Positions 1 through 64,000 of a stretch of 64,000 nucleotides of DNA are shown here, one piece after another. Under the pieces are notes generated by a model. The model was not told the origin of the DNA. It was given only the letters and a program-made list of their open reading frames with translations, and searched no databases. The stretch lies in IMG/VR virus record IMGVR_UViG_2061766007_000727. One strand, given 5' to 3'. The DNA comes from an uncultured virus (IMG/VR IMGVR_UViG_2061766007_000727). Its lineage: Duplodnaviria; Heunggongvirae; Uroviricota; Caudoviricetes. Position 1 is the first letter of the stretch. Each line of letters opens with the position of its first letter. The position numbers and the translations under genes were made by a program.

Positions 1-412
1 AGAAAGGTTTCCAATTGTGTGAACCAAATGTGGTTTGATTTTATGGAGTTCATACCGTCACAACAACAAGAAGAACATGATTCACAACCGAAGGTCTGTG
101 AGAGAGAGATGGTGAAAGTTTGTGAGAAAACCAAATCACAAGCGCACAAGCAGAGAGCAGAGGTACAAGACGATTACGATGACTACNNNNNNNNNNGTAT
201 ATGAAGCGGACTTGTATCTTTATGTGCTTGACAAAGACAACAAGGCTTTGATTGGACAAAAAATTGTTACTGAATAGAGTTCATAACTACTATATTTTAA
301 ACGTTAAACAATCCAAAAAACAACAACATTGTTTTCCTTGCAGGCGGACACCAAAAAAGAGTTAAAAAGTCCGCTTGTCCGTCTGCAAGTTTTTTATTTA
401 CTTTGAAATGTT

Positions 413-562
413 ATGAGGATAGTGATAACAACGGAGAATGAGAGAGCAGTTTGCACAATCAAGCCGAAGGATATGATTGAGTTTGATGGTTGCACCTTCG
501 CTGACATACTTGACAATCTTGCGGAGGTGGAATCGGATGATGTTATTCCCTGCGTGTCCTAA
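413..562 (+). CDS. small hypothetical protein (49 aa, MRIVITTENERAVC...)
   Basis: Open frame ATG 413 to TAA 562 with AT-rich TTATG start context; below the ORF-track length cutoff. Confidence 0.5.
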   Translation: MRIVITTENERAVCTIKPKDMIEFDGCTFADILDNLAEVESDDVIPCVS

Positions 563-634
563 ACGTTCAACGATTTGTTTTCACATAGTTTTTTCACATT
601 CATAATCTATTTATGGACACGCAGGGATTTTTTT
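547..634 (+). terminator. long-loop intrinsic terminator
   Basis: TCCCTGCGTGTCC (547-559) pairs with GGACACGCAGGGA (615-627), followed by a T run; a similar hairpin lies at 337-395. Confidence 0.55.
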
Positions 635-641
635 GTTTGAA

Positions 642-652
642 TTATATATTAG
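642..652 (+). promoter_or_regulatory. putative phage late promoter TTATATATTAG
   Basis: Same motif precedes the neck, sheath and baseplate genes and the MNLK-leader genes. Confidence 0.65.
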
Positions 653-683
653 ATATAGTTATTAACAATTAAAAGATTGAGTT

Positions 684-1385
684 ATGAATTTGAAACGATT
701 AAATGGTAATAAGTCACGCAGAGTGAGTGATGATTACACATATCCAAGCGAGTGGGATGATGAGTTTAAGTATGATGAGAATAACGGACTTTATCATTAT
801 ACTATGGCTGCGGTTGAATTGAAAGGTGGTTATCGTTCAAAATATAAAACAGGTGGTTATGCCGATACCATTGAAGAATGCACTGAACAAGCCAAAATAG
901 ATGCGGAAGAAATGTATAACAAATGGAAAGATTTTTCCGATTGGATTCAAGGTGTATCAAAAGTTGATGTCGAAATCCGTGATAACGAAAAAAATAGCAT
1001 ATTAAACTATTTTTATTTAACAGAAGATAAAGATGGCAGTATGTATATGAGCAAGGGTTGGGTTAATGATTCTCGCAGAATCAAGGATGGTAGTGAATCT
1101 TTTGCGATTACGTTGAGTTCGCAAGGTGGAACTGCAAAAACCTATTATACCAAAGTAGTGGAAGATTGGTATTCTTCTAATTTGGAAGAATGCAAAATGA
1201 AAGCCTTTGATGAAGCAGTTGAATATTACAATGAGATTGTAGCACAAGGTGAAACTTTGGATTGTGTATGGGCAGAAATATTCTATAACGGAAGTGCTTA
1301 CGAGCAAGATGATAGAGAACTTTGTACTATACAGGTGTATTTAAATGAATACACTAATGAGTTTGAAATGGATGATGATTTTTAA
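684..1385 (+). CDS. MNLK-leader protein with two related acidic domains separated by DSRRIKD (putative internal virion polyprotein)
   Basis: N-terminus MNLKRLNGNKSRRVSD; internal DSRRIKD; the halves share TIEECTEQAKIDAEEMYN / NLEECKMKAFDEAVEYYN. Confidence 0.7.
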   Translation: MNLKRLNGNKSRRVSDDYTYPSEWDDEFKYDENNGLYHYTMAAVELKGGYRSKYKTGGYADTIEECTEQAKIDAEEMYNKWKDFSDWIQGVSKVDVEIRDNEKNSILNYFYLTEDKDGSMYMSKGWVNDSRRIKDGSESFAITLSSQGGTAKTYYTKVVEDWYSSNLEECKMKAFDEAVEYYNEIVAQGETLDCVWAEIFYNGSAYEQDDRELCTIQVYLNEYTNEFEMDDDF

Positions 1386-1407
1386 GATTCTTATTTTCAA
1401 TACTTAA

Positions 1408-1526
1408 AAGCGAACTCTTAAAAAAAGTTCGCTTTTTTTATTATCATCTATTGCACGTAACAAAAAATGTATTACTTTTGCTGACGTGATAATAAACAAA
1501 ACGTTGAACTTTTAAACTTTAAGATT
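1408..1526 (+). promoter_or_regulatory. terminator plus host-type early promoter/leader cassette
   Basis: Hairpin AAGCGAAC/GTTCGCTT+T run, then TTGCACGTAA...TACTTTTG (1473-1480), the Bacteroidota -7 element. Confidence 0.75.
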
Positions 1527-1838
1527 ATGAAAGCACAAGTAACAGAACCGAGAAACAAGATGGGTGTAACAAAGCACTTGTTCAGTGACAGTCACGCAGG
1601 AATCATCACTGCCGTTTACTCTCCTACCAAGATTGAGGTGCATTACTTTAAGTATCCTTCTTGGGGGGAGAACGAGGAGATAGAACCCACCTATGGCAAG
1701 ATTGATGATTCACACGAAGCAGAGATTTGGACACTGCGCAAGAGCGGCACTTGGAGACTGCAAGGCAGACCAGACAAGTGGGGAGAATGTTGGTTGTCCA
1801 TCGGCAAGGCATACTCATATAGGTGTATGGATGATTGA
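1527..1838 (+). CDS. hypothetical early protein
   Basis: ORF directly after the early promoter, followed by a terminator at ~1847-1878. Confidence 0.75.
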   Translation: MKAQVTEPRNKMGVTKHLFSDSHAGIITAVYSPTKIEVHYFKYPSWGENEEIEPTYGKIDDSHEAEIWTLRKSGTWRLQGRPDKWGECWLSIGKAYSYRCMDD

Positions 1839-1925
1839 TTAACAATAGGGGGTTAAAAAATAACCCCTTATTTTTTTTGTTACTTTGTAATACATTTTTG
1901 TTTATATTTGGGGGTTGAAACAAAA

Positions 1926-2504
1926 ATGTTATTACTCAATATGGACAACTTCAAGAAACGCATTTGGCTTGAATACCCTGTACCACAACAATTCTCAATA
2001 TGGGGAGGCGATGGAATACACACCTTACCCCTAAAAGACCTTGACGCACTGATAGAGATGAGCGTGGAGGACGTGGCAACCGACATAGTGGTACGAGCCG
2101 ACACACACGCAACAGGGATGACAACCATTCTGCCAGACGATACGGTCACGGTTATGTACGCAACAATGGACTTCTACTTTCAAGGAAACAGACAGGTCAA
2201 GGTGTCCTACGATTCGTCAACCAAGCAGGCTTTGTTAAGGTACTTCCCTGCGACAATAGTCTATCAGCGCAAGATGCACCTTGAGGATGTACCCAAACTG
2301 CAAGGAGACAGACTGATTTACTTCCGCAGTTACGTTCTTTGGAAGATGGGTGACACCGAACTATCGTATCTCAAGACTATGAATATGAATCTCGACAACG
2401 CTTCGATAGACCTTCAAGTGTTGGAGAACTTCGTTAATACGATAAAGGAGAAACTGAATACGTTGAGAGAATCGATACTGATATACTCACCGACAAACGG
2501 ATAG
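1926..2504 (+). CDS. putative neck / head-tail adaptor protein (T4 gp13-like)
   Basis: Size and C-terminal pattern YFRSYVLWKMG...MNLDNASIDLQVL resemble adaptor proteins; ATG 1926 preferred over the upstream TTG; inference only. Confidence 0.4.
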   Translation: MLLLNMDNFKKRIWLEYPVPQQFSIWGGDGIHTLPLKDLDALIEMSVEDVATDIVVRADTHATGMTTILPDDTVTVMYATMDFYFQGNRQVKVSYDSSTKQALLRYFPATIVYQRKMHLEDVPKLQGDRLIYFRSYVLWKMGDTELSYLKTMNMNLDNASIDLQVLENFVNTIKEKLNTLRESILIYSPTNG

Positions 2505-2526
2505 TCTAACAAAAACACAAACAACA

Positions 2527-3327
2527 ATGATAAAGAGTATAAGGAGAAAGGTTTCCAATTGTGTGAACCAAATGTGGTTTGATTTTATGGAGTTTATACC
2601 GTCACAACAACAAAAAGAACATGATTCACAACCGAAGGTCTGTGAGAGAGATATGGTGGAAGTTTGTGAGAAAACCAAACCACAAGCGCACAAGCAGAGA
2701 GCAGAGGTACAAGACGATTACGATGACTACACCAACATACCGACAGACGAGCGTTTCTACAAGCACCCCATCGACAAGAAACTGCTGAAAGAGATGCTCA
2801 CCGACACGGACTGCAAGTCACCGAATGTGTCAGCCTACATCAAGGAACTCAACAAACTCTGCGATGTCATCTTCAACAAGCACTTCTCAAAGTATTACAC
2901 TATGAAGGAGGACTTGGAAGGAGATGCGATAGTTGCGGTCTATAACAAGAGACAATACTACAACCCAGAGAAGGACGCATACAACTTCCTGTACGCAATA
3001 ATGCGCAACGAGATGACCAACAAGTTGAGCAAACTCAACAGAATATCTCTGATTGACGATTATATGCCGTTTGACAACGCAATAGAGCGCAGAAGTACGG
3101 ATGATATGGAGGACATTCCGCAGAACGTACTCAAATGGAGTGACTATATGGTGGGTGACATAGACTTCAATTGGGTTAGGATACCGAGAAAGGACGTGCT
3201 TGAACTGATGGTGTGGTTGAAGATAAACGAGCGTGGTCAGCACCCCAAGATAACACCATCGTATCTCAAGCCAACAGAGGAGAATATGAACGCATTATAC
3301 AAACTGCTTAAACTGATAGTACAATAA
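2527..3327 (+). CDS. putative phage sigma factor (gp55-like, region 2 only)
   Basis: YYTMKEDLEGDAIVAVYNKRQYYNPEKDAYNFLYAIMRNEM resembles the sigma region-2 pattern (ED..D......Y/F.PEK..AY...I..N). Confidence 0.5.
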   Translation: MIKSIRRKVSNCVNQMWFDFMEFIPSQQQKEHDSQPKVCERDMVEVCEKTKPQAHKQRAEVQDDYDDYTNIPTDERFYKHPIDKKLLKEMLTDTDCKSPNVSAYIKELNKLCDVIFNKHFSKYYTMKEDLEGDAIVAVYNKRQYYNPEKDAYNFLYAIMRNEMTNKLSKLNRISLIDDYMPFDNAIERRSTDDMEDIPQNVLKWSDYMVGDIDFNWVRIPRKDVLELMVWLKINERGQHPKITPSYLKPTEENMNALYKLLKLIVQ

Positions 3328-3687
3328 TGGACAACAACGAGAACAATAACGNNNNNNNNNNTTGCTATATCTTTAGGAGTGAGAACATAGACTTGTACAA
3401 GTTGATAATGGTGAGCAGCAAGTGTGCGCAGATGGAGATAACGCAAGGAGAGGAGTTGAATATGCCTGCGGACTACAAGCAGACGATAAACGAGAAACAG
3501 ACATTGGATTACGTTAGAAAGATATTGCTATGGCAGAGATAAAATACATAATGTCCGCAATACCGTATATGGGTAATANNNNNNNNNNGATTTGGAACAG
3601 ATGCCGCAGAAACCCTGTCGAAGAAGTTGAGAAGGGGTTNNNNNNNNNNAATTTGGAACAGATGCCGCAGAAACCCTGTCGAAGAAG

Positions 3688-4140
3688 TTGAGAAGGGGTT
3701 GGGCAACCAAAGAGGAACGAGGATTGGTTTTGAAGACCATCAACACACAACTTGCAATGGAGTTGGTTAACGCACTCGATAATGTGAGAGAGTACACGGA
3801 TAGGATGAAGGCTGCGAAGAAGAAGGTTGCAGACAAGTTCTACAGAAAGTTGGATGAGGCACTTGAGTGCGACACGCTTGATGTGCAGGACTTGTTCGAT
3901 ATGCTTACAAGTATGAACGATTCCGAGATAAAGATGGTTGAGTTGTACCGAAAGGTTCTTCAAGGCGGAAACCGAATGTTGTTCGATGACGATTGTATGA
4001 GCGAGAACGACAAGGTGATACAGAAACTCATTCAGTCGCTTGGCACGGAGGAGAAGAAACAAGAGTTCCTTGAGATTGTCAAGAAGTATATGAGAGACAA
4101 CAAGATGATGAACGTAGAGGATGCGAAAGAAGTTGAGTAA
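3688..4140 (+). CDS. helical hypothetical protein, 5' end lost in N gaps (possible small terminase-like)
   Basis: Open frame running out of the gap region; all-helical charged sequence; function is a guess. Confidence 0.4.
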   Translation: MRRGWATKEERGLVLKTINTQLAMELVNALDNVREYTDRMKAAKKKVADKFYRKLDEALECDTLDVQDLFDMLTSMNDSEIKMVELYRKVLQGGNRMLFDDDCMSENDKVIQKLIQSLGTEEKKQEFLEIVKKYMRDNKMMNVEDAKEVE

Positions 4141-4412
4141 CAACAATTTGATTAGTTGATAACTTTTTTCATATTAGTTTGTAACAATAAACAAATTATT
4201 CCGTATATTTGTAACGTTTAACAATTAAAACGTTATGAGATATGAAACGGACACACGATGATTTCATCAACATTATTCTAAAGCCTGCGTTCTATATCAC
4301 GGACGAGGAGTTGAAGTGGGTTTTGAAACGCAAGGAATCGAAACCATTCCACAACGTGCTTAAAGGTGAGTTGAAGAAACGAGAGGAGAGAAATTTAGCG
4401 TTTGCTTGATTT

Positions 4413-4886
4413 ATGGAAGTAAGGATTAAAAGAGTTAGTGAGAGTGCCGTACTGCCGCAGAAGGCGCACAAGACGGACGCTTGTTTTGATTTGGTAGCCA
4501 CATCAATAGAGATTGATGAGTGGGGAAACTATGTTTATGGTTTTGGTTGGGCGTTTGAGATACCAGAGAACCACGTTGGATTATTGTTTCCACGTTCATC
4601 GTTAAGCAAGTATGACTTGATAATGAAGGGACACGTAGGGGTAATCGACAGTGGCTTTAGGGGGGAAGTGAAAGCGAAGTTCCGACCGCATACGGAGAAA
4701 CCTGTAAGAAGCAGTGTCGAAGGGTACGTTGAGACCTGTTTCCCAAACGATGTGGAGAAATACAAGATAGGTGACAAGGTGGCGCAACTGATGATTATAC
4801 CACTGCCACAGATTGAGTTCGTGGTATCCGATGAGTTATCCGAGACAGAGCGTGGAGAAGGCGGTTACGGCAGTAGCGGTCGATAA
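4413..4886 (+). CDS. dut: trimeric dUTPase
   Basis: Motifs ACFDL, PRSSL, GVIDSGFRGEVK, GDKVAQL, RGEGGYGSSG. Confidence 0.97.
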   Translation: MEVRIKRVSESAVLPQKAHKTDACFDLVATSIEIDEWGNYVYGFGWAFEIPENHVGLLFPRSSLSKYDLIMKGHVGVIDSGFRGEVKAKFRPHTEKPVRSSVEGYVETCFPNDVEKYKIGDKVAQLMIIPLPQIEFVVSDELSETERGEGGYGSSGR

Positions 4887-4897
4887 AACAAGACACA

Positions 4898-5497
4898 ATG
4901 AAGAAGAAAAACCAAACAACAATTCCAAAATATTCCGACAATCTAATGAAACTTCTTCCAAATTTTGTTACAATATCCGACTTGCCCAAGTATAAGGACT
5001 TGGATACGGTGTCGGTACAATCCTTGAAGGATAAGGGTTTGGAAGGTTATCTGAACAAGACCGTGTTCAAGCAACAACAATATGAACTACCAAAGAGTGA
5101 GAATAGCAGGGAAAGAGAGTTGGTTAAGTTCAATTATGTAAGGTCTTACGGAGATGAGACACAATTGTACACTTTGGAAGGTATGGAAGGTTGGACTGTC
5201 AAGGAGTTCACGGAATGGATTCTGCAACAGAACAAATGGCACGGGCATATTGAGATATGGAGTGATGAGCCATTTGAGGGCAGACCAGACTACATCAAGT
5301 TTCAAATACTATATGATTACGATAAGGACAAGTTGGTGGACATTAAGGATTACATAGACAAAAACCTTATCGCATTGGATTCGGACAAGTATTCATATAG
5401 AACGATTAAAAGTGTTTCCGCACACGTAAGTTGGAGTGATGAGAGACATATCCAAATATGGCTTGAGCCTACAAACAACTACGAGTTCAGTTTTTAG
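4898..5497 (+). CDS. hypothetical protein; C-terminal domain paralogous to the N-terminus of 35049
   Basis: GDETQ...TVKEF...IKSVSAHVSWS vs SDETQ...TFGEF...VKVQASGGWS. Confidence 0.75.
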   Translation: MKKKNQTTIPKYSDNLMKLLPNFVTISDLPKYKDLDTVSVQSLKDKGLEGYLNKTVFKQQQYELPKSENSRERELVKFNYVRSYGDETQLYTLEGMEGWTVKEFTEWILQQNKWHGHIEIWSDEPFEGRPDYIKFQILYDYDKDKLVDIKDYIDKNLIALDSDKYSYRTIKSVSAHVSWSDERHIQIWLEPTNNYEFSF

Positions 5498-5502
5498 AAG
5501 TT

Positions 5503-7050
5503 ATGTTTAATCAGATATATCTTAAAGATGATATTAATCTGTTCGACAATCAGAAACGCAACATCAAGCGTTTGGTGTCGATGAACAGAGCGTTGCTGAC
5601 CGACAGGGTTGGCAGTGGCAAAACGCTTTCGGTGCTTTATTCCTTCGCATACAGGAAGGAGAAGGGACTGAACGATGTACTGCTTGTGTTCACACCGCTC
5701 AACGCATACGAGAAGAAGGTATGGGCGAAGGATGTGGAGAAATTCACAACACTTGAATCAATACCGTTGGAAGGAGTGTACGAGATGATTGACAATGGCG
5801 CAGCGTTGGAGAGCATACTCAAGGAGTATTCGGTTGTTTACTGCAAGCATACACAAGTCAAGGGACTATCCGAACTGATACGCACCATCTGCAACAGAGA
5901 GAAGACACTGCTTGCGATAGACGAGGTACACGCATTCAAGAATCCGAAGTCCAACCTGTCCAAAGCGTTGGAGTTCTGTATGACGAACTGCAAGTGCGTG
6001 TGGGGTATAACAGGCACTACGTTGAGCCGTTCATTAGAAGACACGTATAACATAATCAACGTGGTTTCCAAATGGTATCTTGGGGGATTTCTCAACTTCC
6101 GTTCCACTTACTGCAAGACGAAGACAAAGATAGTGGGTAGGGATAACTACGGAAACATTAAAAAGGTTGAAGAAATAATCGGAATCAAGAATCCGCAGGC
6201 GTTCCGAGAGAAGATAGAACCGCTTGTTATCAGTGGTGAATCGTTCTTGAACGTTAACTTTCATTATGTGGACTACAACCTGTCGGAAAGGGAACAGACC
6301 ATCTACACGAAGATTGCTAACGGAATAACCGATGACAACGAGAGTGATGAGAGTTGGTTGAGCGATGTGTTGGGAAGTGATAGTGTCAAGTCCAAACCGA
6401 TACGGCACATCAAGGACATCAACGCACATAGTTCAAGGTTCATATACTTACAGAGTGCCGCAGACGGAGTTCTTACGGAGGACGGAACGCAGGACGGAAT
6501 GTACGGAACGAAGATGGATTCGCTTGTGAGCCTAATTAAAGGCATTGTAGCGAAGAAACAATCAACGATAGTATATTTCGACTACCTATGCAGTTTGGAT
6601 GTCGCAGAAGCGAGAATAAAGGCATTAGGAATGAATGTAACCATACTGCGCAGCACGGGAAGTGATGTGATAAAGGATGGAGTGGTTACGGAGGATGGTG
6701 CGAAGGAGAAACCATACGTGATTCTTGGTACAAGGGCGAGTTCGGAGAGTGTTTCGTATTACTTTATAAACAACGTGGTGTTCTTTCACATTCCGACAGT
6801 GCCGCATATCTTTGTTCAGTTGGTGGGAAGGATAACGAGGAAGAACACGTTGTACCCAGACGATTTGAACTGCTACATATTCAGAAGTGAGAACATAGAC
6901 TTGTACAAGTTGATTATGGTGAGTAGCAAGTGTGCGCAGATGGAGATAACGCAGGGGAATGAGTGGAATGTACCTGCGGACTACAAGCAGACGATAAACG
7001 AGAAACAGACGTTGGATTACGTTAGAAAGATATTGTTATGGCAGAGATAA
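5503..7050 (+). CDS. SF2 (SNF2-like) helicase/ATPase
   Basis: Walker A DRVGSGKT, DEVH box, TGT motif III, QLVGRITR motif VI. Confidence 0.9.
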   Translation: MFNQIYLKDDINLFDNQKRNIKRLVSMNRALLTDRVGSGKTLSVLYSFAYRKEKGLNDVLLVFTPLNAYEKKVWAKDVEKFTTLESIPLEGVYEMIDNGAALESILKEYSVVYCKHTQVKGLSELIRTICNREKTLLAIDEVHAFKNPKSNLSKALEFCMTNCKCVWGITGTTLSRSLEDTYNIINVVSKWYLGGFLNFRSTYCKTKTKIVGRDNYGNIKKVEEIIGIKNPQAFREKIEPLVISGESFLNVNFHYVDYNLSEREQTIYTKIANGITDDNESDESWLSDVLGSDSVKSKPIRHIKDINAHSSRFIYLQSAADGVLTEDGTQDGMYGTKMDSLVSLIKGIVAKKQSTIVYFDYLCSLDVAEARIKALGMNVTILRSTGSDVIKDGVVTEDGAKEKPYVILGTRASSESVSYYFINNVVFFHIPTVPHIFVQLVGRITRKNTLYPDDLNCYIFRSENIDLYKLIMVSSKCAQMEITQGNEWNVPADYKQTINEKQTLDYVRKILLWQR

Positions 7051-7943
7051 AATACATAATGTCCGCAATACCGTATATGGGTAATAAGTACAAGTTACTC
7101 AAACATCTTGTACCCTTGTTTCCAAAACAATGTAACACCTTTTATGATTTATTTGGTGGAAGTGGTTGTGTATCAATAAATTATAGGGGGGGGTATAACG
7201 TTATATACAATGAGTTCAATGAGAATATAGTTAAGTTGCAGCAGATGATAAAGTCAGAAAACATAGAGCAACTTGATTCATATTACAAGGATATTATTAA
7301 GCGATATGATTTGCGCACACAATCCAACAAGAAGGATTCTAAAAAGAATGAGCAGGGTTATTTGAAACTGCGTGATGAATACAACAAATCAACTGACAGA
7401 GACATTCGTATTCTTTATTTGCTTATATGTTATTCGATAAACCATTTGATACGATTCAACACTAATTCCGAGTTCAATGTTTCAAATGGTAATGATGCTT
7501 ACAATGATATAGTTAAGAATCGTTTGGTTAACCATCACAATTCGTTGCAGGACACAACTATTTGGAATAAGAATGTGTTTGATATTGATTATAGTTTGAT
7601 AACACAAGATGATTTTGTTTATCTTGACCCACCTTATTCAAACACACAAGCGGTTTACAACGAGAAACGAGCGTTTGGTGGTTGGACTGTGGAATCCGAT
7701 TACAAACTGTTTGATATTATTGATTCACTCAATAAGAGAAACGTTAGGTTCGGAATGTCGAATGTGTTTACTTGCAGAGGAAAACAAAACAACCATTTGA
7801 TTGAATGGTGTGGTGATAATGGTTATAAGGTTTACCATTTCAACAGGAACTACAATCCGTTCTCAAGGGGTAATTCCGACAATGATGAGGTTTATATAAC
7901 GAATTACCAAACAAAACAACCACAACAACTATCCTTGTTCTGA
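7038..7943 (+). CDS. dam: DNA adenine methyltransferase (Dam/D12 class)
   Basis: PYMGNK, DLFGGSG SAM-binding motif and YLDPPY catalytic motif; contains an in-frame G8 tract at 7186-7193. Confidence 0.93.
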   Translation: MAEIKYIMSAIPYMGNKYKLLKHLVPLFPKQCNTFYDLFGGSGCVSINYRGGYNVIYNEFNENIVKLQQMIKSENIEQLDSYYKDIIKRYDLRTQSNKKDSKKNEQGYLKLRDEYNKSTDRDIRILYLLICYSINHLIRFNTNSEFNVSNGNDAYNDIVKNRLVNHHNSLQDTTIWNKNVFDIDYSLITQDDFVYLDPPYSNTQAVYNEKRAFGGWTVESDYKLFDIIDSLNKRNVRFGMSNVFTCRGKQNNHLIEWCGDNGYKVYHFNRNYNPFSRGNSDNDEVYITNYQTKQPQQLSLF

Positions 7944-7944
7944 A

Positions 7945-7955
7945 TTATATATTAG
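7945..7955 (+). promoter_or_regulatory. putative late promoter TTATATATTAG
   Basis: Exact motif copy upstream of MNLR-leader gene 7992. Confidence 0.65.
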
Positions 7956-7991
7956 AGTATATTGAAGTTTAACAATTAAAGATATTGAGTT

Positions 7992-8663
7992 ATGAATTTA
8001 AGAAACAGAATGAATAGGAATAAGGTTCAAGATTATTCTTATAGAAGTGCGGCAAGGTATAACAAAAGAAACGATGAGATTTTTGCAAGTTATGAGAAAT
8101 ACATTCAAAAAGAAATGGAATGGTTAAGGCGGCAAGGGGTTTCGGAAGATGAGATTCAAAACGCATACAGACACACAGGTCTGGGTGGCAGTGGTATAGC
8201 AAAACTCATTCAGCAAGTCGCACTTGAGAATGGTGATAACAGAGAACTTTCGGAAATATTGGGAGAAGCACATTCAATTTCCGATTCTCGCAGAATAAAG
8301 GATGGTGTAGGTACAAACGCTATGAACTTGAATGGGTATAAGGTTTATATAAAGGATATGGATACTTATACCAATAAAATCAGTGATGAAGAATTACAAT
8401 CTTTGTTTGATTTTCCTTCTTCAAAAGAATTTCAGTTAAAAGATTTTTTAAATGGAGTTGCTGATGTTGCTGAAAGTTTGGGTGATTTAATTGTACTTAA
8501 ATACTCACGAACAACAAATTGGTATTTTATTGAATTAGATAGCAAATCTATGGATGCAACAATATCATTTACAGTAGAAAAGATTGAAAGTTCACCTAAC
8601 TTTCTTTATGATATTGAAGAATATTTTAATGATAAATCTGTTAAAGTTATTATTGATAAATAA
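7992..8663 (+). CDS. MNL-leader protein with internal DSRRIKD (putative internal virion polyprotein)
   Basis: MNLRNRMNRNKVQD leader; ISDSRRIKDG between two unrelated domains. Confidence 0.7.
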   Translation: MNLRNRMNRNKVQDYSYRSAARYNKRNDEIFASYEKYIQKEMEWLRRQGVSEDEIQNAYRHTGLGGSGIAKLIQQVALENGDNRELSEILGEAHSISDSRRIKDGVGTNAMNLNGYKVYIKDMDTYTNKISDEELQSLFDFPSSKEFQLKDFLNGVADVAESLGDLIVLKYSRTTNWYFIELDSKSMDATISFTVEKIESSPNFLYDIEEYFNDKSVKVIIDK

Positions 8664-8689
8664 ATAATATCTTGCAAATCAATACCAAA

Positions 8690-8811
8690 GATGCAGATTC
8701 AAAAAAAATCTGCATTTTTTTTGCTCAAAGTGTTGCACGTAATAAAAATTCTATTACTTTTGCCAATGTGATAAACAAAACAAAACGTTGAACTTTTAAA
8801 ATTTAGAGATT
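8690..8811 (+). promoter_or_regulatory. terminator plus host-type early promoter/leader cassette
   Basis: ATGCAGATT/AATCTGCAT+T run; TTGCACGTAA...TACTTTTG (8755-8762); leader near-identical to 1451-1526. Confidence 0.75.
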
Positions 8812-10006
8812 ATGAAAATCAAGATGCAGTTTGAGGTAAAGGTCTATAACGACTATAAGATGCAAGATTGGCACTATGAGGTCAAGGAGATAGTACACGA
8901 ATGCGACCCTAACAAGAGTAGCCGTGACAACTTGTCCGATGCCTTTGAGGAAGCGGAGAGGAACGGACACGATTATCGCAGAACAACACGTTGGTCTTAC
9001 ATTAACGAATAAATACTACTATGGACAACAACTTACAAGAGGCACTGAACGCAGTGCAGAAACTAAAGGGTATGAGCGCATCGCAGTACAGACGTGAGGC
9101 GCACCACAACTATCAGTCTTACGGCAGGTTTGAGGACATCCTTCATCAGTACCAATACGATGCCGAAGCGGATTACATCCATTCCTTCTATATGGAAGGA
9201 TACCATTGGGAGGAATATGATTGTGATTGTTTGTAACTAACATTTTAAAAACATACAATTATGCAATATCGAATATCATTTACAATAGATTCGTCTATAA
9301 CAGATTTATCTGCAACTAATCTCAAAAAGATTAGAGATGCCGTAAAGTATTTGAATATAGATGTTGAAGATGAGATAATTGGTTTTCCAAGATATATCAA
9401 AATAAAAGAATTTAAAGTACGTAAGGCACGTTATTCACTTAAAAANNNNNNNNNNAGAATATGATTGTGATTGTTTGTAACATTTCAGAATAAACACATA
9501 CAATTATGCAATATCGAATATCATTTACAATAGATTCGTCTATAACAGATTTATCCGCAACCAATCTCAAAAAGATTAGAGATGCCATAAAGAATTTGGA
9601 TATAGATGTTGAAGATGAGATAATTGGTTTTCCAAGATACATCAAAATAAAAGAATTTAAAGTACGTAAGGCACGTTATTCACTTAAAAAATAAATTACA
9701 ATCATGAAAGCATCACAGATGTTCAACGCACTGCCGTTAGGTGTGAAGTACAAGTGTCTTGTGAAGGACTACTCAAGGCTCAACGCATACACCACCGAAC
9801 TTGAGAAGAAACTCAAGTCATCCAAAAGTACACACGAGGAGATACGCAACGCATTACAAGGCTTGTCCAATCGAGGACACAAACGTGCGTTTATATACGT
9901 TGAGTTCCTTAAATACCTAATTGAGAACAACTACATAACGATAAACACCAACGACACACCGACACAACTTGGAATTAAGTTTGAGTTGATGCACGGAGTT
10001 AAATAA
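8812..10006 (+). CDS. cluster of small hypothetical early genes (8812-9012, 9021-9236, 9506-9694 [allelic copy at 9261], 9704-10006)
   Basis: Closely spaced + strand ORFs after the early promoter. Confidence 0.65.
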
Positions 10007-10017
10007 CTTTACGAACT

Positions 10018-10383
10018 ATGAGAACAGAACAACAACAATTACTAATAAAAGACCTTTGCAGCCGCTTGCCGTATGGTGTGCGTGTTGCAAAAGGTAATAT
10101 AATATATCCGATGACAGGAGTAAACATTGCATTAGGATACGTGGAATTAGCAGTATCTGAAAGAATTTCAATCGAAGATGCAAGACCATATCTCCGCCCA
10201 ATGTCAAGTATGACGGAGGAAGAAATAAAAGAATGGGATAACATTTGTGTAATGATGCGTAATATGCCTATTGAATCAATACCAATGATAGAAAGGTTTG
10301 TTAATAGTAAACATTTGGATTATTATAATCTTATTCCCAAAGGTTTTGCAATTGAAGCACCAGAAGATATGTATAACTTTTAA
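10018..10383 (+). CDS. conserved Bacteroidota-phage hypothetical protein (KDLCxRLPYGV...PYLRPMS family), paralog 1
   Basis: Paralogous to 35614 and 37526. Confidence 0.8.
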   Translation: MRTEQQQLLIKDLCSRLPYGVRVAKGNIIYPMTGVNIALGYVELAVSERISIEDARPYLRPMSSMTEEEIKEWDNICVMMRNMPIESIPMIERFVNSKHLDYYNLIPKGFAIEAPEDMYNF

Positions 10384-10393
10384 ACTTTAAAAT

Positions 10394-10837
10394 ATGGAAA
10401 CTAAAATAGCCACTTCTATAACTCAATCAAAAATCTTAATAGATTTAGGAATTGATGTAAATACTGCGGATATGACATACAATGCTATAGTTGTAAGCGG
10501 AGAAGATAAAATGCTTATAAATGGATGGACATTAAACGTTGGTTTATATTCTGCAATTAAAGACAACGATTTTTCATACAGAAATGGTTACACATTTCCT
10601 GCTTGGAGTTTGTCAGCATTGATAGAGTTAATGCCATCAGCCACTTTAGATAGTTCTAATGACCATCATTATAGACTGCGTTGTATGGAGAAGTTTACAG
10701 AGTGGCATAAAAATATTATTGATGCGGCATTTGAAATGGTGAAATATCTTCTTGAAAATAAGAATCCTAAATCCGAAGAAGAACAAATCAAGGAGTTGGC
10801 AGAGTTGAAGAATGAATTGTTGAACAGTATTAAATAA
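10394..10837 (+). CDS. hypothetical protein (TS..QSK.L...PAWSL family), paralog of 24594
   Basis: Shared TSxxQSKxL, AD and PAWSL motifs. Confidence 0.8.
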   Translation: METKIATSITQSKILIDLGIDVNTADMTYNAIVVSGEDKMLINGWTLNVGLYSAIKDNDFSYRNGYTFPAWSLSALIELMPSATLDSSNDHHYRLRCMEKFTEWHKNIIDAAFEMVKYLLENKNPKSEEEQIKELAELKNELLNSIK

Positions 10838-10845
10838 TTACAACT

Positions 10846-12419
10846 ATGGCATCAAAGAAGAAACAAGACAACAAGCCAATCTTCCATTGTGAGGACTGCG
10901 CACACGCAACACCAGATATGAAGTTTGAGAATCTGTCCCTTGAAGGCAACCCCACCCTTCTAATCTGTCCCTTCGACAAGTGGAAGAAACTGTTCAAAGA
11001 ACCTGCGTGTGAGGAACATTTCAAGCATAAATCAATTTTATGAAAAATAATACGATTTTTGTTTGGATATAACAAAATAAGTATTACTTTTGTACTCAAT
11101 GATGATAACATCAGAAACACGTTAAAAAAAGAGTTATGTTAGCAGGAATAGTTACAAAGCAAGCGAGTGAGAATCCGTTGCGTGAGAAGTTTACGAAGAT
11201 TCTTAAAGGGTTTAATTTCATCACCCCTGTTATAGTTGATTACGTTCAGAGTGGCAGGTATATCTGCGAGATTTCAAAAGAACGGCACGTAGTAGAGCAT
11301 CTTGTAGGTGTTACGGTTGTTGATACCGTGAACAAAGAGCGGTGTATGGATAAGGATACGAGTTTCACAGGTAAGACGTGGAATGAATCTATGCAGAAGG
11401 CTTATTCATATATCGAGAGTTTGTAATTTAAATAATTAAAACTATGACGGTCATTGAATTGTTGGAGTATCTGACAAAAGAGGCTAAAGAGTTAAGAGAG
11501 CAACCTAACTTTATTAGTATTAACAAGCATCTTACAGGCATAGACGAAAAGAATATGCCAAGTAAAGAGCAAATAGATGGTGTGCTTGTAGCGTTCATCA
11601 ATTACGTTGGAATATCGCAGGGTTGTGACTATGCGTTAAGTCGTGAGAGTTTTATTGAAGATAAATAATCACAAACTATGACAAAAAATTTTTGAATTTA
11701 AACTTAAAGTAAAAGGAGGAAAAATAAGATGTTTAATGGTTATAACAAAGTGAAATTCACTCAACAAGAAATTATGAAAACTAAATATGCTGCGTGGCAG
11801 TGGTTGCAAATTTCTAAAGAAGATGAGAAGAAATGATTAATTGAAAATGCGATTGAATATTGTTTAACTAATCTAATTTAAATAACTATGGAATCTTGTA
11901 CAACAACAAAAGAAATTATAAAGGAGTTTTGTGAAAAGAATATGTCAACCCACACTGATTGGACAGGCACAAGGGTTGAAACCAAAACCAAATGTGAAAG
12001 CGTGGATGTATTTATTGATAGACTATGGAAATACATCGAGGATAACTATTACAGACTTTAAACAATTACAACTATGGAAGTGAAATTATTAAAACGAATT
12101 ATTAAAGATAACAAGTGTATAGACATTTGGCAGGAAAACACAATCTGCTTGCTGCCGTACATCAATATCACCATCATAAAATGGAGATTGTTTGATTGTA
12201 GGGTAGGTTGGTTGTTTTGGGTTATTAAATACTTTGGTGATTATAAACCTTGCGGATATGTACGAGTTTAAGTGGAATATAAGGATAGGTCTTTTGTGCA
12301 TATCATGGGCGAAAGACTATGAAAGTGACTTTATGAAGTTCACAGAGACCTACGCAGATGAATCATTGGTGTTCCTGCGCATATACAAATTGTGTTTAAC
12401 TAAATTCAAAAGAGTTTAA
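10846..12419 (+). CDS. small hypothetical genes (10846-11043 Cys/His-rich, 11136-11426, 11444-11668, 12074-12271 and others)
   Basis: ORF track; host-type promoter TACTTTTG at 11085-11092. Confidence 0.6.
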
Positions 12420-12571
12420 CTGATTTAATTTAATAAAGAATATGTCAGTTTGTTTATTGTTATCATCATTTATGTCCGAATGGTTTAGTAGTAATGTTAA
12501 ACCAATTAAGCATTCAAGCGGTAAACATTCTAAAAATCTATTCAAGATGTTAAAACAATTAAAATAAAACT

Positions 12572-13933
12572 ATGGACTATAAAGAAAAATACGAAAATGC
12601 TCTTGAAAAAGCAAGAGAACTAAAAAATAAACTTGAAAAGAGTTGCTCGCTTGCAACGCCAACGGGAATTGAATCAATCTTCCCCGAACTCAAAGTGGGC
12701 GAAGATGAGAAGATAAGAAAAAATATCAAAATTGCTCTTATGAGTATGGAAGATAATCTTTCAGTCTTTTATTCTACGCATCACACTTCACAAAAAGAAC
12801 TACTTGCTTGGCTTGAAAAGCAAGGTGAGCCACAACCATATAGGGGTAACGCTGATACAATGAGGAAAAACCTCATCAAAGCGTTCAAGTCAGTTGGTAG
12901 TAAGCATTGGGGCGGATTCGATGTTAGGGACATTATTCATTTTCTTGAGAGCAAAGATGCCATCGAACTTGAAAAGCAAGGTGAAAAACATATAGATGAA
13001 AAATTAAGCAATTTGCTTAATCGTGTTATATGCAGGTTTATCAATGACCCTTACATCCCTTATTCTGAAAGAGATGAGGTTTCAAATAAGATTATTCCTT
13101 ATGTTGAACAACTTGAAAAGCAAGGTGAACAGAAGCCTATAGAAGAAAAAGTTGAATCGATATACAAGGTTGGAGACTTTGTTCATTGTATAACTGACAA
13201 AGGGTTTGAGTACACATACATTTACAAAAGAAATCATGGGGCAGTAATACATGCGTTTGCTAAATATTCGCACGTAACTTCGGGATTATTATCTATTGAT
13301 GATACTCTGTATGAACCATCAATTTCCACGAAACGTAAAGCAACGCACGAAGAGATATGTACGCTTTTGCAATCCATTTCTAAACATGGTTACGAATGGG
13401 ATGCCGATAAAAAGGAGTTGAGAGAGATAGATAATTACTGCAAAGAAAACTGTAAAGGTTATCAAGAAACAGGTAAGTGCTATGCTGATGGAGAGTGTAA
13501 GGCTAAAAGAGATGCAGAGCAGAACCCTGCTTGGAGTGAGGAAGATGAATTAATGCTGACATCAACTATAAATACTCTAAAACTTACAAATGGTACTGCG
13601 CAAATAAAGATTGATTGGCTTAAATCCCTCAAAGACAAAGTACAACCAAAACAAAAACAAGAGTGGAGTGAGGATGATGAGAAAATGTTAAAGTGGTTAT
13701 GCCGTATTGTACATTCTCAAAGGTTGGATAGAGTAATAACACTCAAAGAAGAATCAGAACTTGGGCAATGGATGGATAAATGGCTTAATCATAATCCCCA
13801 GTCCCATTGGAAACCAACGGAAGAACAGATACATTGTTTTAAATGTGTTATTGATTTTTATAAGACAAAAGTTAATGATACTATTGTTCTAAACCTTCTT
13901 AATTCACTTTATAATAATCTTTTAAAACTTTGA
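12572..13933 (+). CDS. mosaic repeat protein (LEKQGE x3, WSEE/DDE x2)
   Basis: Repeated short linkers separate unrelated segments. Confidence 0.8.
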   Translation: MDYKEKYENALEKARELKNKLEKSCSLATPTGIESIFPELKVGEDEKIRKNIKIALMSMEDNLSVFYSTHHTSQKELLAWLEKQGEPQPYRGNADTMRKNLIKAFKSVGSKHWGGFDVRDIIHFLESKDAIELEKQGEKHIDEKLSNLLNRVICRFINDPYIPYSERDEVSNKIIPYVEQLEKQGEQKPIEEKVESIYKVGDFVHCITDKGFEYTYIYKRNHGAVIHAFAKYSHVTSGLLSIDDTLYEPSISTKRKATHEEICTLLQSISKHGYEWDADKKELREIDNYCKENCKGYQETGKCYADGECKAKRDAEQNPAWSEEDELMLTSTINTLKLTNGTAQIKIDWLKSLKDKVQPKQKQEWSEDDEKMLKWLCRIVHSQRLDRVITLKEESELGQWMDKWLNHNPQSHWKPTEEQIHCFKCVIDFYKTKVNDTIVLNLLNSLYNNLLKL

Positions 13934-13935
13934 GT

Positions 13936-15755
13936 ATGAGAATTATTGGAATGATATTAACAGGCTTAATATGTTTGTTAAGTATTGTGTATTTAATACA
14001 TAAGATAAACAAAGAAGAAATGAAGCCATCATTATTGATTTTATTATTTACAATAATAAATTTAAATGCTTTAGTATTTTTGATTCTACTTGGTTTAAGT
14101 CTAAAACTTTAAAAAACTATTGAACTATGACAAACGAAGAGTATGCGATAGAACTTGCGGAGAACATATCTCCCTATGATATTGGTGGAGATAACGCAGC
14201 ACACTATGCCGCAAAAGACGCAGCACTTGATGCAATGGAGTGGAAAGATAAGCAGTTTGAAGAATTGCTGAATAGCCTCCCACAAGGAGTAAAAGATTTA
14301 ATTAAAACATTAGCAATATGACAAACGACGAAATGGCGGAAATGATTGCGGAAAGAAATGGCAATCAGCGTTATTGCAAAAATTGTGATGATTGTTGTCA
14401 GCCGTACAATTCAACCGATGATTGCTTTAAATCAGCGATGCAAGCAATAGAATGGAAAGACGAGCAACACACACAAGAGAAACAACAATGGATTGAAAAG
14501 GCGGTTGATTGGTTGTATGATAATGCTTGTTTTTATACGTATGATGATTATGACAATGAAGCATATATCCATCGCAAAGAATTAGTAGATGATTTCAAAA
14601 AAGCAATGAGAGGAGAATAAGCAATGGAAATTACAAGGGAAGAAATACTAAATTCTTCGGAATATTGGCAAGAAAGGGCTGAAACTCAATGTTATACCGA
14701 AGGTATTGATTGCACTATTCAATTAGTGGACAAACAACAATTCATTGACAAGGCTTGCGAGTGGATAGAAAAATTGATGGTTGCAAGTGGCAATTATGAT
14801 GCTTATGATATTCAAGAAAATTTAAACGATTTCAAACAAACAATGAAAGGAGAATAACAACTATGAAAGTTTTTAATTTTTCAATCGATGAAGCCACATT
14901 CTTCGGTGATGATGACGATAACACTGACACCATCGCTGACGAGATAGCATACAGGCTGAACATATCAAGTTCGGAAGTTTATGTTGAGGAAATAGAAACC
15001 ATTGAGGATAACACAAAAGAAGGAGAACAAGAACTATGATACATATTGTTAGAGCAATGGAATGTAATGAAAACGAGTGTTCTTTTTATTTAAACAAAGA
15101 TTTTGCTTATAATGATTTGAAGGATTATTATATTAATAAGCAATATATCGTTTCTTTTGAAAAGGTCTTGATTAGATATTGCGAAACCCCCATAGAGGGT
15201 ATTAAAATAATAATGTCCACTGGCAGGGTATTTCTTGCGGTTATGAATATGGGTTCAATGTTAAATCTTATTCCAGACTTCACAACCGACATGGAGATGG
15301 TGGATGATATAATAACAAATCTCCAAAAAGTCGAAAAAGATTATAATGTTACTCTTGTAAAAGAAATAGAATGGTTAAAGAACAAAATGAAAGGAGAATA
15401 ACAAACTATGTATTGGGAATTGAAATGTCCGTATTGCGGAAAGGAAATAGATTTGGACTTCACCGACCACAATCTGTATGATGAGGAAACATTCCAGATG
15501 GAATGTCCGGAGTGTGAGATGATAATCAATGTGACACCAAGCATATCCATCGATATAAAGTTGGATAAGTGCGATTGTCAGTTGGAGAATCACGAATGGC
15601 AACCATCAATCACCAACCCACGTTGTTTGACAGAGATGGTTTGCACACATTGTGGCGAGAGAAGGAAACCCACTGACGAGGAAAAGACCAAATACAATAT
15701 TCCGTCAGTGGAGGATTTCATAAAAGAGTTGGAATCAGAAAGTAAAAAATCTTAA
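13936..15755 (+). CDS. cluster of small hypothetical genes, including a 2-TM protein (~13936-14112), AMEWKD-family genes (14127, 14318, 14624), 15036-15401 and a Zn-finger protein 15408-15755
   Basis: ORF track; CPYC/CPEC/CTHC motifs in 15408. Confidence 0.7.
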
Positions 15756-15764
15756 TAAAGGAAA

Positions 15765-16438
15765 ATGATTATGGAAACATCAAACGAACATAATAACAAA
15801 ATAACACACACTATGGAACAATCACAACAAGACTACATAAAGAACACAATCTCCGATTCGATAAAGTCACTCAAATCGAAATCCAAGAACCGTATCTGTA
15901 TCGACACCGACACACTCCGAGAGTGCATCACCAACATAATCGAAAGCACCATACGGTTCGCAGAATCACAACGCATACAACCGAAACTAAAGTCCGTACA
16001 ACAGGACATAGAGTTTAAGGCATATAGCCTTTATCCGTCNNNNNNNNNNAGACGCAACCGAAACCCAAGTCCGTACAACAGGACATAGAGTTTAAGGCAT
16101 ATAGCCTTTATCCGTCTTACAGTAATCCATCCAACATCCCACTCCAACAAGCCTTCATATTAGGCGCACAGTGGATACACCATATCAGCACCAGCACCGA
16201 CACCGACTACAAGGAGAAATACGAATCAGCACTCCATCTCGCAAAGTCTTGGTATGACCACTACTTTGACGATTACAAGTCAGTGGCGGACTTGATGGAG
16301 AAACATCCGCAAAGTTATATGTCAATACTGTGGCATATCAATAACGTGGAAAAATTCCTTCCAAATATGTTCTCCGAACTCAACAACGATGACGAATGGT
16401 GGAACAACTACATCAAAACAATAAACACATCAAAATAA
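15765..16438 (+). CDS. hypothetical protein interrupted by an assembly gap/duplication; continues ...YSLYPSYSNP...TDYKEKYESAL...INTSK*
   Basis: Removing the duplicated flank at the N gap (16040-16049) restores one open frame to TAA 16438. Confidence 0.6.
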
Positions 16439-16595
16439 TAAACAATCCCAACTATTCCATTTCTAAATAATTATTCTGCTTAACTTATTGATAACCACAT
16501 ATATAAATAAAAATAATACTTTTTTTGTTTTTAACCCAAGAATTAACGCTTTTATTGTATATTTGCAACAGATAACTTTAAAAATATTACTTTCT

Positions 16596-17258
16596 ATGGG
16601 AAGACCTAAAATACCTCGTAATTATCTTATCCTTGAATACCAACTGCGGATAACAACAACACAACTCAAGGACAAACTGACTTCTCTATCAACTGACAAC
16701 AACACCGTCTCCGACACTATAACCATTCACGACAAACGTAACACCAAATCAATGGACAACATCAACTACACCGCAACTCTTAACCAAGACAACACCATAA
16801 CCCTCAATCTTAATTGGACTGACAATAACACTCCCTACAAACAAACACTCACTATGGCTCACATCTCAAGACATCTCAAACCTATTCCCAATTACAGACA
16901 ATTCTACTTCGTGTTCGATGACATCAAAACAAGAAACGCTTACTATAACGAACACCAATTCAAATCCGACAAACAATTCCCTTGCAGAATAGATAAACGT
17001 TACATCTCAACAAAAAAACGCAATATGCTCGTTATAATGAATCCACCTCAATATACAGGCAAAAGACCGAGAAGGAAATTTGTTTCAACTAAAGGCTATC
17101 CAACTAAATACGCTAAAGCATATATGCGCTATCAAATCAAACTCAACGACTACTTTATGGAAATGGTTGACCTAACAACAAGCGAGGAAAAACAACAACT
17201 CAACAAGTTCATCAAGTGGTCTGAACAAATAAAGGAATCAATAAACAAAATGCAATGA
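16596..17258 (+). CDS. basic hypothetical protein next to the putative origin (possible DNA-binding protein)
   Basis: ATG 16596 (MGRPKIPR) after promoter TATATTTG 16558-16565; K/R-rich C-terminal half. Confidence 0.7.
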   Translation: MGRPKIPRNYLILEYQLRITTTQLKDKLTSLSTDNNTVSDTITIHDKRNTKSMDNINYTATLNQDNTITLNLNWTDNNTPYKQTLTMAHISRHLKPIPNYRQFYFVFDDIKTRNAYYNEHQFKSDKQFPCRIDKRYISTKKRNMLVIMNPPQYTGKRPRRKFVSTKGYPTKYAKAYMRYQIKLNDYFMEMVDLTTSEEKQQLNKFIKWSEQIKESINKMQ

Positions 17259-17283
17259 TATGTCTAACTTAAATACAACAACT

Positions 17284-17637
17284 ATGAGTACAATCAATCT
17301 AAACAAACTCACAATCGGTTTCGGCTCAACATACGAGCGGACAGAACCCAACACCTTCACCATCACAGGTGACATCACCATCCAAGCGTCTCAAGGCGCA
17401 CAACACCTCACCATAAGCGTTGACAAACTCACTATGGTCTATAACAACGAGGGACTGCTTGACTACATAAACAAGTCCGAACACAAGAACCTTGAAGTGT
17501 TCAGTGACGCAGAGCGTTACTTTGTAGCGCAGGAGATGGATTGGGACACGGACACACACGGCTACAAGTTTGAAACCGATGGGAACAGTATTGAGATGTA
17601 CGCAGACTTTGATATATATGGGGAAGATGTGTATTGA
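17284..17637 (+). CDS. hypothetical protein
   Basis: ORF followed by terminator hairpin 17676-17715. Confidence 0.7.
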   Translation: MSTINLNKLTIGFGSTYERTEPNTFTITGDITIQASQGAQHLTISVDKLTMVYNNEGLLDYINKSEHKNLEVFSDAERYFVAQEMDWDTDTHGYKFETDGNSIEMYADFDIYGEDVY

Positions 17638-17639
17638 GA

Positions 17640-18430
17640 TATAAATATTTCTTCATAAGGTCATTGTTATTACGTGATGGCGGTAGTGTCGTGATGACGC
17701 AGCCGCCATTTTTGTTTTTGGCTTGAATAAATGGGGAGTGTAGCGTATATCTTTTGAAAAATGATAAATGTATCACAAGATGGGGGTGAACCGCTCTACG
17801 AGCCTAAAAATAGCCTTCTCTTTAATTGTGGCGAAATCGCCATAATTAGATAGCCAGAATCCAGAGAGTTGTTTGCGGACAGGGTGTAAAAATATTATTG
17901 TTAAATAGAAGAAGGAAAAACACCGAGTTTTAGCATATTATTGTTAAATAGAGTGGGTAAAATAATAGGTGGCTTGTTATTTTTGGGGTTGCGGAGACGG
18001 AAGGAGTGGTGTTATGGTGTGCGGAAATGGTCTGAAAGAGGGGTAAAATACGTGTTATAACTTACGATTTGAAAGTGAAAGGCAGGGTTCTGCTTACAAT
18101 CAAAATGAAAAATCCCAAAGGGTGTAAAGTTAAATCGTAAGTAAAATGGGGTGTTTTGCTTACGGATTGTAAGATTTATGGGGATTTTGGGGTTATAGAG
18201 TGTTGGTTGGTGGGGTGGATGGGTTACGGAATGGAATCCGATTATATCGAAAATAATAATAATAGTTAATTATTAATTAATAAAAAAGATAATAATATGA
18301 TATGTAACTTAATAATTTATTATGTAATTAACAATTAAATGTTAATTATAAATTAGTAAAAAAGATAATAAAGTGTTGTATAACTTAATATCCTTTTTGT
18401 ATATTTGCCAAGTTTTAAAAAATAAATATT
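17640..18430. other. candidate replication origin / non-coding control region
   Basis: GC-skew inversion, 18-bp direct repeat, hairpin 17823-17848, CTTACG/CGTAAG repeats and an AT-only tract at 18240-18430. Confidence 0.5.
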
Positions 18431-19006
18431 ATGGATATACAGTTAAACGATTATGTGGTACGGCAGAGGGAGGATGGCAAGTATTGTGCAACGCATCTGC
18501 TGAACCAAGTGAATGAGAAGAAGTCCGAAAGGACACCGATGGTTGCCTATATGAGAAAGCAGACAACCAAGAACCTAATAAAAGAGTTGGGTGAAGGCAG
18601 TGTGAGTATGGAGAGGGTTAAGTCCAACGGCAGACCATTTGATGTGATGTGGTTCAGTCCGTATCTGTTCATAGACTTCGTGTTGTGGGTTGAGCCTTCC
18701 ATCTACAAGGATGTCTATATGCTTGTGGCGATGAGAACCGCCTATAAGGTTATCATAGAGCGTGACTGCGAGAGAATAAAGAAGAAAGCATCCACGTATG
18801 CAGGCTATGATGTTACAAGGCTTGTAAAGGGTTTGAACTATGCCGTTACAGGCAAAGCGGAGACTACTATCAACTATTATATGAGTGATGAGGACTTGAA
18901 CGCTATGGTGGAGTTGGTGGAACGTTTGTATGAGCAGATGAATATGGGAACGATAACAAACTTTGAATCGGTGCTTATGTTTCTTAAAAATTACGTTAAG
19001 GGTTGA
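18431..19006 (+). CDS. KilA-N domain DNA-binding protein
   Basis: VRQREDGKYCATHLL...WFSPYLFIDFVLWVEP matches the KilA-N pattern. Confidence 0.8.
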   Translation: MDIQLNDYVVRQREDGKYCATHLLNQVNEKKSERTPMVAYMRKQTTKNLIKELGEGSVSMERVKSNGRPFDVMWFSPYLFIDFVLWVEPSIYKDVYMLVAMRTAYKVIIERDCERIKKKASTYAGYDVTRLVKGLNYAVTGKAETTINYYMSDEDLNAMVELVERLYEQMNMGTITNFESVLMFLKNYVKG

Positions 19007-19197
19007 ATATTAACTTGATGATTATTTTGTAAATTTATTTATAATATAATTTGATAAAAAGACAATAAGGTAACAACCAAACATTTCTAATTCCCCAAAA
19101 AAGTGGGGAGTTAAAAATGAATACAAATGGGGAGAATTGTCCCTATTTGGAAAGTGTTGAGAATAAGGTTTATGTATAATTTTAAAATAAAGTTATT

Positions 19198-20286
19198 ATG
19201 GAACAGATAACAAACAAGGAGTACGGCTCGATAAGGGTTGAGCGCAAGGGTAAGCAAGCATTGTACTGCGCATACGATGTATGTGTTGCATTGAAGATTG
19301 AGAACGGCAAGAGCGTGATTGAATCAGTGGTGGGTAAGGATGATATTGTGTCCGTCAAACTGAATGGTGCTGACGCAATGTTTCTGACAACAGATGGTTT
19401 GCGCACCCTTGTTGACTTTGTGGAATCGGTGTCGGTTTATGATAGTTTGGATTCACTCAAGGAGTGGTTGGGTATCAGTAATGTCAAACCTCAACCAAAG
19501 AATGAGGATGTGGTTGTGTTTGAGAATGAGCAGTTCGGACAGATACGAACCGCAGGAACGAGTGACAATCCGTTGTTCTGCTTGGCGGATATTTGCAAGG
19601 CTCTTGAACTGACGGTACAAAACACCAAAAAACGTCTAAATGAAAAGGGGGTATATCCGATATACACCCTTACGCAAGGTGGTGAACAACAACTGCTTTA
19701 TGTCAACGAGCAGAACTTGTACAAGGTTATAATGCGCAGTGACAAGCCGCAAGCGGAAGCGTTCCAAGATTGGGTTTGCGGTGATGTGCTGCCATCCATC
19801 CGCAAGACAGGTTCGTATGCGGTTGAGAAACCGAAGGAGGTCAAGATGGCGGAAGCGTTAAAGTTGGCTGACGAGACCATCAATGAGTACAAGAGCAAAC
19901 TTGACTACGCCAAAGGACAGATACAGGGCAAGACGGAGACCATAAAGAAACTGATGCCTTTGTCGAACTATGCGGAGAAGGTTCTTTGTTCCGACAATAC
20001 GTACACTCTTACCGAGATTGCAAACGAACTTGGTTTTAGGAACATCGGCATATTCACAAGTCTTTTGAAGGCGAACAAGATTATCTACAAGGGTGGTGAC
20101 AGATATATGACATACGCAGGAATCACCGAGAAGGGTTATTTCACCACACGTACCGCCAATATTAGAATAAGTGGTAAGGAAGTGCCGAGAACATATCTTG
20201 TGGTTACGGAGAAGGGCAGAGAGTATCTACACGAGAGATTTGACAAGAACCTCAACTTCGGTCTGTTCAAGGATGTTAATGCGTAA
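19198..20286 (+). CDS. BRO-N domain antirepressor with C-terminal ANT/KilAC domain
   Basis: FENEQFGQIRT...PLFCLADICKAL...SDKPQAEAFQDWVCGDVLPSIRKTGSY; C-terminal TLTEIANELG...VTEKGREYL. Confidence 0.92.
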   Translation: MEQITNKEYGSIRVERKGKQALYCAYDVCVALKIENGKSVIESVVGKDDIVSVKLNGADAMFLTTDGLRTLVDFVESVSVYDSLDSLKEWLGISNVKPQPKNEDVVVFENEQFGQIRTAGTSDNPLFCLADICKALELTVQNTKKRLNEKGVYPIYTLTQGGEQQLLYVNEQNLYKVIMRSDKPQAEAFQDWVCGDVLPSIRKTGSYAVEKPKEVKMAEALKLADETINEYKSKLDYAKGQIQGKTETIKKLMPLSNYAEKVLCSDNTYTLTEIANELGFRNIGIFTSLLKANKIIYKGGDRYMTYAGITEKGYFTTRTANIRISGKEVPRTYLVVTEKGREYLHERFDKNLNFGLFKDVNA

Positions 20287-20350
20287 TATTGCACATAGGG
20301 GTGTAACGAATTGTTACATCCCTTCAATTAAAAACTAAAAGAGAGATATT

Positions 20351-20647
20351 ATGAAAGCGGAACTGATAGTATTGCACCATAACGGAAAGACAGTCTGTAT
20401 GGTGGAGAAGGAGTTTGAGTTGAAGCCTGTGAGAGAACATGCAGGATACGAGCGCATAGGCTTGATGATAGTGGATGGTGACGAGTTGTCATTCTTCGGC
20501 AAGTCAATGGTTGACGTGTTTGTGTGTCGTAAGAGCGGTATGGTGTTGAGGGTGTGCAGTGATGTGAGCAAAGAATGGTATGGTTTGAAGATAGACGGAA
20601 GCGAGCATCTGATGATACACTTACAGAATGTAAGCAAAAAGGGGTGA
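20351..20647 (+). CDS. hypothetical protein
   Basis: ORF with a typical start context. Confidence 0.65.
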   Translation: MKAELIVLHHNGKTVCMVEKEFELKPVREHAGYERIGLMIVDGDELSFFGKSMVDVFVCRKSGMVLRVCSDVSKEWYGLKIDGSEHLMIHLQNVSKKG

Positions 20648-20744
20648 TTCGCTTACGATTTTTCTTTACATCCTTATAGGAAAATGAAATTTATTGTAAG
20701 TAAAAATGGTATATTCGGTTACGATTTGTAAGTTGGTATTAGGT

Positions 20745-20755
20745 TTATATATTAG
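20745..20755 (+). promoter_or_regulatory. putative late promoter TTATATATTAG
   Basis: Exact motif copy upstream of 20777. Confidence 0.6.
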
Positions 20756-20776
20756 AGTATAAAAGGAATTTATATT

Positions 20777-21771
20777 ATGAAGGGTGCGATGAAGATATGG
20801 ATTGCATACTGCTCAAAGGACAGATACGCAGACAATGGTGTGTACGTGCTTGTGCAGGCGAAGTCGAAGAACGAGGCGAACACCAAGTTGGAGAACACAT
20901 ACGATTATGAGATGGTACACACCATCAGCCTTGTGAGTGATGAGATACAATACGAGTATCTTACGGAACAGGGAAGGGAGTTCGTTGAGGATATGGGAGG
21001 AGTTCTTGAGTTGGGTTCGACAAGGATAGATGACGAGAACGATTTGGTGTCCGCAGGATTGTACGATGGTGACTATATCATTGGGGACACCACGTATGAG
21101 GTGCAGATAAAAGCGTTCACATCTGCGTTTGAGAAACCGAAGTGGTACACGATGAACTACTGCAACGGAGTTGATTCAAAGTATTGGAAGGCGTTGAAGA
21201 AACGGAGTAAGAACCGAAGTGGTGACATATTGGATGAATACCGACTTGTTGACAAGGAAGGAAACGTTGTTGACAAGTGTGATATATGGAGATAACATTT
21301 TAAAAAGATATTACTATGGATTTAAATTTGACATTAAGCGGTGAGAGCGAGGAGTTGAGAGCCGCATTGGAGAATGTAAGGGACATATTATGGAACAACA
21401 GTGCCGAATCACTGCAACTTGAAGGTGATGTGAAGAACAACCTTGAGGACAGTGTGGACTTTGTATATAACACGTACCGAGCGAGGGAGATATACCAATC
21501 AGCAATGGAACGTATGGTTAGCGAGGTGGAATGGAGTGAGGAGGATTTTGAACTTTTGAAACTCCACAACGGAGGAAGGTATTGGAAGACGCTGGATGAT
21601 GATTTGGCAGGAGACGTTGATAATTTTGCTGACAAGGTGTATGGTATGTTGGACGGATTCATAACAGAGATGGATTCCGACTTTGACTTTAACACGTTAG
21701 ACGAGTATATATCTACGGCTGACACATTCTTCTATCTTGAGGATGGGTTGAGGGAACGCTACGGATACTGA
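20777..21771 (+). CDS. two late-promoter hypothetical genes (20777-21295; 21316-21771, very acidic)
   Basis: ORF track; terminator at ~21802-21836. Confidence 0.7.
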
Positions 21772-21879
21772 TATTCTCATATAACCCAAGATGGTTGATA
21801 CGGGGTGTGCTTTGAAGGTACACCCTTATTTTTTTTGCATAATTGTTTTGTAATTAAAAAATCTTATATACTTTTGTGG

Positions 21880-21958
21880 TGTGGTATGGTGTAACTGCGC
21901 AAGCGACATCGCCCATGACCCACAAAGTAACCGTTTGAATAAAGCGGTTATTTTTTTT
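21880..21958 (+). ncRNA. candidate small RNA (promoter, GCAA-capped stem, terminator)
   Basis: TACTTTTG 21869-21876; no ORF; GTGG/CCAC and TATGG/CCATG stems; terminator TAACCGTTT/AAAGCGGTTA+T8. Confidence 0.45.
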
Positions 21959-22029
21959 GTAAAAAAGTTACCCCACCCTATTGCACGTAACAAAATTTGT
22001 ATTACTTTTGTGGTATTGAAAGTTCTTTG

Positions 22030-22606
22030 AAAGTGTTGATAGGAAAAAGAAAAGGTGTTTGCGCAGACGAGAAATCTCTGTGTATAATCTCCTAAATTCG
22101 GTGGAAATCCTTAATATAAAGGCTGCTTCGGTAGAAGTATAAGAGTAAGTCATAGGCATTGTATGGTGGAACTTTTGTATTAAACGCACTAACCAATAAT
22201 GTGTAAGGACTATACCGAGCGAAAATAGTACAATCGTGCAGAGACCAGACTGTTAGAGCGAGGTAGCAACTCGTGAATATGGGAACTACTATAATCGTGT
22301 AGAGACTGAATAGGAGATACCTATAGTTGGAATTATCATTATACTTATTAGCATAATATATCTTAGTGCCTACTTTGACGTGATGAAGGCTTGATAATCC
22401 TTCATAAGTATATTACAATGATTACTTGCAAGAATTTCAATATGGTAATGTCAGTCAAGACCACAACAGACAATAAGGTTGAAAATCCGAGATTGTGTAA
22501 ATCGAAAATGTAGTTATTCGACATTAAGTCTTGTAATGAATTGTTTGGCTATGGTAACATAGAGTGGTAGTTTTTCGATGTCTTTTGTTTTTTCTATCAA
22601 CGCTTT
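22030..22606 (+). ncRNA. free-standing group I intron-like ribozyme enclosed by a ~30-bp terminal helix
   Basis: P3, P4, P5, P6, P7, P8 and P9.0 pairings are all readable; own promoter at 21981-22010; no interrupted ORF or tRNA. Confidence 0.75.
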
Positions 22607-22635
22607 TATTTTAAAAAACGATAAACAAAAGAGTT

Positions 22636-25600
22636 ATGGTTATAAAGACATTTTCCGATGGGACGCAGAAACTCAACACGGACAGATACGAGCAGTATCC
22701 GATAAGGTATAGTGACGAGGAGATACTTGCGGTCATAGACCACGAAGTGAGTACGAGTGTTCCAATTCCAGAAGTCAAGTTACTGATGCGTTACACGAAG
22801 TGGTTGGACAGGCGTGGGTTCTTTAGGGAAGACCTTCAATGTGATTTTGAGCATCAGATAGAGACGTTTTTAAAGGATTTTAATGTGGATAATTAAATAA
22901 AAGAGTTATGACTGAATTAGGAGAAAAAGTGTTCAACGATGCTAACAAGTGGTGGATTGACGCAGCACTACAAGGTAACGTAAAGGCTACTGATTTGATA
23001 AAGAAGACCATTGAGTTAATGGAAGAAGCGTATGAAAATCAATTCAGAGACAAGATAGACGAGCGGGTTGAGGAGATAGCGATGCAGAGGGCGAAGGACA
23101 TCAATGGTATTCCTGTTCGGACTTTGATTGCGAAGGACATAGTCACCACAATGATAGGTGGCGGACTGAAAGTGAAGAACGTAGATGCGGCAAGAATGGC
23201 GGTTGATATGACAGACGAGTTGTTGAAAGCATTAAAAAAATAACATACTATGAATAAGGAAGAATTAGAGCGGTTACGCACCGCATACGAGTTTGAAGTA
23301 GCCTTGTATAAAGGCAAGGGAGAGATAATCACTTTTGAGCAGTGGTTAAAGGATAAGGGGATTAAAGTTGATACCGACAAGGTTAACTCAACCGACTTAG
23401 ACAAGCCTTCGTTAAACCAGATTGGTATGTGTACATTAAAGATAGGTACGGATATGGGAGGCAGTGATGTCACAACGGTCGCTTACATAGATTTCGAAAA
23501 GGAGCAGATGAATATATCAATGGATTAAGAGAGGAGATGGGATTATGAGTGAGAATGATTTATATAAATACATAGGCATATTATTGCTGATAAATATTCT
23601 TTCAGTGCTCTATATGTTGTTTATGCACTGTAATCTGGGTGCTGACACTTATGATTGGAAGTGGGACACTAAGAAAAATGAGAATATAGCGTATGGATTG
23701 GTGATAAGTTGTATAGTGATAATTGGCATTCTTATGACATTTAGAACGATGGAAGTGATTGGGTTATGAGTATAGCAATAAAAACGTTTATGTACAAACC
23801 GCCATCTGTATCACAAATAAGGGTTGTAGCGTTAGATTCAGAAGATAATGTCACGGAAGTGGTGTGGCAGTCAGAAAAGTTCAATCCGCCTGTATATAGT
23901 TTTGATAACGAGTGGTATGAAGGATTGAAGTATACGAGCAGTGTGTATGATATGACAGACTATGAAAATATACCAGAGTTAGAATTTCAGATATTAGTCG
24001 ATAATGAGTGGAAATACTATTCTAATGTAGTTAATGATTATTACAATTTATGAGCAAGATACATATAACGATAGAAGATGGCATTGAGCCAGTGGTAGCG
24101 TTAGACCACGTAAGGAGTGTGGTGAAGCACGGAAGGATAAGTAAGAACGATACGATGTATTGTTACTTGACGTTGTTTCCAGACGGAACGATGGTGCAGA
24201 CGAATGATTACAGAAAGAGTGATTGTTTTGTGGTGTACAAGGATAGAAGAAGAAATAAAGAGTAAGTGATATGAGAGTACCGACAAAGAAGAATGTCAAT
24301 TGGAACTTGAAAAGAAGAATATTCAAGTTAAAGAAACGCATAAGACGTTGGTGGGAACGATATGTCCATAGGATGGAGATAAGACGTTACATTAACGATA
24401 ATGAGAGTTATGTGGTTAAGGCTATCAGTTTGAAGGGAGAATACACAATAACAATAGATAGTTCTGTGTATTACGATAGAGACTATGTTTACGCTTACAA
24501 GTTGATAGCGATGAAATATGGATTAGATATGAGCATCAGTAACACTCGTGTTGCAAGTTTGTATTTGATAACACTTAAAAAAAGACAATAAGTATGGAAG
24601 TAACGAGTTTAGAACAATCGAAGGCTCTGTTGGAGAGCGGACTGAAAAGGGAGAGTGCAGACCTATGGTGGATAGAGTGTTACCAAAGTATATGGGTTGG
24701 CAACGATGAGGAGGGCAAAAACCTTGAGTATGCGGATGAGCCGATATACTATTTAAGTTTCATCAACGAGGCAATACACGACACGACACAGGACAAGAAG
24801 GTTGCTATACCTGCTTGGAGTTTGGGAAGGTTGTTGAGGATGTTCAAGGACAAGACCTTTGAGTTGAACGTGTATAACAAAATGTGGTCTGCATCAAGTG
24901 GTTTTGATATAGAGCAAGAAGAACATTGGACATATCAAGAGTTCGATGAGACACCGATAGGTGCGGTGGTGAAGTTGATACTTAAACTGAAAAAGGAAGG
25001 AGTTGACTTTATATTAACAATTTAAAACAACAATTATGAGCATGAGTGAATGGGCAGAGCGAGAATGTAGAATCGCCTGCAAGAGAGAGAATCCAGATTT
25101 TGATTTTGATTCGGATGAGTTTGACTACGGATGTAGTTGTTACAAGTCAGCGTTAAAGGCTTATAAATCGCTGATGGAAGATGGACACAGTGGTGCGAGT
25201 TTCGGCTTTACCAAGAACATCTTGATTAGGCTGATGGAGGGACAGCCCTTGACACCGATAACAGACAAAGACTTCTTTGAAGGGGATAATTTAAGATGTT
25301 TGGGAGATGATGAGTATTTGAAAGAACGAGGATTGAAGTCGGACATACAATGTCCGAGAATGTCAAGTCTGTTCAGAAAGGAGACGTTGGATGGTAAGGT
25401 AACGTACCACGATGTTGACAGAGCGTACTTTGTGGACATTGAAAATCCTTCAAACACTTATTCATCTTGTGTTAGTTTCCTTGACGAGTTAGTTCCCATA
25501 ACGATGCCGTATGTGCCGCAGAATGGGAAGTACAAGATATATGCGCAGGAGTTCTTGACAGACAAGAAGAACGGAGATTTCGACACAAGGGGAGTGATAT

Positions 25601-26082
25601 ATATGACAACACCGAGTGGCGAGAGAATTGACTTGAATCTGTACTACACGACAATCAACGATGAATGGGTGCAGATACCGAAGGCACAGTATGACGAACT
25701 GCTTGCGAAACGAATAGACAAGTTGAGTGAGAAGGTTGCGGACAAGTTGATATGGACGTTGTTAAGCAACTCATCCGATGAGAAGGAGAGCGAGAGGAGG
25801 AATGCCGCTTATAACAAGATGAGCGATGAGTGGAAGACAAGGGTACGGAACAAGTTGGTTGAGTTGTGCAAGTTCTTTGAGAAGGAAGAAAACTACAAGT
25901 GGAATACGTTCAATATGGAACAGAAGTTGTGCAAGGGAGAAGCGAGTGTTACAAATTCGGCAGAAACACTATACAAACTATATGAAGGTGTCAGTGATTT
26001 GGAAGATATTGCGGAGTTTATGACAGTAATATTAGAAACATTGAACAACAAGGATGTTACAAAAGATGATATGAAACACTAA
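22636..26082 (+). CDS. cluster of hypothetical genes (22636, 22908, 23250, 23545 TM, 23766, 24050, 24271, 24594, 25036-26082)
   Basis: Tightly packed + strand ORFs; 24594 is a paralog of 10394. Confidence 0.75.
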
Positions 26083-26229
26083 TTATTTGGTTGTCAACCA
26101 TTAAAGCATCGAGCAGAAATGTTCGGTGCTTTTTTTGTAAAAAAATAACAAAATTTGTATTATATAATTAAAAAGTTATTACTTTTGCAGACACCGATAT
26201 TGGTAAAACAATTAAAAACAAAAAGAGTT

Positions 26230-26916
26230 ATGAAGATTTACAGTACGATGGACTATTCAAAGTTCAAGACATTGGTTGGCAACCGAGTTGTTGACCACGC
26301 AAAGAATGTGGCGAAGTCGATAGAGAAGATAGACTTGACCGCATACAATCCGATACTTGTTACGGATGAGTTTGAGATTCTGGACGGGCAGAACCGTTTT
26401 GAGGCTTGCAAGATGTTGGGTAAGCCGATTTACTATCTTGTGTGTGATTCGGACATACCTGCGGCAGACATCATACGAGCGTTGAACACCACGCAGAGGA
26501 ATTGGCGTATGGAGGACTACGTTCAGTCGTGGGTTGACTTGGGGAACGATAGAATGATTGACTTCGTGAATTGGGCGGACAAGTACGGCTTTGATGACAA
26601 GCACTACGGAGTGGCAGGGAAGATGTATATGGGAATAAACCGCACACCGACAAGCGAGATGAGAGACGGAACGTTGTTGGACAAGTGGAATGGTGCTGAT
26701 GAGTTGGCGGAGTGGATATGTGCGGTGAGAGAGAAGGGAGTACCATATTGGACGAACTCACGGTTTGTTGATGGTGCTATGGCTTTCTTCAAGACGCACA
26801 CGGAGAAGGAGATGAAGAAGGTGTTGAAACACATAGACAAGATTGCGCAGTACGGAAGCGGACAGGCGTATGTGAACCGAATGCAGCAGATAGTGGATGC
26901 GGTGAAGGTAAGGTGA
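26230..26916 (+). CDS. ParB/Srx N-terminal-like domain protein
   Basis: NPILVTDEFEILDGQNRFEACKMLG motif; ATG 26230 after promoter 26180-26187. Confidence 0.8.
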   Translation: MKIYSTMDYSKFKTLVGNRVVDHAKNVAKSIEKIDLTAYNPILVTDEFEILDGQNRFEACKMLGKPIYYLVCDSDIPAADIIRALNTTQRNWRMEDYVQSWVDLGNDRMIDFVNWADKYGFDDKHYGVAGKMYMGINRTPTSEMRDGTLLDKWNGADELAEWICAVREKGVPYWTNSRFVDGAMAFFKTHTEKEMKKVLKHIDKIAQYGSGQAYVNRMQQIVDAVKVR

Positions 26917-27111
26917 TGTTATGTGTTGTTTGTTAAAAAGAGAAGTCTGTATTTTTCCATAACTTCTTTTTTGAAGGGAAGCATCGAATAAATAAGTTCG
27001 GTGCTTTTTTTTTGTAAAAAAAATAACAAAAAATGTATTACGTATTAAAATAATGTATATATTTGCGAAGTGATAAACAAAAATGAATGTTGAACTTAAA
27101 AATTAAAGGTT

Positions 27112-28370
27112 ATGGAAAGGGGAAATGAGGTATATGTTAGTGCTGATGGTACACATTGGTACAGCGCAATCTTTGATACTAAATCAACAAATGGACGTTA
27201 TTACGTTAAAGGGTACGATAGAGGTTTAAGATTTTGCAAAGAATCACTTGATGAAAGCGATGTCTATAAGGGTGTGTTTAATCATTGTGAAGTATTTTGT
27301 ATTTGAAAGAGGATGCTATTATGAAAACAGAGATGAAGTGGTACGGGAAATTGTTTTTCTGGTTATGCTTTGCGTATTGGGTGTTCCAGATAAGCAGGAT
27401 ATGGATTGATTACTCGCAGTATGTTTACTTCTGGGAGAGTAACTTTTAAAAGATTTGAGTTATGGCAACAGATAGGAGAGCATATTACAGAGAGTACAAC
27501 AAGCGCAAGGGGGACAGGCACAAAAAAGGGTACTATACAGAGTACAACAAGAAGCACCCAGAGCGTTTGAATCGTGGGTACACGAAGGGGTATGTGAACG
27601 GAAACGTGTCGGAGGGCAGGTTGGATAAAAAGGAGTGGTTAAACAAGACGTTGGGAGTATATGTTGTCGGACACGATGAGTTCGGTATGCCGATAACGAA
27701 CAATGCGATGACCAACCTGCTGATTGAAAAAGAGTGGCAGTGGCACGATGACGATTGGTTTGAAGGAATGAACGATGAATAAACACTATATTTTAAAAAA
27801 AATAACTTATTATGAGTACATTAGCAGATGTTATGATTAAACTGGTTCAAAAAAATCTAACCGAAGAAGAGTTAAATATTGCGGAATCAATATGCACTGA
27901 TTTCGTAAAGTCGAATCCGATACACGAATGGTGTTACAGAGTATGGGTTAAGAGTTTCTACGAGGGGGAGGACGCTGACAGAGTTGAGGAGAAGTTCGGA
28001 GTGTACGAGAGAGTGTTTACGGAGAAGTCGGATGCGGATGAGTATATGGAGAAGGTGAAGGCTGACTTGAGCGAATTGGGATACCATCCGTTTGAAAGTG
28101 CTTACAAGTTTTATGATTGTGCAGTGATGGATTCAACGTTACTGCTGAATTGGAATAACGTAAGATTTTGGTGATATGGTATTCTACAATATAAACACCG
28201 TTCCTGTTGACAAGGACACATTTGATGGTACTGTCAAGTTCTGTGATGACAACGCACTTGCGTATTGTGTATCAAGACGTAATGACAAAAGCCACAACTA
28301 CTACCATTATATCAATGTGAATAATGATGTGCTTATGGTTGTGATATTAAAGAAATTGTTAAATAAATAA
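27112..28370 (+). CDS. small hypothetical early genes (27112, 27462, 27812, 28176)
   Basis: ORF track; early cassette at 26979-27111. Confidence 0.65.
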
Positions 28371-28374
28371 GGTT

Positions 28375-28743
28375 ATGAGAACGATAAAATTTAGGGGAAA
28401 GAGAACAGATGGTGGAGGATGGGTTTATGGTGATTTGTTAACAAACAACCCCACACCGCAGATATTGGCGTTCTGCGGTCAGTATTTGGTTGATGAGGAC
28501 ACCATTGGTCAGTACACAGGCTTGGTTGACAAGAACGGCAAGGAAATCTTCGATGGTGATATTGTTAGAGATTCGGAGGGTAGGATTTCATACGTAAAAT
28601 GGTTGATTCAAAGATGTGGTTTTGTTTTGGTGTATAAGCGATTTGATAAAGATATAACAGGTTCGTATGGTAAGATAGAGCATCTTGAAGTCATCGACAA
28701 CATTCACGATAACCCAGAATTAATTAAAAGAGAAATAATATGA
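28375..28743 (+). CDS. YopX family protein
   Basis: MRTIKFRGK...WVYGDL...TIGQYTGLVDKNGKEIFDGDIV...EVIDNIHDNPEL. Confidence 0.9.
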   Translation: MRTIKFRGKRTDGGGWVYGDLLTNNPTPQILAFCGQYLVDEDTIGQYTGLVDKNGKEIFDGDIVRDSEGRISYVKWLIQRCGFVLVYKRFDKDITGSYGKIEHLEVIDNIHDNPELIKREII

Positions 28744-28936
28744 GATACATACACGACATAGCGCACTGCAAGTCGGATACTTGCAAGCGCAGGAAGGAAT
28801 GCTATCGGTGGAACGCATACCAAGAGGCAACAGAGTATGCCAAGCAAGAGAACCCAGAGATATACACCATATCGGTGTTGTTGGTAGAGAATCCGAGCGA
28901 ATGTAAGAATTTTATGGAGGATGACACTTTATAACA

Positions 28937-29725
28937 ATGATAGAGCGAGTTAAGATAACGGACAACAAGAACGCAACAAAGAGGTATCTTTACGAGTTAT
29001 CTGCGTTCAAGAACGGAAAGGAGTACACGTTCACAGACGGTGTAAATATCATTGTGGGTGAGAACGGCTGCGGCAAGACAACGCTGCTTAACCTTATAAG
29101 GGATTACTTGATGGTAGATGGTGAGTGGTGCGGAAAGGGTTTGTTCAATACCAATATTGACAAGATTCTCAATGGCTCACTGCTTGATGATGTAAGACCA
29201 ATAAAAGGTGGTGTTGATGTGTTTGCCGACTACGAGTTGAACACGTTCAATTATACACCTTTTGAGAACAGAAGCAACGATGACTTTTTGGAAACAGGCA
29301 GATATTCCGAGATTGCGCTGAATATGGATAGTAACTTGATGAGCAAGGGACAGAAGACCACGTTTGCGTTGAGTACGTTGTTTCAGAAGATGTTCGGTAA
29401 GAACGCAGTGTTGAAGTTTGACTACAAGAGCGTGTTTGGCAGGTACGAATCCTATATGGAGTACATAGAGAAACACAGGATTGAGAATAACAAGGTGTGG
29501 ACTATCTTGATGGATGAGCCAGATAGTTCTGTTGATATAGACCATATAATTGAGTTGTATGACATATTATCATATAAGAAAGAACATACGCAGATAATAT
29601 GTGTTATTCATAATCCGTTCTTGATTGCGAAGTTGGCTGATGTGAAGGAAGTGAATATGATAGAGATGAGCAGGGGTTATGTCAAGAAGATAAAGAAGGA
29701 AGTGGAACAATTTAATAAAATGTAG
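28937..29725 (+). CDS. ABC/AAA-type ATPase
   Basis: Walker A GENGCGKTT, signature-like SKGQ, Walker B LMDEPD, H-loop VIHNP. Confidence 0.85.
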   Translation: MIERVKITDNKNATKRYLYELSAFKNGKEYTFTDGVNIIVGENGCGKTTLLNLIRDYLMVDGEWCGKGLFNTNIDKILNGSLLDDVRPIKGGVDVFADYELNTFNYTPFENRSNDDFLETGRYSEIALNMDSNLMSKGQKTTFALSTLFQKMFGKNAVLKFDYKSVFGRYESYMEYIEKHRIENNKVWTILMDEPDSSVDIDHIIELYDILSYKKEHTQIICVIHNPFLIAKLADVKEVNMIEMSRGYVKKIKKEVEQFNKM

Positions 29726-29727
29726 TT

Positions 29728-31095
29728 ATGGAGTTTACGTTAAGACAAGCATCGGATTGGAGTTTTGAGAAGAAGGTGGATATTCAACAGATTGAGGATT
29801 TGATACCATTCACAAATGTAGATGGGTTAGGTACGTGCGGATTCAAAGCACCATACGAGTTAATCATCAACCTTCAAGAGAAAAAGATTACTATTTATGA
29901 CACTTATGTAGAGTAACTGAAATTATAAATATTATGGGAAAGAGTTATGACAAGGCTTTGGGTGATATAAGCCGATGGATAGTGAACAAGGATGACAAGC
30001 AGGAATCGGTTAAGGAGAAGATACACCGACTGAACCTTGTGTTGAGCAGTATGCTGAACGCACAGACACCGAGTGAGTTAGATGATGTGGTGTTCGGATT
30101 CACGGAACACGCAGATGATGTGAAAGGGATGAAGATATGAGCAAGGATATAATAAGAGTAGATTGGATAGACTCATGTGCGTCCAACACGAATTGGATGA
30201 TGGAGTCGGAGTTTGAGGGGATGGAAGCAGAACCCATCAAGATAACAACCGTAGGTGTCAAGGTGTTGGATGATGAGAGGTACATTGTGGTGGCGCAGAA
30301 CTATGGTGTGAATCCGAAGCAGTTCTGCTCACTGATGAGCATACCAAAGGGTTGCATAGAGAGAGAGTACATAATGGATAAAATAGAGTTTGAGGATGAT
30401 TAAGTATAGTTTCAAAATACCGCTTTATTACGTGGATGTTACACTGATTCAAGTCGAGAGTAAGAAAGACGCAGATTCAGTTGAAACCATCTTGAAGAAC
30501 ATCAAGACAGACAAGGAATACCTTGATGACACAGTGGGTAACATCAAACGTGGATGTAGGAATGGTGGTGACACATACAGGAACTTGGACTTGAAAAGAT
30601 TTGTAGTTATCTTCTACCGCATGTCGAGTGAGAAGAACCGAGACAATTGTTACTCGCACGAGAAACGGCATATAGAGGACAGAGTGCTTGAATGGTATAG
30701 TGTGAATGACATTGAATCCGCAGGACTGCTCGCAGGCTTTTTAGGGGAGAAATTTCATGATTTTGAGAAGATGCAGAGGAAAGCATAGTTATCAACAACA
30801 TAATGTTATATATATATGTAGTACATATTAAACAAAACTTATCATGGATACGGACAAGAGAATAGAGGAACTGATAACGGAGGCTCTGCACGATATGGAG
30901 GGGTTCTGTTTGAAGAACGAGGTGAAACCGAATAGCATAGTGGTTATACTGACGCACTGCTTGCTGAACTACGCTATGGCTTTGTCGGACATCAAGGGTA
31001 CTGAACGCAAGGCAGGGTTGAGGAAACTGCTTGACTTTGTGGAGAGAGAAGGTAACAACTATGTTGACCTACCCCACCCAGACTATAACAAATAA
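29728..31095 (+). CDS. small hypothetical genes (29728, 29934, 30137, 30390 with HExxH, 30844)
   Basis: ORF track; SHEKRH in 30390 suggests a metallopeptidase-like fold. Confidence 0.65.
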
Positions 31096-31118
31096 TCATT
31101 TAAAAACCGAACAACAAT

Positions 31119-31556
31119 ATGGAAGAAATTAGGGGATTCAAGCGTATGTTGGCAGGGAATGTTCCGCCAGACGAGTGGGTGTATGTGCTTGTGGATGACA
31201 TAGGCGGATACATAACGAGAAGGTACAACTATTTAATCACAGTGGTGTCAAAGATGTTCGATGTGAGCAGAGATGAACTGACGAGCATATCGAGGGAGTA
31301 TCCGTTGCCTGTTTACAGAACGATGATATGGTGTGTGTTGAGGGAAGATGGTTACAGTACGAACCAGATAGCGAGAGTTGTGAACAGAGACCATTCAACA
31401 ATAGTGGTGCAGACATCAAGGTTCAAGGAATCGTTGAAGTTCGACAAGAAACTTGCGGTTGAGTACGATGTGTTCAAGTCAAACACGAACAAAAACCTTG
31501 ACGAGATAATGGTGTACGACATAAAGAACTACAAGGATGAGAAAGTTGTTAAATAG
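31119..31556 (+). CDS. DnaA C-terminal (domain IV-like) HTH protein
   Basis: VSKMFDVSRDELTSISR...YSTNQIARVVNRDHSTIV. Confidence 0.75.
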   Translation: MEEIRGFKRMLAGNVPPDEWVYVLVDDIGGYITRRYNYLITVVSKMFDVSRDELTSISREYPLPVYRTMIWCVLREDGYSTNQIARVVNRDHSTIVVQTSRFKESLKFDKKLAVEYDVFKSNTNKNLDEIMVYDIKNYKDEKVVK

Positions 31557-34380
31557 GTGGATTATTAGGAGAGCGTTAAGTCAGTTCAGCGAGAACAAGG
31601 TGGTGTACAACTCAACGCTGCACACGCATTTTAGAGAAGATGGTATCAAGACGAAGGGAAGGTTCAACATTATGTTGTGTGTCCTGCTTGAGATTCAGTC
31701 GAAGTACGACAGGTTTCTTGGTATAAAGAATATCGGAATAGACGAAGACGAGAGTTGTATCAAGGTTAACATTGAGTTGAACAAGGTGTCAAGACTGATA
31801 ACGTTCAGAAGTGAGATGGAAAATGAGTTGGAGAAGGTGTTTGGAAAAAAAGTAAGCATACAAATGAAGTATGTGAACAAGTTATACGGATTGGATTTCT
31901 ACGATGTTATATAAACGATTCATTCATTTTTAATAATTTTTTAGATGGGTAAGGGGAATGTCGTGATAACGTACCCCTTATTTTTTTTGAAAAAAATTGC
32001 AAATGGGTGTTGCAGATAATAAAATAAGTATTACTTTTGTAATCGATGTTTAACAAACTTAAATGATAAAAGAGTTATGAGACTTTATTTAGCGAGATTC
32101 AGTGAGCCTGTAGAGTGGTTCACATACAGAGACAAGTTTGACAAGGAGAAGGGTGAGTGGATTGAGAACGGAAAGGAGATACGTCATTTTGAGAAGGAGG
32201 TTGAGTTCTACACCGCCACAGATGCGAAAAAGTTCATCAAGGAACACCTTGATGTTTTTGAGAGTTGCGCCATAATGAAGGTGTACTCAAACGGAGATTG
32301 GATTCCGTGCGGAGAGTTGGACATCAAGGGTAACAACAGTAGGTTTGTTGCCAACAAAGGGATGGATAACTATAATTACTAAAGCGATGAACGGATACTA
32401 TTACGTGGTGGTTGATTCGCTTGGTGAGTTTGTACGAGCGTTCAAGGAGTGGAGAGACGCACAAACCTTCTACGTTAACAGGGGCGGTGCGATGAGCGGT
32501 TGGAGGATACAACAGAGAGTTTCAAAATATTGAAGCCTTATGAAAAGACCAATCAAGGATATAAGTTTCTTGCAGACCTTTGAGTACGATGGCAAATTGT
32601 GGTACAGAGGTTATGAGGATGAGAAGTTTATCAGTTGCTTTACAGTCAAGGAAGACGAGAAGGGTTATGCGATAGAGAGTATGTCGTTGTTGAAGGACAC
32701 GAAGGTGGATGTGAGTTATTTCTAAATTCAAATAGTTATGTTAACAATCAAAGACAAGATTTACTATTTCGGTGGCAATATGAGTATGTGCCACTTGAAG
32801 GTGATGTTCAACGAGGATTCAAGGTTCTACGGTATGTTACCTTATGACATCCGAGACATGGTGGAGAAAAGGTTCATCCACAAGCACAAGAGATGTGCGA
32901 AGAAAGTTTACAATCCGTTGTTCATGGGATACGAGTTCAACATCAAGGGTGTTGCTCGTTGTAATGAGAACAAAGACGAGTTCAACGAGGAGAAAGGTGC
33001 GAAGATTGCTCTGCACAGAGCGTTGGTGGAGTTGAACAAGTGGGAACTTGAACTGATGGGATGGTATCGGAACGAGTTGGTTAAGATGTACGGAAAGTTA
33101 GATGGTTGGATGGCGAGGACAGAGAACCATATCCAGATAAGTGAAATAGAATTAAAAAGTTTAACAAAATAAAAAGTTTTTATTATGAGTAAAGAGTTTA
33201 AGAAACCCCAAGCAGGGGATTTTGTGGTAACAAGATTTAGAGTAAACGGAATGCCGTTTATGGGTAACGAGACTTGGTTTTATAATGGTGTGCAACTCAT
33301 TAACAACAAAGGCGGAGAGTTCAAGCCTGTGGTTGCGGAGAAATGGGATGACGCATGGGACAAGGATTATCATTGGAGATTTGCAAGTGAGGAGGAAAAA
33401 CACGATTTCATGGTGGATTTGCAAGATAATAAGTTAACCATAGATTTCAGTGATAATACATTGAAAGAGTTTAAATGGGAATATAAAATAAAGTAAAAAA
33501 CAAACAACAATGAGTGCGAAAAAGAGAACCCCTGTAAAGGGTGGCATTGTTATCGTGAAGCACGAAAACAGTGAGGAGACCTATTATTTTGATGGTGTTA
33601 ACTTGATTGATACTACAGGCAAGAGATTCACACCCTTCAATGTGAACGAGAAGAAAAATTGGTGCAAGTTATGGGAGACCGATGATTCTTGGAGGATAGC
33701 GACTATTGATGAGGGTAACGCCTATGTGAAAGAGTTGAGGAAGAACGGATATGATGTCAACTACACCAACTATACCATTGAGAAGGTTGATGATGATGTC
33801 AAGGATGAGGAAGACAAGAAGAAGGTGTTGGCGGAGATTGAAATCAGTTATGATTACGTACCCAACGAGACACCCTACAACGAGACATTTAAGGATTCAG
33901 TGAGTGCTGATGAGTTGCAGGACTACAAGGACGAGATAGTGCGTCTGTGGAAGTTGGTTGAAGAATTAGGTACTATGGCTGATATGAGCATAAGCGGATG
34001 TGACAAAATGACAGACCGCAAGTTCGGACTGATAGGAGAGAAGGCGTTACAGAGATTCCAGAACGTCAAGTCAGACACGTACAACCTTTTCTTCAAGGGT
34101 GAGAAGTTAACCAATAATAATTCAAACAGTAGAATCTACGATTATGGAAAATAACGAGTTGAGAGACAAGGTGGCATCCGACCTGTTCACCAAGATGGTG
34201 ATGCGGTATATGACGGACAATGCGTTCTCCAACTATGTGATGAAGAATGCGAAGAAAGCCAAAGCGGATATAGGAACATTTATGGCTTGTGAGGCGATTA
34301 ATCACGCAGACGGATTTGTTCATATATTAGATGAGAGAAACAAGATTATTAACAATAAGGGTAACAAAATAAAAGGATAG
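31537..34380 (+). CDS. hypothetical genes (31537, 32077, 32540, 32738, 33185, 33510, 34144)
   Basis: ORF track; terminator and early promoter at 31952-32039; 33185 and 33510 share YFDGV.LI..WR.A. Confidence 0.7.
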
Positions 34381-34386
34381 AATGTT

Positions 34387-34875
34387 ATGTTAAGTGTTTT
34401 CTATTATTCAGCGGTAGCCATCATATTGGCTTATTTGGGAGTGACGATTGCCAAGTTCGGCAGGATTCCTGTTTCTATTTCCGACACGTACTATATGTGG
34501 AAGGGGGTTGACAAGGATTGGATGTTCACATTCGTAATGTGGATTGTGGGACTGATGATACTCATCTATTGGGTTACGAGAGCGGAGTTCTACAAGTGTC
34601 AGTTCCTTCCGTTTGTCAGTGTGAGTGGTATGGTGTTCGTTGGCGGTGCTTGTATGTTCAAGGAGACGCTGACGAGAGCGGTGCATTTCACATCGGCAGG
34701 AATATGGGCAGGCAGTGCGGTTGCGTTCTTTGTCGCAAACGGAATATACGTTCCGATGATTGTAGGCTTTATGTTCGGATTTATGGGTTGGATGCTCAAC
34801 AAGCGAGACAACTTCACGTTCTGGGCGGAGATGGCTTGCGTTGTGATGATGATATACGGCATTTGGCTTTTATAA
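34387..34875 (+). CDS. multi-pass membrane protein
   Basis: Five to six hydrophobic segments; terminator at 34910-34946. Confidence 0.8.
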   Translation: MLSVFYYSAVAIILAYLGVTIAKFGRIPVSISDTYYMWKGVDKDWMFTFVMWIVGLMILIYWVTRAEFYKCQFLPFVSVSGMVFVGGACMFKETLTRAVHFTSAGIWAGSAVAFFVANGIYVPMIVGFMFGFMGWMLNKRDNFTFWAEMACVVMMIYGIWLL

Positions 34876-35048
34876 GTAGTTTTCCATAAAAAACAATTTA
34901 TTTGAAGATAGGGGGTTGTTGTGATAACAGTACCCCTATTTTTTTTGAAAAAAGTTACAGACAAGTGTTGTTTGTAACAAAAAATGTATTACTTTTGTAA
35001 TCGGTATTGCAATAGTGCGGTACTGAAACATGTTAAAATTAAAGAGTT

Positions 35049-37523
35049 ATGGAATTTATAGCCACATCAAGTGTTGGGAGTGATGAAACCCAGAGTTTCG
35101 ATGTAAGAGATTACAAGGGAACATTCGGAGAGTTCGTTAAAGAAGTCTTGAAGTGCAAGTCCGAATGGGGTGAGTTTAATATAAAGAACACTGCTTGGTT
35201 TGTACCTTCAAGTTTTGAGTACAAGCACGGAGAGTTGCTGAATGAGATACCACAGGATTTGTTGGATAAAAAGATAGTGAAAGTCCAAGCAAGCGGTGGT
35301 TGGTCAAATATGGATTATTATTTATACTTGGAAGACTATGAAAGGATGAGTGAGAACAAGGCTGCGGAGATAGTATGGACAAACGAAACGAAAGCGGCAA
35401 AGATTGCGGAGATATGCAACTGCGGTATGACACACGATGCTTGGTACGATGATTTCAAGCGGTGCGCATTGGATGCGATGGAGTGGAAACAGAGTGAGAT
35501 TGAGAAGTGGTTGGAAGACAACATATACGATTATATGTACGATGATGATGACGATACCACTTGTATTGACATTCAAAAACTAATTAAGGATTTACGAAAA
35601 ACTTATTAGAGTTATGAAAACACAAGACAAAGAACTTTTAATAAAAGACCTTTGCGGTCGTTTGCCGTATGGAGTGAAAGTTCAAATGAACAGAGTTGGT
35701 GAATGGGATGGTGAAACAAAGCGTTTCGTTGTATCAAAAGAACTTACATTTGATGATGTAAAATCTTTTGCTGAAAATGGAGTTGTTTTAAGCATTAAAC
35801 CCTACTTGCGCCCAATGTCAAATATGACAAAGGAAGAAGCAAAAACTTTAGTCACCCTATGGGGAATCGAAGACTTTATATCATTGGACATCACAGAGGA
35901 ATATATAGGTGTCGTTTGTGACGATGGGTTCGGCAGTACAGTAACAACAGAGATATGGTATGACGGAGATATGTCGATTGAATGTTACGACTTTCTTAAC
36001 GCCCATCACTTTGATTATCGTGGTTTGATTCCTATGGGTTTGGCATTACCTGCACCAGATGGAATGTATAACTTTAAATAATAATAGATATGGAATGTTC
36101 AATTAACACATTATTAATAGCATTATTTTTTCTAATAGGTTTATTTGTTATAAACATCATTATATTCAAAATAAATTCTTTTTACGTGTTTTTCTATGAA
36201 CATAAAGAATTTGTAATGTGGAGAGAAATGCTTAAAAATGTAGATAAATTTCATTTTGAATATAAATGTGATGGTGTTTATACATTTAGAGACAATCAAT
36301 TTTATGCGTGTGTATGGAAAGATGGACTTTGTTCAATTCATAAAGATAATAATGGATGTATATTATCTTCATTTTATGAGAAAGCATCTAAACGTATGGC
36401 AAAATTATTAATGCAAAAAATATAAAACTATGGATACGATAGAGCAAAAAGCAAAGGAACTGATGAATAACTTTTCCGAGCAGGTGTTCATACACAATGT
36501 TGATGTGTATGGTGCGCTGATTGAGATGGGTGAGTGGTACGAAAAACGAATCAAAGATTATCTTGTTAAACGAGTTGAGAGCATCGATGATGAAGATGAC
36601 TTCAAGGAGAAACAGATTATAGGTGGAATATATAAAGACTTGTTTGAATGAAAGGATTGGAGATAATCGAATTGTCGCAGAGCGAGGCAGAGCCTTTGGT
36701 GCTTGCGGCAACAGGAAAGCCGTACTTTCTGTTGGTGGATGTGGAGAACGATGAGTTTCTTTCAAACGTGAAGGAAGGATTTGACTTGGGACACGTCTTT
36801 GAGTGGCTTGCTAACTATGCGAGGGAGAACAAGGAGTTCAAGACTGCGCTGACTGATTTTGTAATTGAATTGAGTAAGGAGTGTTAATAATTTAAAATTA
36901 TGGGACTTGATATTTATTGTAACAGATTGGTGAAAACACCACACTGTAGAGAATACCGTTTCCGTCTGTTGGATGAGGATGGCAACTATGACAATAGTGC
37001 TTTCCCCGAATGGACAAAGAGGTATGAGAAGAATGTAACCGAGAAATGGTATGATTGGGGTAAGTACAAAGAGCAGACAGGAGTTGATATAGAACGATAC
37101 AATATTTTCTGTGAGGAGTATGGTGAAAACGGACATATTTGGCAGATGTATCCGAAAGACAAGGAACCAGAGTATGAGCAACTTCACAAGAGACTGCATA
37201 ACGGAGAGTTTGCAAGCGGTGACGAATACAAACAAGCGTTAAACGAGTTGGTGATAACCATAAACGCGAAAGACGTACCGCTTAAAAAAGTGGTTACAAA
37301 ATGTATCTATTATAAAGAGGTCGGTTATCAGCGTAAGGGATTGAACAGTAAGTTCTATGAAGACTTTGATAATGGTAAGATAGAAGATTTAGTTTGGACT
37401 TTAGCGGAGTTGGAACGCTACAAAAAAGATTATTGTGATACAGATGAGGACAAACAATGTTTCCAAGAGAATATCATAAACAAGTTTGTAGAAGGTAAGT
37501 GTGTTGTAGAATTTAGTTGGTAG
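35049..37523 (+). CDS. hypothetical genes (35049, 35614 [paralog of 10018], 36090, 36430, 36648, 36900)
   Basis: ORF track; early promoter at 34990-34997. Confidence 0.75.
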
Positions 37524-37525
37524 GT

Positions 37526-37891
37526 ATGAAAGCAGAAGACAAGGAGTTGTTGGTTAGAGCGATATGCGGTTATCTACCGTATGGCTTGGAAGTAAACTAT
37601 GACAACGAGATATGTGATTGTGTAGGTTATGTTCACGGAAAGGTTATTCTCACCAAGAAGTTCAGTTCGGTATCATTCGGAGTTGATGTAGAGAAAGTGA
37701 AACCATATTTGAGACCGTTGTTAAGTATGACGGAGGAAGAAATTGAATACGAAATCAAAATCCGTGAATCTTTAGCAAAGTGCATTGATTGGTGCAATCA
37801 AAAACGCTTTGATTGGAGAGGTTTGATTTCAATGGGATTAGGAATTGATTGTACAGGATTAAATATTTATGAAAATGAAAAATCTATATGA
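37526..37891 (+). CDS. PYLRP-family paralog 3, with its C-terminus replaced by the HNH insertion
   Basis: LLVRAICGYLPYG...PYLRPLLSMTEEE...FDWRGLISMGL, then a divergent tail. Confidence 0.75.
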   Translation: MKAEDKELLVRAICGYLPYGLEVNYDNEICDCVGYVHGKVILTKKFSSVSFGVDVEKVKPYLRPLLSMTEEEIEYEIKIRESLAKCIDWCNQKRFDWRGLISMGLGIDCTGLNIYENEKSI

Positions 37892-38696
37892 TACATTAAA
37901 AGAAATATCCTCGTTAGATGAAATCTGGTTACCTTTTAAACAATGTAATAATATCTATTACAGTGTAAGTAATAAAGGACGATTTTCATCTGGAACAAGC
38001 ATAAATCCAAAAAAACATAAAGGAAGAGGATGGAAAGTAAAAATTATATCTCCTTATGCAAATAAAAAAGGATATATGCTTGTCAGAACAAGAGAAAATG
38101 GAATCACAAAATATTACCAACTACATAGGATTGTTTTATCAATTTTTAGTCCGTGTAATAATATGGAAATATTACAAGTCAACCATATAGATGGTAATAA
38201 ATCAAACAATAATTTGAATAATCTTGAATGGTGTACTTGTAAAGAAAATATTGACCATGCTATAAGAACTGGGTTGATAAATTTAACTAAAAAAGTTTAT
38301 CAGTATGATTTAAATGGCAATTTCATAAAGGAGTTTGAATCTATTACACAAGCAGAAAAAGAAACATCTGTATTTGGAGTTAATATTATTGCGTGTTGTA
38401 GAGATAAAGTTAGGCAAGCAGGCGGTTATCAATGGAGGTACTTCAAGCAAGATAAAATTGCAAAAGCACGAAACAAAAAAGTTGCAGAAGATTTAAAAAC
38501 TCGTTATTGCAAAACAGTTATTGCTATACAAAACAACATTGCGGTACATCGGTTTAATTCTGTATTAGAAGCATCAGTCTTTATTGGAAAGTCACATGCC
38601 GATGTGAATATTTCGGCTTGTGCATTAGGTAAAAGAAAAAGTGCTCATGGCTATTCGTGGAAATACGCAATAGAAGCACCGAAAGATATGTACTAA
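37869..38696 (+). mobile_element. free-standing HNH homing endonuclease (NUMOD4-HNH-NUMOD1 architecture)
   Basis: YSVSNKGR, LHRIV...QVNHIDGNKSNNNLNNLEWCT..ENI, and two VYQY/FESITQA...GGYQW-type repeats; AT-rich. Confidence 0.92.
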
Positions 38697-38709
38697 AATT
38701 TAAAGAGTT

Positions 38710-40589
38710 ATGAAACAATTAAGGAACAAAACCGCAAACAGACTAACGTTTGCCGATGTCACGGGCAACTACGAGGAAACAAAGACCATTGAGAGCAAGA
38801 GTGAGAGTGGCACTATAACCACCAATGCGACAGACGGAGAAACGAAGTACGTGAAACCAATCTACCACACAGGATATGTGTTTGAAGTAGAAAAGAAACT
38901 TGTGGTGGCAAGTTCTATGGCGAATGCGATAGCGTTGTACTGTGCGGAGAAGCGTTGCAAAGAAACAGATGTTACCAACGTTAAAAGATTAGGAATTGAT
39001 ATAACAACAACTTATGGTTGTGGAGGAACAGATTATGATGCTATAATTGAAGGGTGATTATGAGAACGGAAGAATTGAGAATAGGGAATTTGGTGATGAA
39101 CAAACAATCAAATAACCCACATAAAATAACACACCAAGACATTTATTCACTTGTGGAAGGTATGTTAAATAAAAGCGTTTTTGAACCCATCAAACTGTCT
39201 GTTGAAATCGTTGAGAAGAACTTTAAGAAAAGTGACAGATTCAAGGGATTTTGGGAGTTGGGTAAACTTTACAGTATCACTGAAAATAGTAACTACGGAT
39301 TCATCTTGTGTACGTTGGATATGGATGAGTTCGGTGGTGGATATTATGTACCCTGCATACCTTGCACCTATTTTCACGAATTACAAAATTTGTTAGTTGA
39401 TTTAAGAATAGATAAAAAGATTAAGTTATGACAACGGATGACATAAAGTATATGCAGATAATGCTCGTTGACAACGAAGGTAAGGGTTATCTAACCAAGA
39501 CTGACGATAGCATACTGATAAAGATGATTGTGTCAATGTGCAAGTTCGTTGAGTTGAAGGGAAAGTTAGAAGAAATATCAATAGGTGAACTAATTAAGTG
39601 AAAAGAGTTATGAGAATCATTATTTACACAGACAGGGAAACCCAAAAGGTTAGAAGGGTTGAGACAAGATTCCCCAACAGTATCACGGATGATGAACTGA
39701 AAAAGAGAGTTGAGGAGTACAACAACAATGAGAGCAACCGATGGTCTGTCGAAATCGTTGATGTTGACGGATTGGTGTGCGAGGCGTTCAAGTTCCTGCT
39801 TGGGGAGGATGAGTACCGCACCACACACGAACTGACTGATTTGAAGGGTTGGTTTGAGGAGTTGAATCAGCGCATAGAGGAACTTGATGATGCGAGGTCG
39901 GATATTGAGTACGACATTAGGCAGATGATTAGAAGAATTGAGGAGAAGGAATTATGAAAGATTTGTTGAGATTCTTGTGGTTTGTGATAACATTGGCAGC
40001 ACCTTCAATATTAATGGTTTTACCTTTAGGTTCATTATTCAATGCGTTTGGAATACAATTCAGTATGAAAGAAACGTGGTGGATTTGTGTTTCTGTGGTA
40101 TTTGTTATCACCATTATAACAATAATGGTTTGCAGTTTGATTTGCATTTTCAAATCATTCAAGGATGATTGAGTTTTAAACGATATTTCCCTAAAAGAAT
40201 ATTTTTGAGAAGCGAACCCTAAAAAGTTCGCTTTTTTATTTGGAAGTAATAAAAAATGTATTACTTTTGCCGATGTGATAAACAAAACAGATGTTGAACA
40301 ATTTAAATTTAGAGTTATGAAAGTGAAAATTTTTGAGTTTAGGGTTTCAATCGGTAATGGTTCAAATCTTACAGGTGCGGAGGGTTGCTGGGCGAAAAAT
40401 TGGGATGACAACGCTCACAAACTCACTCCGACAAAACAACAGGAGAAGGAGATAAACAAGTTTCTTGAGAAAGTTGAAAAGGATGGTGGAGAGGTTGTAA
40501 ACATAAACGAGAATGTTTACACATATTCACACCACAACAACGGAGGTTGTGATTCGGTGATTGTGAGATACACAATCATCTACAAATGA
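38710..40589 (+). CDS. hypothetical genes (38710, 39060, 39610, 39954 2-TM, 40317-40589)
   Basis: ORF track; early cassette at 40210-40316. Confidence 0.7.
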
Positions 40590-40596
40590 AACGTTG

Positions 40597-40606
40597 TTAT
40601 ATATTA
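40597..40606 (+). promoter_or_regulatory. putative late promoter TTATATATTA
   Basis: Motif heads the 40640-42961 operon. Confidence 0.6.
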
Positions 40607-40639
40607 TAGTTAGATTTTAATATCTAAATTTTAAATGAT

Positions 40640-40984
40640 ATGAATTTAAATAAATTAATGAAAGTTAACGATAGCAGTTTTGATGTACAAGCAAGACAGA
40701 ATGAAATTGATTACATTAAGGGTGTTGTTGCTATGGCAAATGAAATGTTTGATATGGGTGATTACAATGATTTGGAAGGTGAAATAAAAGCATTTCTAAA
40801 AGAAAAGGGTTTTAAATATGCAGGTGATGCGTATCTTGCAGGTAATGGCAGATGTTACGTGTGGGTTTTAAAAGAAAACAAATTAGGTGATTTTGGAATT
40901 ATGTATAACGTAGAATATAATTGGCATTATCCAAAAGTATGTGATTTCTCTTTTACATCAAATGCAGAAATGTGGATAGAATAA
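40640..40984 (+). CDS. MNL-leader protein (MNLNKLMKVND)
   Basis: Shared leader pattern. Confidence 0.7.
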   Translation: MNLNKLMKVNDSSFDVQARQNEIDYIKGVVAMANEMFDMGDYNDLEGEIKAFLKEKGFKYAGDAYLAGNGRCYVWVLKENKLGDFGIMYNVEYNWHYPKVCDFSFTSNAEMWIE

Positions 40985-41015
40985 ATAAAATATTTAACAA
41001 TTTTAATATTATACT

Positions 41016-41432
41016 ATGAATCTTAAAGAAATTACAAAGAAACAGAAACTCGCTGACGCAAAGCAGCAGAGGGTTGAGGACTTTATGAGAAGTGGCGGTA
41101 GCGGAAACCTTCGTACTTCTTTGTTCGGCAGAAAAGACGAGGTTGTTACAAAAGAAATGGAGAAGGAGTTTAAAGAAACAGTAACAGACGCTCTTTTGAA
41201 TGAGGAGATATGGGGTGTGAATGGTCAAGAGTATAAGAACAAGCAGGTTATGGAGTTTTACGTGAAATTCCCAGACGCAGTGACGGTTGGAAAGGTTGAT
41301 GCCTTGCTTGCGAAAGTTGACTACAACAAGGAAACCCACGTGTTCACCGCTTTGTACAGACCGAAAGATGGTAAATGGGGACAAGCGGTAGCGACAGGTA
41401 AGAAGTTGGGTAAGAAATTAGGACAACATTAA
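41016..41432 (+). CDS. MNLK-leader protein (MNLKEITKKQKLAD)
   Basis: Shared leader pattern. Confidence 0.7.
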   Translation: MNLKEITKKQKLADAKQQRVEDFMRSGGSGNLRTSLFGRKDEVVTKEMEKEFKETVTDALLNEEIWGVNGQEYKNKQVMEFYVKFPDAVTVGKVDALLAKVDYNKETHVFTALYRPKDGKWGQAVATGKKLGKKLGQH

Positions 41433-41464
41433 TTGAATTGTTTAACAATATAAATACTAAAGTT

Positions 41465-41854
41465 ATGAGTTATTCTTATAGAGAAGCGGTCAAAGAAGAT
41501 ATTAAGAATTATCTTATTGACAATCAAATCAAGTGGTCTGCTGATACAAGGGATGATGTAGAGCAAGATTTAAACGATGATTTATGGGCGGAAGATTCTG
41601 TCACGGGTAATGGTAGCGGATATTATGACGATGCCGCTTATGACCATATACACGGTGATTATGATGCAATGGATTTGGTTCGTGAGTGTGTATCGGATTT
41701 TGGTATTGAAGCGGAAACTATTGCTGAAAAATTCTTGGAAGAAGATTGGAGTTATTGGGATGTTACCATTCGTTGCTATCTTTTAGGTCAAGAAATAGGA
41801 GAGGCAATGGATGAGATTGAACAAGAGAATCCTTATGATTGGAACGAAGAATAA
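41465..41854 (+). CDS. highly acidic protein, possible Ocr-like DNA mimic
   Basis: D/E-rich; loose by-eye resemblance to T7 gp0.3 (Y.E.VKE.I..D...DL.D...YY...IR.Y.L...E). Confidence 0.45.
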   Translation: MSYSYREAVKEDIKNYLIDNQIKWSADTRDDVEQDLNDDLWAEDSVTGNGSGYYDDAAYDHIHGDYDAMDLVRECVSDFGIEAETIAEKFLEEDWSYWDVTIRCYLLGQEIGEAMDEIEQENPYDWNEE

Positions 41855-41867
41855 AAACATAAAGGTT

Positions 41868-42184
41868 ATGGATTTAGCAGATATTTGGGATTATCTCGTA
41901 GATATGGGGATAGCCACAGACGATGAGATTAAGTTGGTTACTGACATTAATGGTTTGACAAAGGAAACTCTTAATGACATTATTTATGCAAGGACAGGAT
42001 ACCACAGTATCGAACAACTTCAAGATGAAATAGAAGCCGAATAATAATTTGATTTATTATGCAGAGTAACAAATTAAATAAGAGCCTTACGAAGACTTGC
42101 ACCACCGCAAAGAAAATCAGCAAATCGTTGGTTGACTATCAACGCACAGGCAAGACGAAGGCTGAACGTGGATTGAAAAAATAA
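41868..42184 (+). CDS. two small genes: acidic 41868-42044 and basic 41-aa 42059-42184
   Basis: Open frames with ATG in AT-rich context. Confidence 0.55.
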
Positions 42185-42212
42185 ATGTTTAACAATTAAA
42201 ATATTTTGAGTT

Positions 42213-42961
42213 ATGGATGCAACTGAATTATTATGTGCGGTTTTAGGTGATTGCGGATACGCTGACATTGAGCCTATGTTTGGTGATATGGATGGTGATT
42301 TGATTTACGATGCTATTGATATGTGTAAAGACAATGGCGGAGATTTATCTGCAAACGGAATTTGGTATGAAGCAATATATAGCGCAATATGCCAAGTTTT
42401 CGGTGATGAGTATGTAGATGGTTTTGAAATTTATCCGAACTGTATGGCATCATCAGTGTCTGTTTACGATGACGTTAAAGCACAAATTGAAGACTTTGAT
42501 GAGAAAGTCAAGGAGTTTGAGCAGTTGACAGGTCAGCCTTTGAATTGGTAGAATTTTTTTTAACGTGGACTGAAAAAAATAAGTATTTAACAATTTAAAA
42601 AGATAGAGTTATGGGAACAAATGTTTGTGAAATAATAGCGGAACGTCTGTTAGAAACAGATGTGGTTTATATTAAAGATACGTTGGACGGAATCGAACCT
42701 TCAATATTAAATGATGCAGTTGCAAGAGTTAAAGAAATGAATCAAGGTACGTGGGATTTATCTTTACGAGACATTTGGGAAGAAGCAATGTGGGTTGCTT
42801 TGGAAAAGGTGTTTGGTGACGATTATGGCTCATTTGGTTTAGGCAATGAAAACTCATATAATGTTTGGGCTTACGAAAGTGATTTGGAAGGTATTGAAAA
42901 CCTTGATGAAAAAATTGCCGAGTTTGAAGATTTGACTGATTTTAGAATTAGTTTGTATTAG
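42213..42961 (+). CDS. tandem paralogous acidic proteins (42213-42551, 42611-42961)
   Basis: Shared IW.EA...VFGD.Y..F...DEK..EFE.LT motifs; duplicated intergenic sequence. Confidence 0.8.
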
Positions 42962-43029
42962 AGAATCTTTTTTTAACGTGTATAAAGTGGTGAGACCCTA
43001 ATCGGTGAGAATCGGTTGGGGTTTTGCTT

Positions 43030-43040
43030 TTATATATTAG
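43030..43040 (+). promoter_or_regulatory. putative late promoter TTATATATTAG
   Basis: Exact motif, after a terminator hairpin and before the neck genes. Confidence 0.7.
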
Positions 43041-43055
43041 AGAAATAGACTTACA

Positions 43056-43892
43056 ATGATACTTGACGAGCGCAGAAAGACGGTTAACAGATTCATGGTG
43101 GGTATGGCGGACATCCAACTCGCACATAACGCACTCGCATCGGAGATTATACTGATATACAACGAACTATCCGTTGACCATTACCAAGATAGCCTAATAG
43201 CCGAAGTAGAGCGTTGCAAGAAACTCGCCATCTTCCGCAAGAAGGATGATATGAACTTCGTGCCGCAGGAGGACTTCAACTACAAGGAGGAACTTGTGGA
43301 GGACACCGACAATATTCCGTATGAGGTTCTGCTCACCGCCACAGGCTTGCCACGTATGCCGAGAAAAGATGATATGGTACTGAATGATGGTGTTCTCTAT
43401 TCAGTCCACCACGTCAAGCCAATCAATCGTGACTACAAGGGTTTGTGGCAACTGATAGTGTACCCAGAGCGCACCACGTTCATAGACACTCTGCATATAT
43501 ACAAGGCACTTCTTCTCAATCCGAAGAATCTGTTTCCGATACACGATATAATGGAATATCTGAACGAGGAAGATGAAGTCATTGAGCAACCTATAGGTTT
43601 AGGAATGGGTTTGGGTGCAACGTTAGGTTCGACAGACGGAAGTGTTACACCGATAGACGAGCCGAGTGATGGTGAGCCTGCTGACGAGCCGACAGAGCCG
43701 AGCGGTGATGTCAAGACGAAGGATGTGATAGTGGATTTCGTGTGGGGTGGCAAGCCAGAGTTTCTGTCGCTTGACAAGACGAAGACTTGGATTCCGTTTG
43801 AATCGAGGATAAAGATTGAGATGTCAACAAACAACATACACCCTATTCTTTATGTGAAGGGTAATTTGGAGGTAATACAAGTTAGGTTATGA
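43056..43892 (+). CDS. putative head-closure/neck protein (gp14-like)
   Basis: PRKDDMVLNDGVLYSVHHV beta-barrel pattern; position upstream of the tail module. Confidence 0.5.
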   Translation: MILDERRKTVNRFMVGMADIQLAHNALASEIILIYNELSVDHYQDSLIAEVERCKKLAIFRKKDDMNFVPQEDFNYKEELVEDTDNIPYEVLLTATGLPRMPRKDDMVLNDGVLYSVHHVKPINRDYKGLWQLIVYPERTTFIDTLHIYKALLLNPKNLFPIHDIMEYLNEEDEVIEQPIGLGMGLGATLGSTDGSVTPIDEPSDGEPADEPTEPSGDVKTKDVIVDFVWGGKPEFLSLDKTKTWIPFESRIKIEMSTNNIHPILYVKGNLEVIQVRL

Positions 43893-44494
43893 TTTATAGT
43901 TACGAGGCTGGCATATTAGGATTGGTGAACGCAATAGTACCGCAGATAAAGATTGCGACATACGCAAGCGAGGACAACGTGTTTGAGTTGATGCGACCTG
44001 TGACGAAGTTCCCTGCGTTCTATTACTCAAGGGGCAGCACCGAATGGACGCTCAACAAGCGTATGCCCATTAGGTGCGGAACGGAGAGTGCGGTGTTCGT
44101 ACCCTACGAGCAGACATACACGGGTAGGATTCTTGTGGAGAATCAAGGGCAGGCTATCAAGTTGGCGAGTGCCATTAGGTTCGGCATAGCCAAACATCCG
44201 TACATAACGATAGACTTTCCGAAGGAGGGTGAGCCGTTGGATGTGCAGGTTAGGCTGACATCGATAAGCATAGGCGAGGAACGCTCACAGGAGAGCGATA
44301 AGGGTGCGTTGCGGTATGTTGAGTTCAAGTGGCAAAGTCAGTTGTTTATGTGCGACTACGATGACGCATACTACGATGGCAAGTTGGTTGAGAAGATTAA
44401 CATTTGGGTTAATCCGAAGGGACTTACCGAAGCACAGATATACGATGAGGACGGAGTGTTTGTTTCGATTCCATTGACACCGATAAATATTTAG
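43889..44494 (+). CDS. putative tail terminator/completion protein (gp15-like)
   Basis: FPAFYYSR...PYEQTY pattern and synteny. Confidence 0.5.
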   Translation: MIYSYEAGILGLVNAIVPQIKIATYASEDNVFELMRPVTKFPAFYYSRGSTEWTLNKRMPIRCGTESAVFVPYEQTYTGRILVENQGQAIKLASAIRFGIAKHPYITIDFPKEGEPLDVQVRLTSISIGEERSQESDKGALRYVEFKWQSQLFMCDYDDAYYDGKLVEKINIWVNPKGLTEAQIYDEDGVFVSIPLTPINI

Positions 44495-44526
44495 GGGAGA
44501 ATATTTGGAAGTAATAAAAACTTTGC

Positions 44527-44662
44527 TACTTTTGCAGAGTAGAAAATAATGAAGGTATTGAATGGGTAACGGCAGACAATATCGGAATTGAAGATAATAA
44601 GGTTTAAATAACCGAAGAACTTGTGGTTTGATGTCCGTTACCATCAGGCTACAAGTTTTTTG
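44527..44662 (+). promoter_or_regulatory. host-type promoter, 6-codon uORF and alternative terminator/antiterminator
   Basis: TACTTTTG 44527; uORF 44549-44569; 16-bp hairpin 44618-44657+T run whose loop pairs with 44565-44572. Confidence 0.45.
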
Positions 44663-44697
44663 TTTTGTATATGTTTAACAATTAAAATATAACGAAT

Positions 44698-45585
44698 ATG
44701 AATATTAAAGATATGAGTACCATAAATGATGGTAAGAACAAGAACAAAAAGAAAGCGCAAGTTCCACAAACTAACGAACAATCTCAAGAACAACCCACGT
44801 TCTTTAGAAAAATAATGATGTATCAAAAATACTTTAAAGAGTTTTTTGATGAGTGTCCTGCCGATGTGCAAAAGGAGTATAATGAGAAATTCAAGATGAT
44901 AGAAACAACCAAAGGTTTCATTCCAATAAACGCTTTTAAACAACTGCAAGGACATAAAGGATTGTATGAGATTAGAATATCCACAAAAGATAATATTTAT
45001 CGTACATTCACAACCTTTGACAAGGGTAATATTATTGTGTTATATAACAGTATTATAAAGAAAACCCAAAAGACACCCAAGCAAGCGTTGGAGAATGCGG
45101 AAAGATTGCGTAAGGAATATGGCGGAGACCAATCAAAACTAACGCAATTCATAGTTAAGGACAGTCTTGAGGACAACCTTGAGAATGATGCGGCAATAGA
45201 GATTGCGGAACAGTTGTATCAAGATTTCAAGAATGGGAAGGGGAAAGTCTATGATATAGATTTTATGGATATTGAGAACGCACAGAAAGTAAAGGATTCC
45301 CAATGGAGAACAGGTTTTCCGAGAGGTTGCGGTCTTTACGCAGAAACAAGGTGCTATTATCAAGATGACCAAATGATTGATTGTGATGTTTTTGTTCAGT
45401 TCGGTTACAAGTCGGATGTGGAAAATGAAACAATTACCGAAACAAAGAACGGCATTACAACCATAACACAGACTGCCGAGTTTTTTACTCGTTATGAGGA
45501 GGAGATGGATAATTGGATTGATGAGTTTGTGTTTCAAATAAAAAAGGAATACGGTGTAAATTGTAATGTGGAGTATTGGTATTAA
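44698..45585 (+). CDS. MN(I)K-leader multidomain protein containing a RelE/HigB (Gp49-like) toxin domain
   Basis: GLYEIRI...NIYRTF..FDKGNIIVLYNS.IKKTQKTPK..LE.A.RLRKEY; VKD motifs at the domain boundaries. Confidence 0.8.
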   Translation: MNIKDMSTINDGKNKNKKKAQVPQTNEQSQEQPTFFRKIMMYQKYFKEFFDECPADVQKEYNEKFKMIETTKGFIPINAFKQLQGHKGLYEIRISTKDNIYRTFTTFDKGNIIVLYNSIIKKTQKTPKQALENAERLRKEYGGDQSKLTQFIVKDSLEDNLENDAAIEIAEQLYQDFKNGKGKVYDIDFMDIENAQKVKDSQWRTGFPRGCGLYAETRCYYQDDQMIDCDVFVQFGYKSDVENETITETKNGITTITQTAEFFTRYEEEMDNWIDEFVFQIKKEYGVNCNVEYWY

Positions 45586-45641
45586 AATTTGATTGGTAGT
45601 TATATATTATAGTAGTTATTAACAATTAAAAATTTGTAATT

Positions 45642-45997
45642 ATGAATTTAAAGCATTTAAAATCAGTTAGTTACGGGGGGGGCAATCTCGTAGGATAAAA
45701 GATGCCTCAAAATATCCTTATTATAGCGAAGAACAGATTGAGCAGATGGTGAGAGAAGAAGTGTTAAACAATTCGTTAGATAGTTTGAAAACACAAGTTA
45801 GAAATGGTGTCCGCTCATATATACACTCACTAATAAATGAGTATGTAAGTCAAAGTAAAAATCCTTCGTACGGTAAGGGTGTTATTGAAGCAAAAGGGGG
45901 TGGCATTACACACGGATTATCACCACGTTTTGTAAGCGATTTAGTTGATGAAGTTTTGGATAAATTAGGATTATCTGATTTTAAATTCAAAATGTAA
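45642..45997 (+). CDS. MNLK-leader gene split by a G8 tract (needs a -1 shift or G9)
   Basis: Late promoter at 45600; frame 0 reads MNLKHLKSVSYGGG; the -1 frame continues QSRRIKDASKYPYY...MVREE to TAA 45997. Confidence 0.7.
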
Positions 45998-46142
45998 TTT
46001 TAAAACATACTTTCAAAAACACGGAAACCTTAAAAAAGTTTCCGTTTTTTGTTTAAAAAAATTCCAACTTTTCTATTGTGGAATAACAACCAACCTATTA
46101 TATTTGCGTTATACAAACTAAAAACATTAAATATAATAAAAA

Positions 46143-46598
46143 ATGGAATATCTTACAACAGATTGGTTGGAATCAAAGGGGTTCAAGAGTAAGGGTAACT
46201 CAATATACCAACTCACAAAAGGTGACACCACATTCGGTGCAGACCTTCTCAAAGGTTTGGTTTGGATAGACGGAGAGGACATCTACGTTATGAAACGTGC
46301 CGACACAATTGACGAGTTGGCAAAAGCCTTCGCCATCTGCGGATACGACACCAAGTTCAAGTATTCGTCACCAGAGAAGAAGGATGATTTCAACTTGACA
46401 GTCGGTTGGCTTGCGTTCAACGGATTCGTGCGCACAGACGAGCATAAGTGGGAACGCAGGGGTGATGAGTTCATAGTGAGGTATAACTTCAACACCAACA
46501 TCCTTTCCGTTGTTTCCAACGATATGGTGGAGGGTTACGAGGGCAAGGTGTTGTCGGAGGATTTGGCGAGAACGATAATAAACGAGATTTTTGCGTAA
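46143..46598 (+). CDS. hypothetical protein with internal duplication (LTTDWLESKGF / LTVGWLAFNGF)
   Basis: Early promoter TATATTTG at 46099. Confidence 0.75.
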   Translation: MEYLTTDWLESKGFKSKGNSIYQLTKGDTTFGADLLKGLVWIDGEDIYVMKRADTIDELAKAFAICGYDTKFKYSSPEKKDDFNLTVGWLAFNGFVRTDEHKWERRGDEFIVRYNFNTNILSVVSNDMVEGYEGKVLSEDLARTIINEIFA

Positions 46599-46636
46599 GA
46601 AGTTATATATTGGAGTGTAAAAAGGTTTCACAGAAG

Positions 46637-46885
46637 ATGAGTAATATAGAAGTTGATAGCAAGAACGATTGGATACTTATAGCGTTGTTGGCGGCAGCGA
46701 TAGTTTTCATTTGTTTGGGTTTGGAAGGTTGCACCGCAACAAAGCATTATTCGTACAAGGTCACGTTCAACGATGGCAGTGTTGAGTATTACGAACTGCC
46801 GTATAAGGTGAAGAAGGATAGCAAGGCTATCGAGTACAATGGTGAGACGATATTGGGGGTTAAGGAGACGGAATTATTGAAATAG
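46637..46885 (+). CDS. putative lipoprotein (spanin-like possible)
   Basis: Hydrophobic signal ending LEGC; late-like motif TTATATATTG at 46603. Confidence 0.55.
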   Translation: MSNIEVDSKNDWILIALLAAAIVFICLGLEGCTATKHYSYKVTFNDGSVEYYELPYKVKKDSKAIEYNGETILGVKETELLK

Positions 46886-46963
46886 GATTTTTGCTCATAA
46901 ATATTGTTTTGAAAAGCGGAAGCGGAGATTGGAGAAATTCGGTTTCCGCTTTTTGTTTACAAG

Positions 46964-46973
46964 TTATATATTA
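46964..46973 (+). promoter_or_regulatory. putative late promoter TTATATATTA
   Basis: Directly upstream of the tail sheath gene, after a terminator. Confidence 0.7.
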
Positions 46974-47014
46974 AAGAAAAAGAATTTGTAAACGAATTTA
47001 AAACATAATAGAAC

Positions 47015-48850
47015 ATGGCAAAAGCAGAATCAATACTTGACTTGATAGATGTCAAATTTCAAGATGCAACCAACCACGTATCGTTTGTGAGCGATGACAT
47101 AATGGGTTTGGTTATGCCTTATTATTGGGGTGAATCGGACAAGGTGTCGGTGCATAACAAGACAACGTTCTACGAGATGTACCCAGAGAGTTTGCCGATT
47201 GGTGTCAAGACACTGACAGACGCAGACCGAGACATATATAGCGGTTATGCGCAGGTGAAGGCTTACTTCGCACACGGAGGCGGACAGGTCGAGGTTTACA
47301 GACCGTCAAAAGGGTTCGGTTTCCAACGTATGACGATTAAGGAAGATGGTGTATCGGATTTCGCCTTCTCGCAAGACGGTAAGCAACACGATGAATCGGC
47401 ACAAGTTAGTATTGCGTTGAAATACTCTGGCTTTGTTCCGCAGTCGCTTGCGAGTGGATTTGACAACATTGCGGTCAAGGTTGAGCCGATAGAAGGTGGT
47501 ATGGAAGGTTACGATGGTACTGATGTGGTGAGAATATCAGTACAGGGTTGCAAGGCATCCAATGGTGATACTTATGTTTACACCGAAGTTAATAATCCTT
47601 CAAATGTCAATCCGAAAAAGAAGGGTTGGTATGTAACAGATGGTACTGATTATGTTCTTACCGAAGATGAGACGGTTGTTGAAGGACACGTTTACTACAA
47701 GCGTCAGATAGACACGAGAGCCTTTGGTGAGTACGCTGACTTGGAGATATTTGAAGGAAGTACCAATCCACTTGCAAATATAAGTGGTGAGAACATCTAT
47801 CTTGAGAATGTGGTCAACTCGCAGTTTATTGATGTGAGGGTGTTCGGTGCGATTGATGGTTCTGCCATTACGGAAACAACAAAAGATTGTCTTGTATATG
47901 ACAATAACGAATATACACAGAGAGTTGACGATGACGTTAAAATCAGTCAAGACATTGCCGATGGCATAGTTGACGGATACAAGTATTTCCGTGATTTTGA
48001 GACATCGAACTGCACATTGGTAATCAACCCTTACGTTAACTCGACACAGACAAGATACGATGACATTGATGCCGCTATCGCTACATTGGCAGAGTATCGT
48101 AAGAACGTGATGGCAGTGATTGGTTATCCTGTGAATCTGCCTTACGTGGTGGAAGATACAACCGTTACACCAAGTGTGGGTATCGTGCCTTACTTCAAGA
48201 ATAACGCAGGCAAGGGTTACAAGTTCTGCATTGCGGTGCAAGGGCGTGAGATAATAACCTTGTTTGGATACAGATACACCTTGAACTGCGTAGCAGGTTA
48301 CTGCGGCAAGATGATAAATGTTGCGAAGGAGGCTCACTTGAACCAGATTGCGAGTGGTTACATCTACGGCACTTATGGTGGTTCGTTGAAGGAATCATTA
48401 TTGAGTGGTGATGTGATTGACTTGATGGAACTTGGAATCAACTCTGTATATACTTCAAAACGTGGTAACATCATTTGGGGTACGAGGACGATGTATAGCA
48501 AGCAGAGTTCTTACTTCGGAAAGACGAATGTTATGCGAGTTTGCAGTGCGATATTGAAGAACATCTATCCTATTGCGGTGGAGACCTTGCACACAGACGC
48601 AGCGTCTAATCCGATTACGAGAGCATCGTTGAGTACAATGCTGAATAGTGTGCTTGACACGTTCATCGCAAACCAAGACCTTCACGCTGATTCGATTGCC
48701 GATTGTTCGGATTCGATAAACACCGATTACTTGACGAAAGGTGGCACTGTCTTGAACATCATTTTGAGACTGCACTTCATCGGATTGGTAGAGCGTGTAA
48801 GCATCAAGATTATTGCAACAGACACATCGGTAACGGCTGAATTTGTATAG
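47015..48850 (+). CDS. tail sheath protein
   Basis: C-terminal LMELGINSV...IIWGTRT...NVMRV...VERVSI sheath signature; 611 aa. Confidence 0.9.
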   Translation: MAKAESILDLIDVKFQDATNHVSFVSDDIMGLVMPYYWGESDKVSVHNKTTFYEMYPESLPIGVKTLTDADRDIYSGYAQVKAYFAHGGGQVEVYRPSKGFGFQRMTIKEDGVSDFAFSQDGKQHDESAQVSIALKYSGFVPQSLASGFDNIAVKVEPIEGGMEGYDGTDVVRISVQGCKASNGDTYVYTEVNNPSNVNPKKKGWYVTDGTDYVLTEDETVVEGHVYYKRQIDTRAFGEYADLEIFEGSTNPLANISGENIYLENVVNSQFIDVRVFGAIDGSAITETTKDCLVYDNNEYTQRVDDDVKISQDIADGIVDGYKYFRDFETSNCTLVINPYVNSTQTRYDDIDAAIATLAEYRKNVMAVIGYPVNLPYVVEDTTVTPSVGIVPYFKNNAGKGYKFCIAVQGREIITLFGYRYTLNCVAGYCGKMINVAKEAHLNQIASGYIYGTYGGSLKESLLSGDVIDLMELGINSVYTSKRGNIIWGTRTMYSKQSSYFGKTNVMRVCSAILKNIYPIAVETLHTDAASNPITRASLSTMLNSVLDTFIANQDLHADSIADCSDSINTDYLTKGGTVLNIILRLHFIGLVERVSIKIIATDTSVTAEFV

Positions 48851-48854
48851 TGGT

Positions 48855-49055
48855 ATGAATTTGAAACGTTTGGCACGGAAAAGGATTAGAGACGAGTTTG
48901 CGGTTGCGCCATCGTCTTCATTAATCAAGCGGTTGGTTGGCAATCTTTCGGAGAGTAGGGACATTATAGACCGCTACTTTCCGAAAAGTCAGACCGCAGG
49001 AGAGTTTATAAGTGCGTTGGATGAGATGCAGTATTATTTTGAGGAATATAAATAA
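48855..49055 (+). CDS. small MNLK-leader protein (MNLKRLARKRIRD) between sheath and tube
   Basis: Shared leader pattern. Confidence 0.65.
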   Translation: MNLKRLARKRIRDEFAVAPSSSLIKRLVGNLSESRDIIDRYFPKSQTAGEFISALDEMQYYFEEYK

Positions 49056-49080
49056 GTTAAATAATTAAAATTTAAGTGAT

Positions 49081-49629
49081 ATGAGTAGGTGTATAAATCA
49101 ATTCGCAAGTATCATCACACAACCTTTGAATATTTATAATTTCAAAATTGTGATTAAGAATGCCGTTGATGAGGTTAACGAGAAGATTCTTCTTACGGTG
49201 CAGTCAACAACGTTTCCTGCTGAAACATTGCGAGAGACAACGTTGAACTACAAGGGTGAGGAGATACATTATCCTGCCAAGCCTACAATCGGTGGTGATT
49301 GGACATTCACAATTCCAGACAATGACAATGGTATGGTACACGCAGAACTTGACAGATTGAAGAATGCGATGTATGACCAAAAGACAGGCACAATGACACC
49401 AACCCTTTGGTACGATGTCGAGGTTATGCAGTTGGATTTGTCGGACAACATCGTTAAGTCTGCCATTATGCACGGATGCTGGCTTAAAGGCAAGGACAAT
49501 ACGTCTTTGGACACAAGCAATGTTACTACAAGTTGGAGTAACACCTACACGTTCCGTTACGCTTGGTTGGAGAACAAGAACATTGATGGCTTGAAAGGCA
49601 CACCGAATCCGATGGGTACGGCAGAGTAA
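49081..49629 (+). CDS. tail tube protein
   Basis: Follows the sheath; VQSTTFP...YPAKP..GDWTFTI...QLD...GCW..LD pattern of gp19-like tubes. Confidence 0.85.
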   Translation: MSRCINQFASIITQPLNIYNFKIVIKNAVDEVNEKILLTVQSTTFPAETLRETTLNYKGEEIHYPAKPTIGGDWTFTIPDNDNGMVHAELDRLKNAMYDQKTGTMTPTLWYDVEVMQLDLSDNIVKSAIMHGCWLKGKDNTSLDTSNVTTSWSNTYTFRYAWLENKNIDGLKGTPNPMGTAE

Positions 49630-49653
49630 TTAACCATATAAACGCATAAGGCT

Positions 49654-50268
49654 ATGTCAAGGAAACTGACTGCGTTTAGGGCGGCAACAATACTGCCACA
49701 AGTTACTTGTAACTACCAAATATTCATACCTTCGATATTTAGGTCAGTAATGGGTGTGGAAGCCGCTACCTTGCCGTTTAAGAAAGTGGTTTCCCAATCC
49801 GTATATATTAGGGGAATACAATATCAAATACCTGTGAAACAGACTGCACAAGGCACTTGGAGTTGTACTATGTCGGAGAACGCATTTATGGGTGCGTTGT
49901 ATCAAAGTTTGAGCAAGGTGCGCAGACAACGTGGAGGTGAGTACGAGTTCCAACTTGATAAGATTTACATATTCATTACTGATGTGTTGACAGGACTTGC
50001 GCCTGTTGCGGCTTGCATATTGAAGGGGTGTTACTTGACAGATATAAAGGAGTTAAGTTTGAATGCAAGCGGTGCTACCGAAGTGATGAAAGTACAACTC
50101 ACGTTCCAATACAATGATATACTTGACCCATCTGATATAGCCGCTTATTTGGGCATAGATGAGAAACCGTTGTTGAGTATGGCAGGAGTAGCAGGAATAA
50201 CCGCAGCCGCTTGGGGTATGTCGAAACTAACAAGCAAGATTCCTATTGAAGAACTTTTAAAGATTTAG
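49654..50268 (+). CDS. tail tube-like protein (paralog / tube initiator)
   Basis: AATLP...GTWSCTM...LKGCY...QLTFQYN tube fold pattern. Confidence 0.7.
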   Translation: MSRKLTAFRAATILPQVTCNYQIFIPSIFRSVMGVEAATLPFKKVVSQSVYIRGIQYQIPVKQTAQGTWSCTMSENAFMGALYQSLSKVRRQRGGEYEFQLDKIYIFITDVLTGLAPVAACILKGCYLTDIKELSLNASGATEVMKVQLTFQYNDILDPSDIAAYLGIDEKPLLSMAGVAGITAAAWGMSKLTSKIPIEELLKI

Positions 50269-50272
50269 GATT

Positions 50273-51031
50273 ATGAGTGATAAGAATTTTAAAGGACATA
50301 AGTTTTTTGATGGGATAACTGATTTAGAAAAATACCTTAATACTGCCGTTACAGATATTGAAGGTGATGATGCTTATGTGCCATATTTACAATCGGATTA
50401 TGCACTTGTGATTTTTAAAGATTCAAATATAAACGCATCCGATTATGAACCTGTACTTATACAAACACTTGATTTAAGTGTATTACGAAACGGATTTTCA
50501 ACTTCGATGGATACATGGGGTTTGCAGTCGGTTAATTTCAATGCAAGTAACGCATTAACATTTTCGTATCTTGGTGTGGCTTATAATGTTACAAATGATA
50601 AAGATGCTTTATATAATGCTACATATACTTCTATAATTCATTATTATTATGCAAAAAGATTTGTATCCAATGGTACTTTAAAGATAAAATTAAAAAGTGA
50701 CAAATTACCTTCGGTAATGATTATAAATACCAAAAGTAATAATATTGTATATGCGTTGTATAATTGTGTGTTCTCGTATCCCACATTTGAAGCGTCACCA
50801 CAAAACAATAATATAGCATTTTATAAGACAACAGTAACCTATTCTTCTTATAAAGAATATTTAGGTGATAATATAAGACAATTAAGTATAAGCAATAGTG
50901 GAAAGTTAGGTAATGTTGATAGAAAAGATGGAGGTATGGATGATGATTGGGTACAAGACCAAACATCTTCTGGAAAATATTTGGAAGAATTTAAAAAAAT
51001 TGCTGAATTAACAAATCAAACACCAAAATAA
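50273..51031 (+). CDS. tube-fold baseplate/tail protein
   Basis: YALYNCVFSYP...TTVTYS ending similar to the tube paralogs; synteny. Confidence 0.5.
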   Translation: MSDKNFKGHKFFDGITDLEKYLNTAVTDIEGDDAYVPYLQSDYALVIFKDSNINASDYEPVLIQTLDLSVLRNGFSTSMDTWGLQSVNFNASNALTFSYLGVAYNVTNDKDALYNATYTSIIHYYYAKRFVSNGTLKIKLKSDKLPSVMIINTKSNNIVYALYNCVFSYPTFEASPQNNNIAFYKTTVTYSSYKEYLGDNIRQLSISNSGKLGNVDRKDGGMDDDWVQDQTSSGKYLEEFKKIAELTNQTPK

Positions 51032-51038
51032 AAGAGTT

Positions 51039-51842
51039 ATGAAAATCATTTTACCAAGCAACGGCTTATTAGGAACGAGGTGGGTTGACATGAGAGAACC
51101 TACATTCGCTGACCTACGGAAGACAATATCGGAAGCAACCGCAGACGAATACTTGTTCAAATACGAGTTTGTGAAAGGACTTTGTGAGTTCGATGACAAG
51201 AAAATCACTATGGATGATATTCTGTATCTGTATGACTTGTCAGCCGCAATGGTCAGTTTCAACACCATAGACTTCAAGGTTACTTGTGATGAGTGCGACA
51301 CAACTATAGAGAGCCAATTCTCGTTTGTTACTGATGAAGTACCCATTCACACGTTACACAAGGATTCACGGAAATGCAGTAAGAAGATAGAGGACAGAGA
51401 GTACGTGTTCCATATCTTGAGTGCCGCAGACGGATTGGATATTCACACCTACGGATTGGATGATACAGAGAAGGACAAGATGATTGAGGAAGCAACCGTT
51501 TGTAAGGTGTTGGGTTACGATATAACGGATGAGAACATTGAGATGGTAAGGCAACTGCCTGTGTCGATATATGTGGCTTGTTTTCTATTCATAAAGGCTA
51601 ACAAGCACGGAATGGTGATTATGAAGAAAGTCAAGTGTCCGAAGTGCGGTAAGGAATCCGCAGTGAGGTTTGACTTGGATTCATCGTGGGTTAAGATAGA
51701 CTTGCCTACGTTCATAGGGCAGTACGCACAAGTGAGAGACTGCTTGGATTTCAAATCGTTCTTGAAGTTCACGCTGCCAGAGTATAAGAATTTTGTTGAG
51801 TATTTGAACGCAGAAACCAAAAAGAATAACAATGAGTGGTAG
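51039..51842 (+). CDS. baseplate hub assembly chaperone (T4 gp26/gp51-like)
   Basis: ILPSNG start, CDEC and CPKCG zinc knuckles. Confidence 0.7.
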   Translation: MKIILPSNGLLGTRWVDMREPTFADLRKTISEATADEYLFKYEFVKGLCEFDDKKITMDDILYLYDLSAAMVSFNTIDFKVTCDECDTTIESQFSFVTDEVPIHTLHKDSRKCSKKIEDREYVFHILSAADGLDIHTYGLDDTEKDKMIEEATVCKVLGYDITDENIEMVRQLPVSIYVACFLFIKANKHGMVIMKKVKCPKCGKESAVRFDLDSSWVKIDLPTFIGQYAQVRDCLDFKSFLKFTLPEYKNFVEYLNAETKKNNNEW

Positions 51843-53349
51843 TAAGTTAGTTGAGAATCTTGCCGAATCGTTGGTTAACGAGTTGAGCGAAAGTAAGACA
51901 TTGGACTTGATGAACGATGCGAAGTTTAGCGAGTTCACGGACTTGCTATGGGAGATTCTTGACAGACAGGACAAGGCGGAAGATAGGGAGAAAGAGAAGG
52001 AAGAAAAGGAAAAACAAGAGAGCGAGAACGAAAAAGAAGTCACCGATAGTGTGAAAGCACTTGCGGAGAAGATAACCGAGTATTTTGGTAAAGGTGGTGA
52101 TAAAGGTGGTTCGGCTGACGGTAAGACCGACAAGATACTCAAGATTGTGCAGAACCTACAAAACGATGGCAAGGAAAGTGGTGAGAGCGATGATGAGAAG
52201 AAGAAAAAGAAGTTGACTTTGGGTAAGAAAACGAAAGAGCAGAAGGAACTTGAGGAAACCAAAGAGAAAAAGGAAGAAGAAAAGAAAGAAGAAGAAAAGG
52301 CACAACTTGACAAGAAAACTATTGCCATGCTCGCTAAACTCTCAAAGGACTTTGAGAAATCGGAGAAAGAACGCAAGAAACAGAACTCCTTTGTTCGGAA
52401 GGGATTGAAACGTGTTGAGCGTAAAATTGGTAGTCTGTTGTGGAAAGCGTTGAACAAGTTCAAGGGGGTACTGCTTATCGGTGCTTTGATATTCTTTAGG
52501 AAACCAATTATCAATTTCTTCAAGAAGATATGGAGTGAGTATTTAGAGCCATACGTTAAACCTTTGGTTTTTAAGTTAGGTGAGAAAGTAGGAAATTTAT
52601 GGAATGATATTAAGGGGTGGATTAAGGGTGAGTTCCCAGAGTTAGTGGATTGGATAAATAAAGACTGGCCTAAAGTTAAAAATTGGTTCAAGGAAAATTG
52701 GGACAAGACGAAAAAGTGGTTTTTGGAAACATTTCCACAGATTCAAGATGCCTTTGATGCGATATTGGATAGTTGGGTTGTTAGACATTTCAAGAAAGAA
52801 AAGATTGATGAGAAACGTCAAGAAACACAAGAGAAATGGCAAGATGCAATTAAAAAATACGGTTATGATTCTTTACAAGCAAAAGAGTTAGAATATCAAA
52901 TTGAAGATTTAACATATCAATATCGTGAAGCCGACCATCAGTTCAAAGGTGAGGATAAAACTGCATTGGGACTTAATGGTCAAACGGTATTGACGGGTGG
53001 TGAATCTTATGGTAAACAAGAATTAGAGAGATTAAATACCTTAAAAAAACAATTAGAAGGTTACAAAAGAGCAGGTGACAAAGCAAGTGGTATTGTTAAT
53101 GATGCTATAACTAATGATAAACCATTTTTAGGTGGTTCGTCTCTTACAATTCCATCGGATGTTAATAATACCAATTTTTTAGAAAATGCCAATACTTATG
53201 GTGGAGACAGTGGTCAATATCAATTAGGTGATACTGATAGTGGCAAGAATACCAATCTTATTGATAATAGTCATCAAGGTATGTATATATTTGCACCCAC
53301 GTATTTAACCACATATAAAAGTCCGCCTGTTGAAAAAAACTATGAATAA
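51832..53349 (+). CDS. putative tape-measure-like protein
   Basis: Coiled coil, a hydrophobic segment and periodic W repeats (LWNDIKGWIK..W..W..W). Confidence 0.6.
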   Translation: MSGSKLVENLAESLVNELSESKTLDLMNDAKFSEFTDLLWEILDRQDKAEDREKEKEEKEKQESENEKEVTDSVKALAEKITEYFGKGGDKGGSADGKTDKILKIVQNLQNDGKESGESDDEKKKKKLTLGKKTKEQKELEETKEKKEEEKKEEEKAQLDKKTIAMLAKLSKDFEKSEKERKKQNSFVRKGLKRVERKIGSLLWKALNKFKGVLLIGALIFFRKPIINFFKKIWSEYLEPYVKPLVFKLGEKVGNLWNDIKGWIKGEFPELVDWINKDWPKVKNWFKENWDKTKKWFLETFPQIQDAFDAILDSWVVRHFKKEKIDEKRQETQEKWQDAIKKYGYDSLQAKELEYQIEDLTYQYREADHQFKGEDKTALGLNGQTVLTGGESYGKQELERLNTLKKQLEGYKRAGDKASGIVNDAITNDKPFLGGSSLTIPSDVNNTNFLENANTYGGDSGQYQLGDTDSGKNTNLIDNSHQGMYIFAPTYLTTYKSPPVEKNYE

Positions 53350-54618
53350 ATGTTAAAATCCTTATTAAAGATATTACTACTCATATTCAAGTTTCTTTTG
53401 AAGGTTGCAAGAATCTTCGCATTCAAGAAACTTGAATCGTTTATAGATGGTTTCTTGAAACATAATGACATCAAGGAAACGGAAATCAAACCATCACTTA
53501 AACTCAAAGGTGGTGTTGGTGTTAGTAAGAAACCCACCATCAAGAAACTCACAATCAAGCGTGATGAGCCGAAGGAAGAAGAATCCGAAGAACCAACCGA
53601 AAAGGAAATATCCGTAAGTAGATATGATACTGATTCCGATACAAATAAGGGTAAAGGTTTATCTGCAACATCCGCACTTGTAATGGCAGGGGTTGCAGTA
53701 GGTGCAGGTATAGGTATAGCGTCAATCGTTAGAAACAAGGACGAAAAACCAAAGGAAGGTAATTTGAGTGATGTGGAGTTCTCACAAGACGATACCTATG
53801 ATGAAATCTTTATGAAAGGTTTCAAGAAATCCGCAGGAATGGATTACACCTTTGAAGGTGAAGGGAAAAGTGTTTCATTCAGTGATTTTATGAGTGGGTT
53901 CAAAAAAGGTGCTAAAAGTGATAAGGATTTTTCATATTCCAAATTCTTTGGCACTAAACGAGAGTGGTTTGAGAGACCGAAGAAATACCAACAATACACC
54001 ACCGCAAGGCGTATGGGGCAGAATATGGACTTTATGGACAGATATTCGTATGACCAAAGGAAACAAGCGATAGGCAGTAGGAAGATAAACGAAATCATCA
54101 TCCACTGCACCGCAACCCCAGATGGTAGGGAAGTGAGTTTGGAAGAATTGTATAATTGGCATAAGGCGAGAAACTTTATAGATATTGGTTATCATTTTGT
54201 GGTGCATATTGACGGAACGATAGAATCCGCAAGACCACTGCACATTATGGGCGCACACTGCGAGGGACACAACGCACATTCGATAGGTATAAGTTACGTT
54301 GGTGGAACGAGAAGTGATGACCCGCAGAAACCGAAGGATACGAGAACCGAAGCACAGAGAACGCAGATATGGAACTTGGTTTACTATCTGTTGAGATATT
54401 TTCCGTCAGCGTCAGTACACGGACACAATGAGTATGCGGCAAAGGCTTGTCCTTGTTTCAATGTAAAGCAAGAGTGGAACGATTTACAATATGGTAAGAA
54501 ACGTAGTGGGGTCGCACAAGTCGGCTCATCGAGTTCATACAATTATTCTTCGGTGCAAATCATTGATGACAAGAAGGTTCAAAAAGGTGATATAAAGATT
54601 GAAAAAACTAATGGTTGA
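53350..54618 (+). CDS. tail-associated N-acetylmuramoyl-L-alanine amidase (T7 lysozyme-like) with long N-terminal extension
   Basis: IIIHCTAT...WHKARNFIDIGYHFVV...GAHCEGHNAHSIGISYVGG...HGHNEYAAKACPCF. Confidence 0.9.
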   Translation: MLKSLLKILLLIFKFLLKVARIFAFKKLESFIDGFLKHNDIKETEIKPSLKLKGGVGVSKKPTIKKLTIKRDEPKEEESEEPTEKEISVSRYDTDSDTNKGKGLSATSALVMAGVAVGAGIGIASIVRNKDEKPKEGNLSDVEFSQDDTYDEIFMKGFKKSAGMDYTFEGEGKSVSFSDFMSGFKKGAKSDKDFSYSKFFGTKREWFERPKKYQQYTTARRMGQNMDFMDRYSYDQRKQAIGSRKINEIIIHCTATPDGREVSLEELYNWHKARNFIDIGYHFVVHIDGTIESARPLHIMGAHCEGHNAHSIGISYVGGTRSDDPQKPKDTRTEAQRTQIWNLVYYLLRYFPSASVHGHNEYAAKACPCFNVKQEWNDLQYGKKRSGVAQVGSSSSYNYSSVQIIDDKKVQKGDIKIEKTNG

Positions 54619-54696
54619 TAATTGAAAATTTATTATATTTGAGCCAAAATTTGTAGTTTTATATATTATTTATAATAGTTTAAAACAATTGGAACG

Positions 54697-55782
54697 ATGG
54701 CTAACACCGCTATAAAAGGACTGAATATAGACGCTATAAGGGAACTGAATAAAATTCAAATTTATGCAGTCAAAAACAAGGAAACTATAGCAAGTAAAGG
54801 GGAAGTTGATGCAGGTAATCCGTCTTTTATGGAAAAGATATTTTCTGCATATTTAACTTCACCGCTTGGAAAATTTGACGCATCACCCACATCAAATAGT
54901 CTTACTCAAAGCATAGGTAATTTTATAGGGCAATCATCAATTGTGTCATCGTTGGCTCAAACCGCAATAGGTCAATTAGTAACAGGACTTGGAACTAATA
55001 ATGGTAAATATAGACCAATTGGACAATGGTTTGCTTCTGGTAGTGAATTATCAAATGTCTTGAATTACAATTTCAATTACAGATTTGTAGGTACAAACGA
55101 GTTTAAACATACTTTTCAGTGTGAGTTAGTGGTTAAAGATGATTTTTTTGATGATGTAATTAATCCGTTATGGAGTTTGCTTTCGTATGTTATGCCAGAT
55201 GAGACGGAACAGTTATACGAAACGGAAGTTTACAAGTCGGGCAAAGGAACTGTGCAAAGTTTTTATAATGATAATATTAAAGAACCTATCAATAATGCTA
55301 ATAAAAAATATGATGTAGTAAACCAAGACACACTTGATAAGGTTTGGAAATTCATAGAAGCATGGGGTGGTGAGACTGATGATATGTTGGGTGGTATATC
55401 TATTTTGACACAACCGAAACAATTACAATCAGGTAATCTTTTCACAAGAATATTAATAGGTAATTATATTGTGATAGACAATGTGATTATAGATTCGGTT
55501 GATTTTGATATTCCATATCTTTTCTATGAGGGTGGTTTGTTTGACAAGGTTACTGTTTCCATGACAGTTAAAGGTAATCGTAAAATGAGTTTAAAAACAT
55601 ACAATTGGATTAAAGATTTAAAAGAAGGTAGAGAAAAATATGGAGATAATTGGAAAGATACCAAAGGAGATACTTTGAATAAATTATATAATGGGGATAA
55701 AAAAAGGAATGATGATGCTGAACTTCGTAAAAAAAATATCGGAGTTGATACAATAAATGTAGATACAAGTGGTACGGCTTAA
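54697..55782 (+). CDS. baseplate/tube-initiator-like protein
   Basis: Late motif at 54659; IDNVIIDSVDFD...VTVSMT pattern; synteny. Confidence 0.55.
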   Translation: MANTAIKGLNIDAIRELNKIQIYAVKNKETIASKGEVDAGNPSFMEKIFSAYLTSPLGKFDASPTSNSLTQSIGNFIGQSSIVSSLAQTAIGQLVTGLGTNNGKYRPIGQWFASGSELSNVLNYNFNYRFVGTNEFKHTFQCELVVKDDFFDDVINPLWSLLSYVMPDETEQLYETEVYKSGKGTVQSFYNDNIKEPINNANKKYDVVNQDTLDKVWKFIEAWGGETDDMLGGISILTQPKQLQSGNLFTRILIGNYIVIDNVIIDSVDFDIPYLFYEGGLFDKVTVSMTVKGNRKMSLKTYNWIKDLKEGREKYGDNWKDTKGDTLNKLYNGDKKRNDDAELRKKNIGVDTINVDTSGTA

Positions 55783-55794
55783 ACATAATAAACT

Positions 55795-56031
55795 ATGACA
55801 GTAAAGGAAGCGTCAGCGATGTATGCGGTGTATGAGTACACTACTTCGATAGGTGACAACCTAACACGTATCGTGAGATTATTATATGGTACTGATAATA
55901 ACAAAGCATACGCAACAATAAAGGAACTAAACTTGCGATATGATTGGGCATATCTGCAAGGCGGTGTCACAATCAAATATTTCCCAGAGGATATATTAGC
56001 GAGTATAGATGTGGTTTTTGGCGAAAGATAA
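55795..56031 (+). CDS. LysM/tail-X-like baseplate protein
   Basis: YTTSIGDNLTRIVRLLYG...ELN...G.TIK. Confidence 0.75.
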   Translation: MTVKEASAMYAVYEYTTSIGDNLTRIVRLLYGTDNNKAYATIKELNLRYDWAYLQGGVTIKYFPEDILASIDVVFGER

Positions 56032-56911
56032 GAGGATTCCGATTTCGGATTTGGTTATAACTGATAACCTTGCAACATATCACAGAGTAATATCATTTAC
56101 AACTGTGTCCAAACTTTATGTCAAGGAAGGTAAGATAGAATCCAAACTTGGTATAATTGATGTTTATATAGAAAGTCAAACGAGGACACAAGACAATCAA
56201 ATGAAGGTGGATTGTGTCACAAGGGCAATACATACCGCTTTTGATTCTATAACCGCAGGCTTTAATGGAAACACAACCATAAATAGTCTGTTTGCGAAGT
56301 TAGGTTTTGCTTATGAATCGGAATATAAGTCTAATAATTCTTATTTTTGTATTAGGCAGTATTCGGTTACAACTTTATTTGATGAACTCACCAAGTACGC
56401 ATCCTTTGCCAATGGTGGTGGCGCACACTTCTATATGGCATACGATGGCACTGTTCATGGATTCGACTATAAGTTAATCAAGGAGAAGGCGCAAGTAAAA
56501 TCATTTGCAGGTTCAATAATAAGTGAGAGTATTGAGACTGATTGGACTACGTTCACACCATCCGAGTATGAGTTGTTTATATATGATAACAATAACAACT
56601 TCAAGAAGGAGAAACTTGTTGTTGAAAAAGGATTTGGCAAGGCGGCAGTAAGAGTGAATGATACCACAGGTGTATGGAAAGATGCGTTGAAACAAGAATT
56701 GACGAATAATTTTTACAACAAATGGTACAACGGACATACCATTAATGTTTCCGTACCGATGGGACTGATACCCAAATTAGGTTCGTTGGTGGATTTGAAC
56801 AACACAGGCAGAACATTTATCGTTAAAGGTGTTTCGGTGGCTTATAACGAACTCCAAGAAGTTCCAAACGTGAGTGCGATATTGATTTCTAACCCTACAT
56901 TTGAAGTATAA
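56009..56911 (+). CDS. baseplate hub protein (gp27/gpD-like)
   Basis: Position between the LysM and spike genes; ~300 aa. Confidence 0.6.
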   Translation: MWFLAKDKRIPISDLVITDNLATYHRVISFTTVSKLYVKEGKIESKLGIIDVYIESQTRTQDNQMKVDCVTRAIHTAFDSITAGFNGNTTINSLFAKLGFAYESEYKSNNSYFCIRQYSVTTLFDELTKYASFANGGGAHFYMAYDGTVHGFDYKLIKEKAQVKSFAGSIISESIETDWTTFTPSEYELFIYDNNNNFKKEKLVVEKGFGKAAVRVNDTTGVWKDALKQELTNNFYNKWYNGHTINVSVPMGLIPKLGSLVDLNNTGRTFIVKGVSVAYNELQEVPNVSAILISNPTFEV

Positions 56912-57351
56912 TGGCAAGTATAATCAAAGCGACAGTACAGACAAACTCTGCCGATGACAATATGGGTAGGGTTAAGTTGAAATCCGAAGGAATTTGGAAT
57001 CAAGACACCGAACTCGTTCAGTCAGTGAACGGATGTGCATTGAGCAAGGGTGATGTAGTGTTTGTGTCGGTTGCTGACGGATACTACAACCCACTTATAC
57101 TTGGTAAGGCTGACAGAAACGATATTGTATTAAATTTGTTGGTTGAGCAGATAAACAGATTGGAAGATAAGGTGAACGAACTTGTGGACAAGCAGAACGA
57201 TGTGATACAAAAACTATCGACATCTACGGCAGTAGCGGAAGGCTCTGTATGGACTGCGGCAACAACCACTTTTCTGCCGATGGTTGCGAAACCACTTGTG
57301 AAGATTTCACCTAACACAAAACTTAAAGACATTCAAGATAACTATAAATAA
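56911..57351 (+). CDS. baseplate spike (gpV/gp5 OB-fold)
   Basis: MGRVKL...KGDVVFVS..DGYYNPLILG. Confidence 0.75.
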   Translation: MASIIKATVQTNSADDNMGRVKLKSEGIWNQDTELVQSVNGCALSKGDVVFVSVADGYYNPLILGKADRNDIVLNLLVEQINRLEDKVNELVDKQNDVIQKLSTSTAVAEGSVWTAATTTFLPMVAKPLVKISPNTKLKDIQDNYK

Positions 57352-57359
57352 TTGTAATC

Positions 57360-57662
57360 ATGGATTTGCCGATTGTATTAGATAAGAATAGCACCTTTGT
57401 AACAGGTGTGGATGAGTTGAGACAAGACTTGTACTTGTTGCTCAAAGAGCCTATGAAGACTTGGTATCAGTCTTGCACCACAGGCTCACGTATAGCGTTG
57501 CATTCAGCCGATGTGATGGAACTCAAACTCCAAGTCCAAGACACGTTGAAACAACTTAAGAGCATTGAGGTTGTGTCGGTTGAAGTGCAAAATGAGTTTG
57601 TTACCATACGGCTCAACTACAATGGTAGGGAACTTGAGGAGAATTTTGAGTTAGAACGTTGA
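57360..57662 (+). CDS. gp25-like sheath initiator
   Basis: ELRQDLYLLLKEPMKTWYQ..TGS pattern; synteny. Confidence 0.7.
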   Translation: MDLPIVLDKNSTFVTGVDELRQDLYLLLKEPMKTWYQSCTTGSRIALHSADVMELKLQVQDTLKQLKSIEVVSVEVQNEFVTIRLNYNGRELEENFELER

Positions 57663-57719
57663 GTTATATATTCATATATAAAGAGTTATTGTTTTTAATT
57701 TGATTATAAAATACTGATT

Positions 57720-60700
57720 ATGAGAGCAAAGAGCGATATTATAGCGTATTTGGAATCGCAGTTGTCCGATGATATTTGGAAGAAGTTAAGAAACTCGTTG
57801 TTGGGAAGGGAGTTGCTTGCGTTTGGTGCGGAGGTAATATCCGAGAACGAGAACGTCAAGGACACGATGTTGTTGCAGATGAACCCAGAGACCGCAGACA
57901 AGAACGGCTTGTATATGCTCTCGCAGATGAACGAGATACCAATCACGAACATCAAGCCATCAACATTGGTGGTGCAGATGGCGGATAGTGTTAAGACATA
58001 CGCACCATACGAGTTGCAGTACAACGTGGGTAACGTACACTTCACGAATATTGAGTACACTATGCAGGGTAAGTCGGTGTCGCTGATAAACGGAACACAC
58101 AAGTGTTATGCAGTGGGCAGAATGCCTATCAGTGATGGTGCAGTTGCTGACGGAAGTGAAACATTCTTTTATGATGGTACTACCACTTATAGCGGAATCA
58201 AACTTGGGAACGCTTATCCTGATTCGATAGTGGTGGAGTACAGACATAAGATAAATGATGACGAGAGCCAAACGGAGTATGTCACAACCGAGATGAACAG
58301 ATACTCATCGGACATTGCCTTGTCGAATAGTGCGACACCGATGTACAAGGTCATCACAGGTGTTGACGGAAACATTTACATACGTTTCTTCAAGGGTGAT
58401 GACACGACATACAACCCAGAAACATACAAGATAGATTGGTTAGACCATTCGGCTATGGAGTTTGAGGTGGATGATTTGAGTGTTACCGACCCTAACATAG
58501 CAGGCGATGACAAGACGGTTGCCATGATAGAGTATTACTCACAAGGTGTGGTTGACGATTTGGATTATATGCGTCAGCAGTTGAAGAAGGAGATGGCGAA
58601 GTACAACGGACTGAACACGCCTGTTTCTGTTGAGAACTACGTTAAGGGTATGCCGTACATACTTGATGCGAAGTGTGAGAAGGGTGAGGATGGTTTGTGT
58701 GTTTACGTGAAGCCATCGTCACCGACACCAGAGTATTCGACATATCTTGACTTTTCAGAAGTTGCGGCACATATATCACTAAATAGCATATTGTTTCCCA
58801 ATATCAAGGTTAGAACTGCGAACCAGATTATGTTCGGAGTTGAGATAAGCGGTGTGAGTGACTTGAAGTTGCAACAAGGTATCAAGAGTTTGTTGCAGGA
58901 ACGATTCGCTTATGAGAATATGGATTTCAACACTGTTATAAACACAGGCAGTATCTTGTCGGAGATTTATGGTAAGTATGGTATTGTACCCACAATCAAT
59001 ATGACGATTAAGGAACAGTTCGTGAATGGGAAACCACTATCGTTCACACCGATTAAGAACTCGTTGAAGTTGTACGGGGTGGATGATTCAGTTGTTGCTT
59101 GGGAAGAAAACGATTTGTTATATGGTAAAGTTGAGGCTAAAAATCCTGTTCCTTTTTTGGAATTTAAGATTATTGGTTCTATGGGTACAATGTTCTTATT
59201 GATGTATGAAGGGCAGAAAAGAGATGAAAGTGCTACCACAAGAAACGGATTGGATACAAGTGATGGTATGAATTATGATACATACAATACAGAAATAACA
59301 TATCAGAAAAAGAATTATAATAAATTCTACTTATATGATGTAAGTACAAACACAATGAAACCGTTTGATGGTTGTATGCAGAATTTATTGTGTACAGATA
59401 ACAATCCGTGCTTGAATTATAGTGCTTGGAATCAAGATGGTCAGATGTTCGGAAATGTATATGACTTCAAGATATTGTCAACTAACAATGCGTTTGTAGG
59501 TTTGATGGTGTTCAAGGACGCAGGAACAGATGTGATAACAGATGGTACTAATGTGGATTTTACTTATTGGAATAATAACAATGCTGATAACAATGAACTT
59601 TATTTAAAATATTTAAATGGTGACTTTGTTAGTTATGAAAGTAACGAAAAATACAAAGGTAAGTTCCAAACAACGTTTTATATAAAGAATCCGCTTGCGT
59701 TAAAAAACTACAATTCGGACAGTTGGAAGGAGTTCCAAGATGCCACACACGGCAACCCAGAAGATATGTTGGGTCTATATGAAGGCTTACGAGGGATAAT
59801 GGCAGGTGGTATCGATTTGAATGTAAAATCTAATTGGTTTATACACAATAATAAAGCGTATTATGCTTATAATATAACGAATGAATATGTGTATATAACC
59901 AATGGTGCTAAAAATCTTGCTATAACATCAAATGGTACATTCTTGGGTATGATGCCTTACAATGATGATTTGTATGTTATTAATCCCATGTATATCACCA
60001 GAGTGGTGGGATTTGAAGGGTTAAAGGAGTCAGAAGAAGTTTATCGAATCTATAAGAATAATACAACGACATTTAATATATCGGAAATAATAAGAGAGTT
60101 TGACAATCAAATCGCTTTTAGAACATCAGAAAAAGAGTTCTACACTGCAAATGGTTTTGAGTTGTTGGGTGGTAACAGGATTACTTTTAAAAACTTAAAA
60201 CGTGTATTTGATGATATAACAATAGAAAATAATGATTCTTATAAGTTGGGCGGATGCACCAAAGATTACGTAACAATGTATAAAGAAATAAATGAGGATT
60301 TAAGTGATAATAAAAAAAGAGTTGGATTTGAGTTTTATTGTTATGAAATCAATAATTCAAAAACAACTGTGTTTAAGAAATACACGGATGTAGAATTGCC
60401 CGATTCCACTTCACCAAATGTTGAGTACAAATCACATAAAGTTAATTTAGCAACTTTTTGGGATAATAATAAGACGGTTCAAAGAAGCGCAAAAGTATTT
60501 GATGAAAGTACAGGTGAATTAGGATATTATAACACTAATGGTACTTTATCAAAATTTTTAAATAAAGAGGATATTATTTTTTTAGTGAATAGCAACAAGT
60601 TGTATTTGTATTTAAACAATGTGTTAATAAATGGAACAAGATGTGCAGTACCCTTATATATTATAAGAAGTAATAATATCAAGCCTATTGATAGTGGTAA

Positions 60701-61406
60701 TAAAAATAAGGATTGGAATTGGGATGGTGATGCCACAGGAGGTTTAAACCCAGATTACATAGCAGGTTTCTTTAAAACGTGTTATAATATTTTTGTAAAT
60801 CAATCATCCACTTATAAAAATAATTATGAGAATGACAACCCTAAAAGTACATCTACCACATATAATGGAGAAATATTTACAACAACCACTGTATCATCTT
60901 TTTTTGATGAGAATTATGAAATAAACTATAAGGAGGGTTCAAACCCTGTTTCTTATGAGACAATAAAAAATTGGTATTCTTCAAGTATAAAACCAAATAT
61001 ACTATTAACGCCAGATATAGGTGATGGGAATCAATTGGACGTTGACATAGCATATAATAAGGAAAAAAATGCGTTAATAGGTGCGCTTGAGCAATTACAA
61101 ATACCCACCTTAAAAATGTGGAATGGAAATAGATACGAAGATTGGTCTATAAGTGGAACTGCTTATAAACTCAATATTGTTTTCTTTACAAAAGAAACAA
61201 CAACTATAACACAGGGAGGATATAATGTAGAAGGTCAATCTTTAGAACATTTGATGACAACTATAGGTTATTATGATACAGATATAAATGCTTGTATTAA
61301 TGAGAAGGGAACAGAAACCTTATATATCCGTTACAACACACAGAATCCGAATGTAACGAGTGGTTCGTATCTGATGTTGGATGAAAGTGAGATTAAATTC
61401 ATTTAA
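57720..61406 (+). CDS. baseplate wedge protein (gp6/J-like) with large C-terminal insertion
   Basis: N-terminal wedge pattern (LLAFGAE...ETADKNGLY.L) and later VYVKP; late-like motif at 57664. Confidence 0.7.
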   Translation: MRAKSDIIAYLESQLSDDIWKKLRNSLLGRELLAFGAEVISENENVKDTMLLQMNPETADKNGLYMLSQMNEIPITNIKPSTLVVQMADSVKTYAPYELQYNVGNVHFTNIEYTMQGKSVSLINGTHKCYAVGRMPISDGAVADGSETFFYDGTTTYSGIKLGNAYPDSIVVEYRHKINDDESQTEYVTTEMNRYSSDIALSNSATPMYKVITGVDGNIYIRFFKGDDTTYNPETYKIDWLDHSAMEFEVDDLSVTDPNIAGDDKTVAMIEYYSQGVVDDLDYMRQQLKKEMAKYNGLNTPVSVENYVKGMPYILDAKCEKGEDGLCVYVKPSSPTPEYSTYLDFSEVAAHISLNSILFPNIKVRTANQIMFGVEISGVSDLKLQQGIKSLLQERFAYENMDFNTVINTGSILSEIYGKYGIVPTINMTIKEQFVNGKPLSFTPIKNSLKLYGVDDSVVAWEENDLLYGKVEAKNPVPFLEFKIIGSMGTMFLLMYEGQKRDESATTRNGLDTSDGMNYDTYNTEITYQKKNYNKFYLYDVSTNTMKPFDGCMQNLLCTDNNPCLNYSAWNQDGQMFGNVYDFKILSTNNAFVGLMVFKDAGTDVITDGTNVDFTYWNNNNADNNELYLKYLNGDFVSYESNEKYKGKFQTTFYIKNPLALKNYNSDSWKEFQDATHGNPEDMLGLYEGLRGIMAGGIDLNVKSNWFIHNNKAYYAYNITNEYVYITNGAKNLAITSNGTFLGMMPYNDDLYVINPMYITRVVGFEGLKESEEVYRIYKNNTTTFNISEIIREFDNQIAFRTSEKEFYTANGFELLGGNRITFKNLKRVFDDITIENNDSYKLGGCTKDYVTMYKEINEDLSDNKKRVGFEFYCYEINNSKTTVFKKYTDVELPDSTSPNVEYKSHKVNLATFWDNNKTVQRSAKVFDESTGELGYYNTNGTLSKFLNKEDIIFLVNSNKLYLYLNNVLINGTRCAVPLYIIRSNNIKPIDSGNKNKDWNWDGDATGGLNPDYIAGFFKTCYNIFVNQSSTYKNNYENDNPKSTSTTYNGEIFTTTTVSSFFDENYEINYKEGSNPVSYETIKNWYSSSIKPNILLTPDIGDGNQLDVDIAYNKEKNALIGALEQLQIPTLKMWNGNRYEDWSISGTAYKLNIVFFTKETTTITQGGYNVEGQSLEHLMTTIGYYDTDINACINEKGTETLYIRYNTQNPNVTSGSYLMLDESEIKFI

Positions 61407-61408
61407 TT

Positions 61409-63727
61409 ATGAAGACAACGCTTAAATATAACACGATAGAGACCTTTCAACGTCAGCCTGCGTGGAAGAAGTTTATCGACACCATTGTAGATGATTGCAA
61501 GGGATTGTATGATGACCATCTTATTGCGGTTGCGGATAGTGATACGGATTTAATGTCCATATATACCTTTGACGAACAACACAACAATCCGAAAGAATTG
61601 GGGTTGTATGAGTTTTACAATAACAGATATATCTTAACGAAAGATACAACGGTTGAAGTCGGAAAGACATATTTCAAGAAAGATGTGAGTGATGTTGAGT
61701 ATCCTACTCATATAACAACCGATTATATAAATAGCAGTATGTTGATGAACATAAAAGAGAATATCTCTTTGAGAGGTTTGTTACATACGCTAAATCTATA
61801 TGGTTGTAAGATATGTGATATTAAGTTGGAAGATGTCAAGTTGCCGCACACATTCAAGTCGGAGAGAAGAACAAGTTTGTCGGATAACTCCGTGTGGGGT
61901 TCTTATATGATAGGAAGTGTGGGGTATGATTTTGAGGCGAGAGCAACTGTAGATGGTGTTGACAATCAAGTCTTGGAATATTCCATCAATGGTGAAGAAC
62001 CAGAGAAGTACAAGTACACTTTTGATTATATCAAAGATTTGTATGGATACAATCAGAAGAAACCTGTCATCAAGGTTTCAAATATGAGAGAGGTTACAAA
62101 ACATTTATATTATCGTAGAAAAACAGTGTCGGAATATGGTGAGGACAAGGGTATTGAATTGTTGCCAAAGTATGTCTTTATAGAATCGAAGAATGTTTTT
62201 TATGATGGTGGTAATTTTGCTATAGATACAGAATTAATCTATTATGCTGAAAGTTATGACTATGCTCATACAGGACATAATGATTCTGCGGTTATATTAG
62301 TAGGTAATTTTTTCAACGTGTCTATTGATGAGAATGGTGTAATAACGAGAGTACCTGCAAGTCAAAAGATAGATGCCAATACTGTTATCAAAGAATGTTA
62401 TATTAGTATTTCTAACGAAACATGGTTTTGGCATAAAAATGAATCATCAAACGCAAAGATATATACCGATTTAGAGAAAGATGATTTGATAAACGATAAT
62501 GGGCGTATCATTTACAATGATAGTGAAAGGCATTTGGACACATACGAGAATATGAGTTTTGATTACAACAATGATGTAATCAAAGTGACATTAGAGAATG
62601 TGGATGTGATTGGAAACAGACCAGAGATTGAGCAAACAACTTTGGAATCAAGACAATATCAAGTTTACGAGGATTCTTTTTATAACAAAAGATGGATTGT
62701 GTTGGATTCCGTATCCGACTATTTTAATTTTTCTCTGCCGTATAAGAAAAACCAATTATACACGGAAGAATGCGCATTGAAGGCGCAGCCGTTGTTTTTG
62801 TATGAGAATAACGAGAAGGTCTCTATGTGTGCCAATTTGATAAAAACAACAGGTGGTGAGGAAAAAATAACCTATGAATTGGAAAAACATATCGTAAACA
62901 AGATTCAAAACTCGGAAACAGATTTAGTGAACAACACGACTTTGAACACAACACCAGCATTGGCGCAGAAGAACCAAATAAGTGATGTTTCCTATGGTAG
63001 TTATTTCTACAAATGGGAATTATATAATAAAGACAATTTGACGTATGTTCAAGATGTATATACACCCATTTTCTTTAGTAATGAAACAAAGAGTGATACA
63101 TCGTTAGAGAATATGTGCTATTTCTTTAATGAGAACAACCAATTGAGTGAAAGAATAAGGCAGGATTTAGATACGTTCACAAATAATGAAACCAAAGAAA
63201 TACGATTCGGTTCAAATACTTATATAGCCATTAATACGCATCGTAAGGAGTTTTTTGAAACAATGTACTTCAATCACTTCGTGAATGTGTATCCTATAAC
63301 TGATGATTCAACAGACAATCTCGTGGAAACAACAAAACTATATTGTGATAACCTTGAGTTGGTGTCATTTGGTAATGTGATACCTTATGTTGTATCATAC
63401 GATAGAAAAGGTGAATACGAGGAAAACACCGAAACAGGCGAGTTTTACTATAACGATATAGATTGTTCTGTTTTTTCAAAGATATTGTCCTATAACAACA
63501 AGACACATTTGCTCACGGTGGAGAAACCCATTGCGTTTGAGAATCCGTCTGCGAACAAGCGAGTGGTCATAGCATATCAGAACGCCTCACCATTCAATAA
63601 GATAAAATCTTTGACAATAGTTGCACCCAATTCAGTTAAGGATGTTGTTGGGGAATTATTAGAGGATTACAAGAATAATAACTACGAGTTAAAACTTTAT
63701 TCGGAAAGTGAATACAATAAATTGTAA
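61409..63727 (+). CDS. baseplate wedge / fibre-attachment protein (gp7/I-like)
   Basis: Follows the wedge gene; SLRGLLHTLNLYG pattern. Confidence 0.5.
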   Translation: MKTTLKYNTIETFQRQPAWKKFIDTIVDDCKGLYDDHLIAVADSDTDLMSIYTFDEQHNNPKELGLYEFYNNRYILTKDTTVEVGKTYFKKDVSDVEYPTHITTDYINSSMLMNIKENISLRGLLHTLNLYGCKICDIKLEDVKLPHTFKSERRTSLSDNSVWGSYMIGSVGYDFEARATVDGVDNQVLEYSINGEEPEKYKYTFDYIKDLYGYNQKKPVIKVSNMREVTKHLYYRRKTVSEYGEDKGIELLPKYVFIESKNVFYDGGNFAIDTELIYYAESYDYAHTGHNDSAVILVGNFFNVSIDENGVITRVPASQKIDANTVIKECYISISNETWFWHKNESSNAKIYTDLEKDDLINDNGRIIYNDSERHLDTYENMSFDYNNDVIKVTLENVDVIGNRPEIEQTTLESRQYQVYEDSFYNKRWIVLDSVSDYFNFSLPYKKNQLYTEECALKAQPLFLYENNEKVSMCANLIKTTGGEEKITYELEKHIVNKIQNSETDLVNNTTLNTTPALAQKNQISDVSYGSYFYKWELYNKDNLTYVQDVYTPIFFSNETKSDTSLENMCYFFNENNQLSERIRQDLDTFTNNETKEIRFGSNTYIAINTHRKEFFETMYFNHFVNVYPITDDSTDNLVETTKLYCDNLELVSFGNVIPYVVSYDRKGEYEENTETGEFYYNDIDCSVFSKILSYNNKTHLLTVEKPIAFENPSANKRVVIAYQNASPFNKIKSLTIVAPNSVKDVVGELLEDYKNNNYELKLYSESEYNKL

Positions 63728-63734
63728 AATAACT

Positions 63735-63822
63735 TATATTTGCATTTGCTGATAATCAATTGAATAATGCTTGAATGGCGGTGGATTTTTGGAAGTTTTC
63801 TCACCGCCATTCTTGTTTTTGT
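63735..63822 (+). terminator. host-type promoter immediately followed by a terminator hairpin
   Basis: TATATTTG 63735-63742; GAATGGCGGTG/CACCGCCATTC+T run. Confidence 0.5.
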
Positions 63823-64000
63823 TTGTAAGTAACAAAATAAGTATTACATTTGCCGTAATTTTAATTCATAAGGATATGACATTTGCGATAGTATTTTTGA
63901 TTTTATACGGATTTGGATATGGTGTCTGCCGACTGACTGCTATGTTATTTAGCGGTACGGATGCCACCATAGTCAAGAATGTGGCTTTAGTTCCGATACT

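Follow-up and report, generated by a model that had tools for sequence, protein, structure and literature searches.

Self-processing is described for two phage head proteases in the available text of PMC9958956 and PMC7411985: the T4 prohead protease gp21 loses N-terminal residues to its own activity, and gp245 of SPN3US, one of the phiKZ-like giant phages, takes off its C-terminal propeptide. The gp245 enzyme also cuts head ejection proteins at A-x-E. According to the available portion of PMC9026906, Asp as the last leader position in T4 blocks processing while allowing targeting. Our literature search, outside which lay most subscription papers and supplements that could list such sites, returned no account of the phage family described here or of a gp21-type protease that cuts after Asp.

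The window analyzed is a 64,000-nucleotide stretch of an uncultured virus of the Caudoviricetes (IMG/VR IMGVR_UViG_2061766007_000727). The original prediction held that scattered, otherwise unrelated late genes in it share an MNLK leader and a repeated basic-hydrophobic-x-Asp motif. Our analysis suggests that this motif is probably the cut site of a gp21-type protease of the phage's own family, which would trim leaders and split packaged polyproteins.

Table 1. Coordinates of candidate cargo and leader-bearing genes, their sites, and associated promoters in the window
Feature	Position	Strand	Length (aa)	Description	Site or score
Late-type promoter motif TTATATATTA	642..651	+		heads 684	
684	684..1385	+	233	two-module candidate cargo protein	leader end RVSD (Asp16)
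684 double linker site	1062-1088	+		inside two-module candidate cargo protein	Asp130/Asp135
Late-type promoter motif	7945..7954	+		heads 7992	
7992	7992..8663	+	223	two-module candidate cargo protein	leader end KVQD (Asp14)
7992 linker	8274-8303	+		between the two modules	ISD-SR-RIKD (Asp98/Asp104)
Late-type promoter motif	40597..40606	+		heads 40640 and 41016	
40640	40640..40984	+	114	single-module candidate cargo	leader end KVND-S (Asp11)
41016	41016..41432	+	138	leader with two sites	KLAD and RVED
Host-type promoter copy, then stable hairpin and T run	44502..44665	+		upstream of 44698	z -4.95
44698	44698..45585	+	295	RelE/HigB-like module at residues 48-139 (PF05973) and C-terminal module, fold not recognized	
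Late-type promoter motif	45600..45609	+		heads 45642	
45642	45642..45997	+		leader and module, frameshift between them	G8 run 45675-45682
45642 motif	45692-45703	+		in downstream frame	RIKD
Late-type promoter motif	46964..46973	+		heads tail sheath operon, 48855 included	
48855	48855..49055	+	66	between sheath and tube	leader end RIRD (Asp13)

Six of the seven genes first proposed start and begin as predicted (684, 7992, 40640, 41016, 44698, and 48855), and the internal motifs listed for them are present: DSRRIKD in 684 and 7992, IVKD and KVKD in 44698. The seventh, 45642, is not an intact gene as had been supposed; as assembled it is an 18-codon ORF, with QSRRIKD in a different frame past the G8 run. 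The leader pattern ^MN[LIF][KRN] opens 6 of 114 plus-strand window ORFs, all six of which carry [IVL]xD at residues 7-17 vs 16/108 others, a difference whose Fisher p of 3e-5 is flattered because the pattern was derived from the same ORFs. MNLK itself is not a universal signal, since 5 of 39 motif proteins open directly with M[KR][RK][VI]KD; what otherwise unrelated proteins have in common is a short N-terminal leader ending in the motif. The signal is weak when only the window is counted: [RK][IV]xD occurs 33 times vs 23.1 expected (z 2.2; 3/200 shuffles as high). Family searches with 684 gave no match, ESM Atlas searches with 684 and 41016 gave no usable one, and tRNA and Rfam searches found no tRNA and no Rfam match.

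The motif is real, and relatives show it more strongly than the window does. The window has no head genes, and the head evidence comes from relatives found by aligning the tail sheath, which is 55% to the complete relative G001; the link from window to head is thus the sheath together with shared modules. Single-protein scans of IMG/VR with 684, the sheath, and the tube found no relative, and no cultured close relative emerged: a search of 50,697 phage records gave nothing for the sheath, and the best named matches of capsid and protease are at 20-33%. The sheath-found relatives have a gp21-like protease, a gp23 capsid, and a gp20 portal. In G001 the head is T4-type (protease PF03420 at 76253-76948, capsid PF07068, portal PF07230), and both in G001 and in L046-L061 a Peptidase S77 protease with a His/Ser/Asp triad adjoins a gp23-type capsid gene. 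[RK][IV]xD occurs 112 times in G001 vs 51.5 expected (z 8.5; 0/200 shuffles as high) and [IV]SDS 22 times vs 1.9 expected. The distant relatives G002, G004, and G003 give z 3.5, 3.0, and 2.0 for [RK][IV]xD.

Family proteases carry the motif around their catalytic core. Three non-catalytic residues flanking the core, Asp16, Asp177, and Asp196, are invariant in 66/66 aligned family proteases, with Ser next in 65/66 and I, V, or L two residues before in 65-66/66. His75, Ser133, and Asp160 are likewise invariant and are common to outgroup gp21 proteins. A 97/97 branch separates the Asp-type proteases from the others, and Asp177 aligns with hydrophobic-x-Glu in five of six outgroup proteases. Two further family residues, Tyr44 and Asn166, which may help to set Asp against Glu, are Arg and Ser/Gly in all six outgroup enzymes. 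A protease model matches T4 gp21 (5jbl; TM 0.77 by target, rmsd 2.3 Å, 156 columns). In it Asp16 belongs to a strand and Asp196 lies where a helix ends, and the conservation of these two could therefore be structural.

Capsid proteins show the same exchange. Eight family capsid N-arms hold 16 [IVL]xD[SA] vs 1.2 expected, and the rest of the capsid none vs 6.3; the T4 type of site (I/L-x-E) is at chance level in these arms, with [IVL]xE 8 times vs 7.7 expected. In the G001 capsid the predicted cut falls after Asp75. Five outgroup N-arms hold no Asp-type site and 16 [IVL]xE vs 4.4 expected. The G001 portal has no site. A site matrix trained solely on protease and capsid sites, the G001 protease among them, finds 96 sites in G001 vs 37.5 +/- 5.5 in shuffles. 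Their density is 10.6 per 1000 aa in four G001 head-core proteins, two of them scaffold-like proteins picked by eye, vs 0.6-1.3 in tail, fiber, and DNA genes. On the window, the matrix marks 6/7 of the genes first proposed vs 21/107 others at the lowest threshold and 4/7 vs 10/107 at the next, then 2/7 vs 6/107 (p 0.08) and 2/7 vs 3/107 (p 0.03) at stricter ones. The original interpretation is supported in part. Its core, an Asp analogue of T4 gp21 sites with leaders and modular polyproteins, passed those of the suggested checks that were feasible: among relatives, the capsid N-arm, scaffold-like proteins, and protease all carry the motif.

Because Asp in a T4 leader stops gp21 processing yet permits targeting (PMC9026906, in its available text), the basic peptide could alternatively be a prohead-core docking signal repeated along uncut chains, like beads on a string. 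P4 and P2 of the sites are mostly basic, which is compatible with a binding motif. However, the motif occupies the places at which T4-type proteases and capsid proteins undergo cleavage; the mature part of the eight capsid proteins lacks it, and between clades it swaps with Glu. We consider docking without cleavage quite improbable, and cleavage at the motif very likely.

Module homology also stops at the motif. Internal alignment ends fall within 12 residues of a motif in 78/133 cases vs 30.7 expected, the ends being mutually non-independent and the linkers unmasked. Site-to-site gaps are exactly six residues in 25/101 cases and module-sized (60-190 residues) in 44/101. The proteins carry several shuffled domains per chain: both modules of 7992 are found with other partners in relatives, reshuffled at the double-site linker [IV]SD-SR-R[VI]KD, and some proteins that contain its first module have linkers of the Glu type. 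One such exchange is KLHEGCGKKKLKE in P0129, the counterpart of ISDGCGRKVKD in P0123. The only nameable modules are RelE/HigB-like, MutS_I-like, and Pol beta thumb; most have no known family. Neither PHROG nor Pfam gave any scanned window ORF a match to Alt or the T4 internal proteins. In sets of 23 and 28 proteins, Pfam searches found no polyvalent-protein domain or built-in metallopeptidase, at a sensitivity that leaves room for weak homology. The idea of an especially acidic cargo found no support (median net acidity 0.013 vs 0.028).

The RelE/HigB-like module belongs to 44698. PF05973 scores above cut-off (E 1e-16) in this protein and in both its homologues, and a conserved hydrophobic-x-Asp-Ser lies at Asp155 (45151-45162). 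Family scans of window ORFs found no antitoxin-family match next to it. The structural model is poor (mean pLDDT 54.9, 3 sequences, 150/295 residues under 50), and fold searches with it gave no clear match, the best being HigB1 (Z 5.0, rmsd 3.7, 75 aligned). IVKD and KVKD both fall in its low-confidence stretches, so their placement deserves little weight; KVKD was probably misread as a domain junction.

Gene content varies between sequencing runs. 40640 is accessory: it is absent from contigs of runs X5 and X10, the X10 contig joining 40623 directly to 41015, and is covered in X4. 44698, skipped in an X5 contig, is accessory too, and the module behind 45642 also varies. By contrast, 41016 is conserved at the same position in L001 and L013, as is 48855 (62% and 44%), so these two may be core head parts, 41016 a head-internal one, rather than accessory cargo. 

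The same conservation is what one would expect if the sites were true protease sites on proteins of the T4 gp22, gp67, and gp68 kind, scaffolds or core fillers that help build the head and are then degraded or retained rather than delivered. The two most site-rich G001 proteins are indeed scaffold-like (85159 and 2286), and few modules are assigned to enzyme families. Yet the sites cluster at linkers and spare the intervening modules, which are reshuffled and belong to genes gained and lost among close strains, and RelE-like, MutS_I-like, and Pol beta thumb modules are not scaffold folds. Filler is thus an unlikely account of the marked proteins.

Leader carriers concentrate behind a late-type promoter motif. 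TTATATATTA has nine matches in the window, all on the plus strand (0.43 expected; 0/100 shuffles reach nine), and eight lie just upstream of genes, including the tail sheath; one heads 20777, a gene without the leader. By nearest upstream promoter, on a promoter list compiled in this analysis, leaders occur in 6/29 ORFs of TTATATATTA units vs 1/83 behind host-type promoters (p 0.001). The host-type promoter ahead of 44698 counts against the proposed scheme. As a family-wide signal TTATATATTA is ruled out for G001, where it is absent.

Late genes share upstream DNA through their first codons (families D15 and D16), and 684 and 7992 have 6/7 linker codons in common (2.7 expected). In an AT-rich genome whose window-wide enrichment is just z 2.2, the shared start might then be a copied cassette of promoter, ribosome site, and first codons, with the Asp motifs arising by chance or as a recombination trace. 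But leaders persist in G001 without the promoter motif, and its 13 linkers share codons at chance level (192 vs 171 +/- 16). The constraint is therefore on the protein, and the idea that the linker DNA promotes recombination finds no support in G001. Together with site invariance across the 66 proteases and the capsid site counts, these linker codons largely refute the cassette, which we regard as highly improbable.

The reading we prefer remains cleavage by a gp21-type (Peptidase S77) prohead protease whose P1 would have switched from Glu to Asp, at sites of the form [RK]-[VI]-x-D followed mostly by S, G, or A. As the head matures, this enzyme would process its own termini together with the capsid N-arm and scaffold, and it would remove the leader from small head-internal proteins. 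Many of the latter would be chains of modules of about 60-190 residues joined by [IV]SD-SR-R[VI]KD, a linker in which the basic half resembles the last residues of the N-terminal leader. Cleavage at both sites, six residues apart, would release this basic piece and leave free modules inside the head. Packaging of the window proteins through the basic leader is likely; their ejection into the cell, with a take-over or counter-defense role, has a little under an even chance. More tentatively, the whole family may have re-keyed a T4-type head protease, together with all its substrates, to Asp in place of Glu, and the basic hexapeptide may excise itself at its two flanking Asp sites and serve as a portable load-and-release joint, such that any module could be added and delivered free, a RelE-like RNase included. 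Sensing of gp21 is reported in a CBASS preprint (PMC12991175); the switch may evade immune sensors of Glu-cutting prohead proteases, a link to this family that we infer here.

For this uncultured family, made up of gut and rumen phages of 130-155 kb, a sequence rule of this kind predicts which proteins lie inside the head and where mature proteins begin and end. It also offers a natural Glu/Asp pair for asking how gp21-type proteases set specificity, T4 gp21 being blocked by Asp at that position in the available text of PMC9026906. If the modules are ejected, they form a pool of small uncharacterized take-over or counter-defense candidates.

Among known systems, polyvalent phage proteins are similarly multi-domain and shuffled, are thought to be packaged and processed, and include BECR/RelE-fold RNase domains; their processing is credited to built-in zincin metallopeptidases in the available text of PMC5512222, whereas none was found here, and at the thresholds applied no module matched a Pfam family of this class. 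SPN3US gp245 resembles the predicted enzyme as one protease acting on many head proteins, with Ser preferred after the cut and its own C-terminal propeptide removed (PMC10052503 and PMC7411985, in part). That enzyme is Glu-specific, however, and, self-cleavage aside, the cuts identified in the available part of PMC10052503 all remove N-terminal propeptides rather than open inter-module linkers. T4 gp21 with the IPI, IPII, IPIII, and Alt targeting sequences is a further close parallel; relatives encode homologs of its protease, capsid, and portal. In both systems unrelated late proteins, here variable in part, begin with a short leader that ends in hydrophobic-x-acid, and sites also lie in the protease, the capsid N-arm, and scaffold-like proteins (available text of PMC9958956, PMC9026906, and PMC12373910). 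The family differs from T4 in having Asp rather than Glu at the putative P1, with a basic P4, and a basic leader of variable length. T4 internal proteins, as these sources describe them in part, lose an N-terminal peptide only, whereas the family has internal two-site linkers that join several modules per gene.

Comparison with related phages gives good support to the Asp motif, hydrophobic-x-Asp, as a real feature. The window is a piece of a myophage genome (38% G+C, genes on the + strand), in which dUTPase, SNF2 helicase, methyltransferase and many small genes are followed by tail sheath (47015), tube (49081) and baseplate-like genes; a scan of 50 proteins turned up no recognisable head gene. 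Of the 37 homologues of the sheath, several lie on contigs of 135-155 kb. An alignment of 32 sheath homologues, used as query, returned seven IMG/VR and seven metagenome loci, and four records (G001-G004) were examined whole. In G001 (142 kb with terminal repeats; sheath 55%) the head is of T4 type, with a Peptidase S77 protease, gp23 capsid protein and gp20 portal. The G001 proteome contains 112 [RK][IV]xD (51.5 expected) and 22 [IV]SDS (1.9 expected). Control motifs are near chance ([RK][IV]xE, 62 vs 49.5; [RK][IV]xN, 40 vs 39; [RK]LxD, 34 vs 28), with [IL]xE (505 vs 428) and the reversed motif (72 vs 52) likewise somewhat elevated. The sites are concentrated in about ten proteins: the protease, the capsid protein, two scaffold-like proteins and chains of 400-770 residues interrupted by a repeated double site, [IV]SD-SR-R[VI]KD (the linker). 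Across the whole window, motif enrichment is slight (z 2.2).

Capsid N-arms present a double dissociation between Asp sites in this family and Glu sites in the outgroup. Eight family capsid proteins (34-68% identical; chosen from 21 loci, near-copies avoided) hold 16 [IVL]xD[SA] within residues 1-85 against 1.2 expected, and none beyond residue 85 against 6.3 expected. The N-arms of five outgroup capsid proteins, RB43 gp23 included, hold no [IVL]xD[SA] and 16 [IVL]xE against 4.4 expected. In the alignment, the second family site falls beside the Glu sites that the outgroup carries where the N-arm ends. A matrix trained on protease and capsid sites alone finds 10.6 sites per 1000 residues in four G001 head-core proteins, against 1.25 in tail, 0.62 in fibre-like and 1.0 in DNA genes, the classes being our own assignment and the protease part of the training set. 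Within the window, it finds sites in 6/7 ORFs of the original prediction vs 21/107 others at threshold 6 and in 4/7 vs 10/107 at threshold 7; stricter thresholds give 2/7 vs 6/107 (8; p 0.08) and 2/7 vs 3/107 (9).

The protease carries the motif itself. We aligned 65 of 75 homologues with the query (66 rows) and found His75, Ser133 and Asp160 invariant. Three Asp outside the active site (16, 177 and 196) are also invariant, each as hydrophobic-x-Asp-Ser; Asp143 is likewise invariant but lacks this context. The predicted structure (mean pLDDT 83.6) matches T4 gp21 over 156 columns (TM 0.77 by target), covering roughly the span from Asp16 to Asp177. Confidence is low for residues 1-9 and 173-176, yet the model places Asp16 within a strand and Asp196 at a helix end. 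Removal of N-terminal residues is described as activating T4 gp21 (PMC9958956), and SPN3US gp245 as cutting off a C-terminal propeptide (PMC7411985). In a 12-row alignment, Asp177 is matched by hydrophobic-x-Glu in 5/6 outgroup proteases; in a tree that carries a long-branch warning, a 97/97 branch separates the six Asp-type rows from the others. Cleavage at the Asp sites is very probable. Docking without any cutting has a precedent, since Asp in the last position of a T4 leader is reported to stop processing while targeting persists (PMC9026906); we regard it as quite unlikely here.

Sites also mark borders between modules. A query with 7992 against 1.84 billion representatives gave 19 matches, most covering residues about 8-105 or about 95-221 beside differing neighbours, and the linker forms the borders. 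In a set of 39 motif proteins (7 from the window, 16 from G001, 3 from the relatives' locus L013 and the 13 homologues P0114-P0126; P0127-P0131 excluded), 78/133 internal alignment ends fall within 12 residues of a site against 30.7 expected, counting non-independent ends and unmasked linkers. Gaps between sites are bimodal, with 32/101 of 5-7 residues and 44/101 of 60-190. Outside this set, P0128, P0129 and P0131 carry the first 7992 module with Glu-type flanks, and KLHEGCGKKKLKE in P0129 occupies the place of ISDGCGRKVKD in P0123, one linker in two keys, Glu and Asp. A copied DNA cassette, or chance, is highly improbable as the source of the shared starts and motifs; codon likeness among G001 linkers is no higher than chance. 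The MNLK leader had been proposed as the common signal. This did not hold, because 5/39 motif proteins start directly with M[KR][RK][VI]KD, which leaves the basic half of the linker as the common element. The modules that could be named are RelE/HigB-like (in 44698), MutS_I-like (in P0115) and Pol beta thumb (in G001 99586); scans of the others gave no useful match.

Six of the seven leader ORFs in the original prediction are as described. The seventh, 45642, ends after 18 codons, its motif lying in a different frame downstream of eight G. This break probably exists in the phage itself, as an old lesion or a slippage switch, because a contig from the possible source sample is identical to the window over 38000-52000 and, in a contig from a different study (X5, spanning 45613-47292), ten listed indels, all past 46000 by our bookkeeping, explain the 12 gap letters. 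In a third contig (X10) the 45642 leader is in frame with another continuation, reading KRLGSRISDS, and has a loose end at 45679. The leader occurs on 6/114 window ORFs, and 6/6 of these have [IVL]xD in residues 7-17, vs 16/108 of the others. The late-type promoter motif TTATATATTA occurs nine times (0.43 expected), and the leader is found on 6/29 genes of its units (45642 counted) vs 1/83 elsewhere. Homologues of a sigma-like window protein (2527-3327) are present in G002-G004, where AATTATATATCC precedes the protease and sheath genes; tblastn gave no match in G001, whose late genes are preceded instead by host-type TAnnTTTG. The protein may be a late sigma factor that recognises TTATATATTA and that one lineage has lost. 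A repeat family that ends with TACTTTTG resembles the Bacteroidetes housekeeping promoter, and the runs containing window DNA come from animal gut, mainly bovine; thus, the host is probably a rumen Bacteroidales species.

The family's least certain cargo member is 44698, which has both a host-type promoter and a strong hairpin upstream. Its RelE/HigB-like domain (PF05973) ends ahead of a hydrophobic-x-Asp-Ser retained in 3/3 homologues, and the homologue P0134 has a typical leader. KVKD (197-200), once read as a domain junction, is absent from P0134 and sits inside a module that is conserved throughout its length.

Features of the window and of G001 (accessory observations)
Location	Feature	Observations
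45675-45682	G/C run	Disrupts 45642 frame; with 7186-7193 the only G or C run of at least 7 in the window; possible slippage switch
7186-7193	G/C run	In frame inside DNA methyltransferase gene 7038; possible slippage switch
44540-44670	Stable hairpin and T run (z -4.95)	Between host-type promoter and RelE-like gene; no Rfam match; layout resembles an attenuator or small RNA; skipped jointly with 44698 in X5 contig
~44564-44578	Upstream stretch	Complementary to hairpin loop
20777-21295	Gene among early genes	Late-type promoter upstream; no leader; no match in family scans of its protein
2527-3327	Sigma-70 region 2-like protein	PF04542, E 8e-5, slightly below cut-off
25036-26082	N-terminal match to the Thoeris inhibitor Tad3	PF25185, E 9e-22; homologue with same start in G001
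53350-54618	Amidase_2 domain	Inside tail module, downstream of tape-measure-like gene
187-196, 3352-3649, 9446-9455, 16040-16049	Six N gaps with duplicated flanks	1-186 like 2545-2730; 3363-3578 like 6871-7086; 9246-9445 like 9491-9690; probable scaffolding artefacts
L018:16256-16948 (-)	G001 protease	Tyr44 and Asn166 invariant in 66 family proteases, Arg and Ser/Gly in 6/6 outgroup; candidate specificity residues
G001 79418-81271 (L019:384-1271, -)	Two paralogous genes close to head module	One scanned: weak Hint/intein-like matches (E 1e-3, below cut-off); relatives' versions about 160 to 976 residues, same start

Taken together, we favour with reasonable confidence an Asp-specific gp21-type protease for which leaders and linkers serve as docking and cut sites of cargo. 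Leaders and linkers would tether proteins to the prohead core and would then be excised, leaving free modules within the head. Packaging of the marked proteins is likely. Some contigs of close strains lack 40640 or 44698, and 43885-46022 is replaced in run X4, recalling the T4 ip loci, reported as variable (PMC12373910); 41016 and 48855 keep the same place among relatives. Ejection with a host-directed role is conceivable, at slightly under even chances, and core filler that is never delivered is an unlikely role for these proteins.

Known systems differ from the proposed one in several respects. SPN3US is described as cleaving after A-x-E, with identified cuts that take off N-terminal propeptides (PMC10052503), whereas the family sites are Asp-type and also lie between modules. 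For polyvalent proteins, processing is ascribed to built-in metallopeptidases (PMC5512222), whereas we propose a gp21-type protease. In the literature searched, main texts in part, no gp21 homologue that cuts after Asp was described. According to a 2026 preprint, a sensor loop contains Glu sites through which gp21 activates CBASS (PMC12991175); one might speculate that such sensing was a reason for a switch to Asp. The closest likeness is to T4 gp21 and its targeting leaders, which would work in the same way and whose machinery is homologous, although the defining I/L-x-E rule does not hold here; the family system is thus a variant of the T4 gp21 system.

Follow-up and report, generated by a model that had tools for sequence, protein, structure and literature searches.

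A group I-type RNA without exons, closed by a long terminal helix, in an uncultured phage genome

The stretch of DNA analysed here, referred to as the window, comprises 64,000 nt of the uncultured virus record IMGVR_UViG_2061766007_000727 (Caudoviricetes) and carries at 22016-22610 an ORF-free RNA gene on the + strand, located behind a promoter of a repeated type. The RNA folds into a group I core related to a large family of introns in tRNA genes of gut and rumen phages; in the window, tRNA halves, a 5' exon partner for P1 and an endonuclease gene are all missing, and the two ends of the RNA are paired in a long closing helix. Exon-less copies, most of them with a derived core, form a recurrent class, being found in at least eight other phage lineages; in these, the segment directly 5' of P2 that contains the internal guide is paired with the 3' tail rather than with a 5' exon. 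In the explanation that we favour, with a probability of roughly 0.6, the element is a non-splicing, self-closed, group I-derived RNA descended from a phage tRNA intron. Both the loss of splicing and the mode of processing are what we infer.

Locus, fold and closing helix of the RNA element

The large ORFs of the window are all on the + strand. Those that can be recognised code for phage proteins, namely a helicase, an amidase, and proteins resembling an anti-repressor and a sheath protein. The ORF scan of the window found no ORF of at least 80 aa in 21772-22635, and the ORFs overlapping the RNA element (32-73 aa) are of chance size only, in agreement with an earlier note on this DNA that had described an ORF-free element. 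No tRNA was found in the window, nor around the element when the ARAGORN intron option was used, and no ORF runs into either end; the element thus has no host gene, as had been claimed, and the window copy likewise contains no homing endonuclease gene. Searches of GenBank phages with the RNA region, with 24 kb of the window and with the sheath-like protein gave no match, and no relatives of the neighbouring proteins of 151 and 86 aa turned up in viral contigs. The 348-aa and Ant-like neighbour proteins were tried as a route to relatives and rejected, having matched unrelated phages only (loci L001-L091); the short blastn matches to these loci lie inside a coding HTH gene and are due to chance, and an Rfam search of ten of the loci returned nothing.

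The promoter of the element consists of TTGCAC and TACTTTTG separated by a 16-nt spacer, a signal that we take to be of the Bacteroidota -33/-7 type. It fully matches a consensus of about 30 nt that occurs ten times on the + strand of the window, mostly in inter-ORF gaps, while the bare 8-mer TANNTTTG is not enriched there (64 found versus 74 expected). The promoter of its own that had been ascribed to the element is therefore one of these ten copies. The next ORF starts at 22636, 28 nt past the 3' strand of the closing helix and its U run, and the terminator scan called no terminator between the helix and this ORF. The RNA may thus be nothing more than a leader of the operon downstream, and its description as a stand-alone transcript is uncertain.

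Other copies of the consensus have features of their own. Those at 1473, 8755 and 40262 share a leader of about 30 nt (GTGATAA..AAACAAAAC..TTGAAC), which may be a conserved 5' UTR element. The copy at 21839-21876 heads an ORF-poor unit of about 80 nt with a terminator at 21924-21954; because promoter copy and terminator bracket it, the unit 21839-21960 is a possible small RNA. Its pairing with the tail of the RNA element (7 complementary bases, 22576-22582) was rejected as being at chance level, about three such matches being expected by estimate.

The features of the element are as follows.

21981-22010, + strand: promoter (TTGCAC 21981-21986, 16-nt spacer, TACTTTTG 22003-22010), from the repeated consensus
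22022-22032, + strand: leader motif GTTCTTTGAAA, the sole exact copy in the window
22028-22059, + strand: 5' strand of the closing helix, ending one base before P2 (fold, duplex energy)
22060-22084, + strand: P2 hairpin with GAAA tetraloop at 22071-74 (99% of cells paired, 95 cells with changes on both sides)
22087-22113, + strand: 5' strands of P3 (22087-94), P4 (22097-103) and P5 (22108-13), with J3/4 and J4/5 (Rfam alignment, covariation)
22114-22203, + strand: P5 extension, variable periphery, unalignable among family members
22204-22230, + strand: 3' strands of P5 and P4 (22213-19), 5' strand of P6/P6a (22220-30) (Rfam alignment, covariation)
22231-22286, + strand: P6 extension, variable (family alignment, public-run contigs)
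22287-22334, + strand: 3' strand of P6a/P6, J6/7, 5' strand of P7 (bulge A22303, G22304-A22309), 3' strand of P3 (22311-18), 5' strand of P8 (22319-34) (covariation)
22335-22432, + strand: P8 extension, variable (family alignment, public-run contigs)
22433-22464, + strand: 3' strand of P8 (22433-46), short J8/7 (22447-50), 3' strand of P7 (22451-56), A22457, 5' strand of P9.0 (22460-64)
22467-22568, + strand: P9 (22467-74/22540-47) with a variable extension, P9.1 (22549-62), 3' strand of P9.0 (22564-68)
22570-22571, + strand: omega region, G22570 followed by U22571 at the omega position of the family (family alignment)
22571-22576, + strand: U-rich linker of 6 nt (sequence)
22577-22608, + strand: 3' strand of the closing helix, then a U run (fold, duplex energy)

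The group I core extends from P2 to P9.1, with 512 nt between P2 and omega and a large periphery, and it contains the P3-P7 pseudoknot with the P4-P6 and P3-P9 domains. At the gathering score no Rfam family matched the window. The search for Intron_gpI (RF00028), which the earlier note had proposed as a check, gave a partial match at 22086-22318 (E 0.0073), but at 21.3 bits this remains below the gathering score of 50; the alignment covers model positions 48-158, namely P3, P4, P5, P6 and the 3' strand of P3. A compact relative with the same P9 block, L141, matches the full model with 75.7 bits. No other Rfam family was found on the flanks of the element in the scan of 21700-22900 with E up to 10, and the large phage ncRNAs of Rfam 15, including ROOL and GOLLD, did not match the window either at gathering or with E up to 1. 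Free-energy folding recovers the 31-pair terminal helix, P2, P3, P8, P9.0 and P9, the z-score being -2.4 on the + strand and -2.0 on the - strand.

The pairings were further examined in 60 distinct members aligned from P2 to omega, in which pairs were counted at the helix positions of the window; sliding the 3' partner by 1-2 columns as a control gave paired fractions of 0.0-0.65 (0.2-0.65 for P3, P4, P6a, P7, P8, P9.0 and P9). For P3 (22087-94/22311-18), 84% of cells are paired versus 42-51% after sliding, with 23 both-side changes, and for P7 (22304-09/22451-56) 82%, with 68 both-side changes and several pair types. P4 (22097-103/22213-19) is paired in 94% of cells and changes from U-A to A-U in 20 of the 60 members (40 versus 20), P5 in 85%, P6a (22225-30/22287-92) in 88% with 72 both-side changes, P8 in 96-98%, P9.0 (22460-64/22564-68) in 94% with C-G replaced by U-A in 12, and P9 in 89% with 70 both-side changes. 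In P2 the window itself has a compensatory change of G-C to A-U (22067/22077). The core pairings that had been read from the window alone are thus all present and supported, including P3 and P7, for which a lack of covariation had been named as a refutation. P9.1 is an invariant hairpin (22549-22562) with a GUAA loop and therefore carries no covariation information either way.

The sequences flanking the core, 22028-22059 and 22577-22608, pair with each other over 31 pairs, slightly further than had been noted. The closing helix comprises 24 Watson-Crick and 7 G.U pairs with one G/G mismatch, and its energy is -31.6 kcal/mol for the + strand RNA versus -19.3 for the - strand (z -7.1 against shuffles). 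Being more stable on the + strand, it represents an RNA structure rather than an inverted repeat of the DNA. In the window copy the stretch preceding P2 has its pairing partner in the 3' tail rather than in an exon upstream, so that there is no conventional P1, as had also been observed; a trinucleotide search of the window leader for a 5' exon partner gave weak, wobble-rich candidates only. Among the substitutions listed for the 5' strand in related contigs (A>G at 22039, 22044, 22052 and 22053, and U>C at 22059), all five preserve pairing. The last of them turns the helix-top pair U22059.G22577 into C-G in contigs from the DNA runs X7, X11 and X13, and in other exon-less copies the helix-top pair is G-C.

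The locus is present in bovine and goat gut metagenomes with about 93-99% identity. It is retained in colinear contigs, a single contig of 1128 nt in X7 and a single contig of 4820 nt in X11 that reaches the flanking genes, and compared with the window the P5 extension is replaced in X7 (73-nt segment) and the P8 extension in X11.

Relationship to phage tRNA introns

The first core pattern used for searching viral contigs, GTAGAGACTGAATAGGAGAT, gave no matches there; two core patterns matched 15 and 102 stretches, many from contigs of 100-470 kb. Of 86 distinct elements, 57 contain a tRNA according to ARAGORN with its intron option; Leu-UAA and Arg-UCU predominate, and Tyr, Met and Thr also occur. 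About 16 of the remaining 29 have a T-arm in the 3' flank. The intron length reported by ARAGORN equals the distance from P2 to omega plus the P1 segment (579 for L105 and 497 for L095). The three bases preceding P2 covary with the anticodon loop, GAG occurring with CUU or UUU, GGA with UCU (9), GUG with CAU (4) and GCA with UGU (3); judged from these sequence pairs, what covaries in the intron-type members is P1, including its U.G pair. Introns of about 207-246 nt in tRNA-Leu(UAA) genes of Ruminococcus and Oscillospiraceae contain an identical P9 block. Considering the tRNA calls, the T-arms, the P1 covariation, the Rfam match of L141 and the shared P9 block, the family consists of ordinary group I tRNA introns, presumably those labelled IC3. 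The element had been described as a free-standing group I ribozyme; this holds for the group I type and for the absence of a host gene, but the descent from phage tRNA introns had been missed.

Several members differ in their setting. In L237-L283 the invariant P9.1 block of the phage family recurs in compact tRNA-Leu(UAA) introns, many of them from Ruminococcus or Oscillospiraceae genomes, as well as in a few Bacteroidales, which suggests that host and phage tRNA introns have been exchanged. L157 and L177 seem to interrupt a protein-coding frame rather than a tRNA gene, with a 5' exon ending in CTT and the guide GAG, and L164, a member of about 850 nt in a tRNA intron, has an internal ORF that possibly encodes a homing endonuclease.

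A scan of metagenomes gave 25 matches in 24 loci, 16 of which have the P2 hairpin and are real; the other nine, e.g. in soil or marine contigs, show no feature of the family, look like chance matches and were set aside. In a rumen RNA library (X15), 157 contigs match four blocks only (22052-22139, 22184-22227, 22272-22359 and 22404-22579), and the stretches between them consist of other sequence. Such a pattern pointed to a large family whose core is conserved and whose periphery is free to vary. No depth was observed in X15 for the bins 22008-22051 and 22580-22623, which contain most of the window-specific helix strands, or for the flanks, an observation made on Logan contigs, which can show neither absence nor transcript ends. 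One X15 contig of a relative runs from 22569 through 36 letters with a P2-like hairpin to 22086; this join could represent a circular intron of the relative, a tandem copy or an assembly artefact.

Group I introns are known from the anticodon loops of bacterial and phage tRNA genes, including those for Leu(UAA), Arg and Met/Ile (Williams, bioRxiv 10.1101/2020.01.27.920355). The window copy shares with them the homologous P2-P9.1 core, and most of its phage relatives are such introns. However, it lacks the tRNA halves and P1, has a 31-pair helix where the introns have the 5-pair anticodon stem, and differs by a J8/7 that is 2 nt shorter, a shifted omega, its own promoter and a large periphery.

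Exon-less copies and their derived core

The exon-less copies in other phages are as follows.

L223: exon-less, followed by a terminator
L093: exon-less, with a promoter-like TATCTTTG box and a terminator
L211: exon-less
L225: exon-less, located between tRNAs, closing helix of about 20 pairs
L096: exon-less, closing helix of about 16 pairs
L100/L154/L209/L218/L229/L230 group with variants L214 and L227: exon-less; two tandem copies flank a tRNA-Arg gene in a 302-kb phage
L180/L233/L236 group: exon-less
L163: exon-less

When the 5' and 3' flanks of each of the 13 aligned exon-less copies are paired with each other, the best duplex ends exactly at P2 in 12 of them. In four lineages a 3' hairpin is found whose loop complements the bases before P2; the stems of these hairpins are unrelated, and loop and guide covary as GUGUG/CACAC (L093), UUUGUG/CACAAA (L223) and AUGAG/CUCAU (L211 and the L180 group). 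Going by their sequences, these loops look like a spliced anticodon loop paired with the guide, C-G taking the place of the U.G pair of the intron. The G at the guide position is absent in 7 of the 13 copies.

The motif GTTCTTTGAAA is common to 11 of the 13 aligned copies and also occurs in L096. The P1 loop of a tRNA-Met(CAU) intron in L228 contains it as well, one base past the 5' splice site, and it is this position that makes descent of the window copy from an L228-like tRNA intron probable. The motif is also present in a plain inter-tRNA spacer of L105 (1398-1408; cf. L100, L154 and L096); rather than belonging to the ribozyme, it may serve these phages as a spacer or processing signal. 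In L173, L180 and L236 the exon-less copy is closely followed by a tRNA-Leu(UAA) gene without an intron, and in L233 the downstream tRNA-like sequence looks interrupted. The core tree (FastTree, 350 columns) does not resolve the exon-less copies as one clade; they may therefore have arisen several times.

The segment between P8' and P9.0, comprising J8/7 and P7', is 11 nt long in the window copy. It is 10-11 nt long and nearly always CA-ended in 9 of the 13 aligned exon-less copies and in L233 and L236, versus 13 nt and CC-ended in 38 of 39 measured non-exon-less viral members and 13 nt and nearly always CC-ended in 26 of 27 measured members from bacterial genomes. Overall, 64 of 66 intron-type relatives have 13 nt, and the two exceptions are one record (L144, identical to L273); a search of bacterial genomes for the short J8/7 signature gave no matches. 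As J8/7 holds P1 in group I introns, a shorter J8/7 would fit, by analogy, an RNA that no longer docks P1. The exceptional record (L144, positions ~436-925 of a 410-kb record) contains a tRNA-shaped gene in which a ribozyme with the short J8/7 replaces the whole anticodon loop and the guide G is missing, so that splicing could not yield a normal tRNA. This arrangement may be an intermediate between the intron and the exon-less forms.

Further changes lie near the active site. Of the 131 columns with at least 93% conservation among the non-exon-less members, the window deviates at 4, namely 22067/22077 (the compensatory pair in P2), 22085 and 22457. A22457 replaces the C of the family, which breaks the pair with G22302 (G-C in the family) beside the guanosine site; G22304-C22456 and the bulge A22303 are present. 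The bulged A and the flanking P7 pairs are presumably the guanosine-binding residues, and in one exon-less subgroup the G and the bulged A before P7 are lost. The earlier note had proposed G22570 as omega G. This G is present, but the omega position of the family aligns to U22571, one base later; the aligned base is G in 43 of 47 non-exon-less relatives and in 3 of 8 exon-less lineages. The 3' ending of the window copy is shared by L125 and L176, which ARAGORN calls as intron-split tRNAs.

Across the exon-less set, the median number of deviations at the conserved columns is about 7, versus about 1 of 131 in the intron-type members on which the columns were defined. The peripheries of the exon-less copies are unalignable with that of the window while the core blocks align, and 22 of 77 core pairs show changes on both sides within the 13 copies. 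From these sequence patterns we infer that selection probably maintains the RNA in its exon-less state; the core of the family is conserved overall, and an intact core could therefore partly reflect recent spread rather than selection.

Proposed function, alternatives and significance

In the proposed scenario, the ancestor was a group I intron in the anticodon loop of a phage tRNA gene whose tRNA exons were subsequently lost. The RNA would be transcribed from its predicted promoter (21981-22010) and fold into the P2-P9.1 core, while the 5' leader and the 3' tail would pair in the 31-pair helix starting at the base beside P2. This helix would take the place of the tRNA exons and of the P1/P10 substrate helices. 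The lack of a 5' exon partner for the guide, the J8/7 that is 2 nt short and the broken pair closing P7 point away from ordinary self-splicing, and the element is probably retained as a structured RNA in its own right. Its ends are probably set by the long helix, which could for example be an RNase III-type substrate and would then separate the RNA from the downstream message. The word 'domesticated', which had been used for the element, appears fair in view of its own promoter, the closing helix and the recurrence of the exon-less class. Our leading guess, a tentative one, is that the RNA does not act by catalysis but via its fold, to which a factor of the host or phage, or a tRNA anticodon loop, would bind; left for possible chemistry are G22570, the U.G pair at the helix top and a U.G pair at the canonical -1 position (U22579.G22057).

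Alternatively, the element could be a decaying relic, a tRNA intron that is accidentally transcribed after deletion of its tRNA and has not yet eroded. The changes near the active site (short J8/7, the G22302/A22457 mismatch and the shifted omega) and the larger number of deviations of exon-less copies at conserved columns are what a relic would show. However, its promoter matches the full consensus, a relic would have no need of a 31-pair closing helix (z -7.1), and the listed substitutions in relatives preserve its pairing. The same short J8/7 occurs in different phages with fully diverged peripheries, the closing pairing recurs with covarying sequences, and 22 core pairs have changed on both sides in the exon-less set, all of which makes decay unlikely.

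A bolder version of the domesticated RNA would make the exon-less copies a new class of phage RNA genes, in which the guide is held by a mimic of the anticodon loop, either a hairpin loop such as CUCAU or, in the window, the long helix. The mimic would be displaced during infection and the RNA would then bind, shield or cut tRNA anticodon loops; we regard this as a long shot.

It is still less probable that the element is a working self-splicing intron whose exons are the strands of the closing helix, so that the message downstream would begin with a long hairpin after splicing. U22059.G22577 or U22579.G22057 would serve as the P1 wobble and G22570 as omega G. Such an intron would make use of the U.G pairs in the helix beside P2 and of G22570, and the intron-split tRNAs that ARAGORN calls in L125 and L176 have the same 3' end as the window copy; the six bases following G22570 can pair with 22049-22054 in a P10-like manner, the core is otherwise intact, and ORFs lie directly downstream with no terminator between. 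But U22059 is C in the X7, X11 and X13 contigs, where the pair is C-G and no wobble is left, other exon-less copies have G-C at the helix top, five of the eight lineages lack omega G, and J8/7 is shortened. The findings on the helix top and on J8/7 also weaken the suggestion of the earlier note that the terminal helix acts as P1; trans-splicing, circularisation and early timing, which it had suggested as well, gained no support from the analysis. Moreover, the guide strand would lie 3' of the core, a topology that we do not know from any group I RNA, and the A-rich and U-rich strands make alternative pairing registers likely by chance.

Least probable of all is a processing ribozyme like GIR1, cleaving at or after G22570 or U22579/G22580 and freeing or modifying the 5' end of the downstream message: it would share the architecture of GIR1, including the position immediately upstream of an ORF (PMC3679873), but the 31 pairs would still hold the products together after cleavage, most exon-less relatives lack omega G and sit in tRNA arrays or before terminators rather than ORFs, and the Rfam scan with E up to 10 matched Intron_gpI only, and partially. 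The GIR1/lariat-capping model itself gave no match in that scan of 21700-22900. Rfam is taken here to include a GIR1 model.

By analogy, GIR1 is nevertheless the closest counterpart of the self-closed RNA in construction. It is likewise group I-derived, without 5' and 3' splice sites, with a rearranged core, closed by a pairing between sequences on either side of the core, and located just upstream of an ORF; it differs in being eukaryotic, about 180-200 nt long, embedded in another intron and of demonstrated branching chemistry (PMC3679873). The window RNA can also be compared with a group I ribozyme of Clostridioides difficile, which lies in a leader rather than within a tRNA or coding gene. 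The 5' leader concerned is said to contain a c-di-GMP-II riboswitch and a group I ribozyme that splices, has a P1 and an aptamer, and chooses between GTP attack sites. Introns are likewise reported from genes of large gut phages, including tRNA-Tyr(GTA): those in tRNA genes of Lak megaphages have been termed 'enigmatic' and group I introns are frequent in Jug jumbo phages, but as described in the accessible parts of these papers they interrupt genes, and exon-less copies are not mentioned there (PMC6784885, PMC12880540). In the literature covered, to which subscription journals and supplements do not belong, exon-less group I RNAs of phages or bacteria are undescribed.

Apart from GIR1, every natural group I RNA is to our knowledge an intron. 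GIR1 has been called a unique example of a group I intron with a new role (PMC3679873). If the explanation favoured here is true, a recurrent and apparently selected exon-less form would be the second such case and the first in bacteria or their viruses. The natural series leading from the tRNA intron through the tRNA body of L144 to hairpin-closed and helix-closed forms could show how a selfish ribozyme becomes an RNA gene. The finding is also relevant to the question of what makes large gut phages retain so many tRNA introns, and to the strong core signal in the rumen RNA library. Should the anticodon-mimic reading also be true, the RNA would be a ribozyme-derived player in the conflict between phage and host over tRNAs.
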